64,000 bases of DNA, taken from the NCBI GenBank assembly GCA_963769935.1, contig CAVYNY010000022.1, positions 224,001 through 288,000 of the forward strand. The letters run 5' to 3'. Below the pieces are notes generated by a model. The model made no database searches. It was given only the letters and a program-made list of their open reading frames with translations, and was not told the origin of the DNA. Source of the stretch: an uncultured delta proteobacterium. GTDB lineage: Bacteria; Desulfobacterota; Desulfobacteria; Desulfobacterales; JAFDCJ01. This document shows, piece by piece, positions 1 to 64,000 of the stretch (positions are counted from its first letter, which is position 1; every line of letters starts with the position of its first letter). The translations under genes were made by a program, and so were the position numbers.

Positions 1-97
1 GGCGAACTTCCCCCTTGCCGGGTTCGGCAAGCGGCACATCTTCCAGCTTAAGTACATCTGCGGCTCCTGTCTCGTGAAAACGAACGATTTTTGGCAT
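1..97 (-). CDS. Zinc-binding dehydrogenase / NADPH:quinone oxidoreductase family protein, 5' part only (runs off the window)
   Basis: Manual translation MPKIVRFHETGAADVLKLEDVPLAEPGKGEVR is a typical MDR/QOR N-terminus; GAAAGGA RBS upstream; not in ORF track. Confidence 0.75.
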   Translation of the reverse strand, partial: MPKIVRFHETGAADVLKLEDVPLAEPGKGEVR

Positions 98-597
98 GGT
101 ATTCCTTTCATGTGGGTGGTGGTTGTTATACCGCCCTTCCGTTATTCGGAACATTTTTTTGAAAAGCGGCAAAATTGATATAAACTAAACTTTAAGTCTC
201 GTAACGATGTTGTCAAATCCTGATCAATTACTAATCTGAGCTTGCAACTCACTAATCAAGACTCGACACCTATCTTTCCGACAAGCTGTCGATTCCATGA
301 TACTATTCTCTTATCGCAGGGTTGAGTGAGGCAGTGATCTGTTTTGATATCTCAGGCTTCGAAGTCAACAAGCGATCAGCTCTAAATACCGGCGAATAAT
401 TTAATCATGAGTGGCTCCCTTCACTGATCAATCAATATTTCAGTATCCGACCCGGAGACTTTGCTCGAATGGCCTTTAATTTCTTAAAGGGCCTTTTTCG
501 GCCATGAAAATGTGCCGCTAAGCCCCAAAAACCGTTATTTTTCGGTCTTAATTCCTTGTCTGATAAGGATTGAGCTTGGTCCGACCCTGGGGAGGGG

Positions 598-1461
598 GTC
601 ATCGCTCTTTGGGGCCTGGAGACGACATTTGGCGACTACCTGGGCAGCTTCCGTGTTATCGATGCACTGGCGACGTTGGCCTATGACCAGCGGCGCGCCC
701 AATTTTTTCGGGAGGAGCTTCTTAACGCACTGAAAATAGTCGAGGAAGGCCACATTTCACCGGATGCGATGAGGGGCTCCTGGGCCGGGGCGATGGGACA
801 CATGCAGTTCGTCCCTTCCACGTTCACCGGACATGCTGTAGATTATAACGGAGACGGCCGCAAGGACATCTGGGGCAGCTTGCCTGACGCCTTCGCTTCC
901 GCGGCAAACTTCCTTCGCGACTTAGGCTGGCAACCTGGGCAAATCTGGGGTCGCGAGGTGCGCCTGCCCGAGGACTTTAATCTAATGCTTGCCACAATGG
1001 ACGTGAAAAAGACTCTGGCGGAGTGGTCGTCGCTTGGGGTACGGCGGTCCGACGGGACGGCCTTGCCGCAGGCGGATATGGCAGGATCCATCGTGTTACC
1101 CCAGGGTTATAAAGGCCCGGCATTTTTAGTGTATGACAATTTTCGGACAATTCTGCGCTGGAACCGTTCGATCAACTACGCAATCTCGGTCTGCTATCTC
1201 GCGGATCGAATAGCCGGATTGCCGCAGATTGCAAACGGCCGTGATGCGGAGCATGAACCGCTTTCGCGCGAAGAGGCCAAGGAGATGCAGCGGCTTCTCA
1301 ACCTGCTCGGCTTTGACGCCGGCCCAGAAGATGGTTTTCCGGGTCCCCACACGAGTTCTGCGATTCGGGCATTTCAGGATGAGCACTCGTTACCGCCGGA
1401 CGGCTATCCATCGCCTGCTTTGCTCAAGCGTCTGCGGGCGCTTACCGCGGCCACACCCTGA
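598..1461 (+). pseudogene. 5'-truncated lytic murein transglycosylase (MltB/SLT_2 plus C-terminal PG-binding domain)
   Basis: Frame continues upstream of the listed ORF as VIALWGLETTFG (catalytic Glu motif); also GSWAGAMGHMQF and DYNGDGRKD; in-frame TGA at 571-573, no start codon or signal peptide. Confidence 0.75.
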
Positions 1462-1886
1462 GTAAGGGTGATGGGTAACATCTGATATGAAGCCCTTGGC
1501 GCAGCAAATGAGAGAATATCTGGAGGTGCTGCTACGAATGACAACCACGGTTTGGGGCCGGGCCAGGCTAAGTTAATGATTATTTAATTTTAGCGTTTTA
1601 GAAAAGGGTATTTTCAAGGTTTATATCATCATTTTCAGCCTCGAAAAGGGCCTCTTAGGAAATGGGGCTTCCCCGCAGCGGGATACCGTTCACCGCTATT
1701 GTCGGAGGAATTATTCAGGTCCGAAGATGGCCATCGTATTGCGCAGCTGCCGAATCGAACTTTTCCCAAACCCCTGAGCTTTAAAATTGAAGCCGACCGC
1801 TGCCGTTTGCGCATCGGCGACCGGCTTGACCCGGACACGGTGGGAGGACTGGATTACGAGACGCGCAAGATCGTAGTTCTTGCGCT

Positions 1887-2279
1887 TCATGCCGCCCGCG
1901 GAGACGAGCGATCGGCCACGTAGGCCTGCCAGGGGATGAGCAGCGGCATCAGCAACTCTATGGCGGTGACCGCAAGGAAAGCCAAGCCCGGGGAACCGGA
2001 AAAGTGCCACGCAAGCACCCGTCCAACACCGCCGGCAAAGACAACGCCGCAGATGAGCCGGAACAGGACAGTTTGGCGTTCTATTTGGGGAATGAGCCAC
2101 CAGACGATCAAGGCCAGGCCAACGTCCCAGGCGGACATGAACCGAAACTGACTATCGAGCTTTGGAGTCACCACGGCAGCGGGAGCAAGCAAACCGGCAC
2201 CACGGATGAAGCCGAGGATTCCCACGGCAAGCGGCAGCAGACTCAAGAGTGCCATGACAACCTGGAGTGCGCGCTTCAT
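1887..2279 (-). CDS. DUF4345-like membrane protein
   Basis: 130 aa, about 4 hydrophobic segments, DSQFRF and GGVGR motifs. Confidence 0.6.
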   Translation of the reverse strand: MKRALQVVMALLSLLPLAVGILGFIRGAGLLAPAAVVTPKLDSQFRFMSAWDVGLALIVWWLIPQIERQTVLFRLICGVVFAGGVGRVLAWHFSGSPGLAFLAVTAIELLMPLLIPWQAYVADRSSPRAA

Positions 2280-2499
2280 TCGACGCCTGACGGTAAGCCA
2301 TGCGCCTTACATGGGATTGTGAGGGAAACTATTAAAACGTATACCGATAATCGCCATATGCGCGTCTCATCCTTCATAAATCACCTCGCCTTTTTCAATT
2401 TCCTTCAGAATCGGAATACATTTCAGAAATTTTCTTAATTGATTCGAGCGCTTAATCTCAAGAAATTTTTCTCGTCGCCTTTGACCGTCCGTTAGTCAA

Positions 2500-3294
2500 C
2501 TACACACTTGTAACTTTTTTGGCGTACAGCTCCGGCCGAAGGTCACTGAGGACGGGATTTGTTTCTCTTGCCTCGTCAATCGCGTTTTTATCAATATCTG
2601 CCAAGAGAAGCGCTTCAGTCGATTCGGCCCTTAGCACATCTTTTCCATCCGGGCCGACGAGGCAGCTGCGGCCGCAGTAGACGGTATCGCCCTCCGATCC
2701 GCACCGGTTGACATAGGCCACGTAAATTTCATTTTCATAAGCCCGCGCCGGTACGACTTTTTCGGCCACCCGGCAGTAATCTACCATCAAAGCGGTCGGG
2801 ACGGCGATCAAATCGGCTCCGGCGTGAGCCAGTGCGCGCACTGCTTCCGGAAATTCAACATCATAACATATTAGTATTCCGATATTCAGGCCTTCCAGTT
2901 CTGCCATGATCAGCGAATTCCCGGGTTTGAAAAACTTTTTTTCATAACTGCCGTAAAGGTGGGTTTTGCGATAATTGGCTTGCGCCCGTCCTTTGCGGTC
3001 AATGAGAAGGGCGGCGTTGTATACATCTGCATCAGACCGTTCCGAATAACCGTACAGCAGGGCAATATTCGCCTTACGCGCGATTTCAGCCGCTTTTTGA
3101 TAGGATGGCCCATCAGCCGGTTCCGCCAAACTGTGGGCGGCGCTGCCGATGTTGTAGCCGGTCAGGAATAACTCCGGAAAGATGATCAGGTCTGCGCCTC
3201 GCTGAGCTGCTGAGAATGCCGATCGATGAATGATTTCAAGGTTTTTATCAACTTTGGCGGGCAAGCCTTCCCCTTGATAAATCGCAATTTTCAT
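2500..3294 (-). CDS. Carbon-nitrogen hydrolase (nitrilase/amidase superfamily, 5-aminopentanamidase-like)
   Basis: Glu-Lys-Cys triad motifs FPELFLTGY, YRKTHLY, ICYDVEFPE. Confidence 0.9.
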   Translation of the reverse strand: MKIAIYQGEGLPAKVDKNLEIIHRSAFSAAQRGADLIIFPELFLTGYNIGSAAHSLAEPADGPSYQKAAEIARKANIALLYGYSERSDADVYNAALLIDRKGRAQANYRKTHLYGSYEKKFFKPGNSLIMAELEGLNIGILICYDVEFPEAVRALAHAGADLIAVPTALMVDYCRVAEKVVPARAYENEIYVAYVNRCGSEGDTVYCGRSCLVGPDGKDVLRAESTEALLLADIDKNAIDEARETNPVLSDLRPELYAKKVTSV

Positions 3295-3405
3295 TTTTTT
3301 GCTTTTTACTCCACATTACGGGCTTAGATTTGCGGTTGGTGATTTATACTTCCATACAGGGTCGGATCCATGATCTGATCATATAATTTTGCAAAATTTT
3401 TTAAT

Positions 3406-3434
3406 ACATAAATGTTGTGCAACAGCATTTATTT
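3406..3434. repeat. 29-bp palindromic direct repeat, copy 1
   Basis: ACATAAATGTTGTGCAACAGCATTTATTT, 27/29 identical to 3908-3936; contains the PilZ stop codon. Confidence 0.85.
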
Positions 3435-3749
3435 CAGCCTTGCACCGTAGCCAACCTGATAGGATGAGCCCTGCAATACTTTGCACCACATGATTTCGAC
3501 ATCAAAGTATTGCCGGGCTTTTTCTAAAAAATGCGGCGGCGGGTTTTTAATTGATAGGGCAATTTCATCTCCTTGCAAAAGATCCTCATCCGATTCGAAA
3601 TACAGCCCTTCTGCGCTGAAGTTGTACATCGTACCCCGGTAAAAAAAATCGGGCGGACATGTATTATGCAAAATTGGCTTATTGCATTGGAATCGCTTGT
3701 TTTTTCTACGATCAAGACTCGACTGCATTTTGACGCTCTCCCGCTTCAT
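3429..3749 (-). CDS. Stand-alone PilZ domain protein (c-di-GMP receptor); start may be 3728
   Basis: RxxxR (RKNKR) and NxSxxG (NFSAEG) motifs; GGAG precedes the ATG at 3728. Confidence 0.85.
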   Translation of the reverse strand: MKRESVKMQSSLDRRKNKRFQCNKPILHNTCPPDFFYRGTMYNFSAEGLYFESDEDLLQGDEIALSIKNPPPHFLEKARQYFDVEIMWCKVLQGSSYQVGYGARLK

Positions 3750-3907
3750 CCTGTAAAACTCAGGCCGCAGCTAATAGCAAACGCGTCGATAATTAATTGG
3801 ACCCGGCGTGCTTGGATTTATTTGTTTTACTCGCCGCAGAGATTACAACTATTACGTTGTGTTCTGTATTACCGGCCTTAGATGACCATTTAAAAAAATT
3901 ATTGATA

Positions 3908-3936
3908 ACATAAATGCTGTGTAACAGCATTTATTT
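3908..3936. repeat. 29-bp palindromic direct repeat, copy 2
   Basis: ATAAATGCTGT-GTA-ACAGCATTTAT perfect 11-3-11 inverted repeat; contains the permease stop codon. Confidence 0.85.
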
Positions 3937-4731
3937 TTCCTCCGGATTCATTGCACCGAGAAGCTTCGGCAGGTCACCGAAACGCCCGATGAGCCCGAAT
4001 ATCAGGGCGGCCAGCAGGACGAACACCACGGTCACGGATGCCATTACCGGTGTGTAGCCATAGCGCAGGGAGTTAAAAATTTTGATCGGCAGGGTTTCAA
4101 CCGTAAAACCGGCGACCATGTAAGCAACGATATATTCGTTGAGGCTTAAGACAAACGCAAAAGCATAACCGGAGATCATGTAGGGGCGAATCAACGGAAA
4201 TATGACGGTGCGGAAAACGGTTCCGGAATCGGCTCCCATGGTTTCAGCCGCTTCGACGATTTCATGATCGATGGATTCAAATCCAAGGGAAACCGTCACC
4301 AACGGCAGGGTCACGAAGAAAATGGCGTGTGAGATCATGGTGGCGACCATCTTCCCGTAAAAACCGATAGTTACCCAGAAGGAAAGAAATCCCAGGGCCG
4401 TGATGACGGGCGGCAGGATGAACGGCGAAATGCCGAGTGTAAAGAGCGCCCGGGCGTAGAAAACGCGATAGCGCCACAGAAAATAAGCCAGAGGCATCGC
4501 AATCGACAATGCAATCAGGCTTGAGGTTGTGGCGATGGTCAGGCTGTTTTGCACCGGAATCAGCCAGCTGCTTTCGGTAAGCAGCTCCTGGTACCAGCGC
4601 AGGGATATGCCATCCGGCGGGAAAAAAAGCCGTTTTTTAGCATTTAAAGAGACCCCGCCGACAACTATCAGCGGCCCGCTCAGCAAGAATAAGATTAGGC
4701 CGAGGAATATGATACGAAGTGTTTTGCTCAT
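3931..4731 (-). CDS. Polyamine-type ABC permease (PotC-like)
   Basis: EAA loop EAAETMGA, SLNEY, TLPI; operon context. Confidence 0.9.
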   Translation of the reverse strand: MSKTLRIIFLGLILFLLSGPLIVVGGVSLNAKKRLFFPPDGISLRWYQELLTESSWLIPVQNSLTIATTSSLIALSIAMPLAYFLWRYRVFYARALFTLGISPFILPPVITALGFLSFWVTIGFYGKMVATMISHAIFFVTLPLVTVSLGFESIDHEIVEAAETMGADSGTVFRTVIFPLIRPYMISGYAFAFVLSLNEYIVAYMVAGFTVETLPIKIFNSLRYGYTPVMASVTVVFVLLAALIFGLIGRFGDLPKLLGAMNPEEK

Positions 4732-4764
4732 GCGCTGTTACTCGATAATTGGAAACTGCCGCGC

Positions 4765-4845
4765 AGCTTGAGGCTTGGAAGCTGGAAAGCCTGGAGGATA
4801 TCTCCCAAAAGCTTTCTGGCTTTCAAGCCTCCCGGCTTCCCGGCT
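4765..4845. repeat. Paired inverted arms of degenerate 9-mer repeats (AAGCTGGGA word)
   Basis: gcttgaggcttggaagctggaaagcctggagg ... gctttctggctttcaagcctcccggcttcccggct between two permease genes. Confidence 0.75.
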
Positions 4846-4881
4846 AACGCTCGTCCGATTCTTCCTAAATTGAATATCGGT

Positions 4882-5742
4882 TTATGCTGATACAACCTTT
4901 TTTCTCTTGCCGATTGCCATCGTGAGCGCAACCAGCAGAAGGCTGACAAACATAAAAAATATCGCCATGGCGGCCGCCATGGGCATATTGGTCTGGTAGA
5001 TTGCCTGGTCGGTGATCAGCACGGACAGCGTCCAATGATGCGGACGGCCGAGAATCTGGGGCAGCAGATAGACTCCGAGAGTGAAGACGAACACCATCAC
5101 AAAAGCCGCGACAATGGCGTTGCGCAGCGAGCCTACAATTACCATGAAAAAAGTTTTCAGCGGCGAAGCCCCCAAGGTCAGCGACGCTTCCGGAAGCGCC
5201 GGGTCAAGGCGGGACAGCGACGGGTACAGGACCAGCACGGTGTATGGAAAAGCAAGATAACAGATTCCACAAAGCAGCGCCGCAAACCCCGGATACCACG
5301 CTACGGGTTTGTTCATCAATCCCAACCAGACCAGAAGGTTTGAAATGCCGGCGGTGCGCGACAACAGCAGCGACCAGGCAAAACCGACAATTACTTCCGA
5401 CAGCGACAGCACCGACATTAAAAACACCAGCCAGACTACCTGGGCCCGCCGCCGCATCCGGGTTATAAAATAAGTGAAGGGAAACCCGAGAGACACACAT
5501 ACCGCAGCCGAGAGCCCAGCAATAAACAAGGAAAACAACAGTGTTCGTCCAAAAAGCGCCGTATAGAGATTCCGGTAGTTTGTCAGCTCAAAACCGGCAA
5601 TATAAAAGCCGCCGACCTCCCGATGAAAAAAGCTGACGGCAATCATCATTCCGAAGGGTATTACAAAAAATACGCCCAGCATGACGGCCGGGTACACTAA
5701 CGGCAGGTGGGCGCGGACACCTTTTGGCTTTTCTCCGATCAT
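4882..5742 (-). CDS. Polyamine-type ABC permease (PotB-like)
   Basis: EASLTLGASP loop, PQILG; overlaps the ATPase stop. Confidence 0.9.
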   Translation of the reverse strand: MIGEKPKGVRAHLPLVYPAVMLGVFFVIPFGMMIAVSFFHREVGGFYIAGFELTNYRNLYTALFGRTLLFSLFIAGLSAAVCVSLGFPFTYFITRMRRRAQVVWLVFLMSVLSLSEVIVGFAWSLLLSRTAGISNLLVWLGLMNKPVAWYPGFAALLCGICYLAFPYTVLVLYPSLSRLDPALPEASLTLGASPLKTFFMVIVGSLRNAIVAAFVMVFVFTLGVYLLPQILGRPHHWTLSVLITDQAIYQTNMPMAAAMAIFFMFVSLLLVALTMAIGKRKKVVSA

Positions 5743-6797
5743 GATTTCAGCACCACACAGGCCGCCGCCGGAAGGACAACCGTGGCCTTGTCTCCCTGTC
5801 TTACCTGCGGTCTGCCTTTGGGTGTCGATTGACTCACTATTTGAATCCCATTGCAGTTGAGATAGATTTCGACGCTGGAGCCCACATCCCTTATGAAAGA
5901 GACGGTTCCATGCAACCGGTTTTCCCCTTTTTCGATACCCGGCAGCACGCGAATGTCTTCCGGCCGTATCGACACAGTGACGGATGTGCCGGCCGACAGG
6001 CCTTCCGCTGATTCTTCAACGATTAAGCGTTCGGCCCCGATTTTGATTTCTCCGTCTCCGCTGCAGGTTCCCTGCAGCAGATTGCTGGAGCCTATGAAAT
6101 CCGCCACGAACGTATCGGCCGGCTGGCGATAGATCGCCAGCGGGGAGCCCATCTGGTGGACACGATTGTCCGGGCCCATGACCACTACCAAATCCGACAT
6201 GGTCATGGCTTCGCGCTGATCGTGGGTGACGAGGATGGTGGTTATTGCAAGACGCTGCTGAAGCTCGCGCAGCTCCAGCTGCATGCTTTCGCGCAGTTTG
6301 GCATCAAGCGCCGACAGCGGCTCATCCAGCAAAAACAGCCGCGGTTCGATGGCCAGGGCGCGTGCAATGGCAACCCTCTGGCGCTGACCGCCGGAAAGCT
6401 GCGATACATAGCGATCCATATAGCCGGATAATTGCACAAGATCCAGGAGTTCGGCGGCTTTTTTGTGTTGAGCTGCTTTGTCGGCATGGCGAACCCGCAG
6501 ACTGTAGGCCACGTTTTCTCCCACGGTTAAATGGGGAAACAGGGCCAGAGACTGAAAGACCATACCGAAATTGCGCTTGTGGGCCGGTGTTTGAGTAATA
6601 TCTTCGGTATCAAGCAGAATGCGTCCCCGGGTGGGATTTTCCAGCCCGGCAATGAGTCGCAGAAGGGTCGTCTTACCGCATCCCGAAGGACCTAAAAAAC
6701 AGACAAACCGTCCGTTGGGTAAATTAAGATTTACATCCCGGGCGGCCACCACCGTGCCGAACTGTTTGTGGATGTCTTCGAGAATTAAGCCGGCCAT
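5739..6797 (-). CDS. Polyamine-type ABC ATPase (PotA-like)
   Basis: GPSGCGKT, LSGGQRQR, LLDEP, C-terminal TOBE-like region. Confidence 0.92.
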   Translation of the reverse strand: MAGLILEDIHKQFGTVVAARDVNLNLPNGRFVCFLGPSGCGKTTLLRLIAGLENPTRGRILLDTEDITQTPAHKRNFGMVFQSLALFPHLTVGENVAYSLRVRHADKAAQHKKAAELLDLVQLSGYMDRYVSQLSGGQRQRVAIARALAIEPRLFLLDEPLSALDAKLRESMQLELRELQQRLAITTILVTHDQREAMTMSDLVVVMGPDNRVHQMGSPLAIYRQPADTFVADFIGSSNLLQGTCSGDGEIKIGAERLIVEESAEGLSAGTSVTVSIRPEDIRVLPGIEKGENRLHGTVSFIRDVGSSVEIYLNCNGIQIVSQSTPKGRPQVRQGDKATVVLPAAACVVLKS

Positions 6798-6798
6798 A

Positions 6799-7152
6799 AA
6801 AAGTGCCTAAAGTGCCTAAAATGTCTAAAATGCCTATAAATGCCTAAAATTGAAACTGGTCATTGGCCTCTGGTTCTTGGCTCCTTATTTCTGGTTTAAG
6901 GTGTCAGGTGTCAGAAAACAGATGACGGAGAACAGATGACAGAAGTCAGATCTCGGAATTGAGAATCTGGAAAAGAGGCGAAGGTGGGAAGATAAGAAGG
7001 TGCGATAAGAAACGAAACGATTGTGTAAGTCGTAAGCTATCAAGCCATCTTCCATCATCTATTGTTTATCTTCAACCCTAAACCTTGAGCCATTCGCCTT
7101 AAGCCTAACACCTTTAACCTCTAACCCTATACCTTTTACCTTTCACCTTCTG
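6799..7152. repeat. Mosaic stack of degenerate short tandem repeats
   Basis: Blocks of AAAGTGCCT (about x5), GGTYMTT, GGTGTCA, ACAGATG, GAAGATAA, then pyrimidine-rich TAAC(C)CT/TTTACCT blocks. Confidence 0.8.
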
Positions 7153-7172
7153 CTCTCAATCTTTTATCTTGA

Positions 7173-7209
7173 GAACAAAACGGTCGGAGCCGATTGACGA
7201 CTCCGACCG
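7173..7209 (-). terminator. Intrinsic terminator or mRNA-stabilising hairpin after the binding-protein gene
   Basis: CGGTCGGAG...CTCCGACCG stem followed by TTTTGTT on the minus strand. Confidence 0.7.
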
Positions 7210-7227
7210 CTGACTTTAGGCCACCTT

Positions 7228-8334
7228 TTATTCAGTGACCATTTCCGTCCACTTCTCGTTCACCCAGTCGCTGAGATCACCCGTGTACAAATCATAGCGT
7301 GGGATGATCGGGGGAATGTCACTTGCAACGGATGCAAATTGAGCATCCGTGAGACCGGTTGTATCTCGTTTGACCGTCGGTGCCGTACCGACTTTCAGCG
7401 ACAATTTGGCCTGAATTTGCGGCTGGCACATATAGTTGATAAAAATGTGCGCTTCTTTGCTCATCTTGGAGGCCTTGGAAACCGCCCATGAGCCGGAATC
7501 CATCACCCCGCCCTCTTTTGGGAAAGTGGAGCGCACCGGCTGGCCGTCTGCCGCAGCCAGGCCGGCAACATCGTGGTAGTATTGTCCCATGGGAATTTCG
7601 CCGGACTGCAGCGCCTGCTGAAACTGCCCTTCATCACGATACCACAATTTCACGTTGGGTTTTATTTCGGCGAGTTTATTTAAAACCTTGAGGATGCCTT
7701 CCTTGGAATTGAGGAGGTCATAGCCTCCGAAGAAGGTTTTGGATGTGATTTCGAGTAAAAACGAGTTGGAAGCCAGGGCCAGCAGTCCCAGTTTGTTCTT
7801 TTTATCCGGCTGCCACATATCGGCCCAGGAGGTCGGTGCTGTCGGGAACACGTTGGTGTTTGTTACCAGGGTGATGTACCATGACACCGCGCCGATTCCA
7901 TCCACCCGGCCGTCCGGGTATTTGTGGACATGCTGCGGCAGCAAAAATTTGCTGTTGGGTATCAGCTTGAGATCCAACGGCATCCAGAGCCCGGTTCGTT
8001 CACCCCTTAGCATCACGGTTTGAGCCATCATGGACACATCGGCCGGCGCCATGCCCGCGTGTGCAGCCTGCTCCAGCTGAACCAGCCAGGCCTCGCCGGT
8101 GGGTTCAGCCACCGATTCTACTTTAATGCCGGTAGCTTTGGTAAAGTCCGGGAAAATGTGTTTGTCGAACGAATCTTTGAAGTAGCCGCCGTACGCACCG
8201 ACTTTCAGCACCCCTTGGGCCTGAACCGAAGGCACGCCAAATCCCAGGACAGCCAGGCAAAGGGCTGCGACAATGCCCGTAAGCGCCATGCGGCGACTTG
8301 TTGTTGTAGGATTAATTTTGATTTTTCCTGACAT
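7228..8334 (-). CDS. Polyamine-type ABC substrate-binding protein (PotD/PotF-like)
   Basis: Signal peptide, YGG, PTSWADMW, PKEG motifs; AGGAGG RBS. Confidence 0.88.
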   Translation of the reverse strand: MSGKIKINPTTTSRRMALTGIVAALCLAVLGFGVPSVQAQGVLKVGAYGGYFKDSFDKHIFPDFTKATGIKVESVAEPTGEAWLVQLEQAAHAGMAPADVSMMAQTVMLRGERTGLWMPLDLKLIPNSKFLLPQHVHKYPDGRVDGIGAVSWYITLVTNTNVFPTAPTSWADMWQPDKKNKLGLLALASNSFLLEITSKTFFGGYDLLNSKEGILKVLNKLAEIKPNVKLWYRDEGQFQQALQSGEIPMGQYYHDVAGLAAADGQPVRSTFPKEGGVMDSGSWAVSKASKMSKEAHIFINYMCQPQIQAKLSLKVGTAPTVKRDTTGLTDAQFASVASDIPPIIPRYDLYTGDLSDWVNEKWTEMVTE

Positions 8335-8395
8335 GGTACATTTCCTCCTTTTTGTGTTGCAGGTTGGTTATTGCGGCGGGAAAATAAAACTGATT

Positions 8396-8598
8396 GGTTC
8401 AGGGTTCAGGGTTCAGGGTTCAAGGTTCAGAGGTTATACGCAATGGACAATGCTGCCAATATTTATATAGGATTCAGAACGCCCGAGATATCCTCTTGGG
8501 TTTAACGGCTTTTTAAACGCAAAGAAGACAGAATCCCTTTGATTCGATTTGTCCGTAAGTTTTTCAACGCTGAACGCTGAACCCAGAACGTTTCAACC
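8396..8598. repeat. Inverted heptamer-array arms (GGTTCAG x5 ... CTGAAC[G/C] x3-4) around about 130 bp of unique DNA
   Basis: ggttcagggttcagggttcagggttcaaggttcag ... aacgctgaacgctgaacccagaacg. Confidence 0.8.
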
Positions 8599-8704
8599 TA
8601 GAAAGCAAATTTTAAACATATGGCAAAAACGAACCTGACTGTCAAGCTAGTACCCCAAATTGTTAGCAAACTAAATAGAAGGGCATTGGCGCAGTGGTTT
8701 CGGA

Positions 8705-8733
8705 TTGACAAAATTGATGACGACAAATAATGT
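8705..8733 (+). promoter_or_regulatory. Putative sigma70 promoter of the aminotransferase
   Basis: TTGACA-17 bp-TAATGT. Confidence 0.5.
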
Positions 8734-8845
8734 AAGCGACCGATTCCTTGTAACGATTGAATATTTTCGATTAAGTCGGTAAACACTACCTGTATCTGAG
8801 TATTATGCTCAAATCAGGGTAAAACAAATATCCGGAGAAGCCGAT

Positions 8846-10180
8846 ATGAGTGGAAAATACAATGTCATGGATGAGGCGTCGCGCCTCATTTTGCACCGAA
8901 CCCCCCAGGCGGATGTGAAAAAGGGGATTCCCATAATGGTCAAGGGTGAGGGGTGTCGCCTGATCGACAAAGAGGGCAAGCGCTATCTCGACATGGAAGC
9001 GGGAATCACACGGCCGGTGCACATCGGTTATGGCCGGGAGGAAGTGGCCCGGGCCGCTTACGATCAGATGTGCCGGCTGCACTACTTCAGTCCCTCGGGA
9101 TATGCCAATGAGCCGGCCCTGGATCTGGCAAACCTGCTGGCCAGAATCACGCCGGGCGACATCAACCGGTTTACCTTTGAATGTTCCGGTTCCGAGGCGG
9201 TTGAATCTGCCATGAAACTGGCAAAACACTACCACTATTTCAGAGGCAACAAGGCCTGTTTCAAAGTTATCTCCCGCAAAGGCGGTTATCATGGTGTCAA
9301 TGGATACGGCGTCAGAGCCCTCGGCACGGTGATGCCCATGCGCCATATGATGGAGCCCATCGCCCCCGGAGCCGTACATGTCGAGCCGCCGTATTGTTAT
9401 CGCTGCCCATATGGACTGGCGTATCCGGACTGTGATCTCAAGTGCGCCCGGGACATCGAACGGGCCATCGAGTTTGAAAATCCTGAACTCATTACCGCTT
9501 TTATCGGAGAACCCATCATGCAGGGATTCGGGGCCTTGTCGCCGCCCAAGGAATACTGGCCGATGGTGCGGGGGATTTGCAACAAATACGATATCCTGCT
9601 CATTATCGACGAGGTCATTTGCGGTTTCGGACGCACCGGCAAAATGTTCGGCGTCGAGCACTTTGCTATTCATCCGGACATGCTGACCATGGCCAAAGGG
9701 ATCAGCAGCGGATATGTTCCCCTGGGGGCCGTCGGCTGTACCGACAAGGTTATGGAACCGATTGAAACTTTCTTCCATCTGCACACTTACGGCAATCACC
9801 CCGTTGCCTGCGCCGCCGCATTGAAAAATATCGAGATCATGCAGACCGAAAAGTTGATCAACAATTCGGAAGAAATGGGGCAATATTTTCTGGCATGTCT
9901 GAAAAACCTGGAGCAGCATGCCGTTGTCGGCGAAGCCCGGGGCCGGGGCCTGTGGCTGGCGCTGGATTTAACCGCCGACAAAAAGACCCGTGCGCTTTTT
10001 CCCTTGGACCGCATTGCCAATATGATCCGCCGCGCCAAGCAGCTCGGCGTCATCATCAAAGGCATCGGATGTGCCCTTGAATTCGCACCGCCGCTGATCA
10101 TTACCAAAGAAGAAATCGATGAGGCGATGAAGGTGATCGAGCTGTGCATTGCAGAAGAAGAAAAGAATATGAGAATGTAG
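8846..10180 (+). CDS. Class III PLP aminotransferase (omega-amine/polyamine transaminase-like)
   Basis: SGSEAVESAMK, GYHG, IIDEVICGFGRTG, PLP Lys in TMAKGISSGY, HTYGNHP. Confidence 0.92.
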   Translation: MSGKYNVMDEASRLILHRTPQADVKKGIPIMVKGEGCRLIDKEGKRYLDMEAGITRPVHIGYGREEVARAAYDQMCRLHYFSPSGYANEPALDLANLLARITPGDINRFTFECSGSEAVESAMKLAKHYHYFRGNKACFKVISRKGGYHGVNGYGVRALGTVMPMRHMMEPIAPGAVHVEPPYCYRCPYGLAYPDCDLKCARDIERAIEFENPELITAFIGEPIMQGFGALSPPKEYWPMVRGICNKYDILLIIDEVICGFGRTGKMFGVEHFAIHPDMLTMAKGISSGYVPLGAVGCTDKVMEPIETFFHLHTYGNHPVACAAALKNIEIMQTEKLINNSEEMGQYFLACLKNLEQHAVVGEARGRGLWLALDLTADKKTRALFPLDRIANMIRRAKQLGVIIKGIGCALEFAPPLIITKEEIDEAMKVIELCIAEEEKNMRM

Positions 10181-10212
10181 ATTCTAATCTCTGTTTTATT
10201 TATTTAGGACCC

Positions 10213-10466
10213 GGATTCTCGCGGATTGACACGGATTGAATAGCTGTTGAGCCCTTGAGTTCGTAAGCCGACAGTTGATGAGTTGGTAAGTTCGTAAGCT
10301 CGTTAGTTGGTAAGCTATAAAAGTTCGTGAGTTCGTGAGTTGGTAGGCTGGTTAGGCGCTTAGTTATAATTTCTTCGCATTTTATGAAAAAAATTTTCGC
10401 CACCAAGACCCAAAGACACAAAGATGAAAATTAACTTAAGGTTTTGCTTCGTGTCTTGGTGCCTTA
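10213..10466. repeat. Mosaic stack of short tandem repeats
   Basis: C[G/A]CGGATT word, long TAAGTTCG/TGAGTTGG 8-mer array, and paired CACCAAGA/CACAAAGA ... GTGTCTTGGTG arms. Confidence 0.8.
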
Positions 10467-10482
10467 GAAAAACAGGAGAAAA

Positions 10483-11172
10483 ATGAAAATCATCGATCTT
10501 TCACACATCATCCACGACGATATCCAGATATATCCCGGAGACCCGGCACCTTCGATCAAGCGAGGGCTGACCCATGAAAAAGACTACTGTCATGTCGATG
10601 TTTTGACCCTGGGGTCTCATACCGGGACTCACATCGATGCACCGTTTCATTTTTTTAAGAAAGGGAAAAAAATCGACGAATTCCCGGTTCAGCGGTTTGT
10701 CGGCGACGGCGTCCTGATCGATGTTTCCGCCAAATCGGACCGGACGTTGATTGAACCTGAAGATGTCGAGGCCTATAGAACTGAGATTGCAGATGGCGAT
10801 TTTGTGATTTTTAGAACCGGCCGGGATAGGTACTTTGGAACTCCCAGGTATTATCTGCATCCCTTCCTGAGCCCTCAAGGAGCGCAGCTGTTGGTTAAAA
10901 TGGGTGTTTCGCTGGTGGGAATCGATGCCCTGAATATCGACCCGACCTATTATGAGATCACAGAGGCCGACACGTCCGCAAAAAACCTGCCGGACGAAGA
11001 GGAATATGGTTATCCGGTTCACGATATCCTGCTCGGCAACGATTTGCTGATCGTGGAAAACCTTTGCAACCTGGAGAAGATCAGACAGATAAAGGGTATC
11101 TATTCGTTCCTGCCGCTTAAATTAAAGGACGCGGATGGATCACCGATCAGAGCCATATTTATGATGAAATAA
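10483..11172 (+). CDS. Cyclase family metal hydrolase (kynurenine formamidase-like)
   Basis: HTGTHIDAPFH (HxGTHxDxPxH), VGID, ENL, DGSPIRA. Confidence 0.9.
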   Translation: MKIIDLSHIIHDDIQIYPGDPAPSIKRGLTHEKDYCHVDVLTLGSHTGTHIDAPFHFFKKGKKIDEFPVQRFVGDGVLIDVSAKSDRTLIEPEDVEAYRTEIADGDFVIFRTGRDRYFGTPRYYLHPFLSPQGAQLLVKMGVSLVGIDALNIDPTYYEITEADTSAKNLPDEEEYGYPVHDILLGNDLLIVENLCNLEKIRQIKGIYSFLPLKLKDADGSPIRAIFMMK

Positions 11173-11242
11173 TTATTGCCGCAATCTGTCAGTACTTAAG
11201 GGCAGACTGCGCGACAGGCTGCAAGTCCTTAACAGATGGGCC

Positions 11243-11773
11243 TCAGTTAAGGGCAGCAATAATGGTTTTGGCATCCGGGTGGTCGGCCGGATTGCTCGCG
11301 AAGTGACTAAAAACGACGTGTCCGGCGGTGTTGATGATAAAGACGCCCGACAGCTGACGGACATTGCCCTGGGGCATCCCGAGGCCGTGGCCGCCGGCGA
11401 TGGCGGCGAGCCCCTTGAGGGCAAGGCTTGGCGAGAGAAATCCCAGGGCTGACATCTGCTTGAGACCGAACTTGCGGTACAATTTTTTTTCCGGGTCGGC
11501 CACAATCGCAAAGGGAATATTGTATTTGGCGGCAAATTCAGCAGATTCCGACGGGGTACCCATTCCCACGAGGACCACCCGGGCCCCGGCTTTTTCAAAG
11601 CTTTTTTTGTTGCGGCGCAACTGCGCCACCTGCTCGCGGCAAAACGGTCAGCCGAAATGCCGCAAAAAGACCAGCACCAGCGTTTGATCCTGCCAAAGAT
11701 CGTGCAGGTGTTTCTCCGACCCGTCCGACATCGCGACCTTTGCGTCGGGAGCTTTGCGCGCCTTCTTTTCCAT
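11243..11773 (-). CDS. Selenoprotein, peroxiredoxin-like thioredoxin fold (AhpC/TSA-2, SelL/PRXL2-related), 176 aa, Sec42
   Basis: GGAGG RBS plus ATG at 11773; in-frame TGA at 11650-11648 in VFLRHFG-U-PFCREQ; frame continues into ORF 11243..11629; SECIS-like hairpin follows. Confidence 0.88.
11612..11647 (-). promoter_or_regulatory. Putative bacterial SECIS element
   Basis: GUGGCGC-AGUU-GCGCCGC hairpin; apical loop starts after 25 nt downstream of UGA, G at loop position 2. Confidence 0.7.
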
Positions 11774-11910
11774 TTTATAACCTCCAAATATTGTAATGTC
11801 CCGTGATTGAATTATATGTGTCGAACGGGATGTCAAATTATAGTTGAGTCCTCGAATATTAAAAATTTTATCAATCCAGGTTTTGTATATCACATATATA
11901 GCACACACCA

Positions 11911-12975
11911 CTATTGCTTCAACATCACAATGTCTTCCGGTTTCACAACAAGGTTTAACTTTTCCCCGGCGCCTGCGGCTCGATTTTGCGGCAGGCGGAT
12001 AATCATGGGTAAATTCGAGCTTAAATGGCGGCCCAGGCAGCGGTGATGGGTTCCGAAAAAAGAAACTTCTTCCACTTGCAATACCCCCAGCGACACATGA
12101 CCGTGGGCTTCGCCGCCGGCAGCAAGGATCTGCTCCGGCCGGATGCACAAATCTACCCTGGCGCCCATTTCGGCCGCGCCGGCAACCGCGAGACGACCGA
12201 ACGGCGTATCGACCTCGATACCTTGACCCGAACGCCCTGAGACCGTGCCCTCGAACATGTTGCTTTCGCCCATAAAAGTGGCGGTAAACCGTGTTTTCGG
12301 CTTCATGTAGACGCGCGCCGGCGGTCCCATATCTTCGAGGTGGCCGTTGTTCATGACCGCAATGACGTCGGCGATGCTCATGGCTTCTTCCTGATCGTGG
12401 GTTACGTGCACAAAGGTGGTGCCCACCTTTTTCTGGATATGCAGCAGCTCCTGCTGCATCTGGCGTCGGAGATTGAGATCCAGGGCCCCGAGAGGCTCAT
12501 CCAATAAAAGCACCTTAGGCGCAACTACAAGGGCGCGCGCCAGGGCGACCCTTTGCTGCTGGCCGCCGGAGAGTTGATGCACACGCCGGGTGCTCATGTC
12601 GGACAGTCCCACCATGTCCAGCGCTTTTTCGACCCGCGCCAATCTTTCGGGTTTGGGGACTTTTCGCATCAGCAGACCGAAACCGACATTGGATCCCACC
12701 GACATGTGAGGAAACAGGGCATAGTCCTGAAACATGGAAGTCGTCGGCCGCTTGGCCGGCGGCAGGTAGGAAACGTCCTGGCCGGCGATGCGAATCTCTC
12801 CGGCGCTGGGTTCGACAAAACCTCCCAGAATGTGCAGCAGGGTTGTCTTGCCGCTGCCCGACGGCCCCACCAGGGCAAAAAACTGGCCCTCGTCTATGCT
12901 GAGATTGATTTGGGAAAGGGCGGTCGTTTTGCCGAATCTTTTCGACACGCCTTTGATTTCTACCATCGGCTTCAT
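11911..12975 (-). CDS. Polyamine ABC ATPase (PotA-like), second system
   Basis: GPSGSGKT, FQDYALFPH, LSGGQQQR, LLDEPLGALD. Confidence 0.92.
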   Translation of the reverse strand: MKPMVEIKGVSKRFGKTTALSQINLSIDEGQFFALVGPSGSGKTTLLHILGGFVEPSAGEIRIAGQDVSYLPPAKRPTTSMFQDYALFPHMSVGSNVGFGLLMRKVPKPERLARVEKALDMVGLSDMSTRRVHQLSGGQQQRVALARALVVAPKVLLLDEPLGALDLNLRRQMQQELLHIQKKVGTTFVHVTHDQEEAMSIADVIAVMNNGHLEDMGPPARVYMKPKTRFTATFMGESNMFEGTVSGRSGQGIEVDTPFGRLAVAGAAEMGARVDLCIRPEQILAAGGEAHGHVSLGVLQVEEVSFFGTHHRCLGRHLSSNLPMIIRLPQNRAAGAGEKLNLVVKPEDIVMLKQ

Positions 12976-13781
12976 TTTGACTTTCTCCGGCCAAATACCA
13001 GAATCTCCGTAGTTATCACCAATACGACGGAGACGAGGAAAACAACGCTGCCGACAGCGTTGGTTTTTGGATTAAGACCGCTGCGCAGAAGACTCCAGAT
13101 TTCCACCGGCAGCGTTACATCAAAACGGCTCACCAGCAGTGCAATAATAAATTCATCCCAGGAAAGGGTGAATGAAAGAAAAAATGAAGCCATCAACGCC
13201 GGCCATAAAAGCGGCAGACTTATCAGCACCAGAACCTGCCATTCGGCGGCCCCCAGATCGCGGGCGGCCCGTTCAAGATTGGCCTGGTGCTCACCCATCT
13301 GGCTGTAGATTATGGCAAATGCCAACGGAAGATTGATAACCACGTGGCCGATGGTTACCGCCAGCAAGGATTTGGGTATATCCATGGTTTTAAACGTAAT
13401 GAGCAGTCCCATACCGATAATCAGATAAGACACGCTGAGCGGCGCCACCAGCAGCCATTGGACAACTCCCGAACCGCGCACCTTATAGCGGGCCAGGCCG
13501 TAGGCAGCCAGAAATCCCAATAAACAGGAAAGCGTCGAAGAAACCACAGCCACCATCAGCGAGTTCCCCAAGGCGTCCATGATCCGAAAGTCGCTGAAAA
13601 CGGCCGCATACCATCGCAAAGAGGGACCTTGAAACGGCGGGATCGGCAGCAGGGAATCCTGAAAGGAAAACAATATCAGAACTGCCACCGGCGTGAATAT
13701 AAACAGGTAAACCAGCGCAACATAAACGACGGCGGGTAGATTTTTGAATATACTTCGCATCATCCCTCTAACACCGGGCAA
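12972..13781 (-). CDS. Polyamine ABC permease (PotC-like)
   Basis: RAARDLGA, FTLSWDEF, TLP; start may be a few codons downstream. Confidence 0.9.
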   Translation of the reverse strand: MPGVRGMMRSIFKNLPAVVYVALVYLFIFTPVAVLILFSFQDSLLPIPPFQGPSLRWYAAVFSDFRIMDALGNSLMVAVVSSTLSCLLGFLAAYGLARYKVRGSGVVQWLLVAPLSVSYLIIGMGLLITFKTMDIPKSLLAVTIGHVVINLPLAFAIIYSQMGEHQANLERAARDLGAAEWQVLVLISLPLLWPALMASFFLSFTLSWDEFIIALLVSRFDVTLPVEIWSLLRSGLNPKTNAVGSVVFLVSVVLVITTEILVFGRRKSK

Positions 13782-13803
13782 ATCGAAATCGAGAAAAAAA
13801 ATT

Positions 13804-13883
13804 AATCACGAAATCACGAAAGGACGAAAACACGAAAAAAAACAAGATAAATTTCGTGGTTTTTAAATTTCGTGATTTCGTGG
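13804..13883. repeat. Paired inverted arms of the 8-mer CACGAAAT
   Basis: aatcacgaaatcacgaaaggacgaaaacacgaaa ... tttcgtggtttttaaatttcgtgatttcgtggt. Confidence 0.8.
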
Positions 13884-13935
13884 TGAAAAAGTTAATTACT
13901 AAAATGCAAAATCTTCACTTTTAAGACTCTAGAAA

Positions 13936-14784
13936 TCACATCCTTTCAATTTTCAGCCAGCGTGAGAACATCAGGAATATAATCGAGATAACCACCATCA
14001 AGACCAGGCTCATGGCAGAAGCCATGGGAAAGTCTGCCAGACGCTGAATCTGCAGCATAATGGCCTGGGGCAGCAGCACCTCCCGGAAGCCGCCCAGAAT
14101 CTGGGGTGTAATGTAATCTCCCAGCGCCAGCACGATGGTAAGAAAGGCCCCCACCATGACACCGGGTATGCTCAGGGGCAGGGTGATCCGCCAGAAGGTC
14201 TGCCAGCGGGATGCACCGAGATCGGCCGCCGCCTTTCTGTAATTCGGCGAGATCTGCACCAAGTTGGCGAAAATGGTCAGGGTCAACAGCATGGTAAAAA
14301 AATGGACAAATCCCAGAACCGTGGCCGTTCGGCTATTGGCAAGCGAGATCGGATTTTCCACGATTCCCAGCCACTGAAGCACGTTGCTGATGATCCCGTT
14401 GCCGGAGAGCACCAGCAGCCAGCTGTAGGAGCGGACCAGGTACGATGTCCAGAATGGCAGAATTGCCATCATCAGTGCGATCCGCTGCCATCTGGCCGGC
14501 ACCCGGAAGGCCAGGATATATGCCAGCGGGTAGGCCAGGATAATACTGATAATGGTCGTAATCAGGGTGACTTCCAGCGAATTGACAAGGGCATTGATAT
14601 GATAGGGTTTAGAGAAAAAAGCATAATAGTTGTTAAAGGACAGATCCGTGACGATCCGTCCCCCGGTCCGCTGAAAAAGGCTGTAGGCTGCCATAATCAG
14701 CAATGGAGCCACAAAGAAGGCGATAGTCCATAAAAGGCCGGGGCCGATAAAGCCCCAGCCTTTGATGTTTCTTTTTTTCCGCAT
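13936..14784 (-). CDS. Polyamine ABC permease (PotB-like)
   Basis: LPFWTSYLVRSYSW, AAADLGA, ITPQILGG. Confidence 0.9.
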   Translation of the reverse strand: MRKKRNIKGWGFIGPGLLWTIAFFVAPLLIMAAYSLFQRTGGRIVTDLSFNNYYAFFSKPYHINALVNSLEVTLITTIISIILAYPLAYILAFRVPARWQRIALMMAILPFWTSYLVRSYSWLLVLSGNGIISNVLQWLGIVENPISLANSRTATVLGFVHFFTMLLTLTIFANLVQISPNYRKAAADLGASRWQTFWRITLPLSIPGVMVGAFLTIVLALGDYITPQILGGFREVLLPQAIMLQIQRLADFPMASAMSLVLMVVISIIFLMFSRWLKIERM

Positions 14785-14801
14785 TATAATGTTAGGTCAA
14801 T

Positions 14802-15881
14802 CTACTTATGCTGCAGCATTTGTGTCCAGACATCCAGCATGGCCTTATCAAAAGCCTCATCGGGCTGGAGGTAAAAGTACGAATTGGCCAGGAATTTGGG
14901 CTGTTCGTCCCAGCGCAAAATTTTTTTCTGCTCCGGTGTCAGAATCGCCTTGGAATTGGCGGGCATCGCCCAATAGCAGGAGGAGGTGGCCAGACGCCCC
15001 TGGCCTTCCGGACTCAGGATATATTGGACAAATTTGAGGGCCAGATCCTTTTTCTTGGAGGCTGCAAAAATCCCGATGGCCTGCTGCCAGCGTACTCCGC
15101 CCTGATTCGGCAATACCCAGTCGAGGGCGGGATTTTCTTTGTGAAGGACGGATACTGAAAATTCGCCGCCGCCGGCAATGATATCGACCTCTCCGGTGGC
15201 CAGGGCTGTCTGTACCTGGACCACATCCCCCACCACGGCGGAATATTCCTTCATTTTGAATAATTTTTCCTTGATCGCCGGCAGATCTGATTTATTCAGC
15301 GCGGGCGGTTTGATGCCCAGTCCGATGGCGACCATCTCGATGACCGGAATGTAATAATCATATATCGCTAATCGCCCCTTATATTTCGGATTCCAAAGAA
15401 CGGCGGCATCGCGCATATCGGCCGGATCCACCTTTTTGTTGTTGTAGGCAATCGTGTTATAGCCGAATTTTTCCGGCATCGCATAAAATTTGCCGCCGAC
15501 ACTGTTAAGCTCGGGGGTGCGAATTTCCGGGAAGATGTCATTCCAGGGAAAATCACTTTCCTTTAGGGGTTCCAACAGGCCGAGTTTGACTATCCGTTTG
15601 ACATCGATGCTGTCGACTACGAAAACATCCCAATCTCCCGGTTGGGATTGTTCGAGCAGTGCCAGCGCGACACCGGTGCCGTCATACTCTTTCATGTTGA
15701 TCCGAACATTATGTTTTTGTTCGAACGGTTTCAGCAGCTCGGGATCGGTATGATCGCACCAGGTGAGAACATTAAGCTCCTCGGCCGCCTGGGCGGGCGC
15801 GGTTAAGGCAACTGCGGCGAAGAAAAAGGTTACAAATAAAACTAAAGCCATGTTCACGATATTGGTTCTATTCATTGTCAT
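14802..15881 (-). CDS. Spermidine/putrescine-type substrate-binding protein (PotD-like)
   Basis: Signal peptide AQA, LNVLTWCDH, LWNPKYKG; AGGAGG RBS. Confidence 0.88.
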   Translation of the reverse strand: MTMNRTNIVNMALVLFVTFFFAAVALTAPAQAAEELNVLTWCDHTDPELLKPFEQKHNVRINMKEYDGTGVALALLEQSQPGDWDVFVVDSIDVKRIVKLGLLEPLKESDFPWNDIFPEIRTPELNSVGGKFYAMPEKFGYNTIAYNNKKVDPADMRDAAVLWNPKYKGRLAIYDYYIPVIEMVAIGLGIKPPALNKSDLPAIKEKLFKMKEYSAVVGDVVQVQTALATGEVDIIAGGGEFSVSVLHKENPALDWVLPNQGGVRWQQAIGIFAASKKKDLALKFVQYILSPEGQGRLATSSCYWAMPANSKAILTPEQKKILRWDEQPKFLANSYFYLQPDEAFDKAMLDVWTQMLQHK

Positions 15882-15967
15882 ATTTTACCCTCCTTTGTAA
15901 TTTGTTTTGAGCGGCATAGTGTCAAAATCGCCCGCAGGTGTCAATTGAGAAATTGGTTTATGGAAAA

Positions 15968-16047
15968 AGCTGGGAGGCTTGAAGGCTGGGAAGCTGGGAG
16001 GCCACTCGCATTGAAGATTGAAGATTGAAAATTGAATATTTGTGGTA
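15968..16047. repeat. Unpaired repeat arms (AAGCTGGGA about x4, TTGAAGA x4)
   Basis: aagctgggaggcttgaaggctgggaagctgggagg; ttgaagattgaagattgaaaattgaatatttgtgg, closely matching the reverse complement of 51793-51819. Confidence 0.8.
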
Positions 16048-16049
16048 TA

Positions 16050-16214
16050 TTAAAAGACATCAAAGCCGATGAGAGCATCCTTGACGCTAACGGTTTGCCG
16101 GATATCACGAAAGTAAAGCCGTTTATCTATGACAGTGCCGGTCCGGGCTATTATGCGCTGGGCGACTTCCTGGGCAAGTGCTATTCAGTCGGGCGAAAAA
16201 AAGGACAGATATGA
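16050..16214 (+). pseudogene. C-terminal fragment of a flavin reductase/flavoredoxin family gene
   Basis: [39 protein letters not shown] resembles the family C-terminus; 5' part replaced by the repeat arm. Confidence 0.6.
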
Positions 16215-17152
16215 AGAGCGGCGAAAGATCCATAACAAAAATACTGGATGACGGCGGCCCATTTGTTATCTGGGAAAAAGAAAAGAGGGGGACCTTCAGG
16301 CGAGGAATTATGCTGGATACCAGGGTTTGTGATAATCCCGAATGCCGGTACCTCCATTTCCAGGCGGTTGCCATTGATGAACGGTATAATAATATGAAAT
16401 TTAAAGGGAGAAAATTTGTTTATACGGTTGAGTCGGATATCAGTCATAAAACAGAACCGCTCCCGAATCAGACTTTAACGGCTTCGATCCATATGGATTC
16501 TGCCAAGATTTCGGTCCATGACGACACTTCTTTAGAAAAGAAGGATCAAGATTTTTTGAGATGGCTGACCAGAGAAGTAAGAGGCGATTATTTTGAAGTG
16601 ATGAAAAGGCGCTGGCGAATGGCCAAAAAGGTGGATCGTGACCGCTGGCGAAATTTAGATTGGAGCTGGTGGAAACCCGGTTTGGTTGTCGGGTGGGATG
16701 AAATATATCCTGATGATCCTGATTTTATATTTGATATCTCCGGGACGAAGTATTGGGCCAGGGATTTGTACTGCATAAATCCCGGATGTACATGTAAAGA
16801 TATCAAGATATCATTTGCCGAATTTTATGACAGGAATAACCCCAAAGAGCTAGGTGCGGTGGGAATTGATCTCAATAAATTTCGTATTGACGGGATAGAT
16901 GCTATCGGGACATCGGCTGAAAATTTGACCCAAATTTGGCAGAAATTTCAAAAAGAAGCCGGCGTAAAAGGAACCATAAAAGCACGTCAAAAGGAGATGA
17001 AGATCATCGGGAAAGAAATTGCAGAATTAAGCCTCAAAAACAAATCAAAAGGCCTAAAATCTTTTTCAAAAGCGGGGCCCAAGGTGGGCCGCAATGATCC
17101 CTGTCCGTGCGGTTCCGGTAAAAAGTATAAGAAGTGCTGTCTTAACAAATGA
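16211..17152 (+). CDS. SEC-C metal-binding motif protein
   Basis: C-terminal [20 protein letters not shown]; internal CDNPEC and [12 protein letters not shown] at 16211 overlaps the upstream TGA, AAGGA RBS. Confidence 0.85.
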
Positions 17153-17477
17153 TCCTCTGTTAATCCGGCTCAGTCGACACTGTGATTTTTAAAGCAGTGA
17201 AAATTTTAGATTGCCTGCCGGTATATTCAATTATTAATAAAATCAGAAACTTGAGATATAGGTTTCATATAAGGAGCGAAGACGGCAAGTGATGTAAATG
17301 GCAGGTAAAAATGCAGGAGGTATAAGCGGCAATTGTTTCATTAATTCAAATTCTGTTTTGGCATTTGAATAATTCTTTTCCCGCGCGCGGATCACTTCCC
17401 GAGCTCGCGAAGATTTCCTAATTCTCATCGACGAAAGTTGCCCCTTAGCGATTCGATATGTTTTTCAGCCCGGCGGG

Positions 17478-18635
17478 TTATCTCGACAATTGGCCCTTAT
17501 CCGGTATTGCAGAGGTGTCCAGGACGACGACGGTAATACCGGTACCCGCAGTGATGAGCCGCTCTACTATGTTATTCTTACTCTTCATCCGCCGCCAGAA
17601 TGGCATCTTCTTTCCCGGTGTTCCGATCACGATATGACCCACGCGGTATTCTTTGGCAAATTGCAGGAGGGTCTTCACGATATCATCGCCCCGGTATGTA
17701 AAAACGGTCGCTCCCAGCTGTTGGGCGAGAGCCAGGGTATTAGAGAGCTTCCGCTGGGTCGCTGCATCGATAACGGTGGGGCGTTCCCGAGATGTCTGCA
17801 CATACACGGCATACCAGTTTCGATTCAGCCGCCCCGCCAGACGAGAGGCATAGCGCAGCAGCGCCTCGCTGTTAGGCCCTCTGGAACTCAAACATACCAT
17901 GACCTGATCCGGGATGGAGGGAATATCCTCGCCTTGTGGATCGCGCCTTCGCACATCGATCTGCGCGGCCAACTCGCGCAGGGTCAGCTCTCGAAGCTGC
18001 TCGAGGTTCGCCGGCTTGAAGAAATGGCTTAGGGCGGTTTCAATTCGCTCTTTGGTATAGACCTTGCCTTCCTTCAAGCGGCGGCGCAGGTCCTCGATCG
18101 TAATGTCCACATTGACAAGCTGATCGGCTCCAGCGACAACGCGGTCGGGAATTCTTTCACGCACCTTGACTCCCGTGGCGCGTTCCACGGTTTCATACAA
18201 GCTTTCCAGGTGTTGAATGTTCAGAGTCGAGATGACATGGATACCCGCCGCAAGCAGCTCTTCAACATCCTCGTAGCGCTTGGCATTCCTGCTTCCCGGC
18301 ATATTGGTATGGGCGAGTTCATCGACAAGCACCATGCTGGGTCGACGTGAAAGAATTGCATCGAGATCAATTTCCTCGATCTCAATGCCGCGATAGGTTA
18401 CCTTTCGGCGGGGAATCACTTCGAACCCCGCCAGCAAGGCCTCGGTTTCCGCCCTCCCGTGTGTTTCAACAAGACCGGCGACCACATCAATTCCATCCTC
18501 CTTGATACGGTGCCCTTCAAGAAGCATTTGATAGGTCTTGCCCACTCCGGCTGCATAGCCCAGGTGGATTTTCAATCTGCCTCGCTGGGACCGGCGTATC
18601 AGACGCAGGAAACTCTCGGCGCGGTGACCATTCAT
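17478..18635 (-). CDS. kdpD: Stand-alone KdpD N-terminal sensor plus USP domain (no TM or kinase part)
   Basis: RGRLKIHLGYAAGVGKTY, LVDELAHTN, TLNIQHLES, LRELTLR, then a USP domain; ends at 385 aa. Confidence 0.9.
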   Translation of the reverse strand: MNGHRAESFLRLIRRSQRGRLKIHLGYAAGVGKTYQMLLEGHRIKEDGIDVVAGLVETHGRAETEALLAGFEVIPRRKVTYRGIEIEEIDLDAILSRRPSMVLVDELAHTNMPGSRNAKRYEDVEELLAAGIHVISTLNIQHLESLYETVERATGVKVRERIPDRVVAGADQLVNVDITIEDLRRRLKEGKVYTKERIETALSHFFKPANLEQLRELTLRELAAQIDVRRRDPQGEDIPSIPDQVMVCLSSRGPNSEALLRYASRLAGRLNRNWYAVYVQTSRERPTVIDAATQRKLSNTLALAQQLGATVFTYRGDDIVKTLLQFAKEYRVGHIVIGTPGKKMPFWRRMKSKNNIVERLITAGTGITVVVLDTSAIPDKGQLSR

Positions 18636-18636
18636 A

Positions 18637-19224
18637 TCATTTGCCCATCCTGTCCAATTCCATGTTTACAAGCAACACATTCACGACCGGTTCAGGGGTG
18701 AGTGCGCCCCCCGGGCGCTTCGCGAACTTCTCCAGAAGCTCTATGATGGTGGTGAAGGATAGTCTTCGGGCGGCAGCGACCCGTGCAGCCTGGTATTTTG
18801 CGGCGGCCAGTGTGATTTGCGGATCAAGACCGCTCCCCGAGGCGGTTACCAGGTCTGCGGGTATGGGATCGCCGGCGGCCATTCCGAACCGGCTCATTTG
18901 AGCCTTCGCTCGGGCGCGTAGCGCCGGATTCGTGGGAGACAGGTTGCTGCCGCCCGCTGCCCCTGCATTGTAATCAACCGCTGAGGGCCTGGGCCAAAAA
19001 TACTCGGGCCGGGAAAATCCCTGGGCGAGGAGCTCGCTGCCGACGATCTCATTTTGATCATTGCGGACCAGTGACCCGTTCGCTGTATACGGCGTCAATG
19101 TCTGGCCGAGGCCGAGTATCACCAGGGGATAGAGAAGGCAGCAGGCAGTCATGGTGACGAGCGCTATCCTGACCACTGCCCCTGCCTGGGGCAGCCAACC
19201 GTCTTTTTCAATCGCGTTGTCCAT
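18637..19224 (-). CDS. kdpC: K+-transporting ATPase subunit C
   Basis: ANGSL, YFWPRPSA, GGSNL, DLVTASGSGLDP; AGGAGG RBS before the ATG at 19224. Confidence 0.93.
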   Translation of the reverse strand: MDNAIEKDGWLPQAGAVVRIALVTMTACCLLYPLVILGLGQTLTPYTANGSLVRNDQNEIVGSELLAQGFSRPEYFWPRPSAVDYNAGAAGGSNLSPTNPALRARAKAQMSRFGMAAGDPIPADLVTASGSGLDPQITLAAAKYQAARVAAARRLSFTTIIELLEKFAKRPGGALTPEPVVNVLLVNMELDRMGK

Positions 19225-19232
19225 GAATCCTC

Positions 19233-21311
19233 CTAAAACAGACATGTTAGACTCAGGGCCATGTCAACCAGCTTGATGCCGGCGAAAGGTGCGATGACTC
19301 CCCCCAGTCCATAAATCAGCAGATTGCGCCGCAGGATACTGTCCGCCCCCATGGGCCGATATTTGACCCCCTTGATGGCGATCGGGATCAGCAGCGGGAT
19401 GATGACGGCATTGAAGATCAAGGCCGAAAGAATCGCACTCCCGGGCGTGGATAAGCCCATGAGATTGAGGGCCGCAAGCTGCGGGATGGCCAGCATGAAC
19501 ATGGCCGGAATAATGGCAAAGTACTTTGCCACGTCATTGGCGATGGAAAACGTTGTTAACGCGCCCCGAGTCATGAGCAGCTGCTTGCCAATCTCGATGA
19601 TTTCGATCAGTTTGGTAGGGTCGCTATCCAAATCCACCATATTCCCGGCTTCTTTGGCCGCCTGAGTGCCCGAGTTCATGGCGACGCCAATATCCGCCTG
19701 CGCCAACGCGGGGGCATCGTTTGTACCGTCGCCCATCATGGCAATCAGTCTTCCCGCACGCTGCTCCCTGCGGATATACTCAAGCTTGTCTTCCGGCTTG
19801 GCTTCCGCGATGGTGTCATCGACACCGGCCTGCGCGGCAATAGCGGCGGCGGTGAGCGGATTGTCACCCGTCACCATGACGACACGCAACCCCATGGCCC
19901 GTAGACGTATCAAGCGATCTCGAATGCCGGGCTTGAGTACATCCGAGAGCGCGACAACCCCGAGCACGATCCTGCCCTCGGCGACGACAATCGGCGTGCT
20001 GCCCTGACGGGCGACATTGTCCACAAGTTCCTTCGTCGCCGCGGGAATCGGGGCGCCCTGTTCCCGGATGTAGGCGCAAACCGCGTCAGACGCTCCCTTG
20101 CGGTAAGAGCTGCCATCCGGGAGGTCGAGGCCGCTCAATCGAGTTTGCGCAGTAAATGGAATGACCTTGGCTTGCGGTGTTTCCCGGGGCGCGTTGGTTC
20201 CAAGGAACTCTGCGCCAAGACGGACAATGGATTTCCCCTCGGGCGTCTGATCTCCAAAAGACGCGCACATGGCAGCCGCGGCTAATTGCTCCTCAGTCAC
20301 GCCCGGCAGCGGGTGGTACCCGGTTGCCTGGCGATCACCCATGGTGATGGTGCCGGTCTTGTCCAAAAGCAGTGTGTCGATGTCGCCAGCCAGTTCCACT
20401 GCCTTGCCGCTCTTGGCCAGCACGTTGGCCGAAAGGGCGCGGTCCATGCCGGCAAGACCGATGGCCGCAAGAAGCGCGCCGATGGTGGTGGGGATGAGGC
20501 AGACCAGCAAGGCGATCAACGTCGGGATCGGCAGTTCCACGCTGAAGTAGCGGCCGATCGGCCACAGGGCTCCGGTCACCATGAGGAAGGCGAGCGTCAA
20601 CCCGGCCAATGTCACGGTCAGGGCCAGCTCGTTGGGTGTTTTCTGTCTGACGGCCCCTTCGACCAGGGCAATCATGCGGTCGAGAAACGACTCACCTGCG
20701 CCTGCGGTGATGCGAATCGTGATCTGGTCGGAGAGGACGCGCGTGCCGCCCGTGACACCCGACCGGTCGCCGCCGGCCTCTCGAACAACAGGAGCGGACT
20801 CACCGGTGATTGCCGATTCGTCCACCGTCGCGGCGCCCTCGATCACCTCGCCGTCGCCGGGGATGGTTTCACCGGCGGCCACCAGCACGACATCGCCCTC
20901 ACGGAGATCGTCAGAGCCGATCTGTTCCTCGGCACCGTTGATCATTCGGCGGGCAAGGGTCTTGCGCCGGGTCCGCCTCAGCGTGTCCGCCTGCGCCTTG
21001 CCTCGGGCCTCAGCCAAGGCCTCTGCGAAATTGGCAAAAAGTACGGTCAGCCAGAGGATCACCGTCACGGCCAGCGTGTAGGTCAATGCCGCCTGATCAT
21101 GAAACAGATCTCCAACCAGCACGAGAGTTGTCAAGGCCGCCCCGATCTCGGTGACAAACATGACCGGGTTTCGCGCCATGGTCCAGGGTTTTAACATGAC
21201 CATGGCCTGCTTGCCGGCGATTCGCACCAGCTTTTTTTCGAAGATTGAAGCCTTGCGAGCCTTGCGCCGCTCGAGTTTTGCCTGTACATTTTCGTTGATT
21301 TTGTTGTTCAT
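19233..21311 (-). CDS. kdpB: K+-transporting ATPase subunit B (P-type)
   Basis: [24 protein letters not shown]; start moved to ATG 21311 (GAGG RBS). Confidence 0.95.
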
Positions 21312-21342
21312 GAGTTGTTCCTCTTGTTTTGCATGCAGGCGA

Positions 21343-23019
21343 TCAAAGTCCGGCGAAAGATAACTGCTCTGCGATTGGCCCGAGGACAGCCACGGGCAGA
21401 AACAGCAGCGCCCCAATGAAGACCACGCTGCCCAGGATCACGATACCGAACAAGAGCGTGTCGGTCCGCAGGGTGCCTGTGGTTTCAGGTGCCGGTTTCT
21501 TTGCGGCCAGGGACCCCGCGATGGCCAGGGGGAGAATGATCGGAATGAAGCGGGCCAGCAGCATGACAATGCCCCCCGCAAGATTCCAAGGGACCGTGTT
21601 GTCGCCGAGGCCTGCAAAGGCTGAGCCGTTGTTGGCTGCCTCGGAACTGAACTCATAAAGGATTTCCGTAAACCCGTGCGCTCCGGGATTGTGCACCGTC
21701 GAGGCTCCCCAGGGCGTCGCGGCGAGCAAGGCCGTCCCCCCTAAGATGAACAGCGGATGGATAAGGAGCGCCAAGAGGGCGAGTTTCATCTCGCGGGTTT
21801 CGACCTTCCGGTTGAGGTACTCCGGGGTGCGGCCAACCATCATGCCGCAGATGAACACCCCGACGATGATGTACAGGAACATATTGATCAGGCCCACGCC
21901 GACGCCGCCAAACACCACGTTCAACCACATGCCCGCGAGCAGAATGAGACCCGTCATCGGATTGAAACTGTCGTGCATGCTGTTGACCGAACCGTTGCTG
22001 GTGGCAGTCGTGAGCGCACCCCACAGCGGAGCGGCGGCGAAACCGAAGCGAAGCTCCTTGCCCTCGAGGTTTCCGGCCGCCTGAATCGGCAAGCCGGCAA
22101 AGACTTTCGGCGGGGCGCTCTCAAAATGGACGGCGAGTCCGGCCATCCCGACCAACAACACGCCCATGACGGCGAATATGACGGCGGCGTGGCGTATGCG
22201 GCCCGTAATGCGACCGAACATCCACACGCAGGCCATTGGAATCAGGACGATACTGACACACTCTACGATGTTCGTAATGAAAGACGGGTTTTCGAAAGGA
22301 TGGGCCGAGTTGGCGCCGAAAAAGCCGCCGCCATTCGTGCCCAACTGCTTGATGGCCACGAAAGCCGCAACCGGTCCCCTGGCAATGGTTTGCAGAGCGC
22401 CTTCCAGCGTGCCGGCCGTGGCTGAACCCTTAAACGTCATGGGAACACCGCCGAACAGCAGCAGCACGGCGGCAACTACGGCCAGCGGCAGCAGGACCAG
22501 AAAGGTCGCTCGCAGCAGATCGCGGAAAAAATTTCCCATAACGACATTGCCCGCCAACCCTCTGGCGAGGGCGGCGAGGGCCGCTATGCCGGTGGCGGCG
22601 GAAACGAAATCCAGCCACATCAAGCCGAAAATCTGCGAAAAATAACTTAACGCCACCTCGCCCGAATAGTGTTGAAAATCCGTGTTGGTTGTAAATGAGG
22701 CAGCCGTATGGAAGATCAGGCTGGGCTCCAAGGCGCCTTTGCCATCCGGATTGAATGGAAGCGCTTGCTGTGACGATAAGACCACATATACGACGATGAA
22801 CATGAATGCGTTGAAGAGGAGCATGGACAACGCATACTCCTTCCAGGTTTGCTCCCTGGCGGCAGCCCGGCCGCCGGCTTTCTGAAAGAACGCCTCAAGG
22901 CCTTGACGAAATTCACCGACCTTATCGCCGGGGTTCAGCGCCCAAGTCATGAGGCTACCCAGGGGCCATGACAGCAAGGCTGCCGTTCCAAGAATGAGCG
23001 TTATGAAAATAACCGCCAT
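21343..23019 (-). CDS. kdpA: K+-transporting ATPase subunit A
   Basis: [36 protein letters not shown] filter motifs. Confidence 0.95.
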
Positions 23020-23031
23020 GATGTTTTTCCT

Positions 23032-23112
23032 TTAAAAACGCTCTGGATTGATGATGGCGTAGACAAGATATACCATGCAAAGCACCAAAACGATTGCCGC
23101 AAGATAGAGCAT
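23032..23112 (-). CDS. kdpF: KdpF micropeptide, 26 aa
   Basis: MLYLAAIVLVLCMVYLVYAIINPERF (YL..A...PERF signature), GGAGG RBS, directly upstream of kdpA; below the ORF-track cutoff. Confidence 0.9.
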   Translation of the reverse strand: MLYLAAIVLVLCMVYLVYAIINPERF

Positions 23113-23122
23113 GGCCGCCTCC

Positions 23123-23206
23123 CTATATCCTGTCGCAAGCATCTGCAAGACCTGCCAATGCGACAAACATGATTAGTCCGAGAATCAGGTACAATGCCAA
23201 CAGCAT
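23123..23206 (-). CDS. Second hydrophobic micropeptide upstream of kdpF, 27 aa
   Basis: MLLALYLILGLIMFVALAGLADACDRI; AAGGAG RBS; fills the gap between kinase stop and kdpF RBS. Confidence 0.7.
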   Translation of the reverse strand: MLLALYLILGLIMFVALAGLADACDRI

Positions 23207-23209
23207 GAT

Positions 23210-25072
23210 TTACTCCTTCAGGATCGTGATCGAATGAGATGTCATCGGATCCTTGCTCAGCGGCAGCGTGAAACGGAAAGTCGAACCCTTGCCAACCTCA
23301 CTTTCAGCGCCGACATCCCCGCCATGGGCCCGGACGATCTTTTTCACGATGGCCAAGCCCAGCCCCACGCCGGATCTCTCGTCCTGCCCGGACGCGCGAT
23401 AGAATTGCTCGAACAGATGTTTCAGGTCTTCTGCGGGGATACCTTTTCCGGTGTCCTGCACATGGAAAACCACATGGTCCTGCTCCCGCCAAGCCTGAAT
23501 GGTGACCGAGCCGCCAGGGCTGGTGAAGCGAAGCGCATTCGAAAGTAGATTCGCGAACACATGACGAACCTTTTCGGCGTCCGCCATAACTTCCGGCAAA
23601 TCATCCGAAACGTCGTTCACCATCGTCACGCCCTTATCCTTGGCCTCCACAAGAAAAGGTTCGATGGCCTCTCGGGCCAGCGCTATCGGTGAGGCAGGTT
23701 CGGGGGTGACCTGCGCCTTGCCGGATTCGATGCGGTTGATATCGAGCAAATCGTTAAGAATACCCACCAGCCTCTCGCTGTCCTCTCTTGCGGCCATAAG
23801 GAGCTCAGTCTGCTTTTCATTGAGAAGCCCCACCCGCTCCTCTAAAAGGAGATGAATAGACATGCGAAGCGAGGTCAAAGGCGTTTTGAGCTGATGCGAA
23901 ACCGTGGATACCACGCCACGCTTCATTTCCTGCTGCTCATGGACCTGGGTCACGTCTTTCAGGATCAAGGCCACACCCGTCGGTTCGCGACGTTCCGGGC
24001 CAACCGGTATCGGCACTGCCATCGGCTGAAAGAAGTATTCGCGGTTATCAATAAACTGCTGGAGATAACCGTTCTTAGGATCGTGCTCGATGATGCGATC
24101 CTCGTCCAGCGCCTGCCGGGTTAATGGATTCAGCCATTCATATCCCAAGTCGCCGGCCAGGACTCCGGATTTGAGACCAAAATACCGCTCCGCCGTCTCC
24201 GTTGAGACCTCCACCTTCCCGTCCAGGTCGAGCACGGCGATGGTGGCCGGAAGGGCCTTGAAGATTTCCTCGGTTGCGCGACGCGTTCGCATCAGGTTGG
24301 CTCTGTCCTCCTTGCGAACCTGTCGCAGCGCGGCCGCCATCTCATTAAAGGATTCCGAAAGCCGACCGATCTCGTCGCGCGAGCCGGCTTCCAAAACAAG
24401 GTCAAGATTCCCGCCTCGGATTTCGTTTGCGGATTCAATCAACCGATTGATCGGGTATAAAATCCACCTGTGTGCAAGATAGCTGAATAGAAGCGCCAGA
24501 AACGCTGAGACCATAATCGCCATCAGCATGCGGCGGTGAGCGGTTTCTGCGAGGCGGCGGGCTGCGTTGTTGGCCTCATTCATGTTCGTTTGGTTCATGA
24601 TCAAGATGTCTTGGGCCACGTTCTTAATCTCCTGGAATAGAGGCTGCAGTTTCGAAAAGTAGTCGGCCCGCCTGGCCTCGGGAGGTCGAGTGACCTGGGT
24701 CACGAGCGGTATCGCCCCGGTGTACCTTTCGAAGAGGGCTTTTATCCTTTCAGCCTTCCCGCCTTCACCGAGAAGCGTAATGTTGCCAAGTTCTAACTTC
24801 AGAGCGGCGCGAAACTTGGGGGTGTATGCCTCGATCAGTCGGTTTCCTGTCAGCTCGTTGCCGGCGAGCGTAAATAGGATGCCGCTGTCCATTCGCTCCA
24901 AAGATTCCTTCATGTCCTGGCAGGCCTCCACGCTGCGATAATTCTCCTTGAGAATCATATCGATGGCTTTGCCGAGATCATTGATCTGCACCATCGTCAG
25001 CGCGCCGACAATGGCAATGACCGCCAGCAGTCCGCCAAATCCCAACATGAGCTTTTGTCTTATGCCGATCAT
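23210..25072 (-). CDS. Membrane sensor histidine kinase (periplasmic helical domain-HAMP-PAS-like-HisKA-HATPase; KinB-like)
   Basis: Two TM helices, DEIGRLSESFN, VSHQLKTPL, NLLSNA, DTGKGI, GVGLGL; GGAGG RBS before ATG 25072. Confidence 0.92.
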   Translation of the reverse strand: MIGIRQKLMLGFGGLLAVIAIVGALTMVQINDLGKAIDMILKENYRSVEACQDMKESLERMDSGILFTLAGNELTGNRLIEAYTPKFRAALKLELGNITLLGEGGKAERIKALFERYTGAIPLVTQVTRPPEARRADYFSKLQPLFQEIKNVAQDILIMNQTNMNEANNAARRLAETAHRRMLMAIMVSAFLALLFSYLAHRWILYPINRLIESANEIRGGNLDLVLEAGSRDEIGRLSESFNEMAAALRQVRKEDRANLMRTRRATEEIFKALPATIAVLDLDGKVEVSTETAERYFGLKSGVLAGDLGYEWLNPLTRQALDEDRIIEHDPKNGYLQQFIDNREYFFQPMAVPIPVGPERREPTGVALILKDVTQVHEQQEMKRGVVSTVSHQLKTPLTSLRMSIHLLLEERVGLLNEKQTELLMAAREDSERLVGILNDLLDINRIESGKAQVTPEPASPIALAREAIEPFLVEAKDKGVTMVNDVSDDLPEVMADAEKVRHVFANLLSNALRFTSPGGSVTIQAWREQDHVVFHVQDTGKGIPAEDLKHLFEQFYRASGQDERSGVGLGLAIVKKIVRAHGGDVGAESEVGKGSTFRFTLPLSKDPMTSHSITILKE

Positions 25073-25097
25073 AACGATGCCCTCCACCGGACAAATA

Positions 25098-25113
25098 AGC
25101 ACAAGGTATGCCA
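25098..25113 (-). promoter_or_regulatory. Sigma54 -24/-12 promoter for kinase-kdpFABC-kdpD
   Basis: TGGCATACCTTGTGCT (GG-N10-GC) upstream of the kinase RBS, next to a GAFTGA activator gene. Confidence 0.7.
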
Positions 25114-25165
25114 TACATCTAAACCATGACAATTCAAGTGGTTACGTGTTATTGCCCAAGGAAGG

Positions 25166-25214
25166 CCTTGTGACAAACAAGGCTGGCCCCGCATTGACCT
25201 TGTAAAATACAAGG
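25166..25214. promoter_or_regulatory. Tandem dyad sites CCTTGT-N5-ACAAGG (putative enhancer)
   Basis: Copies at 25166-25182 and 25198-25214, centres 32 bp apart. Confidence 0.6.
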
Positions 25215-25241
25215 TCATGTGAAAAAGACGAAAGGGCTTGA

Positions 25242-26603
25242 TCAGATGCCGTATTGTTTTCTTTTGTGCCAGAGGGTAGCTTGGTCGATGCCGAGGATAT
25301 TGGCGGCTTCCTGGAGGGTCTTGGTCGAGGCGACAACTTGACGGATGTGGTTTTCTTCCAAGGCTTTCAGAGAAACGTGGTCGCCCAGTTGGATCGGAGG
25401 TGTATGCGGAGCGATTGAAGCGGGGAGGTGCTCAATTTCGACGATGTCATCCGTGCATAGGATCGAGGCGCGCTCGACCGCATTGCGCAGCTCTCGGATA
25501 TTGCCCGGCCATGAGTATCGCCGTAAGGCCTTGAGGGCTGCGTCGCTGAACCCCTTTAATACCTTGTGGTTCTGGGCTGCGAAAAATTCCAACATGCTTT
25601 TTGCCAGAATTTCCACGTCGTCCGGTCGATCCGCCAGAGGAGGCAAATCGATCTGGATAACATTCAGCCGATAGTACAGATCCTCTCGAAAGCGTCCTTC
25701 CTGAACCGCTTTATCCAGATCCGTGTTGGTCGCGGCAATGATTCGGACCTCGGCTTTTCTTGTCCGGTTATCGCCCACACGCTCGTATTCACGATCCTGG
25801 ATGAAACGAAGGAGTTTGGGTTGAAGCGGCAAGGGCAGATCGCCAATCTCATCCAAGAACAAGGTCCCGCCGTCGCAAGCGGCAACGCGACCGGGATTGT
25901 CACGGAGGGCTCCGGTAAAGGCCCCTTTCACGTGGCCAAAAAGCTCGCTTTCGAGAAGATCAGGGTTCAGAGTGGGGCATGAAATGGTACCGAACGGCTT
26001 ATCCGCCCTGCGGCTCCAGCCGTGAATAGCTCGCGCCAACACGGTCTTGCCCGTTCCGCTTGATCCTCGAAGCAAGACAACCGCCTCCGATGCGGCCACC
26101 TGCCGTGCGAGCTCCATGGCTCGTTGCATGCCGGAATGTCGGGATGTGAACGAGACCTCCGGGTGCAGCCGCTCCAAGTCCTCCTTTAAGGTCGCTATGC
26201 GTTGCTCCATCTTGCGAACCATGGCCACCCGGTCGGTGACGATTTGGACCTGTTCAGGAGTAAAAGGCTTGGGTATGTAATCAGTCGCCCCTCGCCGCAT
26301 GGCTTCCACCGCGGTGTCCACGGATGCATAGGCCGTTACCACGACGATTTTGATCCAGGGGCATATTCCCAGGAGTGAGGGGATCAAGTCGAGGCCGCTT
26401 TCGGTTCCCAACCGCAAATCCACAAACGCCAAGTCGTAGACTTGCTGATCCGCTTGAGACAGTGCATCTCTGGCGTTGCTGACGGAGGTTACCCCATGCC
26501 CACGTGATTCCAGGCAGACTCTGAGCGTCTTGCGGATATTTGCTTCGTCGTCCACGATGAGCACCCCGAGGCGGATGGATGTGTTGTCATTTTTGGGTCT
26601 CAT
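25242..26603 (-). CDS. Sigma54-dependent response regulator (NtrC/AlgB-like)
   Basis: Receiver (VDDE, DLRLG), [38 protein letters not shown], Fis-type HTH. Confidence 0.95.
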
Positions 26604-26818
26604 GTTCTATACAATAAGCGTTTGCAGGGTGCAGCGCAACTCCTTGTTTGGCTTTCTGAAGGATCAACCTTGCGCAGCAGCGGTGTTCAATATTGTCTGC
26701 CTTAATGAGCCACCACTTGATTTCCATTTAAAATCCCGTTCCTTTCATTTTCTCTTGACCCTCCCAAATGCAAAGGATACACCGCATCTGTGCATTGTCG
26801 ATTGAAAGGATTGCTGCC

Positions 26819-27775
26819 ATGGCCGAATACAAACCGATAACACCTCAGCAGCAGCCGAAGTTTGCCGGGATTAAGACTTTTATGCGGCTGCCCCATTCAC
26901 AGACCATCGAGCGGCTTGATTTTGCTGTAGTGGGCGTTCCCTGGGACGGTGCTACTTCCTACCGGACCGGCCAGCGGTTGGGACCCGATGCCATCCGCAA
27001 GGTTTCGGTGACGCTGCGACCCTATAATCTGGCACTGAACGTCGATATTTTCGAGCATTGTTCCGGTGTTGATTACGGCGATCTGCCGGTGATTGCGGGG
27101 TATATAGAAGATACCTATGCCAAAATCGAAGCGGCCCTTTGTCCGCTGGTTGAGGTCGGTGTTATTCCCGTGTTGATGGGTGGGGACCACTCCATCACGC
27201 TGCCGGAGCTAAGAGCCGTCGCTAAAACTCATGGACCGGTTGCCTTAATTCACTTTGATTCCCACACCGATACCAACGATCAGTACTTCGGCAAACCCTA
27301 TTATCACGGCTCGCCGTTTCGCCGGGCTGTAGAAGAAAATATTCTGATTGCCGAAAATTCAATTCAGGTCGGCATGCGCGGCTCTGTTTATTCAAAGGAC
27401 GCCTATGACGATTCAGCCGCGCTGGGATTCAAGGTGATCACGATGTCCGCTCTAAGAGAAATGGGCATTCGAAAACTGATCGAGACCGTCAGGGAACGAG
27501 TCGGGCAGCAGCGGGTATTTGTAACTTTCGACATCGATGTGGTTGACCCGGCCTTTGCTCCCGGCACCGGCACCCCGGAGATAGGCGGGTTTACCAGTGG
27601 AGAGGCCATCGAGCTGGTGCGCGGCCTCAGGGAATTGAATTTTGTCGGATTTGATGTGGTTGAGGTTCTGCCGGCCTATGATCCGGCGGAGATTACCGCC
27701 CTTTTGGCCGCCAATATTATATACGAATTCTTGTCTTTGATCGCGTTGAATAAAAAGAATGTCAGTGGTCGGTAG
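26819..27775 (+). CDS. speB: Agmatinase / ureohydrolase
   Basis: GGDHS, DSHTD, GSPF, TFDIDVVDPAFAPGTGTP; start ATG 26819 after GAAAGGA. Confidence 0.88.
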   Translation: MAEYKPITPQQQPKFAGIKTFMRLPHSQTIERLDFAVVGVPWDGATSYRTGQRLGPDAIRKVSVTLRPYNLALNVDIFEHCSGVDYGDLPVIAGYIEDTYAKIEAALCPLVEVGVIPVLMGGDHSITLPELRAVAKTHGPVALIHFDSHTDTNDQYFGKPYYHGSPFRRAVEENILIAENSIQVGMRGSVYSKDAYDDSAALGFKVITMSALREMGIRKLIETVRERVGQQRVFVTFDIDVVDPAFAPGTGTPEIGGFTSGEAIELVRGLRELNFVGFDVVEVLPAYDPAEITALLAANIIYEFLSLIALNKKNVSGR

Positions 27776-27906
27776 TCAGTGGTCCGCTGCGGTCTTGTTG
27801 TCTGAAACAATTCGAATTATCAAATTCCAGACACATGATTTCGAATTGATGAAAATCCATCATCATTGACAATATTCCGATATGGTGGTAACTCTGGAAT
27901 AAAAAT

Positions 27907-27994
27907 CACTGGGGGAGCCGCAATACCCGGCTGAGAGGAGGCTGAATGCCTCGACCCCTGGACCTGATCCGGATAATGCCGGCGTAGGGAAGTC
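27907..27994 (+). ncRNA. TPP riboswitch
   Basis: GGGGAGC...GCTGAGA...GACCC..GACCTGATCCGGATAATGCCGGCGTAGGGAAG consensus, upstream of a THI5-type ABC system. Confidence 0.92.
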
Positions 27995-28058
27995 ATTTGC
28001 ATCACATCCCAATTCCTTCCTTTCCTCCGACTGAGATCCGCATCGGAGGAGCCGCTGC

Positions 28059-28799
28059 ATGCTGAATGTTTCGCGCCTGAGCAAACGCTTCGGCGACCTT
28101 GCCATCTTCGAAAATTTCAATTTATTGCTTCCGCAAAACGGCTTCACTGTTTTGATCGGTCCGTCGGGGTGCGGTAAAAGTACCCTGTTCAATGTCCTGA
28201 CGGGTGGTGTTGCCGGAGACGGCGGAGAAATATCGTGGCGCGGCAGAACCGTTGCGCACCTGAGGGGAATATCCGCTTACATGCAGCAGAAGGATTTGCT
28301 GCTGCCCTGGTTTTCACTGATGGACAATGCGCTGCTGCCGGCCAGAGTCGCCAATGCCGATATGGCGGAATCCGGCGCAAAAGCGGAGGCGCTCTTTAAA
28401 AGACTTGGTCTGGAGGGGTTTGAATCATATCTGCCCGGGGAGATTTCCGGCGGCATGCGACAACGCTGTGCTCTGGTTCGCACCCTGATGTTTGAACGCG
28501 AACTGGTTCTGCTGGACGAACCGCTCTCAGCCCTTGATGCAATCACCAGAAGAAGTTTGCAAGCCTTGCTTTTGATCCTGCAGATGGAATTCGGAAAAAG
28601 TATTCTCATGATCACCCATGACATTGATGAAGCACTGAGACTGGCCGATGAGGTCCTGGTGATGAGCAAGCGGCCGATGCGGATCCTGGACCGGTTTTCA
28701 TTGAACGGACCCAAACTGCGGAAGCTGGATGATCCCCAATTGTTCGAGATCAAGGAATATGTCCTGAACCTGCTCCAGCAGGAACTATACACAGCTTGA
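28059..28799 (+). CDS. thiZ: Thiamine-precursor (HMP/FAMP) ABC ATPase
   Basis: GPSGCGKS, QKDLLLPW, ISGGMRQR; TPP riboswitch upstream. Confidence 0.8.
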   Translation: MLNVSRLSKRFGDLAIFENFNLLLPQNGFTVLIGPSGCGKSTLFNVLTGGVAGDGGEISWRGRTVAHLRGISAYMQQKDLLLPWFSLMDNALLPARVANADMAESGAKAEALFKRLGLEGFESYLPGEISGGMRQRCALVRTLMFERELVLLDEPLSALDAITRRSLQALLLILQMEFGKSILMITHDIDEALRLADEVLVMSKRPMRILDRFSLNGPKLRKLDDPQLFEIKEYVLNLLQQELYTA

Positions 28800-29001
28800 T
28801 AATAGATCGGGTGATCGCCCTTTGAATCATCGAATTGGAAAAATCCCGGCAGATACAAATGGGAAGAACGCTGTGTATTTATTGTAAGGGATTTCTGTTA
28901 TGAACATCGTTACATTAACTGACGGGCTCAACCCAACCGAAACCACGATTTTTAGTTCAGGCCCTTGCTGGGGGAAAAGCCTAGAAAATGCGCAGCATAA
29001 A

Positions 29002-29100
29002 ATAATTTATCCGCCGGACCGTCATTTAAAATACGTTCTACAGCTCTTAAATAGCAGCGTCTAACCCTAAATATCTCATTGTCAAGGGCGGAGAAATTAT
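29002..29100 (+). repeat. About 98-bp inverted-repeat-bounded element, copy A
   Basis: ATAATTTATCCGCCGGACC ... AGGGCGGAGAAATTAT; colinear with 30961-31058. Confidence 0.7.
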
Positions 29101-29101
29101 A

Positions 29102-29842
29102 ATGAAGCGTTCCTCACTTTTATCATTGCTTATCGCCATTGTTTTACTATGCGGCTGGGAGTTGGCATGCCGAGCATTTAATGTTCCCGATTTTATTCTT
29201 CCGACTCCTTCGCAAATATTGAAAGCGGCCGTATTTCAGGTGGCCATTCTCCTGCCCAATGCCGGCACCACTGCTCTGGAAATTTTGATTGGTATACTTA
29301 TTTCTTTGGTGGTCTCCGTGCCGCTGTCTATTGCGATGTTTGCCCATCCCTCGGTAGAAAACGCCCTGGCACCATTTCTGGTGGCTTCCCAGGCGGTCCC
29401 GGTTTTCGCCGTCGCACCTTTGCTGGTTGTGTGGCTCGGGTACGGCATCGCCAGCAAAGTACTGATGGCGGCCGTGATTATCTTTTTTCCAATTACGGTT
29501 AATCTGCTGGAGGGGTTTAAAAGCTGCGATCTGGAATACCGCAACCTCTTTCAACTGATGGGAGCGGGCTTTTGGAAAACACTACACCTCTTATATTGGC
29601 CCTGGGCTTTGCCCCATTTCTTTGCCGGGCTGAAGGTCGGCGTATCGGTGGCGACTATCGGGGCCGTGATCGGGGAATGGGTCGGTGCGCAGCAGGGTCT
29701 CGGCTATTTAATGATTCAGGCCAATGCCAGGCTCAATGTCGACATGGTTTTTGCCGCCATATTATGGTTGTCCGGCATGGGGTTGTCGTTGTGGATACTG
29801 GTCGGATTTTTGGAAAGAAAGGTTATCAGCTGGAAATCCTAA
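29102..29842 (+). CDS. thiX: Thiamine-precursor ABC permease
   Basis: LPTPSQI, FFPI, GAVIGEW, GLGY (NitT/TauT type). Confidence 0.8.
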   Translation: MKRSSLLSLLIAIVLLCGWELACRAFNVPDFILPTPSQILKAAVFQVAILLPNAGTTALEILIGILISLVVSVPLSIAMFAHPSVENALAPFLVASQAVPVFAVAPLLVVWLGYGIASKVLMAAVIIFFPITVNLLEGFKSCDLEYRNLFQLMGAGFWKTLHLLYWPWALPHFFAGLKVGVSVATIGAVIGEWVGAQQGLGYLMIQANARLNVDMVFAAILWLSGMGLSLWILVGFLERKVISWKS

Positions 29843-29847
29843 GGTGT

Positions 29848-29936
29848 TGGCCGGTTTGCCCGTTTGCCGGTCAACCCGTTACCGGTTAGCCTTTCAGTTT
29901 CCACGGGTCAACGGGGCAACGGGCTCACCGGCCAAC
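29848..29936. repeat. Paired inverted arms of the 8-mer TTGCCCGT/ACGGGCAA
   Basis: ggccggtttgcccgtttgccggtcaacccgtt ... acgggtcaacggggcaacgggctcaccggcc. Confidence 0.75.
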
Positions 29937-29957
29937 TTCTAAACATGAGGGGAAAAA

Positions 29958-30905
29958 ATGTATAACGCACGCAGGATTATTATATTATTACTAATTTTTA
30001 CCGTGTTCTGGGTTCCGTCTGTTGATGCCGCCCGGAAATTTACGCTGATCCTGGACTGGTTTCCCAATGTCGATCATCTACCCATTTATGTGGCCTGCCA
30101 GCAGGGATTTTTTGCTGAAGAAGGGCTTGAAATCAAGGTTATCAGTCCTTCCGAGACATCCGACGGGCTCAAAATGGCCGCTGCGGGCAAAGTGGACATG
30201 GCGGTATCCTATGAACCCCAGACGATTATAGCGGCCGCCCGCGGATTAGACGTGGTGGTGGTTGCACGCCTCATCGAGCATCCCCTGACAACGCTGCTTT
30301 TTCTCAAAAACAAGGGCATTGCCTCACCCAAGGATTTGGCAGGTAAAAAAATCGGTTACACGGTACCCGGACTGATGGATGTGCTTTTGGAAGCTTTTGC
30401 CCGCATCAACGATATCGGAGATTATACGGCGATCAATGTCGGCTTCGCTATTGTGCAGTCGCTGACGTCGGGCCAGGTGGATGCCGTCATGGGGCCGTTT
30501 AAAACCTATGAAACCGTTACCATGGCCCATAAAGGATATGAGGTCGGGTATTTCGAGCTGGAGAAGTGGGGCATTCCGGACTATGACGAATTGATTTTTA
30601 TCACCAGCAAAAGGACCCTGGATCAAAATCGAGCAGCCATGGCAGCCTTTCGCCGGGTCATCGATCGCGCCATCCGGCAGGTGCGGCAAAATCCCCAACA
30701 GGCGCTCACGGACTATTTCAGGCAGGTACCACAGTCTGATCGCAAAACCGAAACCGATGCATTTAAGCTGACGCTGCCCTATTATGCCGCCACTCAGAGA
30801 ATGGATGGGGACCGTTGGCAGACATTTGCCGACTTTGCTTTACGGTACGGCCTGATCGACAAGAAGGTGGATGTGAAGTCGGTCCTTTGGATGGAAGATG
30901 AGTAA
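29958..30905 (+). CDS. thiY: NMT1/THI5-like substrate-binding protein
   Basis: LDWFPNVDH, GFFAEEGL, DLAGKKIGY, GIPDYDEL. Confidence 0.85.
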   Translation: MYNARRIIILLLIFTVFWVPSVDAARKFTLILDWFPNVDHLPIYVACQQGFFAEEGLEIKVISPSETSDGLKMAAAGKVDMAVSYEPQTIIAAARGLDVVVVARLIEHPLTTLLFLKNKGIASPKDLAGKKIGYTVPGLMDVLLEAFARINDIGDYTAINVGFAIVQSLTSGQVDAVMGPFKTYETVTMAHKGYEVGYFELEKWGIPDYDELIFITSKRTLDQNRAAMAAFRRVIDRAIRQVRQNPQQALTDYFRQVPQSDRKTETDAFKLTLPYYAATQRMDGDRWQTFADFALRYGLIDKKVDVKSVLWMEDE

Positions 30906-30960
30906 TTTAAATATTGACTTTTAAAAAAAATCCAAATAATTTCAATACTTCGGATTCATC

Positions 30961-31058
30961 TTAATTAATCCGCCGGACCTCGGGTCAACCAACTTTTTTC
31001 AGTTGTCAAAAAATAAATTACAACCCTGAGTAGGCTAATTTCCAGGGCGGATTAATTA
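30961..31058 (+). repeat. About 98-bp inverted-repeat-bounded element, copy B
   Basis: Perfect 13-bp stem TAATTAATCCGCC / GGCGGATTAATTA just upstream of the DegT RBS. Confidence 0.7.
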
Positions 31059-31074
31059 CTCGAGGTGGAATTTT

Positions 31075-32184
31075 ATGAATGTCCCGTTTGTAGATTTGAG
31101 CCGCCAGTTCAACCCCTTGATGGCGCAATTTCAGACAGCATTCCAAAGTGTTATCGAGCGCTGTGCTTTTATTAACGGTCCGGAAGTCAAGGAATTCGAA
31201 AGGCGCATGGCCCGGCATTTGGAACTGCCGGAAGTTTGCGCTGTTTCCAATTGTACCCATGCCATCTATCTTACCCTCAAGGCCCTGGGAGTTGGAGAAG
31301 GGGACGAAGTTATCACGGTGCCCACCACCGCTTTTCCGACCAGCGAGGCCATTAACCTGGCTGGTGCGGAGGTGGTTTTTGCCGATATTGCCGCCGGATC
31401 TTATGCGCTTGATCCGAAAGCCGCCGAACAGGCCGTTACGGAAAGAACGAAGGCTATCATTCCGGTTCACCTCTACGGAATCCCGGCGGATATGGATGCA
31501 TTTATGGTGTTGGGCGATAAATACAATCTTGCTATAATCGAAGACGCTGCTCAGGCCCAGGGGGCCAGATATAAGGGCCGGCGGGTAGGCGCCATCGGCC
31601 GGGCCGGTTGTTTCAGCTTTTTTCCCTCCAAAAATTTGGGTGCCTTCGGCGACGGGGGTGCGGTGGCATCAGCGGATGCGGAGTTAATCAAAAAGGTGCG
31701 TATGATGGCCAATCATGGCCGCGAGGATAAATACAGCCACCAGCTGATCGGTACCAACAGCCGATTGGACACCCTTAAAGCCGCACAACTCATGATTTGT
31801 CTCGAATATCTGGATAAATGGAACCAGGAGAGACGCAATGCTGCTGAAATGTACGACGAACTGCTCAAGTCTTATGAAGAAATCATTCGACCCCGGGTCC
31901 CGGCGGAATGTGAAGCCGTCTGGCATGTCTATGTCATCAGATATAAAAACCGCGATAGACTGGCAGCTTTTCTGAAGGAGCAAGGAATTAACACCGGTCT
32001 TCATTATCCGCTGCCGCTGCATCGGCAGCCGGTATACGGTTATCTGGCATTGTCCGAGGGGGCATTGCCCGAAGCGGAGGCAGCCTGCCGGGAAGTTCTA
32101 TCTCTGCCGATGTTTCCGAAAATTACACCGCCGGAAATCGAAGCAGTGGCTAAGGCCATCGGCCGGTTTTTCGAATCTCAATAA
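31075..32184 (+). CDS. DegT/DnrJ/EryC1/StrS sugar aminotransferase
   Basis: IIPVHLYG, EDAAQA, FSFFPSKNLGAFGDGG, GTNSRLD. Confidence 0.93.
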   Translation: MNVPFVDLSRQFNPLMAQFQTAFQSVIERCAFINGPEVKEFERRMARHLELPEVCAVSNCTHAIYLTLKALGVGEGDEVITVPTTAFPTSEAINLAGAEVVFADIAAGSYALDPKAAEQAVTERTKAIIPVHLYGIPADMDAFMVLGDKYNLAIIEDAAQAQGARYKGRRVGAIGRAGCFSFFPSKNLGAFGDGGAVASADAELIKKVRMMANHGREDKYSHQLIGTNSRLDTLKAAQLMICLEYLDKWNQERRNAAEMYDELLKSYEEIIRPRVPAECEAVWHVYVIRYKNRDRLAAFLKEQGINTGLHYPLPLHRQPVYGYLALSEGALPEAEAACREVLSLPMFPKITPPEIEAVAKAIGRFFESQ

Positions 32185-32200
32185 ACAAAGGTTTGGCAAT

Positions 32201-32941
32201 ATGGCTAACCGAAATATAGAGATATCCGTCGTTATTCCGGTTTTCAACGAGGAAGAAAATTTAGAACCGCTGCTGGACGAGCTTTTCCCGGTCTTAAGTG
32301 AAACCGGGTCCGCGTTTGAGGTCATCTGCGTAGATGATGCCAGCACCGACAACAGTTTTGCCGTGCTGCAAAGCTTAAAAGACAAATATGCGGAATTGAG
32401 AATCATTCAACACCGGCTGAATTGCGGCGAAAGCGCCGCCGAGGCAACCGGCTTTGTCAATGCGCGCGGCGAATGGATTGTTACCATAGATGCGGATCAG
32501 CAAAATGATCCGGCCGACATCCCGGCGCTGCTCGAGGCATCCATCAATGCGGATGCGGTGTGCGGTGTTCGCCAAACGCGTGAAGATGACTGGGTCAAGC
32601 GACTTTCCTCCAGGGTTGCCAACGGGTTTCGCAACTGGGTAACCAAGGATGTAATTGCAGACGCCGGCTGCACGTTTCGGGCCATCAGAAGAGATGCACT
32701 GCGCGAGGTTCCCATTTTCAACGGTATGCACCGTTTCCTGCCGACACTGCTGCGCCTGCAGGGATTTAAGGTGGTCGAAATCCCCGTCAACCATCGCCCC
32801 CGAACCCGGGGGGAATCCAAATACGGAATCGGCAACCGCATGTTCCGCGGACTGGTCGATTGTTTCGCCATTTTATGGTTTCGCAAACGCTGTTTCCCCA
32901 CCCGACGATTTTCTCCGCACAAAGAGGCCGCAACGACGTGA
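32201..32941 (+). CDS. GT2 polyprenol-phosphate glycosyltransferase (DPM1/ArnC-like)
   Basis: SVVIPVFNEE, VDDASTD, DADQQNDP, HRFLP, HRPR..GESKY. Confidence 0.9.
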   Translation: MANRNIEISVVIPVFNEEENLEPLLDELFPVLSETGSAFEVICVDDASTDNSFAVLQSLKDKYAELRIIQHRLNCGESAAEATGFVNARGEWIVTIDADQQNDPADIPALLEASINADAVCGVRQTREDDWVKRLSSRVANGFRNWVTKDVIADAGCTFRAIRRDALREVPIFNGMHRFLPTLLRLQGFKVVEIPVNHRPRTRGESKYGIGNRMFRGLVDCFAILWFRKRCFPTRRFSPHKEAATT

Positions 32942-33705
32942 AAATCATTGACCCGCTCGGCAAATCCGCCGCACAAGCAGCAGAAAAATCCGTGCCGGAA
33001 AAAAGAGAATTACGCAAAAATCTGTTCAAGGCGATATTGCTGGCTGCTTTGCTCATTACCGTGCTCGCCATTGTTCGTTTCTCCCCCCTTGCTCAACACT
33101 TCAAGGTATCCAATATGGAGGTCCTGCAGCATAAACTGTCCGAGTTCGGCAATCTGGCGCCGTTAATCTTTCTCGTCGGGGGCGCTTTGGTGATCACCCT
33201 GGGGGTGCCCCGGGCGGTAGTAAGCATTCTGGGCGGATTGGCCTTTGGTCTCTTAGGGGGTATTTTGCTGGCCTTGTTAGCCGCTCTGCTGGGCTCCAGC
33301 ATTATTTTCCTGTTGACGAAATGGCTGGGAAGGCCCTTGTTTAAACAAAAGGTCGGCGGATATTTAAAGGCCATTGAAAATCATACCAAAACGGATGGGT
33401 TTTTTATGGTGATCATCTTGCGGCAGTTACCCTTGACCAGCCTTCTGATCAATGTGTTAATCGGTCTGACCTCCATTTCCATGGGTATTTTTATTCTGGG
33501 TTCGATTGTCGGGTTATTACCCGAAATCATAATTTTTGCGCTATTCGGCAGCAGCTTGCAGGAGAGCTTTGTCCTGCGGGTATCGATCGCTTCGACGCTG
33601 TGGATTATCCTGATCCTCGCGGTCAGGTTGTTTTTTCGACGCTCGCCCCTGGCGCAGTCCATCGCCCAAAAGCTGAAGGCGATTAAATCCGGTAATGCTA
33701 ATTAA
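32938..33705 (+). CDS. TVP38/TMEM64 (VTT, DedA superfamily) membrane protein
   Basis: Hydrophobic, GGLAFG, LGR, LRQLP; GTG start overlapping the GT2 stop (GTGA). Confidence 0.8.
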   Translation: MKIIDPLGKSAAQAAEKSVPEKRELRKNLFKAILLAALLITVLAIVRFSPLAQHFKVSNMEVLQHKLSEFGNLAPLIFLVGGALVITLGVPRAVVSILGGLAFGLLGGILLALLAALLGSSIIFLLTKWLGRPLFKQKVGGYLKAIENHTKTDGFFMVIILRQLPLTSLLINVLIGLTSISMGIFILGSIVGLLPEIIIFALFGSSLQESFVLRVSIASTLWIILILAVRLFFRRSPLAQSIAQKLKAIKSGNAN

Positions 33706-33805
33706 TCTGCTCTGAAAAATAGACTCAGTCCTTTAAACAACCACGGACAAAGGACATCAGACCACATGCATTGATCGAATTCGTTCGATCTGAAAGGGTA
33801 ATCCT

Positions 33806-34780
33806 ATGAAAATCCTGCAAATTGGAACCGGGCGCTGGGGGGCCAATCATCTGAGGGTCCTGTCCAACCTGCCCGTTGAGCTTTATGTTGCCGAAACTTC
33901 TGAACCGGCCCGGCAAAAATGCCTCGAACAGGGTATCGCAAAGGATCACATTACAGATAACTATAGAGATTATCTTGAGATTGTGTCGGCAGTCGACGTG
34001 GTGACGCCGGCTTCCAGCCATTTTTCGCTGGGCCAAGAACTGCTTGAAAATGGTAAATCGGTCTTCATCGAGAAGCCTATTGCCGAGACGGCGGACGAGG
34101 CCGTTCAACTGGCCGATCTGGCTGCGGAGCGAGAGCTGGTTCTGCAGGTGGGCCATATATTTCGCTTCGATCCCGCCACGGACTTTATCAAAGCCTATCT
34201 TCAGGGCGGCGAAATGGGAGTCGTTCAATCTCTTACCGGCATATTTTCAGGATTCAAACGGCCGCGGGCTGACGGCGGTGTCGTCATTTCAGATGCCATT
34301 CATTTTATAGATTTATTCAACTACGTGCTGGAGGCCGTACCGAATAAAGTCTTGGCCCGTTGTGAAGATTTGCTGGGAAGAGGGATGGATGACATGTCCT
34401 GGGTCTGGATGGATTATGACGGCATACCGGCCCTGGTGGAGGCCAACTATTTTTCGCCCGAGAAAAAACGCCTGATTACCATCAATGGTGACCGCGCCAC
34501 GCTGGTGTGTGATTTTACATCGTCGCAGGATAAGGTAAAAATTTACCGCAACCAGCATATCTTAGACCACGACACCTGGAAATCGGTCAGCGGAGAAATC
34601 ATCAACCAGGAGATTTCCCTGGCCGAGCCGCTTTTCCTGGAATTAAAGGAATTTATCGATTGCGTCCTGAACCGCACCAGACCGCGGGCCGATGCCCGGG
34701 CCGGGGTGGACGCCATGAAAGTGGTGGAGGCGGCCATGCGGTCACATGCCGGGGACAAGGCCATCGACCTCCAGTCCTAA
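33806..34780 (+). CDS. Gfo/Idh/MocA family oxidoreductase
   Basis: IGTGRWG, VFIEKP, QVGHIFRF, DAIHFID. Confidence 0.9.
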   Translation: MKILQIGTGRWGANHLRVLSNLPVELYVAETSEPARQKCLEQGIAKDHITDNYRDYLEIVSAVDVVTPASSHFSLGQELLENGKSVFIEKPIAETADEAVQLADLAAERELVLQVGHIFRFDPATDFIKAYLQGGEMGVVQSLTGIFSGFKRPRADGGVVISDAIHFIDLFNYVLEAVPNKVLARCEDLLGRGMDDMSWVWMDYDGIPALVEANYFSPEKKRLITINGDRATLVCDFTSSQDKVKIYRNQHILDHDTWKSVSGEIINQEISLAEPLFLELKEFIDCVLNRTRPRADARAGVDAMKVVEAAMRSHAGDKAIDLQS

Positions 34781-34883
34781 TATTCATAGGATGCGTTGAC
34801 ACGGGATGGTCTAGTATTTATCCTAGCGGTAATTGCAATAAAAAGAAAAGATTTTTACTAACATTGAAAGTCTGGTTTTCCCT

Positions 34884-34945
34884 CTCTCCGAGCTGTAGGC
34901 TCTACGAGCAGGAAGCCGGGCTGTAAGCCTACGGGCAGGAAGCCG
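34884..34945. repeat. Two adjacent or nested copies of a ~30-bp hairpin element
   Basis: ccgagctgtaggctctacgagcaggaagcc and ccgggctgtaagcctacgggcaggaagcc. Confidence 0.7.
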
Positions 34946-34998
34946 CGCCGGAATTCCTGCGGTGACAGCGGTCACCAAAATTAAAGGATTAAAATTCG

Positions 34999-35538
34999 AT
35001 GAAAACAGGCAGAGGGTCGGCAAAATTGATTGTTCAATTGAGTATTTGTTTTCTGCTGGCGGCCCTGGCAGCGGGCTGTGCGGGGAATTACGGCCGCTAT
35101 AAACTTGATGCTGAAGTCTTGCAGAGCTTTAAAGACAACCAGGTTCCGCCGGACTACAAATACTATTACTACGGTTTTGATACCAACCCCTATGCCGTGG
35201 TCGGGGTTGAAAAAAAATATAATGCCGGCTCCAACCTGTGGCGCGAAGTCGAGCCCAATTCCGAAAAATTCAAGAATATGATTCGCTGGATGTGGGCCGA
35301 TTACGGCTATTCCCCCTATGCGGCCCGAATTTTGGATCCATCCGGCAATCCGGTCGGGGTGTTGTACACGAGCATACGAGAAGTCGCCATTAAGTTTAGC
35401 GGCGATAATCGCATTATTGTAATGTTGAATACCCCTTTTCTCTGGGGACCGGCCGTAAATAATAACCCTCCCGGCCACTACGGAAGCATCGATTCAATCC
35501 ATACGCTGGCAGACCTCCGGCAGGATTCCCACCCTTAA
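34999..35538 (+). CDS. Hypothetical lipoprotein
   Basis: Signal peptide with lipobox LAAGC. Confidence 0.7.
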   Translation: MKTGRGSAKLIVQLSICFLLAALAAGCAGNYGRYKLDAEVLQSFKDNQVPPDYKYYYYGFDTNPYAVVGVEKKYNAGSNLWREVEPNSEKFKNMIRWMWADYGYSPYAARILDPSGNPVGVLYTSIREVAIKFSGDNRIIVMLNTPFLWGPAVNNNPPGHYGSIDSIHTLADLRQDSHP

Positions 35539-35665
35539 CATCAAGGCGTATCGCAAGGCCGCCGCTCACGCCATCGACGGGGCTGCGGCCGTGCGAAGTT
35601 GCGTAAATACCCCTGATATCAGAAGCTTCGTTTCCAAATGCCTCGGCTCTCAGTCCGGAGACTCA

Positions 35666-35692
35666 GGGCTCACTCAGAAATAACCTCACATT
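35666..35692 (+). mobile_element. Solo left end of the 156-bp MITE family
   Basis: tca-GGGCTCACTCAGAAATAACCTCACATT matches the MITE left TIR; no right end found. Confidence 0.65.
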
Positions 35693-35895
35693 CTCGTTTT
35701 AAATTAAAGTTTTCACCGGTTTTGCCGATTAAATTTAAGACCTGGCTCAACAGCAGATCCGGTAAATATAAGGATATGAAGTAAACGAAGCGCAAATTCG
35801 GTCGGGCCCTCAAGAAAAACGATCCCTTATTTGAATGTTTAGGGAGTGAGGACACTCGCTTTAATCAACATCTTATGTGGGAAATAAAATAAACG

Positions 35896-37536
35896 ATGAA
35901 TATGGCAAAACCGAACAATCTTATCCTAGGAAAATCCGGGAAGAATGACGGCCGCATTGGTGTTTTTGACCGCCGAGCCGCCGAGTTGACCGAATTATTG
36001 AGGGCGTGTCGAGACCTCAGTGATATTTTAAATTCCGATGAGCTTTATGCAGCATTTGTCGGGATTATCAGACATAAATTCGGGATTGCCAAGCTGGCAT
36101 TATTCGCCTTTGACCCGGAAAAAGAGACTTTTGAGCTGGTTTTCAGCTCCGGATTGGGAAAGTTGGAATATAAATTTAAAACCGGAAAGGAAAATTTATG
36201 GCAAACGATTTTGCAGGGAAAACCATTTGCCGTCGTAGACGGTTCAGGGAATCCTCTTTTCGCCAAGTTCCTGGAAAAACAGGACTTAAAGATTTTGCCC
36301 TCCGAGCTGTGGGTTCCGCTGGTCATGCGTAATGAGGTAATGGGAATTTTAACGATGGGAGACAAATCCGAAGGACATCCCTTTGACGATTTCGATCTCT
36401 ATTTTCTGCAGCAGATTACAGCCCAGGCTGCCGTTTCCATAAACACTTGCCGCATGTACGAGCGCCGTCGAAAAGAGAAAGAAGATTTGGACAACACCCT
36501 TCAAAACCTGTCGCTGCTCTACGGCATCGGCAAGGCGATGAACTACATCAGTGATCTCAAAAAGCTTCTGCAGTACATCCTGAAACAGGCGATTGATATC
36601 GCCGCGGCCGAAAAGGGCTCGCTTATGTTATACGACATTGAATCCGATCGTTTAAACATTCGGGTCCTGGCCGGGCTGGGGGATGTCGAATATCAGGACA
36701 AGGTCAATAACAACGAAATCAAATGCCGCAGTTTCAAACCGGGCGAAGGCATTGCCGGACGTGTTTTTTTAAACGCCCAGCCCATGATTGTAAATAATAT
36801 TCGCGATGACAGCCTGTTCATCGAGTCTGAAACCTCCTATGTTCGGTCCATTGCCTGTATCCCTATGGTCGTTTACAACGATGTCATCGGTGTCATCAAT
36901 GTAACCAACAAAAAAAACGGCAAAGAATTTACCGGCCTGGACATAAAGATGTTGAAAGCCGTTGCGGATCAGGCGGCGGTGGCCGTCAACAAAGCCCAGC
37001 TGTGGGATATGGCGGTTACGGATTCTCTAACCGGTCTGTATGTACGCCGCTATTTCATGGTCAAGCTGCAGGAGGAGATTCATCGGGCCGAACGATACGA
37101 CAAGATAATTTCAGTCATTATGGCGGATCTGGATCGGTTTAAAGATATCAACGACACCTATGGCCATGATGTCGGTGATCGGGCATTGGAAGCCATCAGC
37201 CAGTTTCTGCAAAAAAACATCAGAGATGTGGATACCATCGCCCGTTACGGCGGCGAAGAATTCGTTATGCTGATCCCGGATGCGGATAAGGAATCCGCCT
37301 TCAGCCTGGCCGAAAGGCTTCGCGAAGAACTTGCCCGGGTCAACCTCGACAACCTGCCGCCAATTACCATCAGTCTGGGAATTGCGACTTATCCCGCAGA
37401 CGGCACAGACATTGACGACCTGATAAAAAAAGCGGATGCTGCCATGTATGCCGCCAAAAAGGCCGGCCGCAACAATTCGGTAAAATACTCTGAAAATATA
37501 GGGCATGGGGCAAAGGGCAAGAAGGTAAGAGGGTAA
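35896..37536 (+). CDS. GAF-GAF-GGDEF diguanylate cyclase
   Basis: TDSLTGL, DLDRFKDINDTYGH, I-site RDVD, GGEEF; two GAF-like regions. Confidence 0.92.
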   Translation: MNMAKPNNLILGKSGKNDGRIGVFDRRAAELTELLRACRDLSDILNSDELYAAFVGIIRHKFGIAKLALFAFDPEKETFELVFSSGLGKLEYKFKTGKENLWQTILQGKPFAVVDGSGNPLFAKFLEKQDLKILPSELWVPLVMRNEVMGILTMGDKSEGHPFDDFDLYFLQQITAQAAVSINTCRMYERRRKEKEDLDNTLQNLSLLYGIGKAMNYISDLKKLLQYILKQAIDIAAAEKGSLMLYDIESDRLNIRVLAGLGDVEYQDKVNNNEIKCRSFKPGEGIAGRVFLNAQPMIVNNIRDDSLFIESETSYVRSIACIPMVVYNDVIGVINVTNKKNGKEFTGLDIKMLKAVADQAAVAVNKAQLWDMAVTDSLTGLYVRRYFMVKLQEEIHRAERYDKIISVIMADLDRFKDINDTYGHDVGDRALEAISQFLQKNIRDVDTIARYGGEEFVMLIPDADKESAFSLAERLREELARVNLDNLPPITISLGIATYPADGTDIDDLIKKADAAMYAAKKAGRNNSVKYSENIGHGAKGKKVRG

Positions 37537-37692
37537 GTGGTTGATAAGGGAGGAAAGCTGATAAGCTCGTAAGCTCTTAAGTTCGTGAGTAACAATTGGA
37601 TGATTTTTCACTCAACTAATCAACACAATCAACACAATCAACACAATCAATTCAATCAACTCGATGAACTCAACAAACTCAATAAACTCACA
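37500..37692. repeat. Mosaic repeat stack overlapping the cyclase 3' end
   Basis: GGGCA[T/A][G/A] 7-mers, GAAGGTAA, TAAGCTCG 8-mers, then TCAACACAA 9-mers (about x8). Confidence 0.85.
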
Positions 37693-37912
37693 TTAACCTT
37701 TCCTTTTTTTAGCATATCTATTACAATTTCACTTGTATCCGATTTCCGGGCCTGATATTGAGCTTCTCATAAATTCGCCATTCTATGTTGAATAATTATT
37801 GAATTCTGTCTTATAGATTGTCTTGCGCTCAACGCCTTTAGAGAGGCTTTCAAAAAACGGGACGCCTCAAATATTCAATATTCAATTTTCAATTTTTTTA
37901 CCGGGAGGTCAT

Positions 37913-39262
37913 ATGACGGACATAATGGATGTTATAAAAGAAAGAGACCCACAGGAAAGAGAATTTCATCAGGCGGTTCATGAAGTCGTGGAATCCGTCA
38001 AGCCGGTTTTGGATCAGAATCCGATTTATCGGCAGGCGAAGATTCCGCAAAGACTGGTGGAGCCCGAACGGGTCATCATGTTTCGGGTGCCGTGGATGGA
38101 CGATCAGGGTAATGTTCAAATCAACCGCGGCTTTCGCATCGAAATGAACAGTTCCCTGGGACCCTACAAAGGCGGGCTGCGGTTTCATCCGTCGGTTAAC
38201 CTCGGCATTCTGAAGTTTCTGGCATTTGAGCAGACCTTTAAAAATGCCCTGACCACCCTGCCGATGGGCGGCGGAAAAGGTGGCTCCGATTTTGATCCCA
38301 AGGGCAAATCCGACAACGAAGTGATGCGCTTTTGCCAGAGCTTTATGTGTGAGCTTTTTCGGCATATCGGCCCGAACACGGACGTGCCCGCTGGAGACAT
38401 CGGTGTCGGCGCCAGGGAAATCGGATATCTCTTCGGAATGTATAAAAAGCTGCGCAATGAATTTACGGGGGTTTTGACCGGCAAAGGTCTGAACTGGGGC
38501 GGCAGCCTGATCCGTCCGGAAGCCACCGGCTACGGTTCGGTCTATTTTGCCGCTGAAATGCTGGCGACCCGCAACGAAACCCTGGAAGGAAAAACCTGCC
38601 TGGTTTCAGGCTCCGGCAACGTGGCTCAATTCACCGCCGAAAAGCTCATTGAATTGGGTGGCAGGCCGGTGACCTTATCAGACTCCTCAGGGTATATTTA
38701 TGATGAAAGCGGCCTGAATGGAGAAAAGCTCGAGTATGTGAAAATCCTCAAAAATGTCCGTCGCGGACGCATTTCTGAATATGCCGACAAATATTCCTCG
38801 GCCATATACACACCGGTTGATCCGGCATTGGACCACAATCCCCTCTGGAACCATAAAGCCGACTGTGCTTTTCCCAGTGCCACCCAAAATGAAATCAACG
38901 GCCAGGATGCCCAAAACCTGATAAACAACGGCATCATCATGGTCTGTGAAGGCGCCAACATGCCGACGGTGCCCGAGGGAATCGACATTTTCAAGGATCA
39001 CAAGATCCTATACGGACCGGGCAAGGCGGCCAATGCCGGCGGGGTTTCGGTTTCCGGTTTGGAGATGACCCAAAACAGCATGCGGCTGGTCTGGACGCGC
39101 GAAGAAGTCGACAACCGCCTAAAGCTTATCATGAAAACCATTCATCGCACCTGCGTGGATGCCGCCGAGCGGTACGGGGCAGCGGGCAATTATGAGGCGG
39201 GCGCCAATATCGCCGGTTTTGTGAAGGTTGTGGATGCCATGCTGGATCAGGGGCTGGTGTAG
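37913..39262 (+). CDS. gdhA: NADP-specific glutamate dehydrogenase
   Basis: GPYKGGLRFHP, GGGKGG, DVPAGDIG, RPEATGYG, GSGNVA; start ATG 37913 after GGGAGG; AATATTC heptamers at 37869-37893 just upstream. Confidence 0.95.
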   Translation: MTDIMDVIKERDPQEREFHQAVHEVVESVKPVLDQNPIYRQAKIPQRLVEPERVIMFRVPWMDDQGNVQINRGFRIEMNSSLGPYKGGLRFHPSVNLGILKFLAFEQTFKNALTTLPMGGGKGGSDFDPKGKSDNEVMRFCQSFMCELFRHIGPNTDVPAGDIGVGAREIGYLFGMYKKLRNEFTGVLTGKGLNWGGSLIRPEATGYGSVYFAAEMLATRNETLEGKTCLVSGSGNVAQFTAEKLIELGGRPVTLSDSSGYIYDESGLNGEKLEYVKILKNVRRGRISEYADKYSSAIYTPVDPALDHNPLWNHKADCAFPSATQNEINGQDAQNLINNGIIMVCEGANMPTVPEGIDIFKDHKILYGPGKAANAGGVSVSGLEMTQNSMRLVWTREEVDNRLKLIMKTIHRTCVDAAERYGAAGNYEAGANIAGFVKVVDAMLDQGLV

Positions 39263-39395
39263 GAAGGTTAAAGGTCAAAGGCAAAAGGCTAAAGGATCCG
39301 GCAAAGGGTATGGCGCGTGGTGCATAGAGCTGAGGGCAAAGGGCAGGGGAAAAATGCCTAAATTGCCTAAAGTGAACTAAAATGCCTAAAATTTA
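39263..39395. repeat. Mosaic repeat stack directly after the gdhA stop
   Basis: AAAGG[T/C]N x5, GGGCA-type 7-mers, AAA[A/G]TGCCT 9-mers. Confidence 0.8.
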
Positions 39396-39559
39396 AATTA
39401 GGATCAGATCTATTTTTAATCTACCACGTCTAACTGCATTGTCCGCAAGGTTTAGAAAACCCCAAAAATATTCCAAACAAAAATGTTGGGTCGGCCATCG
39501 GGTCGACCCTTTGCTTTAATACAGGGTCGACAGCCGAAACGCTCTTTTTTGATAAACCC

Positions 39560-40213
39560 ATGTCTAATGTGTTGATAATCATTTTGGCGGTCATTCTGCT
39601 GGCCGGACTGCTGTATTTTGAGAAAAAGGGCAACCAGAAGGGCAGGCTGTCCACCAAAACCATCCTTTCGTGTCTCTTCATTTGCACCGCCCTGGTTCAG
39701 GCGCATCCGATTCCCGGCTACTACCATATATTGCTGCTTGGTCTGATATTTTGCCTCGGCGGCGATGTTTTCCTGGCATTGCCGCAGGACAGAATGTTCC
39801 TCATGGGGCTGGTGTCTTTTTTACTGGGCCACGTATTTTATGTGATCTGCTTTTTTTATGTCGCCGATGTCAGTCAATGGACCTGGATCGGTTGCCTGGC
39901 CGCATCGACGGTAAGCGCGCTGGTATTTTACCGGCTGCGGCCGCATCTGGGGGACATGCTGATCCCGGTCATCGCCTACATTGTCGTGATTACCGTGATG
40001 GTTGTCGGGGCCTGGACGGTGCGGAGCGATGCCGGATTGAATTATACCGGCCGGCTGCTGGTATTTGTCGGCGCCGTGAGCTTTTATCTTTCCGATCTGT
40101 TTGTGGCCCGGGACCGGTTCTTAAAATCAGAATTTGCCAACCGCCTTTTCGGTCTGCCCATTTACTACTCCGGTCAGTTTTTGCTGGCGTTTTCAGTGGG
40201 CCTTATAAAATAG
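39560..40213 (+). CDS. YhhN/lysoplasmalogenase family membrane protein
   Basis: GDVFL, FLLGHVFY, FYLSD, YYSGQ motifs. Confidence 0.85.
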   Translation: MSNVLIIILAVILLAGLLYFEKKGNQKGRLSTKTILSCLFICTALVQAHPIPGYYHILLLGLIFCLGGDVFLALPQDRMFLMGLVSFLLGHVFYVICFFYVADVSQWTWIGCLAASTVSALVFYRLRPHLGDMLIPVIAYIVVITVMVVGAWTVRSDAGLNYTGRLLVFVGAVSFYLSDLFVARDRFLKSEFANRLFGLPIYYSGQFLLAFSVGLIK

Positions 40214-40303
40214 AACTTTTTTCAATATTCTTGACTTAATAATACATTTACGCGTATTTAAATAGAAAACCATCATTTACAATTCGAAATCGAACTGATT
40301 TTT

Positions 40304-40624
40304 ATGAATCAAAATAATCTGCAAATAATTAAAGAACTGAAGCGTCTGCTATTGAAGAAATTTAGCTTTGTTTCAAAAATTATTTTATTCGGATCTCAGG
40401 CTTCCAAAGAGATTTCAAGAAGTTCAGATTTCGATATACTTATCATTGTACGCCATGATATTTCCTGGAGACAGAAGAGAGAAATTGTGGATGAAATATA
40501 TTCAATTGATCTTAAGTACAATATACTGACAGACGTTAAAATAATTTCAGAACCACAATTAAATACATTAAGGGGAAAACAACCTTTTATCCAAAATGCG
40601 CTCAAGGAGGGAATTGCTGCATGA
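40304..40624 (+). CDS. Minimal nucleotidyltransferase (MNT) antitoxin
   Basis: ILFGSQA...SDFDILI (GS-DxD), 106 aa. Confidence 0.85.
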   Translation: MNQNNLQIIKELKRLLLKKFSFVSKIILFGSQASKEISRSSDFDILIIVRHDISWRQKREIVDEIYSIDLKYNILTDVKIISEPQLNTLRGKQPFIQNALKEGIAA

Positions 40625-41007
40625 AAGATGAGGATAGAAAAGCACTCATCAAACATCGCATTTCGAAAGCAAATGATGCTATTCGAGATGTTGAATTCCT
40701 GATCAAGAGTAAAAAGCCTTTGCTTGCGATTAACAGAATCTATTACGGGATTTTTTATATATTATCAGCGTTATCCTTAAAACATGATTATCAAACCTCA
40801 AAACATCAACAACTGATTGGGTGGTTCAATAAAGAATTTGTTGCCTCCGGCAAGTTGGACCCAAAATATGGTAAGATAATTCATAATGCATATAAGAATC
40901 GGTCAACAGGTGATTATGACGATTTTGCGGAGTTTGATGAGGAGGAGGTCAAGGACTCTTTTGAAGAGATGAAGGAATTCATTGCTGCTGTTCGAGCAAT
41001 GTTGTAA
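40621..41007 (+). CDS. HEPN domain protein (UPF0332-like)
   Basis: NRIYYGIF, SKH, RSTGDY; ATGA overlap with the MNT gene. Confidence 0.85.
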   Translation: MKDEDRKALIKHRISKANDAIRDVEFLIKSKKPLLAINRIYYGIFYILSALSLKHDYQTSKHQQLIGWFNKEFVASGKLDPKYGKIIHNAYKNRSTGDYDDFAEFDEEEVKDSFEEMKEFIAAVRAML

Positions 41008-41013
41008 ATCAAC

Positions 41014-41988
41014 TCAACTATTTTTATTCAAACAGCACTTTTTATATTTTTTCCCACTGCCGCAGGGGCAAGGATCATTTCTGCCGACTTTCGGCGAATC
41101 TCTTTTAAACGGAACTACCTTTCCGCCCTCCTCAAGCGTCCCTCGTGATTTATTCTTTTTATAATTGGCCGCCAGTTCGTTTAGTTCTTTTTGCCTGGCT
41201 TTTTGTCTTTCTTCTTGTTCTTTTCGTTTTCCGAAAATATCCGGCATTTCTGGAATATTCACATTATGGATTATGCTGAGACATTCCAGATCATCCCCTA
41301 TGTAAGTTGCATCATTTTCATTGGCATAAACATGCTGCAATTTTTCAATCCCTCGAGGATCACCAATGCCTCGCAAACAACCAGCAAACAATTCATATGA
41401 ATCCATATCATAGTTTTCGTCCTCCCATCTCTGCAAAGCAAGATCATAGGCCTCAGAATAAGGAAGATACTCAAGAATTGAAAAGCTTTGCCAGTCGTCT
41501 AATTCTTTGTTTTTAATTGCAGCAAGAATAACTTCGTCTGCGGACTCATCCAGTGCATTCATTGATCTAATCGCATCACTGTAAATATAATCCATTCTGT
41601 TCTCGTTGTCGATTTTTCCAAGATATTCTAAAATACCCCAAAAAGCTTCTGCACTTTTAACAGATGAAAAATATTCGAGCATCACATCGATGGCTGGTTC
41701 ATAAAACTTATTTCCCAGAGCTATTGCACAGTTACTGGGGATATTACCGTGATCCTTTTTAAAACTATCTAAGATAGCCGGTGCGTGCTGAAAAGCTTCA
41801 TGCATCGCAAGATATCTTGGAGCAGCGCATGCCAAATGCTCGACCTCATCGCCAATAAGGATACTTACTTCGTCTGTGTACCTGTTCGGATAATGGTTCT
41901 CTATAGCTGCGAAAGCCCAGCACCGGACTATTTTATTTTGATGGGATAGATGATTTACATAGTCTTCATAATTCCAGAGTTTACTCAT
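41014..41988 (-). CDS. HEAT-like repeat protein with C-terminal SEC-C motif
   Basis: [14 protein letters not shown]-like segment; [20 protein letters not shown]. Confidence 0.8.
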
Positions 41989-42066
41989 ATTGTTTCCTAT
42001 TCCTGCGATATTTGTTGGTCCAGTCTAAAGATTATAAGTAAATGCCATGGTTTCAAACATTTCGAT

Positions 42067-42336
42067 TCAGAAAATTCCAAAATAACTGATAAAATACAGC
42101 CACCGGACCAGAGCCGGTGAGAATATACCTGCAACGACAAAGTAGGGAAACGCCTTGGATTTCAAATAATAGACCGGAAGCGTCGGCAATGAAATAAGTA
42201 AAAATATAACGGTTCCCACCAGGGTCACCATCAACATGGCGGACGTAGCGTTGGTTCTTTCAATTGCTTTCTTCAGCAGCATCATGGTTACACCGATAAG
42301 AAAGGATGTAATTATCGCCAGGGTTGCTGCCGGCAT
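42067..42336 (-). pseudogene. 3'-truncated EamA/DMT transporter
   Basis: 89 aa, three TM helices, FVVAGIFSPALVRWLYF then an abrupt stop. Confidence 0.6.
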
Positions 42337-42348
42337 GGTAGTTGCTTT

Positions 42349-42503
42349 AGTTGAATGGTTGATTAGTTGATTGAGTTTATTGAGTTGATTCAGTTGATGG
42401 GTTGACTGGGTGATAACTTAAAAATAAACCGTTGGGATTGTTGATCGTTGATGGTTGATAGCAGAAAGGCTGGAAAGCTAGGATGCCGGGAGGCTGGAAG
42501 GCG
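42349..42503. repeat. Mosaic repeat stack
   Basis: TTGATTGAG 9-mers (reverse of the 37610 word), GTTGAT[C/G/T] 7-mers, AGGCTGGAA 9-mers. Confidence 0.8.
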
Positions 42504-42542
42504 GTATTCGACGAAGGAAAGAAAATCGCCGCGACCGGTTTA

Positions 42543-42566
42543 ATCGTGGTTGAAAACCGCTCCCAC
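42543..42566 (-). repeat. Degenerate REP-like palindrome
   Basis: Minus strand GTGG-GAGCGGTTTTCAACCACGAT: GTRG foot followed by an imperfect palindrome. Confidence 0.45.
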
Positions 42567-42695
42567 CCACCATTGGATACGGCTTTGAAACATCCTCAGA
42601 CGACTTTTTCCGACCAGTTGGTTCAGTCATGTACTCCAGGATGAAAACCACTCCCGCAGCCAAAATCATTTATTATATAAAATTGTGAAACAATT

Positions 42696-43766
42696 TTATC
42701 GCGGGAAGGTTTTCTTTAAGAATTTGTGGAGATCAACGGCAACCGGCATATCCACCACTTTGATTCGTCCCCCGACGATTTTCTCTTTGATATCTTTTAA
42801 TTCCACCTTCACGGAATTCGGCACGGCCCTGTTCAACTCTAAAAGATATACGGAACCATTGTCCATGCTGACCCAGTATTGCTTGCCGAATGTGCCGTCC
42901 ATATAGCTTTTAATGACTTCCTCATACACGACGGACAGGTCCATTACGACCGAGGTCAGGAGAACACCGGCCTTATCGATTGAACGTTTATCTCCGATAA
43001 CGTCAATAAACCATACCTTGCCGCCGTCTTTGGCCTTTTTGGTCGAGCAGGCCTGCAGCATGCCGAATGAGGCGCCGTCTCCCAAACCGAATATCACATC
43101 AGCCCCGACGGCAATCTGATCCTGGGCGTTGCGTTTTCCGCCGGCAGCATCCGCATACGCCGCCTCCCCGATCACACTGTAAAGGAGTCTGCTGTTCGGA
43201 TTGGAAGCATGGAGGCCCTGGGAAAATCCCGCCGACATCCGGTTCCAGGTGGGAGGTTCGGCTGAGGCAACTATTCCAACAATATTTGATCGCGTCATTT
43301 TGCCGGCCAGCCAGCCGGCCAGGTAACATCCGCCCTGGGGTTGGGTGTCGATGTCGCTGATCAGCCCCGGTGTAACGTCATGGTGATTTTCGACCGTGGT
43401 GACCTTCACGCCCGTTTCACGCGCGATTTCCGGTGCCACGGTCTGATAGCCCGATGCATGGCAAATTATCAACTCACACCCCTTGCGTACCATGTCCCGC
43501 AGGGTCGGTTTGATATCTCCATAGCCAAGGGCTTCGGCAAGTTCGATCTTGAAGCCATATTTTCGGGCGACGATTTCGAGCCCCACTTTCCCTTGTTCAT
43601 TCCAGCCCTTATCGGTGCCGGCCTCCGGCAGGGCCAGGCCCACCATTTTAGGCGGGTCCCCGGCCGAGGCAGTATTCACGGCGAAGAAGAGGAAGAATAG
43701 AAAGATGACGAATCCGCGACTATCTTTTTCCCATTTCAGTTCTCCTAGTAATGAACGATTCCGCAT
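42696..43766 (-). CDS. BMP family (purine/nucleoside) ABC substrate-binding protein
   Basis: DKGWNE, GCYLAGWLAG, GADVIF. Confidence 0.85.
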   Translation of the reverse strand: MRNRSLLGELKWEKDSRGFVIFLFFLFFAVNTASAGDPPKMVGLALPEAGTDKGWNEQGKVGLEIVARKYGFKIELAEALGYGDIKPTLRDMVRKGCELIICHASGYQTVAPEIARETGVKVTTVENHHDVTPGLISDIDTQPQGGCYLAGWLAGKMTRSNIVGIVASAEPPTWNRMSAGFSQGLHASNPNSRLLYSVIGEAAYADAAGGKRNAQDQIAVGADVIFGLGDGASFGMLQACSTKKAKDGGKVWFIDVIGDKRSIDKAGVLLTSVVMDLSVVYEEVIKSYMDGTFGKQYWVSMDNGSVYLLELNRAVPNSVKVELKDIKEKIVGGRIKVVDMPVAVDLHKFLKKTFPR

Positions 43767-43770
43767 TAAA

Positions 43771-43870
43771 GTTTGGAATTTTGAATTTCAGTCATTGTGA
43801 ATTGTCCGAAACTTGATATTTGTTATTTGGTATTTTTTTGCTGAAACCTGAACACTGACACCCGATACCT
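43771..43870. repeat. Mosaic repeat stack
   Basis: TTG[G/A/T]WAT heptamers, then CTGAAAC/CTGACAC heptamers (reverse of the 6900 word). Confidence 0.7.
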
Positions 43871-43919
43871 TCATTTTATTTCAGCATATTACAAGAAATT
43901 ACTTTATCAGCGCCTGCTC

Positions 43920-44858
43920 TCAATCCCCACCGCGCTTATAGGGGATGCACAAAGATGACGGCAAACTGGTCGACCTGGCAAAAAGAAGCAGGGCGGCAAT
44001 TACCACCAGGTAAGGCATCATTAGGATAAAATCCGGGCTGATGTTTATGCCTGCCACCTGCAAAGCGCTGGTCAGGGACAGGGCAAATCCGAACAGCAGT
44101 GCCCCCAGACAGACTTTGGCAGGGTTCCATTTGCCCATCATGACAACGACAATGGCGATATATCCCCGCCCCATAATCATGTCAGGCACAAAAAAGGCCA
44201 GATCACCCAGTGCCAGGAAGGCTCCGCCGAGGCTTGCCATGACCCCTCCCGTCAGGATCGCACAATAGCGGATACGATTGACATCAACGCCGGATGCATC
44301 GGCGGCCCACGGGGTTTCCCCGACTGCCCGAACCCGCAGTCCGAAGCGGGTTTTGTACATCAGACCATAAAAGGCCGGGACCAGCAGGAAGGCCGCATAC
44401 ACCAGCCAGTGCTGATTGAATAGTCCCTGTCCGATAAACGGGATCCCGGCAAGAAGCGGGATTGCATTGGTATCTCCGGCACCGAACAGGATTGGAAATT
44501 GATTTCCAAAGATCACCCGGTGAAGGAAGCTGCTCATGCTTTGGGCGAAGATGGTCAACCCCAGACCCACAACGATCTGATTGACGCGGAGCGTGATGGT
44601 CAAAATAGCAAACACGAGTCCCAACGTCAAGCCGACGACTCCGGCGGCCAAAAATCCGCAAACCGTACTGTTCAGCTTCAAAGCCACAACAAAGGATGAA
44701 AAAGCACCTGCGGTCATCATGCCTTCAATCCCCAGGTTCAGGAGGCCGGACCGTTCCACATAGGTATCACCCAGTGCGGCCAGCAGAATCGGCGTTGTAC
44801 CCCGTATGGTTGTAGCGATCACCGCCGTGATTAAAGCTGATTCTAAGATTCCATTCAT
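43920..44858 (-). CDS. Nucleoside-type ABC permease
   Basis: ERSGLLNLGIEG, GLRVRAVGE, GRGYIA. Confidence 0.88.
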   Translation of the reverse strand: MNGILESALITAVIATTIRGTTPILLAALGDTYVERSGLLNLGIEGMMTAGAFSSFVVALKLNSTVCGFLAAGVVGLTLGLVFAILTITLRVNQIVVGLGLTIFAQSMSSFLHRVIFGNQFPILFGAGDTNAIPLLAGIPFIGQGLFNQHWLVYAAFLLVPAFYGLMYKTRFGLRVRAVGETPWAADASGVDVNRIRYCAILTGGVMASLGGAFLALGDLAFFVPDMIMGRGYIAIVVVMMGKWNPAKVCLGALLFGFALSLTSALQVAGINISPDFILMMPYLVVIAALLLFARSTSLPSSLCIPYKRGGD

Positions 44859-45889
44859 TTAAGTACCCATCGCTTTTCTAAATATTCCGAAGCAGCGAAG
44901 AATAGAAGTGTCAGTCCTTCTAAAACATGGACAAAAAAGATTGGAACACCGAGCTCCCGTCCGACAAACTCTCCGCCAACGCTCAGAAATGAAAAGAAAA
45001 AAGCCAAAGGGATGACGGCCCAGCCGTTCAATCGGGCCAGAAAAACCAAAGGAATGGCAGCCATGGCATATTGCGGATTCCAGTTGCTCTGGAAAAGACC
45101 CTTGATGGCCAGCACATCGCTGACGCCGGCCAATCCGGCCAACCCGCCGCTGATTAACAAGCCGAAAACGGTCAGACGCGCAATGTTCATTCCGGCGTGC
45201 CGGGCAGCCTTTTTATTCTCCAGCATGACGCGAAACTGATAACCCAGGGTGGTTCGCCTGATCAGCCAGTGCATACTCAGCAGCGCGACAATGCCGACGA
45301 TCAGCCCGAGGTGAATACGGGTGAAGGGTATCATCGGCATACGATACATCAGAGGAATCAGAGTCGTTTGAGCCGGTACGGTGGACAGATCATTGATGGG
45401 CCCCTTGACCAGCCAGGTGACCAAACTGATTGCCACCCAGCTCATCATCAGCGTGGTGATAATTTCGTTGGTATCGTAGCGGGCTTTGAGTAGGGCCGGA
45501 AGCAGGATCCAGGCCATGCCGCCGGCTGTGCCCAGCAAAGCCACCGCAACCAGATAGACAGGATAGGCCAGGATGGTGGACAGTAAAGGCGCCGCCCATC
45601 CCGCCAGCATAGCGCCGATAAGAAACTGCCCTTCCGCACCGATATTCCAGAGACCGGCTGAGAAGCATGGCAGCAGCCCGGCGGAGATGATCAACAGGGG
45701 CGCCATCTTGATGATGGACTCAATCACTCCCAGGGAGGTACCCATGCCCCGTGCAAAGAGAAGGCTGAAGTAAACCACGGGGTTCTTGCCGATGATGAGC
45801 AAAATAAGCCCGCCGGTGATCAGGGAGCAAAGAATTGAAAATATCGATAAAATTGCCGGTTTAAGATTGGCCAAGGCAACGTTATTCAA
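44855..45889 (-). CDS. Nucleoside-type ABC permease
   Basis: WNIGAEGQ, NEIITTLM, SGGLAGLAG; TTG start. Confidence 0.88.
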   Translation of the reverse strand: MNNVALANLKPAILSIFSILCSLITGGLILLIIGKNPVVYFSLLFARGMGTSLGVIESIIKMAPLLIISAGLLPCFSAGLWNIGAEGQFLIGAMLAGWAAPLLSTILAYPVYLVAVALLGTAGGMAWILLPALLKARYDTNEIITTLMMSWVAISLVTWLVKGPINDLSTVPAQTTLIPLMYRMPMIPFTRIHLGLIVGIVALLSMHWLIRRTTLGYQFRVMLENKKAARHAGMNIARLTVFGLLISGGLAGLAGVSDVLAIKGLFQSNWNPQYAMAAIPLVFLARLNGWAVIPLAFFFSFLSVGGEFVGRELGVPIFFVHVLEGLTLLFFAASEYLEKRWVLK

Positions 45890-45897
45890 GGCAGCCT

Positions 45898-47433
45898 CTA
45901 TTCACAAATTCCGAGCATGAGTTTTGCGACTCTCTCAGTTGTCGCATCAGCCCGAGCCATCAACCCTGCGATTTGTCCATTGAATAAAACCCCGATGCGG
46001 CTGCTTAAACCGAAAAGCTCATCAATATCCGCGGTGAGCAGCAAGACGGCCGTACCTTGGCGGCTTTCTTGCACGAGCAGGTCCTGTATAAATGCAACCG
46101 TTTTGGCATCGAGTCCGTATGTCGGACTGTTGCAGACGATCAAGTCCGGGGACCCGGATAGACCGCGGGCTAGAATGAATTTTTGAATATTACCCCCGCT
46201 GAGGGTGCGGATGGGGACGTTGGGGCCGGTGGCCCGGATCCCGAAGTGTTGGATCAGGCCGGCGGCAAATGATTGTACCTTCAGTCGGTTTAAAATACCC
46301 CAGTGTGAATACGGTTGCCGGGCATAGCTTTGTAGAATGGCGTTCTCAGCCAGGTCCATATCCGGAACACAGCCTTCATTAATGCGGTCATCGGTGATAT
46401 AGCTGATGCCCAGCTCAAATCGTTCGGCGATGTCCTTTCGAGTAATGTCTCGTCCCCGATAAATCAATTGGCCCGATGTGATTCGTTGCTGTCCGCCGAT
46501 AATCTCGGCCAGCAGACGCCGGCCTTCACCCTCGACGCCGGCCAGGCCCAATATTTCACCTTTGCCGATGCTAAAAGAGATGTCTTTCAGACCGATCCGG
46601 CCGCGACTGTCCAACGCTTCAACCTGCTTTAACTCTAAAACCGGCTGATCGCCGACTACCTGTTCTACTGCAATCCCGGCTTCGGAGACGGGAACGGTTC
46701 CAAACATTAAGGCCAGAATCTTTTCCGAGGCGGCTTCGTTATCCAGGGCCGTGAGTGACCCTTTTGACAATTCGGCGGTTTTTTTCCCCGACCGCATAAT
46801 GGTGATGCGATCCGATAGCGCGAGGGCTTCCCTTAAATTATGCGTGATTAAGACAACGGCTTTACAGGCCTTGCGCAATGACAGCAACGTTTGAAACAGG
46901 CTCTCGGCCTCGGCCGGAGAAAGCATGGAAGTCGGTTCATCCAGGATGAACACATCGGAATCACGAAAGAGCATTTTCAGGATTTCGGTCCGTTGGCGGT
47001 CACTGATCGAAAGATCCCGGATCTCTCTGTCGGGATCGATGAGGAGACCGTATGTTTCAGTGATTTCCTGAAATTTCCGGCGTGCCTTTTTATTGTTCAA
47101 GAAAAAACCGTCCTCGAATCCGAGGATGAGGTTTTCAATAACGGTTAAATTGGGCACCAGGGTAAAGTGTTGATAGACCATCCCGATTCCCAGTCTCAAG
47201 GAATCCCGGGGTGAGCGTATCCGGACCGGTTGATCATGGACACGTATGGATCCGGTATCCGGCTGGTAGACCCCCGAAAGGATCTTCATCAGGGTTGTCT
47301 TGCCCGCACCGTTTTCCCCCAGAATACTGTGAATTTCACCGGGGTGCAGGTCAAAATCGACATTATCGTTGGCGACCACGCCCGGGAAGCGCTTCGTAAT
47401 GCCGGTTAATTGCACGAGCGAATTAACGTTCAT
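45898..47433 (-). CDS. Nucleoside/sugar ABC ATPase (two NBDs)
   Basis: KRFPGVVAND, GENGAGKT, ILDEPT, LSGGNIQK. Confidence 0.92.
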   Translation of the reverse strand: MNVNSLVQLTGITKRFPGVVANDNVDFDLHPGEIHSILGENGAGKTTLMKILSGVYQPDTGSIRVHDQPVRIRSPRDSLRLGIGMVYQHFTLVPNLTVIENLILGFEDGFFLNNKKARRKFQEITETYGLLIDPDREIRDLSISDRQRTEILKMLFRDSDVFILDEPTSMLSPAEAESLFQTLLSLRKACKAVVLITHNLREALALSDRITIMRSGKKTAELSKGSLTALDNEAASEKILALMFGTVPVSEAGIAVEQVVGDQPVLELKQVEALDSRGRIGLKDISFSIGKGEILGLAGVEGEGRRLLAEIIGGQQRITSGQLIYRGRDITRKDIAERFELGISYITDDRINEGCVPDMDLAENAILQSYARQPYSHWGILNRLKVQSFAAGLIQHFGIRATGPNVPIRTLSGGNIQKFILARGLSGSPDLIVCNSPTYGLDAKTVAFIQDLLVQESRQGTAVLLLTADIDELFGLSSRIGVLFNGQIAGLMARADATTERVAKLMLGICE

Positions 47434-47739
47434 GATCGTTGAGATCGTTGAGATCGTGAAATATGCACTTTGCGCCTTACCCTATACTTTATACTTTAAT
47501 ATCTTATACCCTATGCTCTTTGCCCTCTGCCCTATGCTCCATGACCTTTGCTCCATGCCCTATGCCTTTTGCCCTATGGTCTATGCCTTCGCCTCTTTCT
47601 TAGCCTTCCGTCATTCCAGCTTCCCATCTTTTCCTTATTCTCACTCTCTCACCATGTACCACTTTCCCCGTTTCCCCGTTTCAATCTTTTCAAACTTTCT
47701 GATCTTCTAATCTTCTGCTCTTCTCGTCTTCTAACCCTC
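47434..47739. repeat. Mosaic repeat stack filling the whole intergenic gap
   Basis: GATCGTTGA x3, TATACTT, TATGCCC (about x10), TTCCAGCTT, TTTCCCCG x2, TCTTCTNN x5. Confidence 0.85.
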
Positions 47740-49608
47740 TCACTCTCCCATATCATCCAGTTCTTTTAACTCACGATTAAACTCAGCATTTCGAGTGTCC
47801 AACTCACCGGTGACTTTTTCAAGTTCATTAAACAGGTAGTCAATTGCCGTTTGACAGGCATGGATGGAGCGGGAGAGCCCGGCGATGCGGATCCCGTCCT
47901 GTTCCTCGGAAGCCTGCTGCATGGCGCGGTTGAGTTGATCCAGCTCGATTTCGCGGGTTTCGATTTCGTTTTCAATACTCTTGATACGCTTTTCAAGCGG
48001 TTTTACCGTTTTCGATCTCAGGTTGGTGATCTCGGATCTTTTGCGCCGCATTTCTTTTCTGGTCTGTTTGGCCGCTGCTGTTTTGAAAGTGATTTTTGAC
48101 CGGCCGGCCGGTATGGCTGAATTTTCATCCTGCCAACCGCCCTTTTCGAGAAACTCCTGATATCGACCGTCGAATGTTTCGATTCGATCATTTTGAAATA
48201 CAACCAGTCTTTCAGCCAGGGAATGCAAAAACATCTCATTGTGGGTCACCATGATTACGGTTCCCTCAAAAAGGTCGATGGCGGCCAGCAATGCATCGCA
48301 GGATTCCATGTCCAGGTGGTTGGTCGGTTCATCAAGAAGCAGCAGGCTGACCGGAGTGGCCAGCAGCTTTCCCAGCATTACCCGGCTTTTTTCGCCGCCG
48401 GACAAGACGCTGATTTTTTTTAAGGCATCATCCCCGGAAAACATCATGGCACCGCAAATATTGCGGGCCCGCTGCCGGTCAATATCCGGGTGGGAATAGA
48501 GTATTTCCTCCTCGACCGTTCGGGTATCCACCAGGCTCCTGACGTTGGTTTGTTCAAAAAAGCCCTTGATCGTGGCCGGATGATATTCAACCGTTCCGGA
48601 CCGCGGCCTCAACTCGCCGGCCAACAGTTTGAGCAGGGTGGTTTTGCCTTTGCCGTTTTTCCCGACAACACAGATCCGCTCCTGCGCACCGACTGTGATG
48701 CTGAAGTCCTTTATAACATGACGCTGGTCGGTATAGCCAAACGCGAGATTGCGGGCGCTCAAGACCTGTTTGCCGGGAAACGGGCTACTGCGAAAAGAAA
48801 AGTCCAGGAATTTGACCTCCTCCAGCTTTTCTTTTTTCTCCAATTTTTTAAGGGTCTTGACGCGGGACTGGACCAGATTTGCCAGCCTGGCCTTGGCGCG
48901 AAAGCGGGTGATAAATTGCTGAATTTCTTTGCGGCGGCGTTCATCGTTAATTCTGGTTTTTTCGTATACTTCTTCATCCTGAGCGATCTGGTTGTAGTAC
49001 TTGGCGGTGTCGCCGGCAATTTTACGCAATTTGCGGCGATGGATTCCCATGGTGTGGGTGACCACTTTATCCATAAAACTGCGATCATGGGTAATGAGCA
49101 TCAGCTCATGCGGCCAGGTGCTCAAGAACTGCTCGATCCATCGAATGGAAGTGATGTCCAAAAAGTTGGTCGGTTCATCCAAAAGCAGCAGGTCCGGTTC
49201 CGCAACCAGGGCTTTGACAAGATTCAAGCGCACCTGTAGTCCACCCGAAAATTCTGCGGGACGGCGACCAAAGTCTTCCTGGCTGAAGCCCAGTCCGGCA
49301 AGAATCTTTTCAACCTTCCAGTAGTGATCCTTCTCATGGGCGGGAAGTGCGAGTATTCCTTCTTCAAGCGCCGTATCGGCCGAAAACGAAAGCTGTTGCT
49401 GAACATAAACCATGCGGTAGTTCTTCGGAATAACGATCGCGCCTGAATCCGGCTGCTCTTCTCCGGCGATCAGCCTGAAAAGGGTTGTTTTGCCATGGCC
49501 GTTTTTCCCCACCAGCCCCACCCGCTGTCTCTGGTTGATGGAAAAGGCAATGCCGTCAAAAAGGATTTGACCACCGAAACTTTTTGTCAGATTTTCTACG
49601 CGAATCAT
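47740..49608 (-). CDS. ABC-F family ATPase (YheS/Uup-like)
   Basis: Two NBDs (GKNGHGKT, GKNGKGKT; LLDEPTN x2), no TM, coiled-coil tail. Confidence 0.92.
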   Translation of the reverse strand: MIRVENLTKSFGGQILFDGIAFSINQRQRVGLVGKNGHGKTTLFRLIAGEEQPDSGAIVIPKNYRMVYVQQQLSFSADTALEEGILALPAHEKDHYWKVEKILAGLGFSQEDFGRRPAEFSGGLQVRLNLVKALVAEPDLLLLDEPTNFLDITSIRWIEQFLSTWPHELMLITHDRSFMDKVVTHTMGIHRRKLRKIAGDTAKYYNQIAQDEEVYEKTRINDERRRKEIQQFITRFRAKARLANLVQSRVKTLKKLEKKEKLEEVKFLDFSFRSSPFPGKQVLSARNLAFGYTDQRHVIKDFSITVGAQERICVVGKNGKGKTTLLKLLAGELRPRSGTVEYHPATIKGFFEQTNVRSLVDTRTVEEEILYSHPDIDRQRARNICGAMMFSGDDALKKISVLSGGEKSRVMLGKLLATPVSLLLLDEPTNHLDMESCDALLAAIDLFEGTVIMVTHNEMFLHSLAERLVVFQNDRIETFDGRYQEFLEKGGWQDENSAIPAGRSKITFKTAAAKQTRKEMRRKRSEITNLRSKTVKPLEKRIKSIENEIETREIELDQLNRAMQQASEEQDGIRIAGLSRSIHACQTAIDYLFNELEKVTGELDTRNAEFNRELKELDDMGE

Positions 49609-49850
49609 AGGTGAACGAAAGCCTTGTGTGCTGGAATATTTAAATCTGAAACTCGAAAAATAAACTATTTTTAAAAATTATGCAATTATCTCCTTTCGGG
49701 TTCATGCTTCACGTCAATCGAGGCCTACCGGGTTTCAGTCCAGATCGCCACAATTGTCAACAGAATACCACCTAAGCCGCGACTTGTCATCTTGAAAACC
49801 CTGTCCGGGCGCTCGGCAGCCAAACTGTCATCGCGGGGTGTAATCGGATC

Positions 49851-49878
49851 TTGACAAATGTTTGTAAATTAGTATGTT
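49851..49878 (+). promoter_or_regulatory. Putative sigma70 promoter of the DUF1844-ispE operon
   Basis: TTGACA-16 bp-TATGTT. Confidence 0.45.
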
Positions 49879-49976
49879 ATAAGCGCAAATTCCGGAGTAA
49901 GAAACGAAATGGCGATTGTCGAATGAAGATTAAAGCAATGCTTCAAATTCGGAGTCGACGGTGTGAACCGAACTTA

Positions 49977-50132
49977 GGGCTCACTTAAAAATAATTTCAC
50001 ATTTTATACGCCGCTGCATCCCACCTGGCTGCGTTGCGAAAGCTCGGAATATCCAGATATTCCTGCGTTTTCGCGCCTTGCCAGCCGGGCGTCGCAACGC
50101 CTAAAATTGTGAACTTACCTTTTCGTGAACCC
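49977..50132 (+). mobile_element. 156-bp MITE, copy 1 (TSD TTA)
   Basis: tta-GGGCTCAC...GTGAACCC-tta; imperfect TIR of about 25-30 bp; no credible ORF. Confidence 0.88.
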
Positions 50133-50209
50133 TTAGCAATCAAGCATTCGACTTTCGAGCGTCGGGGTTTATCATTCAACTACACGGGTTGGAGAGGAGG
50201 AGGCCGCCT

Positions 50210-50659
50210 ATGTCAGAGGACAAAAAAGATTTTGTGGTAAAGGATCGCCGAAGATTTTCCCTGGAAAGCCGGGAAGGTGAAGCCAAAGACGAGCACTCAG
50301 AGGACGGCGCCGTTCAGGCAGAAGAACCTCAAGCATCTCCATCAGGTGAGCAAAGCCGCAAATCAGAGGCCCGGAAGAAAGCTGATGCCAGTGAGGAAAA
50401 GGAACAAACGCTGCTGCCGGAAATAAATTTTGCGACCTTCGTCGTTTCTCTTAACGCATCCGCTCTGCTGCATCTGGGTGCCATCGAGGACCCTGCCACC
50501 GGCAAATCCGATAAAAATCTGCCGATGGCCAAACAAACGATCGACATTTTATGCATGCTCGAGAATAAGACGGCGGGTAACTTATCCAAAGATGAAGATA
50601 GTTTACTGAAAAATATTCTTTACGATCTCAGAATAATCTACGTCAAAGAGTCGGGGTGA
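50210..50659 (+). CDS. DUF1844 domain protein
   Basis: FVVKDRRRF, LPEINF, AKQTIDIL, KTAGNL; AGGAGG RBS before ATG 50210. Confidence 0.8.
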   Translation: MSEDKKDFVVKDRRRFSLESREGEAKDEHSEDGAVQAEEPQASPSGEQSRKSEARKKADASEEKEQTLLPEINFATFVVSLNASALLHLGAIEDPATGKSDKNLPMAKQTIDILCMLENKTAGNLSKDEDSLLKNILYDLRIIYVKESG

Positions 50660-50695
50660 TTCATGCCATTCAGCCCGGGTGCTCCGTAATCGTTA

Positions 50696-51556
50696 ATGAA
50701 AATCTTGTCTCCCGCAAAAATCAACCTGTTTCTGCAGGTAACCGGAAAGCGAGCGGACGGCTATCACGACCTGTTTTCATTAATGTGCTGTGTGAGTCTT
50801 TGCGACACGATTGAGCTTCAATTCGGCGGCAAGACGATCGAAATTGATTCTACTCACCCTCAGATTCCCCTTGATGAAACCAATCTCGCCCACCAAGCGG
50901 CAGCCCTGTTCTTTAAAAAACTGGATATAGACAGCGGCGTAAAAATAACCATCGAAAAATCAATACCGGTTGCAGCCGGCCTTGGCGGCGGCAGCAGCAA
51001 TGCCGCCAGTGTCCTCCAAGGGCTTAACCGCCACTATAACTTTCCTTTTTCCAGCAACCAGTTGATGTCCATGGGGCTTAGGCTGGGAGCTGATGTTCCC
51101 TTCTTCCTGTTTGAGAAACCGGCCTTGGCTTCCGGAATCGGTGAGCAGCTGGAAGAATATCCGGATTTGACACCATATCATGTAATTCTGATATATCCGG
51201 GCTTTGGGGTTTCGACCGCAGAAGTTTTTCAAAATCTGAATTTAAGATTGACAAAATGTAAAAAAAAAATTAAAAAATCCACTTTCAGGAAAATCGGTTA
51301 TGATGTTTCACGGCATTTGTGCAACGATCTCGAAGCAGTGACGGCATCCAGATACCCGGTGATAAGTTCCCTTAAGAATCAGCTTCTCGGACATGGGGCA
51401 CTGGGGGCATTGATGTCAGGGAGCGGACCGACCGTATTTGGCCTGTTCTCCGAGCAGGACAAAGCCGCGGCAGCAATGCAGGTGTTCGGCAGAGATACCC
51501 GCTGGAAGTCGTATCTTGCCGAAATTATAAATGAAAGGCCTCCTGCCGACAAATGA
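50696..51556 (+). CDS. ispE: 4-diphosphocytidyl-2-C-methyl-D-erythritol kinase
   Basis: PAKINLFL, IPVAAGLGGGSSNAA, GADVPFF, MSGSGPTVF. Confidence 0.95.
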   Translation: MKILSPAKINLFLQVTGKRADGYHDLFSLMCCVSLCDTIELQFGGKTIEIDSTHPQIPLDETNLAHQAAALFFKKLDIDSGVKITIEKSIPVAAGLGGGSSNAASVLQGLNRHYNFPFSSNQLMSMGLRLGADVPFFLFEKPALASGIGEQLEEYPDLTPYHVILIYPGFGVSTAEVFQNLNLRLTKCKKKIKKSTFRKIGYDVSRHLCNDLEAVTASRYPVISSLKNQLLGHGALGALMSGSGPTVFGLFSEQDKAAAAMQVFGRDTRWKSYLAEIINERPPADK

Positions 51557-51626
51557 TGTTCGCCGTGGGCCGCAAATGAACCCCGGTGTTTCTGCCGGTT
51601 CAGACAGGATTTTGCTCCCGGAATGG

Positions 51627-51701
51627 TGGGGCGTCGTCAAGTGGTAAGACACAGGATTTTGGTTCCTGCATTCGGAGGTTCGAATCCTCCCGCCCCAGCC
51701 A
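51627..51701 (+). tRNA. tRNA-Gln (TTG)
   Basis: Acceptor TGGGGCG/CGCCCCA, anticodon arm CAGGA-TTTTGGT-TCCTG, GGTTCGAATCC, encoded CCA; usual ispE-prs position. Confidence 0.96.
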
Positions 51702-51708
51702 CTATCCA

Positions 51709-51820
51709 TTGAAGATTGAAAATTGAAGAATGAATATTTAATGAATTCTTTCCGCTTTTAAATTTAAAAGAGGAGGGAGCGAAGCGACATTCACAAATAT
51801 TCAATCTGCAATCTTCAATT
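51709..51820. repeat. Paired TTGAAGA ... TCTTCAA heptamer arms around a short core
   Basis: ttgaagattgaaaattgaagaatgaatatt ... gagcgaagcgacattcacaaatattcaatctgcaatcttcaa. Confidence 0.8.
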
Positions 51821-51886
51821 TCGCTTTTAATTGAGGATCTTCCGGCCGGTTGCAGGTTAAAACAAAAAAAATAGATAAATAGATAA

Positions 51887-52837
51887 ATGGTGGCACAAAT
51901 GGAAGGTATGGCCATATTTACAGGGAACTCAAATCCCGCGCTGGCGCATAAAATTTGCGATTATCTCAGTCAGCCCCTTGGCGGGGCCAAGGTGAAAACC
52001 TTTAGCGACGGGGAAATCCAAATTGAAATCCATGAGAATGTCCGGCTGAAAGATGTTTTTGTGGTGCAGTCAACCTGTTCACCGGTCAACGACAATCTAG
52101 TTGAACTGTTGTTGATGATCGATGCGTTTAATCGTTCTTCAGCCAAAAAAATTACAGCCGTTATTCCCTATTACGGCTATGCCAGGCAGGATAAAAAAGT
52201 AGCGCCCAGGGTGCCGATCAGTGCCAAACTGGTTGCCGATATGCTGACCGTTGCCGGAGCCAATCGTATCATTACGATAGATCTGCATGCCGGCCAGATT
52301 CAAGGTTTTTTCAACATCCCGGTGGACAATCTATTTGCGGCACCGGTTCTCATCGATTTTATACGTGCTAATATCAGGGACAATATGGTTATTGTCTCAC
52401 CGGATGCGGGCGGGGTTGAAAGAGCGCGCGCCTTTGCCAAACGGCTGAATGCGGATCTGGCCATCATCGACAAACGACGGGACGCACCCAATCAGGCCAA
52501 AGCGATGGCCGTCATCGGTGATGTGACCGATAAAGTCGCTGTTATTCTGGATGATATGGTCGATACGGCCGGAACCCTGACCGAAGCTGCCGATGCTCTC
52601 AAGAATGCCGGTGCCAGGGAGATTCATGCCTGCGTCGCCCATCCTGTCCTTTCAGGCCCGGCAATCGAGCGGATTACCAATTCATGTCTTAAAAGCATGG
52701 TCGTAACCGATACGATTCCTTTAAGCGAGCGGGCCGCCGCCTGCGAAAAAGTTAAAGTGCTGACCATCTCACAGCTGGTCGGCGAGGCGATTATTCGCAG
52801 CTTTCGCGGAGATTCGGTGACATCTTTGTTTGTATAA
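51887..52837 (+). CDS. prs: Ribose-phosphate pyrophosphokinase
   Basis: [41 protein letters not shown]. Confidence 0.97.
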
Positions 52838-52856
52838 AGATTTAGTTTCAGAGGTT

Positions 52857-52925
52857 TGGGGCTTCGCGCTGTGCGCTTCCGACTTCGCTCTTCGAGCTAC
52901 GACGGGACAAGGCGACCCCACACGC
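52857..52925. repeat. Self-nested ~34-bp hairpin elements
   Basis: Inner CTTCGCTCTTCGAGCTACGACGGGACAAG inside outer CTTCGCGCTGTGCGCTT^CGACCCCACACG. Confidence 0.65.
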
Positions 52926-52979
52926 AGGGTTCAGAGGTTCGCGGTAAATTGGTTCTGAGAATTGGAATTCAGGGGCTAA

Positions 52980-53135
52980 GGGCTCACTCAAAAATAACTT
53001 CACATTTTATACGCCGATGCATCCCGGCTGGCGGCGTTGCGAAAGCTCGGAATATCCAGATATTCCTGCGTTTTCGCGCCTTGTCAGTCGGGCGCCTCAA
53101 CGCCTAAAACTGTGAATTAATATTTTCGTGAGCCC
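52980..53135 (+). mobile_element. 156-bp MITE, copy 2 (TSD TAA)
   Basis: taa-GGGCTCAC...GTGAGCCC-taa. Confidence 0.88.
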
Positions 53136-53222
53136 TAAGGGGGTCGAACAACTCCAACCCTGAACGTTGAAACGCAGAACCTCGGAACCTACAACTATTA
53201 ACTACATAGGAGGTCACTTCTT

Positions 53223-53879
53223 TTGGAACAATTTGAAATTCATGCAACAGTAAGAAAGACAACGGGCAACAGCCCGGCCCGGGTGTTGAGACGGAGCGGT
53301 CAAATACCTGCTGTTTTATATGGACCCAAAACCGAGCCGGTTTTATTGGCTGTAAATGTCAAAGAATTTGATCAGATCCTCAAAAAAGGCAATATTGGCT
53401 CGATTATTTTAAACCTGGTGATTCAAAACGGCAAAAAAGTTACCAAACCGGCCATGATCAAGGAGCTTCAAAGCCACCCGGTTTCAGGGAATTTTCTGCA
53501 CGTTGACTTCTATGAAATCGACATGCAGCGCAAAATCAATGTCATGATTCCGATCATAGCGAAGGGCCAAGCCAAGGGAGTCGAAGCTGGCGGTTTATTG
53601 CAGATTGTCCGGCGGGAGCTCGAAGTGCTCTGTCTGCCTGGCGATATCCCGCACGCCATTGAGCTTGATATCACGGATTTGGATATCGGTGATGCCATCC
53701 ATGTCGAAGACATAAATTTAGGCGAAAACGTGGAGATTCCGGCTGACGTTAATTTTACCGTCATCACCGTTGTCAGCCCGAAGCTCGAGGCGCTGGAAGC
53801 CGAAGAAGGAGCTGAGGAAGCAGAAGCAGGAGTGGCAGGAGAGGCTGAAGAAGAGGCCGAAACTAAAGAGGAAAGCTAG
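53223..53879 (+). CDS. rplY: 50S ribosomal protein L25/Ctc
   Basis: IPAVLYG, HVDFY, GVEAGG, acidic tail; TTG start with AGGAGGT RBS. Confidence 0.95.
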   Translation: MEQFEIHATVRKTTGNSPARVLRRSGQIPAVLYGPKTEPVLLAVNVKEFDQILKKGNIGSIILNLVIQNGKKVTKPAMIKELQSHPVSGNFLHVDFYEIDMQRKINVMIPIIAKGQAKGVEAGGLLQIVRRELEVLCLPGDIPHAIELDITDLDIGDAIHVEDINLGENVEIPADVNFTVITVVSPKLEALEAEEGAEEAEAGVAGEAEEEAETKEES

Positions 53880-54124
53880 AATTTCGGTAGGCTGGAGAGC
53901 GCGCACGGCAACGGCCGATGAAGGCGGTTTTGGGGCAGGCTATCCAGCCATCTGCTATGATGGCGCTGACAGGCGGTCTATCGACAATTTGTTGTCGACT
54001 ACTTCGAAGGTGTCAGGTTTCAGCACCGCCTGTGGCCGCGAACATCCGGTTTGATCGTATAAGAAACTTTATGAAGTTTCACAACAAGCTGTTGGAAAAA
54101 ATGGCCTAAGCGCCTATATTTTCT

Positions 54125-54721
54125 GTGCCCTCAAATAAATTAAAATTGGTGGTCGGTCTCGGTAATCCGGGAGCGGAATACCGGAGCACGCGGCATAATG
54201 CCGGGTTCATGGTTGTCGATAAAATCGCACTGGATTTCAATATTGCGGTTACGGACAGAAAATTCGATTCGGTTTTCGGGCGCGGCTGTGTGCAAGATGT
54301 CGAGGTTCTGCTGGCCAAACCGATGGCTTTCATGAATCGCAGCGGACCGCCGGTTCAAAAACTGGCCAATTTTTACCGAATACAATGCGAGGATATGTTG
54401 GTCATTCACGACGACATCGACCTTGCCTATGGAAGATTAAAAATAAAAGAGAAAGGAGGGCATGGCGGACACAATGGCATAAGGTCGTTAATGGATGCCT
54501 TTGGTAAGGGCGATTTTGTGCGCCTTCGGATCGGCGTCGGACGTTCCAAGACCGGAGATAATGTAACGGGTCATGTTCTGGGCAGATTTTCTCAGGCCCA
54601 ATCGAAAGACTTGGACCGCATCATCAGCGGCGCCCGGGATGCAGCCATTGCGATTCTTAGCCAGGGTACTAAGGCGGGTATGAATTTATATAACGGCAGA
54701 AATCTAACGCTTACAGAGTAA
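54125..54721 (+). CDS. pth: Peptidyl-tRNA hydrolase
   Basis: VGLGNPG, TRHNAGF, MNRSG, HDDID, GGHNG, RLRIGVGR. Confidence 0.96.
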   Translation: MPSNKLKLVVGLGNPGAEYRSTRHNAGFMVVDKIALDFNIAVTDRKFDSVFGRGCVQDVEVLLAKPMAFMNRSGPPVQKLANFYRIQCEDMLVIHDDIDLAYGRLKIKEKGGHGGHNGIRSLMDAFGKGDFVRLRIGVGRSKTGDNVTGHVLGRFSQAQSKDLDRIISGARDAAIAILSQGTKAGMNLYNGRNLTLTE

Positions 54722-54748
54722 CTCAAAATTTATGACTTGGAGGAAAGG

Positions 54749-56773
54749 ATGAACTATCTATTACCGCTGATATGCACACTGGTAGGCATAGCAGGTGTGA
54801 TCTTTTCACTTATTATCGCGAGTATGGTTAAAAGTGCCCCGGCCGGCAACGAAAAAATGCGTGAAATCGCAAATGCCATCAAAACGGGTGCCGTGGCCTA
54901 TTTAAACCGGCAGCTCAAAAGCATGGGGATGGCCGGAATCATACTTTTTGTAATCATCGGCGCTGCTTTGAGCTGGAAGACAGCCCTCGGTTTTTTGGTT
55001 GGTGCGATTGCCTCGTTTGCGGCCGGTTACATCGGTATGCGGGTATCGGTGATCGCCAACGTGCGAACCGCTGAAGCAGCCAAGAGCGGCCTGGCCAAAG
55101 GCCTGGCCATGGCATTTAGAGGCGGATCGGTGACGGGTATGATCGTGGCCGGTCTGGCGCTGACGGCTGTGGCCGGCAGCTACACGGTACTGATCGCCAG
55201 CGGATCTGAACCCAGGCATGCGGTCATTGCTCTGGTAGCCCTGGGATTTGGCGGCAGTCTGATTTCTATTTTTGCACGACTGGGCGGCGGCATTTTCACC
55301 AAGGGTGCGGATGTCGGCGCCGACCTGGTAGGAAAAGTTGAAGCCGGCATTCCGGAAGACGATCCGCGCAATCCGGCGGTTATCGCCGACAACGTCGGGG
55401 ACAATGTCGGTGACTGTGCCGGTATGGCAGCCGATTTGTTTGAAACCTACGCCGTTACCGCAGTTGCCGCCATGCTGCTGGGTAACCTGCTTTATCCCAC
55501 CTTGTCCATTGCGACTCAATTTCCGCTTGTGCTGGGTGCCATTTCGATTGTTGCTTCCATGATCGGCATCTTTTTTGTCAAACTCGGCAAAAACGAATAC
55601 ATCATGGGGGCCCTCTATAAAGGCATGTTCGGATCCGCCATCCTGGCGGCCATCGCATTTTTAGTGGCCTGTGTCACCATGTTCAGCGGCGTGGCGGAGC
55701 TTTCCGGCATGCGCATTTTTCTGGCGGCACTCGTCGGGCTGGTTCTTACCGTCGTGATCGTTGTCATCACCGAATACTACACCGGAATTCGCAAGCCGGT
55801 TAAATCAGTGGCGGAAGCTTCCACCACCGGTCACGGCACAAATATCATCGCCGGTCTGGCCGTCAGCATGGAATCCACGGCCCTGCCGGTGCTGGCCATC
55901 TGTTGTGCCATCGGTATCGCCCACTGGGCGGCAGGCTTGTACGGCATTGCCATGGCGGCCATGTCCATGCTTTCCATGACCGGTATGGTCATTGCCATCG
56001 ACGCCTATGGTCCGATTACCGACAATGCCGGCGGAATTGCCGAGATGGCCGGGATGGATGAGAGTGTGCGGGCGGTCACCGACCCGCTGGATGCCGTGGG
56101 CAATACCACCAAAGCAGTCACCAAGGGCTATGCCATCGGTTCGGCCGGCCTGGCGGCCCTGGTGCTGTTTGCGGCCTACACCCAGGAATTCGCACTGCAA
56201 GGCGGCGGCGTGGCCCTGCGGTTTGATCTGAGCGATGTGAGGGTCATCATCGGTCTTTTCATCGGCGGATTGCTGCCGTTCCTGTTTGCTTCGATTGCCA
56301 TGCGGGCGGTCGGCAAGGCCGGCGGAGCCGTGGTGGATGAAGTCCGACGCCAGTTTCGCGAAATTCCGGGTATTATGGAAGGAACCGCCAAACCGGATTA
56401 TGCCCGGTGTGTGGATATCGTCACCCGCTTTGCCCTTAAAGAAATGATCGTGCCGGCCTTATTGCCCGTGGTGACCCCGATTTTGGTTGGTCTGATTCTC
56501 GGCAAAATTGCTCTGGGCGGGGTGCTTATCGGCAGTATCGTTACCGGTCTTTTTCTGGCCATTTCCATGACCACCGGTGGCGCGGCCTGGGACAACGCCA
56601 AGAAATACATCGAAGACGGCCATCTGGGCGGCAAAGGCAGTGATGCCCACAAGGCTGCCGTAACCGGTGATACCGTCGGCGATCCTTACAAGGATACCGC
56701 CGGACCTGCGATTAACCCGATGATCAAAATTCTGAATGTTGTGGCGCTCTTGCTGGTACCTTTCTTAGTGTAA
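54749..56773 (+). CDS. hppA: Membrane-integral pyrophosphatase, K+-independent H+-pumping type
   Basis: [34 protein letters not shown] (Lys at the K+-independence position), [10 protein letters not shown]. Confidence 0.93.
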
Positions 56774-56800
56774 GCGCTTATTTTAATCTCAGAAACACCC

Positions 56801-56838
56801 AAAGGATTGGCGTGGCTTTGCGCCAATCCTTTTTATTT
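56801..56838 (+). terminator. Intrinsic terminator after hppA
   Basis: AAAGGATTGGCG...CGCCAATCCTTTTT stem plus T tract. Confidence 0.8.
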
Positions 56839-56927
56839 ATTGATTGTTTACAAAATATATGCTATTAGAGACGGTACCCTGAGGATCAACTTCCAATGAT
56901 GTCTTTAAAATAGGTGATCGGTGGAAT

Positions 56928-57482
56928 ATGGCAGAAAAAAAAGTTAACGAAACAACACAGAGTTTGAAACATAAAAACCGGCCTTTCCAGGTAGGCGACC
57001 TGGCTGTTTATCCCGCGCACGGCGTCGGCGAGATCAAAGCCATTGAAAGCCGGGTGGTCAACGGTGAAAGGCATGATTTTTATATCATGAAAGTTCTTGA
57101 AAACGGCATGGTGATCATGATTCCCATCAGCAACGTCGAGTCCGTCGGGTTAAGAGATATCATCGATAAAAAGGAGATTCCCAAGGTATACGAAATCATG
57201 AAATTCCGTAAAGACGGGCTGCCGGACAACCAGACCTGGAACCGGCGTTACCGGGAGTACATGGACAAAATCAAAACCGGATCCCTTTATGATGTGGCCG
57301 AGGTGTTCCGGGATCTATTTCTGCTCAAACTCACCAAAGATCTTTCATTTGGCGAGCGCAAACTATATGATACCGCCCAGGTTCTACTGGTACGAGAGCT
57401 GTCGACCGCCAAGAACACAGACGAAGACACCATCATATCAGAGATAGAATCCTTATTTGTTGCGGATAGCGCAGAAAATTAA
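56928..57482 (+). CDS. carD: CarD/CdnL family RNA polymerase-binding regulator
   Basis: FQVGDLAVYPAHGVG, VGLR, WNRRYR, LSFGERK. Confidence 0.93.
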   Translation: MAEKKVNETTQSLKHKNRPFQVGDLAVYPAHGVGEIKAIESRVVNGERHDFYIMKVLENGMVIMIPISNVESVGLRDIIDKKEIPKVYEIMKFRKDGLPDNQTWNRRYREYMDKIKTGSLYDVAEVFRDLFLLKLTKDLSFGERKLYDTAQVLLVRELSTAKNTDEDTIISEIESLFVADSAEN

Positions 57483-57497
57483 TCCTGCCCCAGCAGC

Positions 57498-58481
57498 ATG
57501 TCTGTGAATGGCGCCTTTACCATTATCGCCGGCGAATCCGATGCCGGCCGTCGGCTGGATACCGCCGTTGCCTCGCACATCCCCGATTGTTCCCGTTCGC
57601 TGGCTGCCAATTTAATTACCAGCCAATGCATTCTTGTCGACGGCCGGCCTCGAAAACCCGGTTATCGGGTAAAATTCGGCGAAACCATTCAGGGCCAAAT
57701 TCCGCCCCCGGCCCCTGTCGACTTCGATCCCGAACCTATCCCAATCGATATCATCTATCAGGATGAGCAGATCGCCGTTATCAACAAACAGCCGGGACTC
57801 GTCGTTCATCCGGCGCCCGGCCACGCCGGCGGCACGCTGGTCAACGCACTGCTCTACCACTGCCCTGATCTTGGGGCGATCGGCGGGGAAGTCCGGCCGG
57901 GAATTGTCCACCGCCTTGATAAAGATACATCCGGCACCATGGTCATTGCCAAAAATTCGGCTGCGCACGAAGAATTATCCCGTCAGTTCAAGGCCCGTGA
58001 AGTTCAAAAAAAATACCTGGCCCTTGTGTACGGAGAGCCGTCCGCCGATCAGGGGACCATTCATCTGCCCATCGGCCGGCACCCCGTAGATCGCAAGCGA
58101 ATGTCGACCACCACCCGCCGGGGGCGGGATGCCGAAACCATCTGGAAGGTACGCGAGCGGTTTGCCGGTATCACCCTGCTTGAATTAACTTTAAAGACCG
58201 GCCGCACCCATCAGATTCGCGTGCATTGTGCGGCCATGGGCCATCCGGTTGCGGGCGACCCTGTTTACCGTTCGCGCAAGTTGTTCATCAATCTGCCACA
58301 TATATTGCCCGACCTTTCACCGGCGGTTATCCCCGCACTCAAATCGATACCCCGGCAGATGCTGCACGCCTGGCAACTGGGGTTCACCCATCCCGCTGAA
58401 AAAACCTTTCTTGTCTTTGAATCCCCCCTGCCGCCGGACATGGCCGACGTGATCAATACCCTGCGGCGTGCCCAACTATGA
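57498..58481 (+). CDS. rluD: RluA-family 23S rRNA pseudouridine synthase with S4 domain
   Basis: NKQPGLVVHP, GIVHRLDKDTSG, TGRTHQIRVH, RQMLHA. Confidence 0.9.
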   Translation: MSVNGAFTIIAGESDAGRRLDTAVASHIPDCSRSLAANLITSQCILVDGRPRKPGYRVKFGETIQGQIPPPAPVDFDPEPIPIDIIYQDEQIAVINKQPGLVVHPAPGHAGGTLVNALLYHCPDLGAIGGEVRPGIVHRLDKDTSGTMVIAKNSAAHEELSRQFKAREVQKKYLALVYGEPSADQGTIHLPIGRHPVDRKRMSTTTRRGRDAETIWKVRERFAGITLLELTLKTGRTHQIRVHCAAMGHPVAGDPVYRSRKLFINLPHILPDLSPAVIPALKSIPRQMLHAWQLGFTHPAEKTFLVFESPLPPDMADVINTLRRAQL

Positions 58482-58521
58482 CTGCTTTTTTGCCGTTTTC
58501 CCAACGGAGCACGCAGTGATG

Positions 58522-58789
58522 TTGGAGGTTTGAGGTTGGAGGCAGAAAGATAAAAAATACCAGGCTTAAGTACAAGGTGCAGGGTTTCGGGTTTGCAGCA
58601 GGGTCTACGGGGCCGGCTGATAGTTGATGGTTGATTGGGTTGCCGGAAAGATGGGTCCCCGCAATGCTCATGAGCTTTGATGCTCACGGACTAAGAACTC
58701 ATGAACTTCTGAGCTTACGAGCTTGCAAACTTAGTATCTTCCAACCTCCCAACTTTCCAGCTTCTGTTATCTGTCCTCTGTCTTCTGTT
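58522..58789. repeat. Mosaic repeat stack between convergent rluD and rnfA
   Basis: GAGGTT[T/G], GTTGATG 7-mers, AACTCATG/AGCTTACG 8-mers, TTCCAACCT 9-mers, TCTGTCC 7-mers. Confidence 0.8.
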
Positions 58790-59365
58790 CTACACCATCC
58801 CCTTGAAGGCTAAAAAGGTAAGGGAGAGAACCCCGGCCGTCACCAGGGCGATGGAGGTGTCCTGCAGAGGACGCGGGACGCGGGCCAAAAGGATTTTTTC
58901 CCGGACACCGGCGAATAGGACCAAGGCCAGGCCGAACCCCACCGCGTAGGCGAAGGATGCCACCAGCGTCTGCATGAAGTTATACTCTTCGTTGATATTA
59001 ATCAGGCACACGCCCAAGACGGCGCAATTGGTGGTAATCAACGGTAAAAAGATGCCCAATCCCGCATAAAGGGCAGGGATGCTCTTTTTTAAAAACATCT
59101 CCACAAACTGGACCAGTGAGGCGATCACCAGAATAAACGCTACGGTTTGAAGGTATTTCAGATCATATTTGACCAGGAAGTAGGTGTAGGTCATCCAGGT
59201 GAACACGCCGGCCAGCACCAGGACGAAGACCACCGCCATGGCCATGCCGATGGCGGTTTCCATTTTCTTGGATGTCCCTAAAAAGGGGCAGTTGCCCAGA
59301 TACTGGGCCAGCAAAATATTATTAATCAGGATACAGCTGATGGCAAGAACTAATAAATCACCCAT
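58790..59365 (-). CDS. rnfA: Rnf complex subunit A
   Basis: YLGNCPFLG, LVQFVEM, LPLITTNCAVLG. Confidence 0.95.
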   Translation of the reverse strand: MGDLLVLAISCILINNILLAQYLGNCPFLGTSKKMETAIGMAMAVVFVLVLAGVFTWMTYTYFLVKYDLKYLQTVAFILVIASLVQFVEMFLKKSIPALYAGLGIFLPLITTNCAVLGVCLININEEYNFMQTLVASFAYAVGFGLALVLFAGVREKILLARVPRPLQDTSIALVTAGVLSLTFLAFKGMV

Positions 59366-59374
59366 GATTGTCTC

Positions 59375-59980
59375 CTATTTTTTCCCCGCAATATTCATGA
59401 GGCACAGCATTAAACCCAGGGCCATGAAGGCGCCGGGGGCTTGGACCATGAATTTAAAAGGTTGAAACGAAGGCCCCAATATCTGAATCGGTGTTCCCCA
59501 GAACGTCAAGGCACCGGTTCCGAGTAATTCACGGACAGCCGCCAGAGACATCAAAGCTAAGGTATACCCGATCCCGATACCCAGCCCGTCCAACATTGAT
59601 CGATACACGCCGTTTTTAGAGGCGAAAGCTTCGGAGCGGCCCAGTACGATGCAGTTAACCACAATCAACGGGATAAATATGCCAAGTTTGAGAAAGAGCG
59701 GATAGGTGTACGCCTGCATGAGCAGTTCCACAACGGTAACGAAGGTGGCGATGATCACGATGTAGCAGGCAATTCGGACTTTCGACGGGATAAGTTTGCG
59801 CAAGGCCGACACCAGCACGTTGGAGCCCACCAGAACAAAGGTTAACGCAACGCCCATTCCGATCCCATTTTCTACGGATTTGGTCACTGCCAGCGTGGGG
59901 CAGAGGCCCAGCACCAGCCGAAAAGGCGGTATTTCATCCCAGAGTCCCTTAACAAATTCCTGTGTCAGAGATTTCGCCAT
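59375..59980 (-). CDS. rnfE: Rnf complex subunit E
   Basis: LGLCPTLAV, FIPLIVVNCIVLGRSEAFA, PGAF. Confidence 0.95.
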   Translation of the reverse strand: MAKSLTQEFVKGLWDEIPPFRLVLGLCPTLAVTKSVENGIGMGVALTFVLVGSNVLVSALRKLIPSKVRIACYIVIIATFVTVVELLMQAYTYPLFLKLGIFIPLIVVNCIVLGRSEAFASKNGVYRSMLDGLGIGIGYTLALMSLAAVRELLGTGALTFWGTPIQILGPSFQPFKFMVQAPGAFMALGLMLCLMNIAGKK

Positions 59981-59990
59981 AAAGTTCCCC

Positions 59991-60584
59991 TTATTTTTTA
60001 AAGCCCTTTAATTTGTCATCGATCTGAGGTTTGAGTTTCGCATATATTTTTTCGGCGTCCGTGGCCGCGGCCGACACGGCGCGTGAAGTGATGGTCGCCC
60101 CGCTGAGGGCATTGATGGAGCCGCCGTCAGCCGTCACTTTAAATGGTTCTTTTACCGATAGGTCTTTAAATTGTGATACAAAGTTGGGATCGGTTTTCGC
60201 CCTGGCGCCCATGCCGGGTGTCTCACTTTGGGTGGTCACGCTGACGCCCAGCAGTTTATCATCTTTCACGTTGATACCGACCATCAACCCGACATCGCCG
60301 CCAAAGCCCTTAGCCGAAGTCTCAAAGGCAACTCCCTTAGGCTCACCATCGTAAATCCCGACAAAAAACGTTCTTTCAACATCGCCGTCCTTTAACTTAA
60401 AGCGGTCGGTAATGGGATTGTTGCTGGTCCCTTCGAAAATAGCCCGGATGGCCGGCCCTTTGACAAATTCCAGCACCTGATTATCGATCCGATCCTGGGT
60501 GTTGCTGCGCAGGTAGGCAAGTACGCCCCCTGAAAAGCAGCTCAGAATGGTAAGAACGAGGATCATTTTTATCATTTCACGCAT
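59991..60584 (-). CDS. rnfG: Rnf complex subunit G
   Basis: N-terminal TM, GFGG, ETPGMG, covalent FMN motif SGATITS. Confidence 0.93.
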   Translation of the reverse strand: MREMIKMILVLTILSCFSGGVLAYLRSNTQDRIDNQVLEFVKGPAIRAIFEGTSNNPITDRFKLKDGDVERTFFVGIYDGEPKGVAFETSAKGFGGDVGLMVGINVKDDKLLGVSVTTQSETPGMGARAKTDPNFVSQFKDLSVKEPFKVTADGGSINALSGATITSRAVSAAATDAEKIYAKLKPQIDDKLKGFKK

Positions 60585-60585
60585 G

Positions 60586-61545
60586 TTATACAACCTTTCC
60601 CAAAGCTTTTGGTCGAATTTTATCCAGCAGCGGATGGATGAGATTGATGACCAGGACGGCCAGGATTACACCGTCGACATAGGCGCCGATGTTGCGGATC
60701 AATACCGTCATGATTCCACCGACGGCGCCATAGATGAGCATGGGGACAAACCAGACCGGTGAGGAAGAGTCATCGGTGGCCAGGAAAAAGGCCCCGATCA
60801 AGGTATAGCCTGTAAAAATATGAAATCCGGGCCCGGCGAACCGAACCGGGTCAGCTATATTGAACAAGAGGGCGGTGAGATACACCCCGGCGATAAAGGT
60901 AAGGGAAATTTCCCAGCGGATGAATCCGCGGATCATCAGATAGATGCCCCCGATGACCAGACCTAATCCGAATGTAGCTCCGAGGGCGCCCGTTTGCCGG
61001 CCCATCATCAGATCACCCAGGCTAAAGGATTCAATAGATGACGTTCCGAAATGTTTAACGGCGGCCAGCGGAAAAGCGGCAGTGAAGTTAAAATTGTAGT
61101 TCAACAGCATGCCGTTAAAATCGAACAGGTCCTTCCAGGAAATCATCATGATGGCTATGGCCAGGGCCACCGGATTAAAGGCATTGCTCCCGATTCCGCC
61201 ATAAATATGTTTGCCGACCACCAGCGCGATAAAAGTACCGGTGATGACGGCCCACCACGGCATTGTGGCCGGAAGCATCATTGCCAGGAGCAAGCCGGTC
61301 AGGGCGGCACTGCCGTCACCGATGGTGGGTGCTTTTTTCATCACCTTATTGATGGCCAGCTCCCAGAGCATGGCCGAGGCCACAGCCAGGCTGACAACTC
61401 CGATGACCGGCACGCCAAAGTAAACGACGCCTGCGATAACCGCAGGCAGGGCGGCCAGCATCGTGTGATAGCTGCGTTCGGTGACCCTGCTGCCGCTGTG
61501 CCAGAAGGGGGCATGAGAAACGATTAGTTTTTTTTGCTCAAGCAT
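60586..61545 (-). CDS. rnfD: Rnf complex subunit D
   Basis: DGSAALTG, KHIYGGIGSNAFNP, GAFFLATD. Confidence 0.92.
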   Translation of the reverse strand: MLEQKKLIVSHAPFWHSGSRVTERSYHTMLAALPAVIAGVVYFGVPVIGVVSLAVASAMLWELAINKVMKKAPTIGDGSAALTGLLLAMMLPATMPWWAVITGTFIALVVGKHIYGGIGSNAFNPVALAIAIMMISWKDLFDFNGMLLNYNFNFTAAFPLAAVKHFGTSSIESFSLGDLMMGRQTGALGATFGLGLVIGGIYLMIRGFIRWEISLTFIAGVYLTALLFNIADPVRFAGPGFHIFTGYTLIGAFFLATDDSSSPVWFVPMLIYGAVGGIMTVLIRNIGAYVDGVILAVLVINLIHPLLDKIRPKALGKVV

Positions 61546-62821
61546 CCGTTGCCTCCGCGGTTTTAGCCCGGTTCAATTCATATTTGGCTAACCTGATGTA
61601 CTGAAAAATCGGTATCTTGGATACACAAACATAGCTGCACAGTCCGCATTCGATGCAGGAATACAGATCGTAGCCGTCGGCAGCTTCCTGATAGTGTCCG
61701 GCTTCTAAAAATCTGACCAGCATGTTGACTGACATTTGAGCAGGACAGGCCCGCACGCAATTGCCGCAATTGATGCAGGGATAATCGGATGTGGAGGCGG
61801 CCTTGGTCCGATCCAGCACCATAATGGCATCGGTGTCGGGCAAAATCGGTTGGTCCAGCGAATACACCGCCGTACCCGTCATGGGTCCGCCGAATATTAT
61901 GCGGTCCGCTTCGTTGATGGTGACATCATAAGCTGAAAGAATATCGCGGATGGGCGTTCCGATCGTCGTTTCAATAATTCGCTGATTTTCTTCTTTGGTT
62001 ATCAGGGTAAGGACCTTGCGAACCGGGATCTGGCCGCTCTCGTAGGCGCTGCCGAGGGAGACCACCGCTTCGACGCTCATAAAGCAGACACCCAGATCTT
62101 CACAGCTTTTGCCGGCCGGCACGATCTCTCCCAGGACATTTTTCATGATCATCTGGGGCAGGGCGGCCGGATAGGTGGTGTCAATGCTTTTGCCATCGGC
62201 TCCGATATGACCGAAACCTTGAAGGGCATCCCGGGCCGTCACCAGAATAACGCGTTTGACGCCGGTAATTTGCTTCAGGATCTCAATGCCGCCTTTTAAA
62301 TCGGCGATGCGGGTTTTGGTAATATACTGCCGGGTTCCGACCAGCAGATCGCTGTCGGCGCCCGTTATGACAATGGCTTTGACCGGATGTTCTGATGCCG
62401 CCAGCTTTGCCAGCGGGGGACTGCCCGGTGTGAATGCAAGAAAGTCAAGGGCATTCGCCAGTGTGACGGTCTGACATTGCGCCGCAAACTGGTCGTCTAT
62501 GGTTTCATTTTTATCGATATCGATGGTGACGGCGCTGTAGGTTTTGCCGAAATCACCGGTGTGCGGCGCGATGCCGGAAATGGTGCCGCCGGCACTGGCA
62601 ATGATATAGGCCGGGTCAGCCGCATACAGCGAAATTTTCTGGCCGGTTTTAACCTTGTCGCCGATGTGGAAGGCGGCAGGTGCCTTTTGAGCGGCCTTTT
62701 TAGGATGGTAAAGCGTAACTGTTTTTGATGCCGTCACCCTTTCAGGCGCAGGCAGTCGTGTGGGGAGCAGCCGGTATTGAAATTGCGGAATGTAAAGGCC
62801 GACAAACGATTTTTTAAGCAT
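61538..62821 (-). CDS. rnfC: Rnf complex subunit C, divergent
   Basis: GDKVKTGQ, GTPI, GGPMTG, two CxxCxxCxxxC motifs; first in the CDGEA order. Confidence 0.85.
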   Translation of the reverse strand: MLKKSFVGLYIPQFQYRLLPTRLPAPERVTASKTVTLYHPKKAAQKAPAAFHIGDKVKTGQKISLYAADPAYIIASAGGTISGIAPHTGDFGKTYSAVTIDIDKNETIDDQFAAQCQTVTLANALDFLAFTPGSPPLAKLAASEHPVKAIVITGADSDLLVGTRQYITKTRIADLKGGIEILKQITGVKRVILVTARDALQGFGHIGADGKSIDTTYPAALPQMIMKNVLGEIVPAGKSCEDLGVCFMSVEAVVSLGSAYESGQIPVRKVLTLITKEENQRIIETTIGTPIRDILSAYDVTINEADRIIFGGPMTGTAVYSLDQPILPDTDAIMVLDRTKAASTSDYPCINCGNCVRACPAQMSVNMLVRFLEAGHYQEAADGYDLYSCIECGLCSYVCVSKIPIFQYIRLAKYELNRAKTAEATDA

Positions 62822-62894
62822 AGCACAACCTTTTTTTGTAATGCTGGGAAATTAGATCTCTGCGTCGCGGGCGGCAGTCACGTGATTTTCCGAT

Positions 62895-63284
62895 TTACCT
62901 GACATGGCACGCCGTACAATCTTTTTGGGACGGTCCGGAACCATAGGCCTCGTGACAGCCGCCACACTGCTTGTGGATAGCGTCCGCGAGTGCCGGAACT
63001 TCTTCATCGCCCTCATCCGGTGAATGACATTCGCTGCACGATTGGGCATTATTGTATTCATCTTCAGCGAGCGTGTGATGACAGTCACCGCATGACAACC
63101 CGTAGCCCGCGGCCGAATAATGCTTTTTGTGGTCAAAGATTACATTTCCCGCGGTGACTTCATACTTTATGCGAATCGGATCATGGGGCTTTTGGGGAGG
63201 AAATGCCGCATAACACAACACACCGACGAAAAGAAAATAGATGATCAGACCGTATGCCAGTTTCAGCTCGTTTTTTGAAAACAT
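62895..63284 (-). CDS. Tetraheme cytochrome c3 family protein
   Basis: CGDCH, CSECH, CGGCH, CTACH; VIFDHKKH; N-terminal signal/anchor. Confidence 0.9.
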   Translation of the reverse strand: MFSKNELKLAYGLIIYFLFVGVLCYAAFPPQKPHDPIRIKYEVTAGNVIFDHKKHYSAAGYGLSCGDCHHTLAEDEYNNAQSCSECHSPDEGDEEVPALADAIHKQCGGCHEAYGSGPSQKDCTACHVR

Positions 63285-63375
63285 ATTCCGTCCATACCTT
63301 AGATTCTAGTTTTGAAAACCTGATTTTCCGGGCCAGGTCAGTCCGCATGAGCCGCATTGCTGCAGTTGAACGCCA

Positions 63376-63413
63376 TGGGGTACTGGAATAATGAAATGTT
63401 GGAGTGCTGGGTT
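63376..63413. repeat. Degenerate 8-mer array (TGGAGTAC word)
   Basis: TGGGGTAC TGGAATAA TGAAATGT TGGAGTGC TGGGTT. Confidence 0.6.
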
Positions 63414-63518
63414 TGGCGGACTGCGATCTATTGTAAACAGCATTCCTCAGAAATTCAAAGTTCGACTACCACAATGCCATAAAGCTTTCAAGAATTTTTT
63501 TATGGGATGTAGTGCCAA

Positions 63519-63674
63519 GTGCTCACTCAAAAATAACTTCACATTTTATACGCCGCTGCATCCCGCCCGGCAGCGTTGCGAAAGCTCGAAATATCCAGAT
63601 ATGCCTGCGTCTTCACACCTTGCCGGACAGGCGCCGCAACGCCTAAAATTGTGGATTTAATTTTTCGTGAACCC
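63519..63674 (+). mobile_element. 156-bp MITE, copy 3 (left end degenerate)
   Basis: caa-GTGCTCAC...GTGAACCC-taa; same length and core as copies 1 and 2. Confidence 0.85.
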
Positions 63675-63695
63675 TAAATCAAACGGTCGTTCGTG

Positions 63696-64000
63696 TCAGG
63701 CGGTCTCGGATTGGGTGCGCAAATCCTGAAGCAATGCCTTATCAGCGTAGGCCTTGTCCGGGTTGTAGCAGGTGAGACAGCAAAAAAGGCACCGGTTGCT
63801 TTCTCCCCGGGCGGCTTCTTCGCTTAATACCTGATCGACCTCGATAAAAGAATGAATACGTTCCTCAACCGGCAATTCCGGCATGTGAGTTCTTCGGCTT
63901 TTAACGATTCCCGGAACCTGGTCGAAGATGGTTTCAGCAATCAGATCTTTAGCCAACTCTTTTGGATCCGCACTGACCGGCAATCCCGTGACATACTGGT
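63696..64000 (-). CDS. C-terminus of a GltD-like FAD/Fe-S oxidoreductase (possibly an RnfB fusion), partial
   Basis: HQYVTG...MPELPVEER..SFIEV..VLSEEAARGESNRCLFC, a typical GltD-like tail; frame open to the window edge. Confidence 0.7.
   Translation of the reverse strand, partial: QYVTGLPVSADPKELAKDLIAETIFDQVPGIVKSRRTHMPELPVEERIHSFIEVDQVLSEEAARGESNRCLFCCLTCYNPDKAYADKALLQDLRTQSETA

Follow-up and report, generated by a model that had tools for sequence, protein, structure and literature searches.

Short intergenic tandem-repeat words of a Desulfobacterales genome as probable inverted arms of small TIGR02436 and GxxExxY cassettes

The window, a stretch of 64,000 nucleotides from an uncultured delta proteobacterium (contig CAVYNY010000022.1, positions 224,001 to 288,000), contains degenerate 7-, 8- and 9-bp tandem repeats in many of its intergenic gaps. 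We propose, with a probability of about 70%, that small cassettes with a TIGR02436 or a GxxExxY gene have these words as their inverted terminal arms, and that the pairs and stacks of arms are gene-less derivatives of such cassettes. A previous sequence-only reading had taken the words for the ends of repeat-bounded units, and matched arms do enclose TIGR02436 or GxxExxY genes. It had also seen in them a candidate gene-shuffling system, which the synteny comparison with the relative G008 does not support: mixed stacks do not mark rearrangement points.

Genome-wide clustering of periodic repeats confirmed that the words are real and far above shuffles: intergenic arrays of period 7, 8 and 9 numbered 723, 349 and 224 versus 4, 2 and 6 after block shuffling, those of period 5 numbered 8 versus 7, and those of period 6 numbered 13 versus 3. 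The words fall into about 25 families, with about 2,900 arms in the genome that total about 110 kb (1.4% of its length). Of the 31 word positions given by the sequence-only reading, 27 have two or more near-copies within -15/+50 bp, with one mismatch tolerated in 7-8-mers and two in 9-mers. Positions 52845, 4810, 47610 and 58740 hold one each; three of them lie in profile-detected arms, and 52845 is a weak arm missed by the profile scan. One correction concerns TCAACACAA, which is the right-hand form of GTTGAGTTT. At a threshold of 22 bits, 18 of the 34 window gaps of at least 100 bp carry arms and none of these gaps lies between 17478 and 26603, in agreement with the earlier remark that the arrays avoid the kdp island.

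The arms face inward. The G-rich array stands on the left in 150 of the 160 gaps having both kinds, in all four gene arrangements. Using family profiles, we found strict left-arms-then-right-arms order in 606 of 630 two-sided gaps (permutation mean 257, maximum 297), a count made after flipping the orientation of one family post hoc and removing the mixed family ATTTGGT/AAATAAC, and standing at 536/613 beforehand. The left/right bias announced from the window is thus present genome-wide and, as had been claimed, is independent of gene direction, but "G-rich left, C-rich right" has exceptions, since the left forms AAATYYC, AAATAAC and AAAGTGCCT are not G-rich. The rule is that every word keeps its own fixed inward direction. 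Same-family neighbours follow left-right order 554 times versus 62 times right-left; matched inverted mates occur in 423 of 613 two-sided gaps versus 60 by chance, the 190 others being without any matched word, and 874 of 2245 arms are mated (61% without a mate). The duplex formed by the arms reaches -103 kcal/mol versus -73 for mismatched controls. The outermost arm starts no more than 15 nt from a stop codon in 372 of 714 cases, and divergent gaps are the least used (75/627 versus 120/465 for convergent ones).

Full cassettes carry either a four-helix-bundle (TIGR02436) gene or a GxxExxY gene of nuclease fold between inverted arms. Complete members contain only TIGR02436 or PF13366 genes; varied cargo between matched arms was not seen, the two families being all that was found. 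Loaded members match TIGR02436 and PF05635, and the window's own units are gene-less. The genome has about 8 cargo genes versus its roughly 2,900 arms. Six of its seven TIGR02436 genes stand between matched arms of six different words, and its single intact GxxExxY gene is flanked by direct, not inverted, copies. Across the genus, arms matched from this genome's word library flank 71 of 115 four-helix genes, and most of the remaining 44 have other matched words as judged by eye. A protein family whose distribution tracks the words had been suggested as something to look for, and TIGR02436 behaves in this way, with 39 label changes on the protein tree versus 68.8 when shuffled (0/200 shuffles as low), a statistic that overstates the link because the word-clade match inside the genus is largely plain inheritance at one home gap, 56 cassettes mapping to 33 gaps. 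For GxxExxY, 78 loci from different phyla were compared, and the 9 flanked by ACGRAA arms are precisely those nearest to the query. A single gap can hold different protein clades, or either cargo family, among genomes. The cargo gene reads in the same direction as the host gene upstream of it 98 times out of 100. Where identified, the flanking genes are protein genes or a tRNA, not rRNA genes. The earlier statement that no enzyme is visible still holds for a proven mover, neither cargo being a known transposase, but the two cargo proteins are now candidates.

The division of the window's arrays into complete pairs and stacked orphan arms, made earlier for the pairs at 4765, 8396, 13804, 29848 and 51709, was borne out. 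The gene-less pair at 4770..4845, of the AAGCTGGG family (8-mer), forms a perfect hairpin, and a matched GGTTCAG (CAGGGTT) pair lies at 8396..8589. At 13804..13882, a gene-less CACGAAAA pair, of a GxxExxY-type word that flanks GxxExxY in L274 and L282, separates potB-like and potC-like genes; these overlap (TGATG) in the relative G008, TGAT flanks the window's insert on both sides (13781-13936), and public runs X8 and X12 have the empty form. The gene-less GCCGGTTG pair at 29846..29936 has a loaded counterpart at G000:C11:329737-330186, and its gap in G008 holds a GGTTCAG pair. Directly 3' of tRNA-Gln, the gene-less GAAGATT pair at 51708..51821 matches the loaded cassette G000:C13:92498-92999 in arms and sub-terminal sequence, and is absent or replaced in congeners. 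Finally, the GGTTCAG pair at 52845..53185, in the prs-rplY gap, encloses an unrelated 165-bp MITE (52976-53140).

The stacks are more composite (> left arm, < right arm). The one at 6800..7170 abuts the potA start and consists entirely of orphan arms (AAAGTGCCT>, GGTGTCA>, ACAGATG/ACAGAGG>, AAGCTGGG>, <AAAGGTT), G008 having a GTTGA-type pair instead. Between aminotransferase and cyclase genes, 10214..10465 comprises a CACGGAT-type arm, three GTGAGTTC arms and a small ACCAAGAC hairpin (10401-10465); this gap (10180-10483) measures 11 bp in G008, and congeners L284 (G001) and L273 (G004) have a GxxExxY cassette there. Two orphan left arms, AAGCTGGG> and GAAGATT>, occupy 15967..16040 (+ strand). 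The diguanylate cyclase/gdhA gap contains GGGCAAA/AAGGTAAG>, GTGAGTTC>, <GTTGAGTTT and <GAAGATT at 37505..37896, with other words in relatives. From the gdhA stop runs a left stack of AAAGGTT>, GGGCATA> and AAAGTGCCT> (39264..39392, + strand), whose outer AAAGGTT arm is common to G008, where a GGAGTATT pair lies inside. Further stacks are GTTGAGTTT>, GATAGTT>, AAGCTGGG> at 42340..42504 (left, + strand), the families AAATYYC, AAATAAC and CAGGTGT at 43772..43870 (right, - strand), GAGATCGTT>, <GGGCATA, <AAGCTGGG, <GAAACGGG, <AAGCTGGG reaching the ABC-F stop at 47434..47750, and six words in the rluD/rnfA gap at 58517..58791 (GGAGGTT>, CAGGGTT>, GATAGTT>, <GTGAGTTC, <AAGCTGGG, <ACAGAGG). An orphan GGAGTATT left arm lies at 63375..63410 (+ strand), and a loaded GGAGTATT cassette at G000:C9:239184-239739. 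At 54008..54080 (+ strand), a CAGGTGT left arm is followed by both ends of an IS110-family MITE, which uses this one word as landing site.

Orthologous gaps vary among relatives, being empty, loaded or furnished with another word, which supports the earlier idea that the same gaps are hit repeatedly. In 17 congeners, the prs-rplY gap has a GGTTCAG pair 7 times, an ATTGAGG-type pair twice and a hybrid 3 times; it is empty (24-26 bp) in 3 and has a remnant or nothing in 2. Of the 388 gaps syntenic with G008, 188 are arm-free and 105 have arms in just one of the two genomes; where both have arms, a word is common to 52 gaps and the words differ in 43. The 11 filled/empty comparisons, made with a relative whose proteins are about 81% identical, showed no constant target duplication. 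The arrays are not assembly artefacts, a concern raised with the first description, as they recur in contigs of public runs X1, which may be the source sample, and X2, filed under another study. The 4770-4845 pair is spanned by an X1 contig (1 difference) and covered by X2 up to 4845 (0 differences), the 6800-7170 stack is mostly spanned by an X1 contig (6816-8221), and the 29846-29936 pair is spanned by X2. Neither an excised circle nor a fresh insertion was seen among the contigs of the public runs.

The mixed stacks likely arose from copies inserted inside older copies followed by loss of their middles, the neighbouring genes staying unmoved. Nested scars had been postulated and do exist: in L114, an orphan GGAGTATT arm is followed by an AAATYYC/AAATAAC pair that encloses a loaded CAGGTGT cassette. 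Of five double pairs, four are nested, and word order in stacks is non-random (327/470 versus a null of 274, maximum 306). An internal-deletion derivative is found at G000:C16:272195-272472, where four relatives have a gene of which only the 16 initial and 14 final codons are left here, fused in frame at a short match; gene-less pairs also retain family-specific sub-terminal sequence. When 54 stacks were compared with G008, outer arms were common 17 times and inner arms 6 times, a preference that fits nesting and internal deletion. However, in stacks with one matched pair this pair is inner 59 times and outer 40 times, and the fraction of arms that are mated shows no correlation with position in the stack (rho 0.23, p 0.34), a picture less clean than pure nesting would give. 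Nor does nesting alone predict the better profile fit of outer arms (1.21 versus 1.11 bits/nt for inner ones), and heavy one-sided deletion must be assumed because so many arms lack a mate.

In the cassette reading, each protein lineage has its own word and each cargo protein is predicted to bind the array of that word. Gene-less units probably spread as units, landing just behind a host gene or within the loop of an older one, and deletions of the middle probably then trim them to orphan arms; we infer this order of events, new copies inside old. Copying is possibly at the DNA level, a prediction in which GxxExxY is the likeliest enzyme to cut at the hairpin and the host carries out the repair. 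More broadly, we tentatively suggest a transposase-free class of mobile elements, in which two small, mutually unrelated proteins, a pentameric four-helix bundle and a PD-(D/E)XK nuclease fold, would each read a lineage-specific tandem word. Dozens of word-protein pairs per genome would coexist, gene-less copies of one kind would insert by homing into the loops of another, downstream of stop codons, and stacks would be the record of layered invasions. If so, rRNA intervening sequences and the unexplained heptamer repeats of bacteria would be one phenomenon. Both cargo families are without known function, and this genome is an extreme case, with six loaded cassettes, each of a different word, side by side. 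Cognate and non-cognate pairings of protein and word are thereby at hand for binding tests, with possibly a small natural code for reading 7-9-base words.

Copying could instead go through RNA, the unit being transcribed with the host gene, released by RNase III in hairpin form, as rRNA intervening sequences are, and rewritten by a reverse transcriptase, with the four-helix pentamer acting as Avd does in diversity-generating retroelements. We consider this doubtful, the kinship of TIGR02436 with Avd being putative. In its favour stand the co-orientation of cargo and upstream host gene (98/100) and the arms of loaded cassettes, whose coding-strand pairing is the better one in 50/71 (p 0.001, the sequences being related), but gene-less pairs have no clear strand preference (186/348, p 0.10) and usage is as high in convergent as in co-directional gaps. 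The PDB relatives 2RLD and 2GSC have five chains each, and the genome has 10 RVT_1 matches; none of these, by coordinates, is near any of the 7 four-helix genes, and no reverse transcriptase lies between matched arms. In excerpts of the respective papers, RNase III cuts the Coxiella intervening sequence at its first heptamer (PMC4990558) and Avd is a pentameric barrel acting with reverse transcriptase (PMC6182149).

It is unlikely that the host maintains or tunes the arms as RNA-processing or protein-binding sites adjusting the expression of neighbours, movement being incidental. One third of all gaps carry arms (1427/4302), often beside core genes, matched pairs fold far better than shuffles, and the four-helix gene is kept in 23/23 genus genomes; against this, words turn over fast (52 of 200 armed syntenic gaps share one), congeners have empty alleles, and the mixed stacks at 6797-7175 and 58510-58795 fold no better than shuffles. 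Movement in trans by a known host transposase, such as an IS110-family element targeting the CAGGTGT arm or an HUH/RAYT enzyme, seems quite improbable. The IS110-family element G000:C37:825-2501 shares its ends with a MITE of 235 bp in all 8 copies sized, most of which lie inside CAGGTGT arms, but this MITE has its own ends and fixed length and the arm is its target. The genome has 11 Y1_Tnp matches, yet 0/11 have an arm within 1.2 kb, and one enzyme would not explain some 25 words tracking cargo clades.

That the arms are recombination sites shuffling host genes or varied cargo, as the sequence-only reading had it, is very improbable, and the comparison of one genome pair, over 1.58 Mb of G008, already refutes it in large part. 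The rnfA neighbour differs among congeners together with the arm, and hybrids with a foreign right arm exist even among loaded cassettes (L061, L078). However, mismatched-arm gaps of the window genome keep their neighbours in 26 of 43 cases versus 137 of 260 arm-free gaps, the reverse comparison gives 20/34 versus 110/244, and no excess of synteny breaks is found at mixed gaps (p 0.31 and 0.11). Matched-pair gaps are, if anything, more syntenic (49/70 versus the same 137/260), and the two cargo families stand against a varied load. Related strains do differ by whole units (-8 at 4830, -8 at 29909, +7 at 37887), but slippage in place, which would make the arrays microsatellites, is refuted as sole cause and extremely improbable, accounting for unit number but leaving the common vocabulary, inverted mates, polarity and cargo unexplained.

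Literature searches turned up no description of such a system. Tandem heptamers of unsettled origin occur between genes of cyanobacteria (STRR). Like these, the TAACTGA repeats of Beggiatoaceae lie near gene ends; in the excerpted text they are direct sets of one word with one inverted case, and an enclosed four-helix gene is not linked to them there (PMC4679880). As in MITEs, internal-deletion derivatives keep both ends and outnumber the complete element, which here differs in being without transposase, variable in length and bounded by tandem-word arms. Integron cassette arrays differ, the cargo here not being varied; no match to the integron integrase model TIGR02249 exceeded its cut-off, and the window's arms match neither attC nor any other Rfam family. 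REPINs and their RAYTs are alike, according to excerpts of PMC3337134, in having many gene-less inverted doublets in extragenic space, few "home" genes passed on mainly by inheritance, and a repeat type specific to each protein type. The present arms are tandem 7-9-mers rather than single palindromic REPs, with the gene inside the doublet; neither cargo protein is an HUH transposase, and hybrids between types are common, whereas the excerpts report none in SBW25. A similar design is that of ORF-bearing 23S rRNA intervening sequences (Coxiella burnetii, Leptospira), whose S23p/23S_rRNA_IVP four-helix protein (PF05635/TIGR02436) is common to loaded cassettes and is likewise combined with an inverted-repeat stem. 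The units studied here differ in lying between protein genes, in using about 25 words, in being mostly gene-less and stacked, and in that GxxExxY, as a second cargo, shares the design. Where intergenic heptamer repeats and such intervening sequences come from is left open in the excerpts of PMC4679880 and PMC4990558. The latter describes terminal inverted repeats forming a stem, with tandem heptamers ahead of the start codon, and the Coxiella heptamer given there, GACAGAT, is a rotation of the window word ACAGATG.

The source genome comprises 8.0 Mb in 41 contigs, and the genes of the window include ABC transporters, a kdp island, gdhA, prs-rplY-pth, rluD and rnf, where kdp, prs, rplY and pth are presumed names based on the translations. 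Gene calling relied on a simple dicodon model, which missed some AT-rich genes and placed starts loosely. The only Rfam matches in the window are a TPP riboswitch (27901-28007), which precedes thiamine-type ABC genes, and a tRNA (51627-51698), immediately followed by a GAAGATT pair. At 27 of the 31 positions listed for repeat words in the sequence-only reading, at least two near-copies were recovered, and arms (arrays of one word, the 7-, 8- or 9-bp repeat unit) occupy 18 of the 34 window gaps of at least 100 bp. Throughout the 1.8 Mb of intergenic DNA, 723, 349 and 224 arrays of period 7, 8 and 9 were detected, against 4, 2 and 6 in shuffles. From 1329 arrays, about 25 word families were built; this library merges some words (GAGATTT stands for two with opposite directions, and ATTTGGT likewise). 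A profile scan at 24 bits, where a one-third sample gave 12 false versus 1038 real matches (about 1% false), found 2913 arms, totalling about 110 kb, in 1427/4302 gaps; a threshold of 17 bits was discarded, as about 33% of its matches were false. The concern that the arrays come from misassembly was put to rest by independent contigs of public sequencing runs, which span several window arms with 0-3 differences; these contigs also reveal whole repeat units gained or lost between related strains. The exact GAAGATT-array pattern is present in 8/61 genomes of the order, and single words are therefore patchy.

In gaps with both kinds of array, the G-rich one is leftmost in 150/160, across all four gene arrangements. 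Counted by family, a strict order of left arms followed by right arms was initially obtained in 536/613 gaps; the AAATYYC family runs in the opposite direction (109/120) and one further family is mixed, and after flipping the former and dropping the latter the order is strict in 606/630 gaps (permutation mean 257, maximum 297). Leaving out the two families that an IS110-family MITE affects gives 525/539. Because of this strict order, and because the arm directions fitted in the source genome match those of arms preceding cargo genes elsewhere, in other genomes, every word has its own fixed inward direction. The inward-facing polarity claimed earlier, whatever the gene direction, thus stands, but left forms are G-rich in most words and not in all of them, as had been proposed. 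A matching word flanks both sides in 423/613 gaps, compared with 60 by chance, and just 874/2245 arms are mated. A stop codon lies within 15 nt of the start of the outermost arm in 372/714.

What the arms enclose was found with a four-helix-bundle protein family, TIGR02436. The source genome has seven such genes, and matched arms of six different words enclose six of them, which bears out the proposal that the words are ends of repeat-bounded units. The loaded cassette (matched inverted arms around a gene) at contig C13, 92498-92999, shares its arms and its sub-terminal sequence with the gene-less pair at window 51708-51821. TIGR02436 occurs in 23/23 genus genomes with 171 matches overall, from which 117 were taken and a tree was built on 115. 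Matched arms from the source-genome library surround 71 of these 115 genes, and most of the remaining 44 have further matched words. A search for a protein family whose distribution follows the words had been suggested, and on this tree the word does track the protein clade (39 label changes versus 68.8 shuffled), an agreement that is weakened since many clade members share one inherited home gap (56 cassettes represent 33 gaps). Some clades are spread over several gaps, and at two gaps the clade differs from genome to genome. The four-helix gene is co-oriented with the upstream host gene in 98/100, and two loaded cassettes, L061 and L078, have a foreign right arm.

Some individual cassettes merit description. 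On contigs C133, C3, C17, C42, C108 and C130 of the congener G007, six TIGR02436 matches have identical scores, which suggests a recently copied gene; one of them (L140) has a left arm only. At C11:329737-330186 of the source genome, the right arm has grown to about 18 near-perfect 9-base units and the start of the enclosed gene is truncated. In locus L050 compared with L093 (host gene C9:226254 of the source genome), an extra ACAGAGG arm replaces the host stop codon and gives a longer C-terminus. Several cargo genes terminate within their own right arm.

The second cargo consists of GxxExxY genes (TIGR04256; PF13366, PD-(D/E)XK fold), present in 13/23 genus genomes and surrounded by arms of CACGAAAA, CACAGAGA/CGCAGAGA, CAGGATA, CGCAGATT and similar words, and this cargo accounts for the words left over from the four-helix cassettes. 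Among 78 cross-phylum GxxExxY loci, at least five inverted 8-mers are shared across the gene in 50, compared with 23 in direct orientation, and ACGRAA arms are found at exactly the nine loci closest to the query. The window gap 10180-10483 holds a GxxExxY cassette in loci L284 and L273, 11 bp in the congener G008 and other words in other congeners, while the C11:329678-330194 gap holds a four-helix cassette in the source genome and a GxxExxY cassette in locus L272.

Orthologous gaps proved variable among relatives. In 17 congener copies, the prs-rplY gap has a GGTTCAG pair in seven, another pair in two, hybrids in three, an empty form in three and a remnant or nothing in two. The pair at window 13804-13882 is absent from G008, where the flanking genes overlap, and from runs X8 and X12. 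Comparison of 388 syntenic gaps with G008 gave 52 with the same word, 43 with different words, 105 with arms in just one of the two genomes and 188 with none. A cassette that lacks its middle lies at C16:272195-272472 of the source genome: of a gene that four relatives have at this place, the opening 16 and closing 14 codons remain, joined in frame, with the same arms on either side. Local copying of units is weakly indicated: 10/302 units have their best partner no more than 20 kb away, versus 1.9 expected, but word sharing between neighbouring gaps (122/733) is below the highest shuffle (null mean 104, maximum 131). A 311-bp segment at window 28788-29098 is absent from a related strain (run X8).

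As to how stacks (several arms of different words in one gap) form, a new unit would enter the loop of an older one, and deletions of the middle would leave orphan arms; because the insertion would fall in the loop, polarity would be preserved automatically. The nested scars predicted by the sequence-only reading were indeed encountered, as locus L114 has a loaded cassette within an older pair, with an orphan arm in front, and the arrangement is nested in 4/5 double pairs. Among 54 multi-word stacks at syntenic gaps, the outer arm alone is common to G008 17 times and the inner alone 6 times, and in run X8 the 10180-10483 stack has its outer part retained and its inner part exchanged. The order of words in stacks is non-random, also without the two MITE-touched families, and word junctions are tight (<20 nt in 289/445). 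However, the matched pair within a stack is inner in 59 and outer in 40, the proportion of mated arms shows no correlation with stack rank, and the profile fit is slightly better for outer than inner arms, all of which count against a clean nesting picture. Stacks may also owe something to exchange at sub-terminal motifs that alleles or loci have in common, which we infer from the hybrid L078. In many gene-less pairs (e.g. window 51780-51795), the sub-terminal motif GGAGCGAAGCGAC is common to GAAGATT, AATGACG and AAAGTGCCT units, and it is located at the join of L078. Two 324-aa low-GC genes of the window (16178-17152 and 41014-41988), each with a SEC-C motif at its end, adjoin orphan left stacks for which no right arm was found; these genes were possibly inserted inside older units.

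The proposal of a gene-shuffling system was not supported, since breaks between host genes are not in excess at mixed gaps: within the 1.58 Mb of 7.3 Mb (about a fifth) of the one relative compared, G008, neighbours are kept at 26/43 mixed, 49/70 matched and 137/260 arm-free gaps, and in the reverse direction at 20/34, 34/67 and 110/244. Cargo between matching arms does exist, as four-helix and GxxExxY genes, but it is not varied. Among 77 matched pairs of the source genome at least 200 bp apart, 38 contain an open frame, and inspection by eye gave six four-helix genes, the others being either short frames running through repeats or ordinary genes that lie between two separate gaps.

Repeat-armed cassettes are real, and their anatomy and turnover are explained. 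The source genome has 10 RVT_1, 11 Y1_Tnp, 18 integrase-like and 5 IS110 matches, and matched arms enclose none of the 24 RT, Y1 and integrase places examined. Our main reading, to which we give a probability of about 0.35, is DNA-level copying guided by cargo proteins predicted to bind the words, with GxxExxY as the likeliest candidate cutter. Movement of the units by a putative RNase III/RT route is less likely: the arms of loaded cassettes do fold better on the coding strand (50/71), as it would have it, but gene-less pairs fold equally on both strands (186/348). TIGR02436 is putatively related to Avd. According to the excerpt of PMC6182149, Avd is the pentameric partner of an RT, and GxxExxY is mentioned in passing beside a CRISPR RT in the available part of 10.1101/2021.01.26.428298.

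The nearest relative is the S23p-bearing rRNA intervening sequence (PMC4990558), which has the same protein and the same stem and from which the armed cassettes differ in location. The Coxiella intervening-sequence heptamer described there, GACAGAT, is among the words of the window as a rotation of ACAGATG. The population structure resembles that of REPIN/RAYT as portrayed in the excerpt of PMC3337134, but armed cassettes are without the HUH enzyme and form hybrids. For TAACTGA repeats, the accessible portion of PMC4679880 describes direct sets with no enclosed gene. A search of full-text literature, including few subscription papers, found no description of armed intergenic cassettes or stacks. 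That they form a distinct class of mobile element is a tentative proposal.

Other inserts were distinguished from the cassettes. A young, 95-99% identical unit considered as a one-armed insertion was rejected, being a fixed-length IS110-family MITE of 235 bp (equal length in 8/8 sized copies), whose ends are common to an IS110-family transposase element at C37:825-2501 of the source genome. It is inserted mostly in CAGGTGT arms and also in its own right end; the element and its MITE are a passenger with its own ends. Window 54008-54080 includes a minimal copy, about 65 bp long, and the 235-bp MITE carries a GxxExxY-type hairpin inside it. A palindromic MITE of 165 bp whose ends resemble CTAAG/CTTAG (window 49974-50137, 52976-53140 and 63517-63677), with 81 BLAST matches of at least 130 bp genome-wide, a number that includes some matches on each strand of one copy, is not tied to arms, and one copy lies within the prs-rplY pair. 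The 91-bp insert at window 30961-31051, which has CCGCC/GGCGG at its ends and a direct repeat of 7 bp, is missing from runs X8 and X16; it is therefore a recent MITE, and its empty site is clean. Finally, a short GC-rich, REP-like repeated element at window 34878-34956 recurs across many contigs from four runs.
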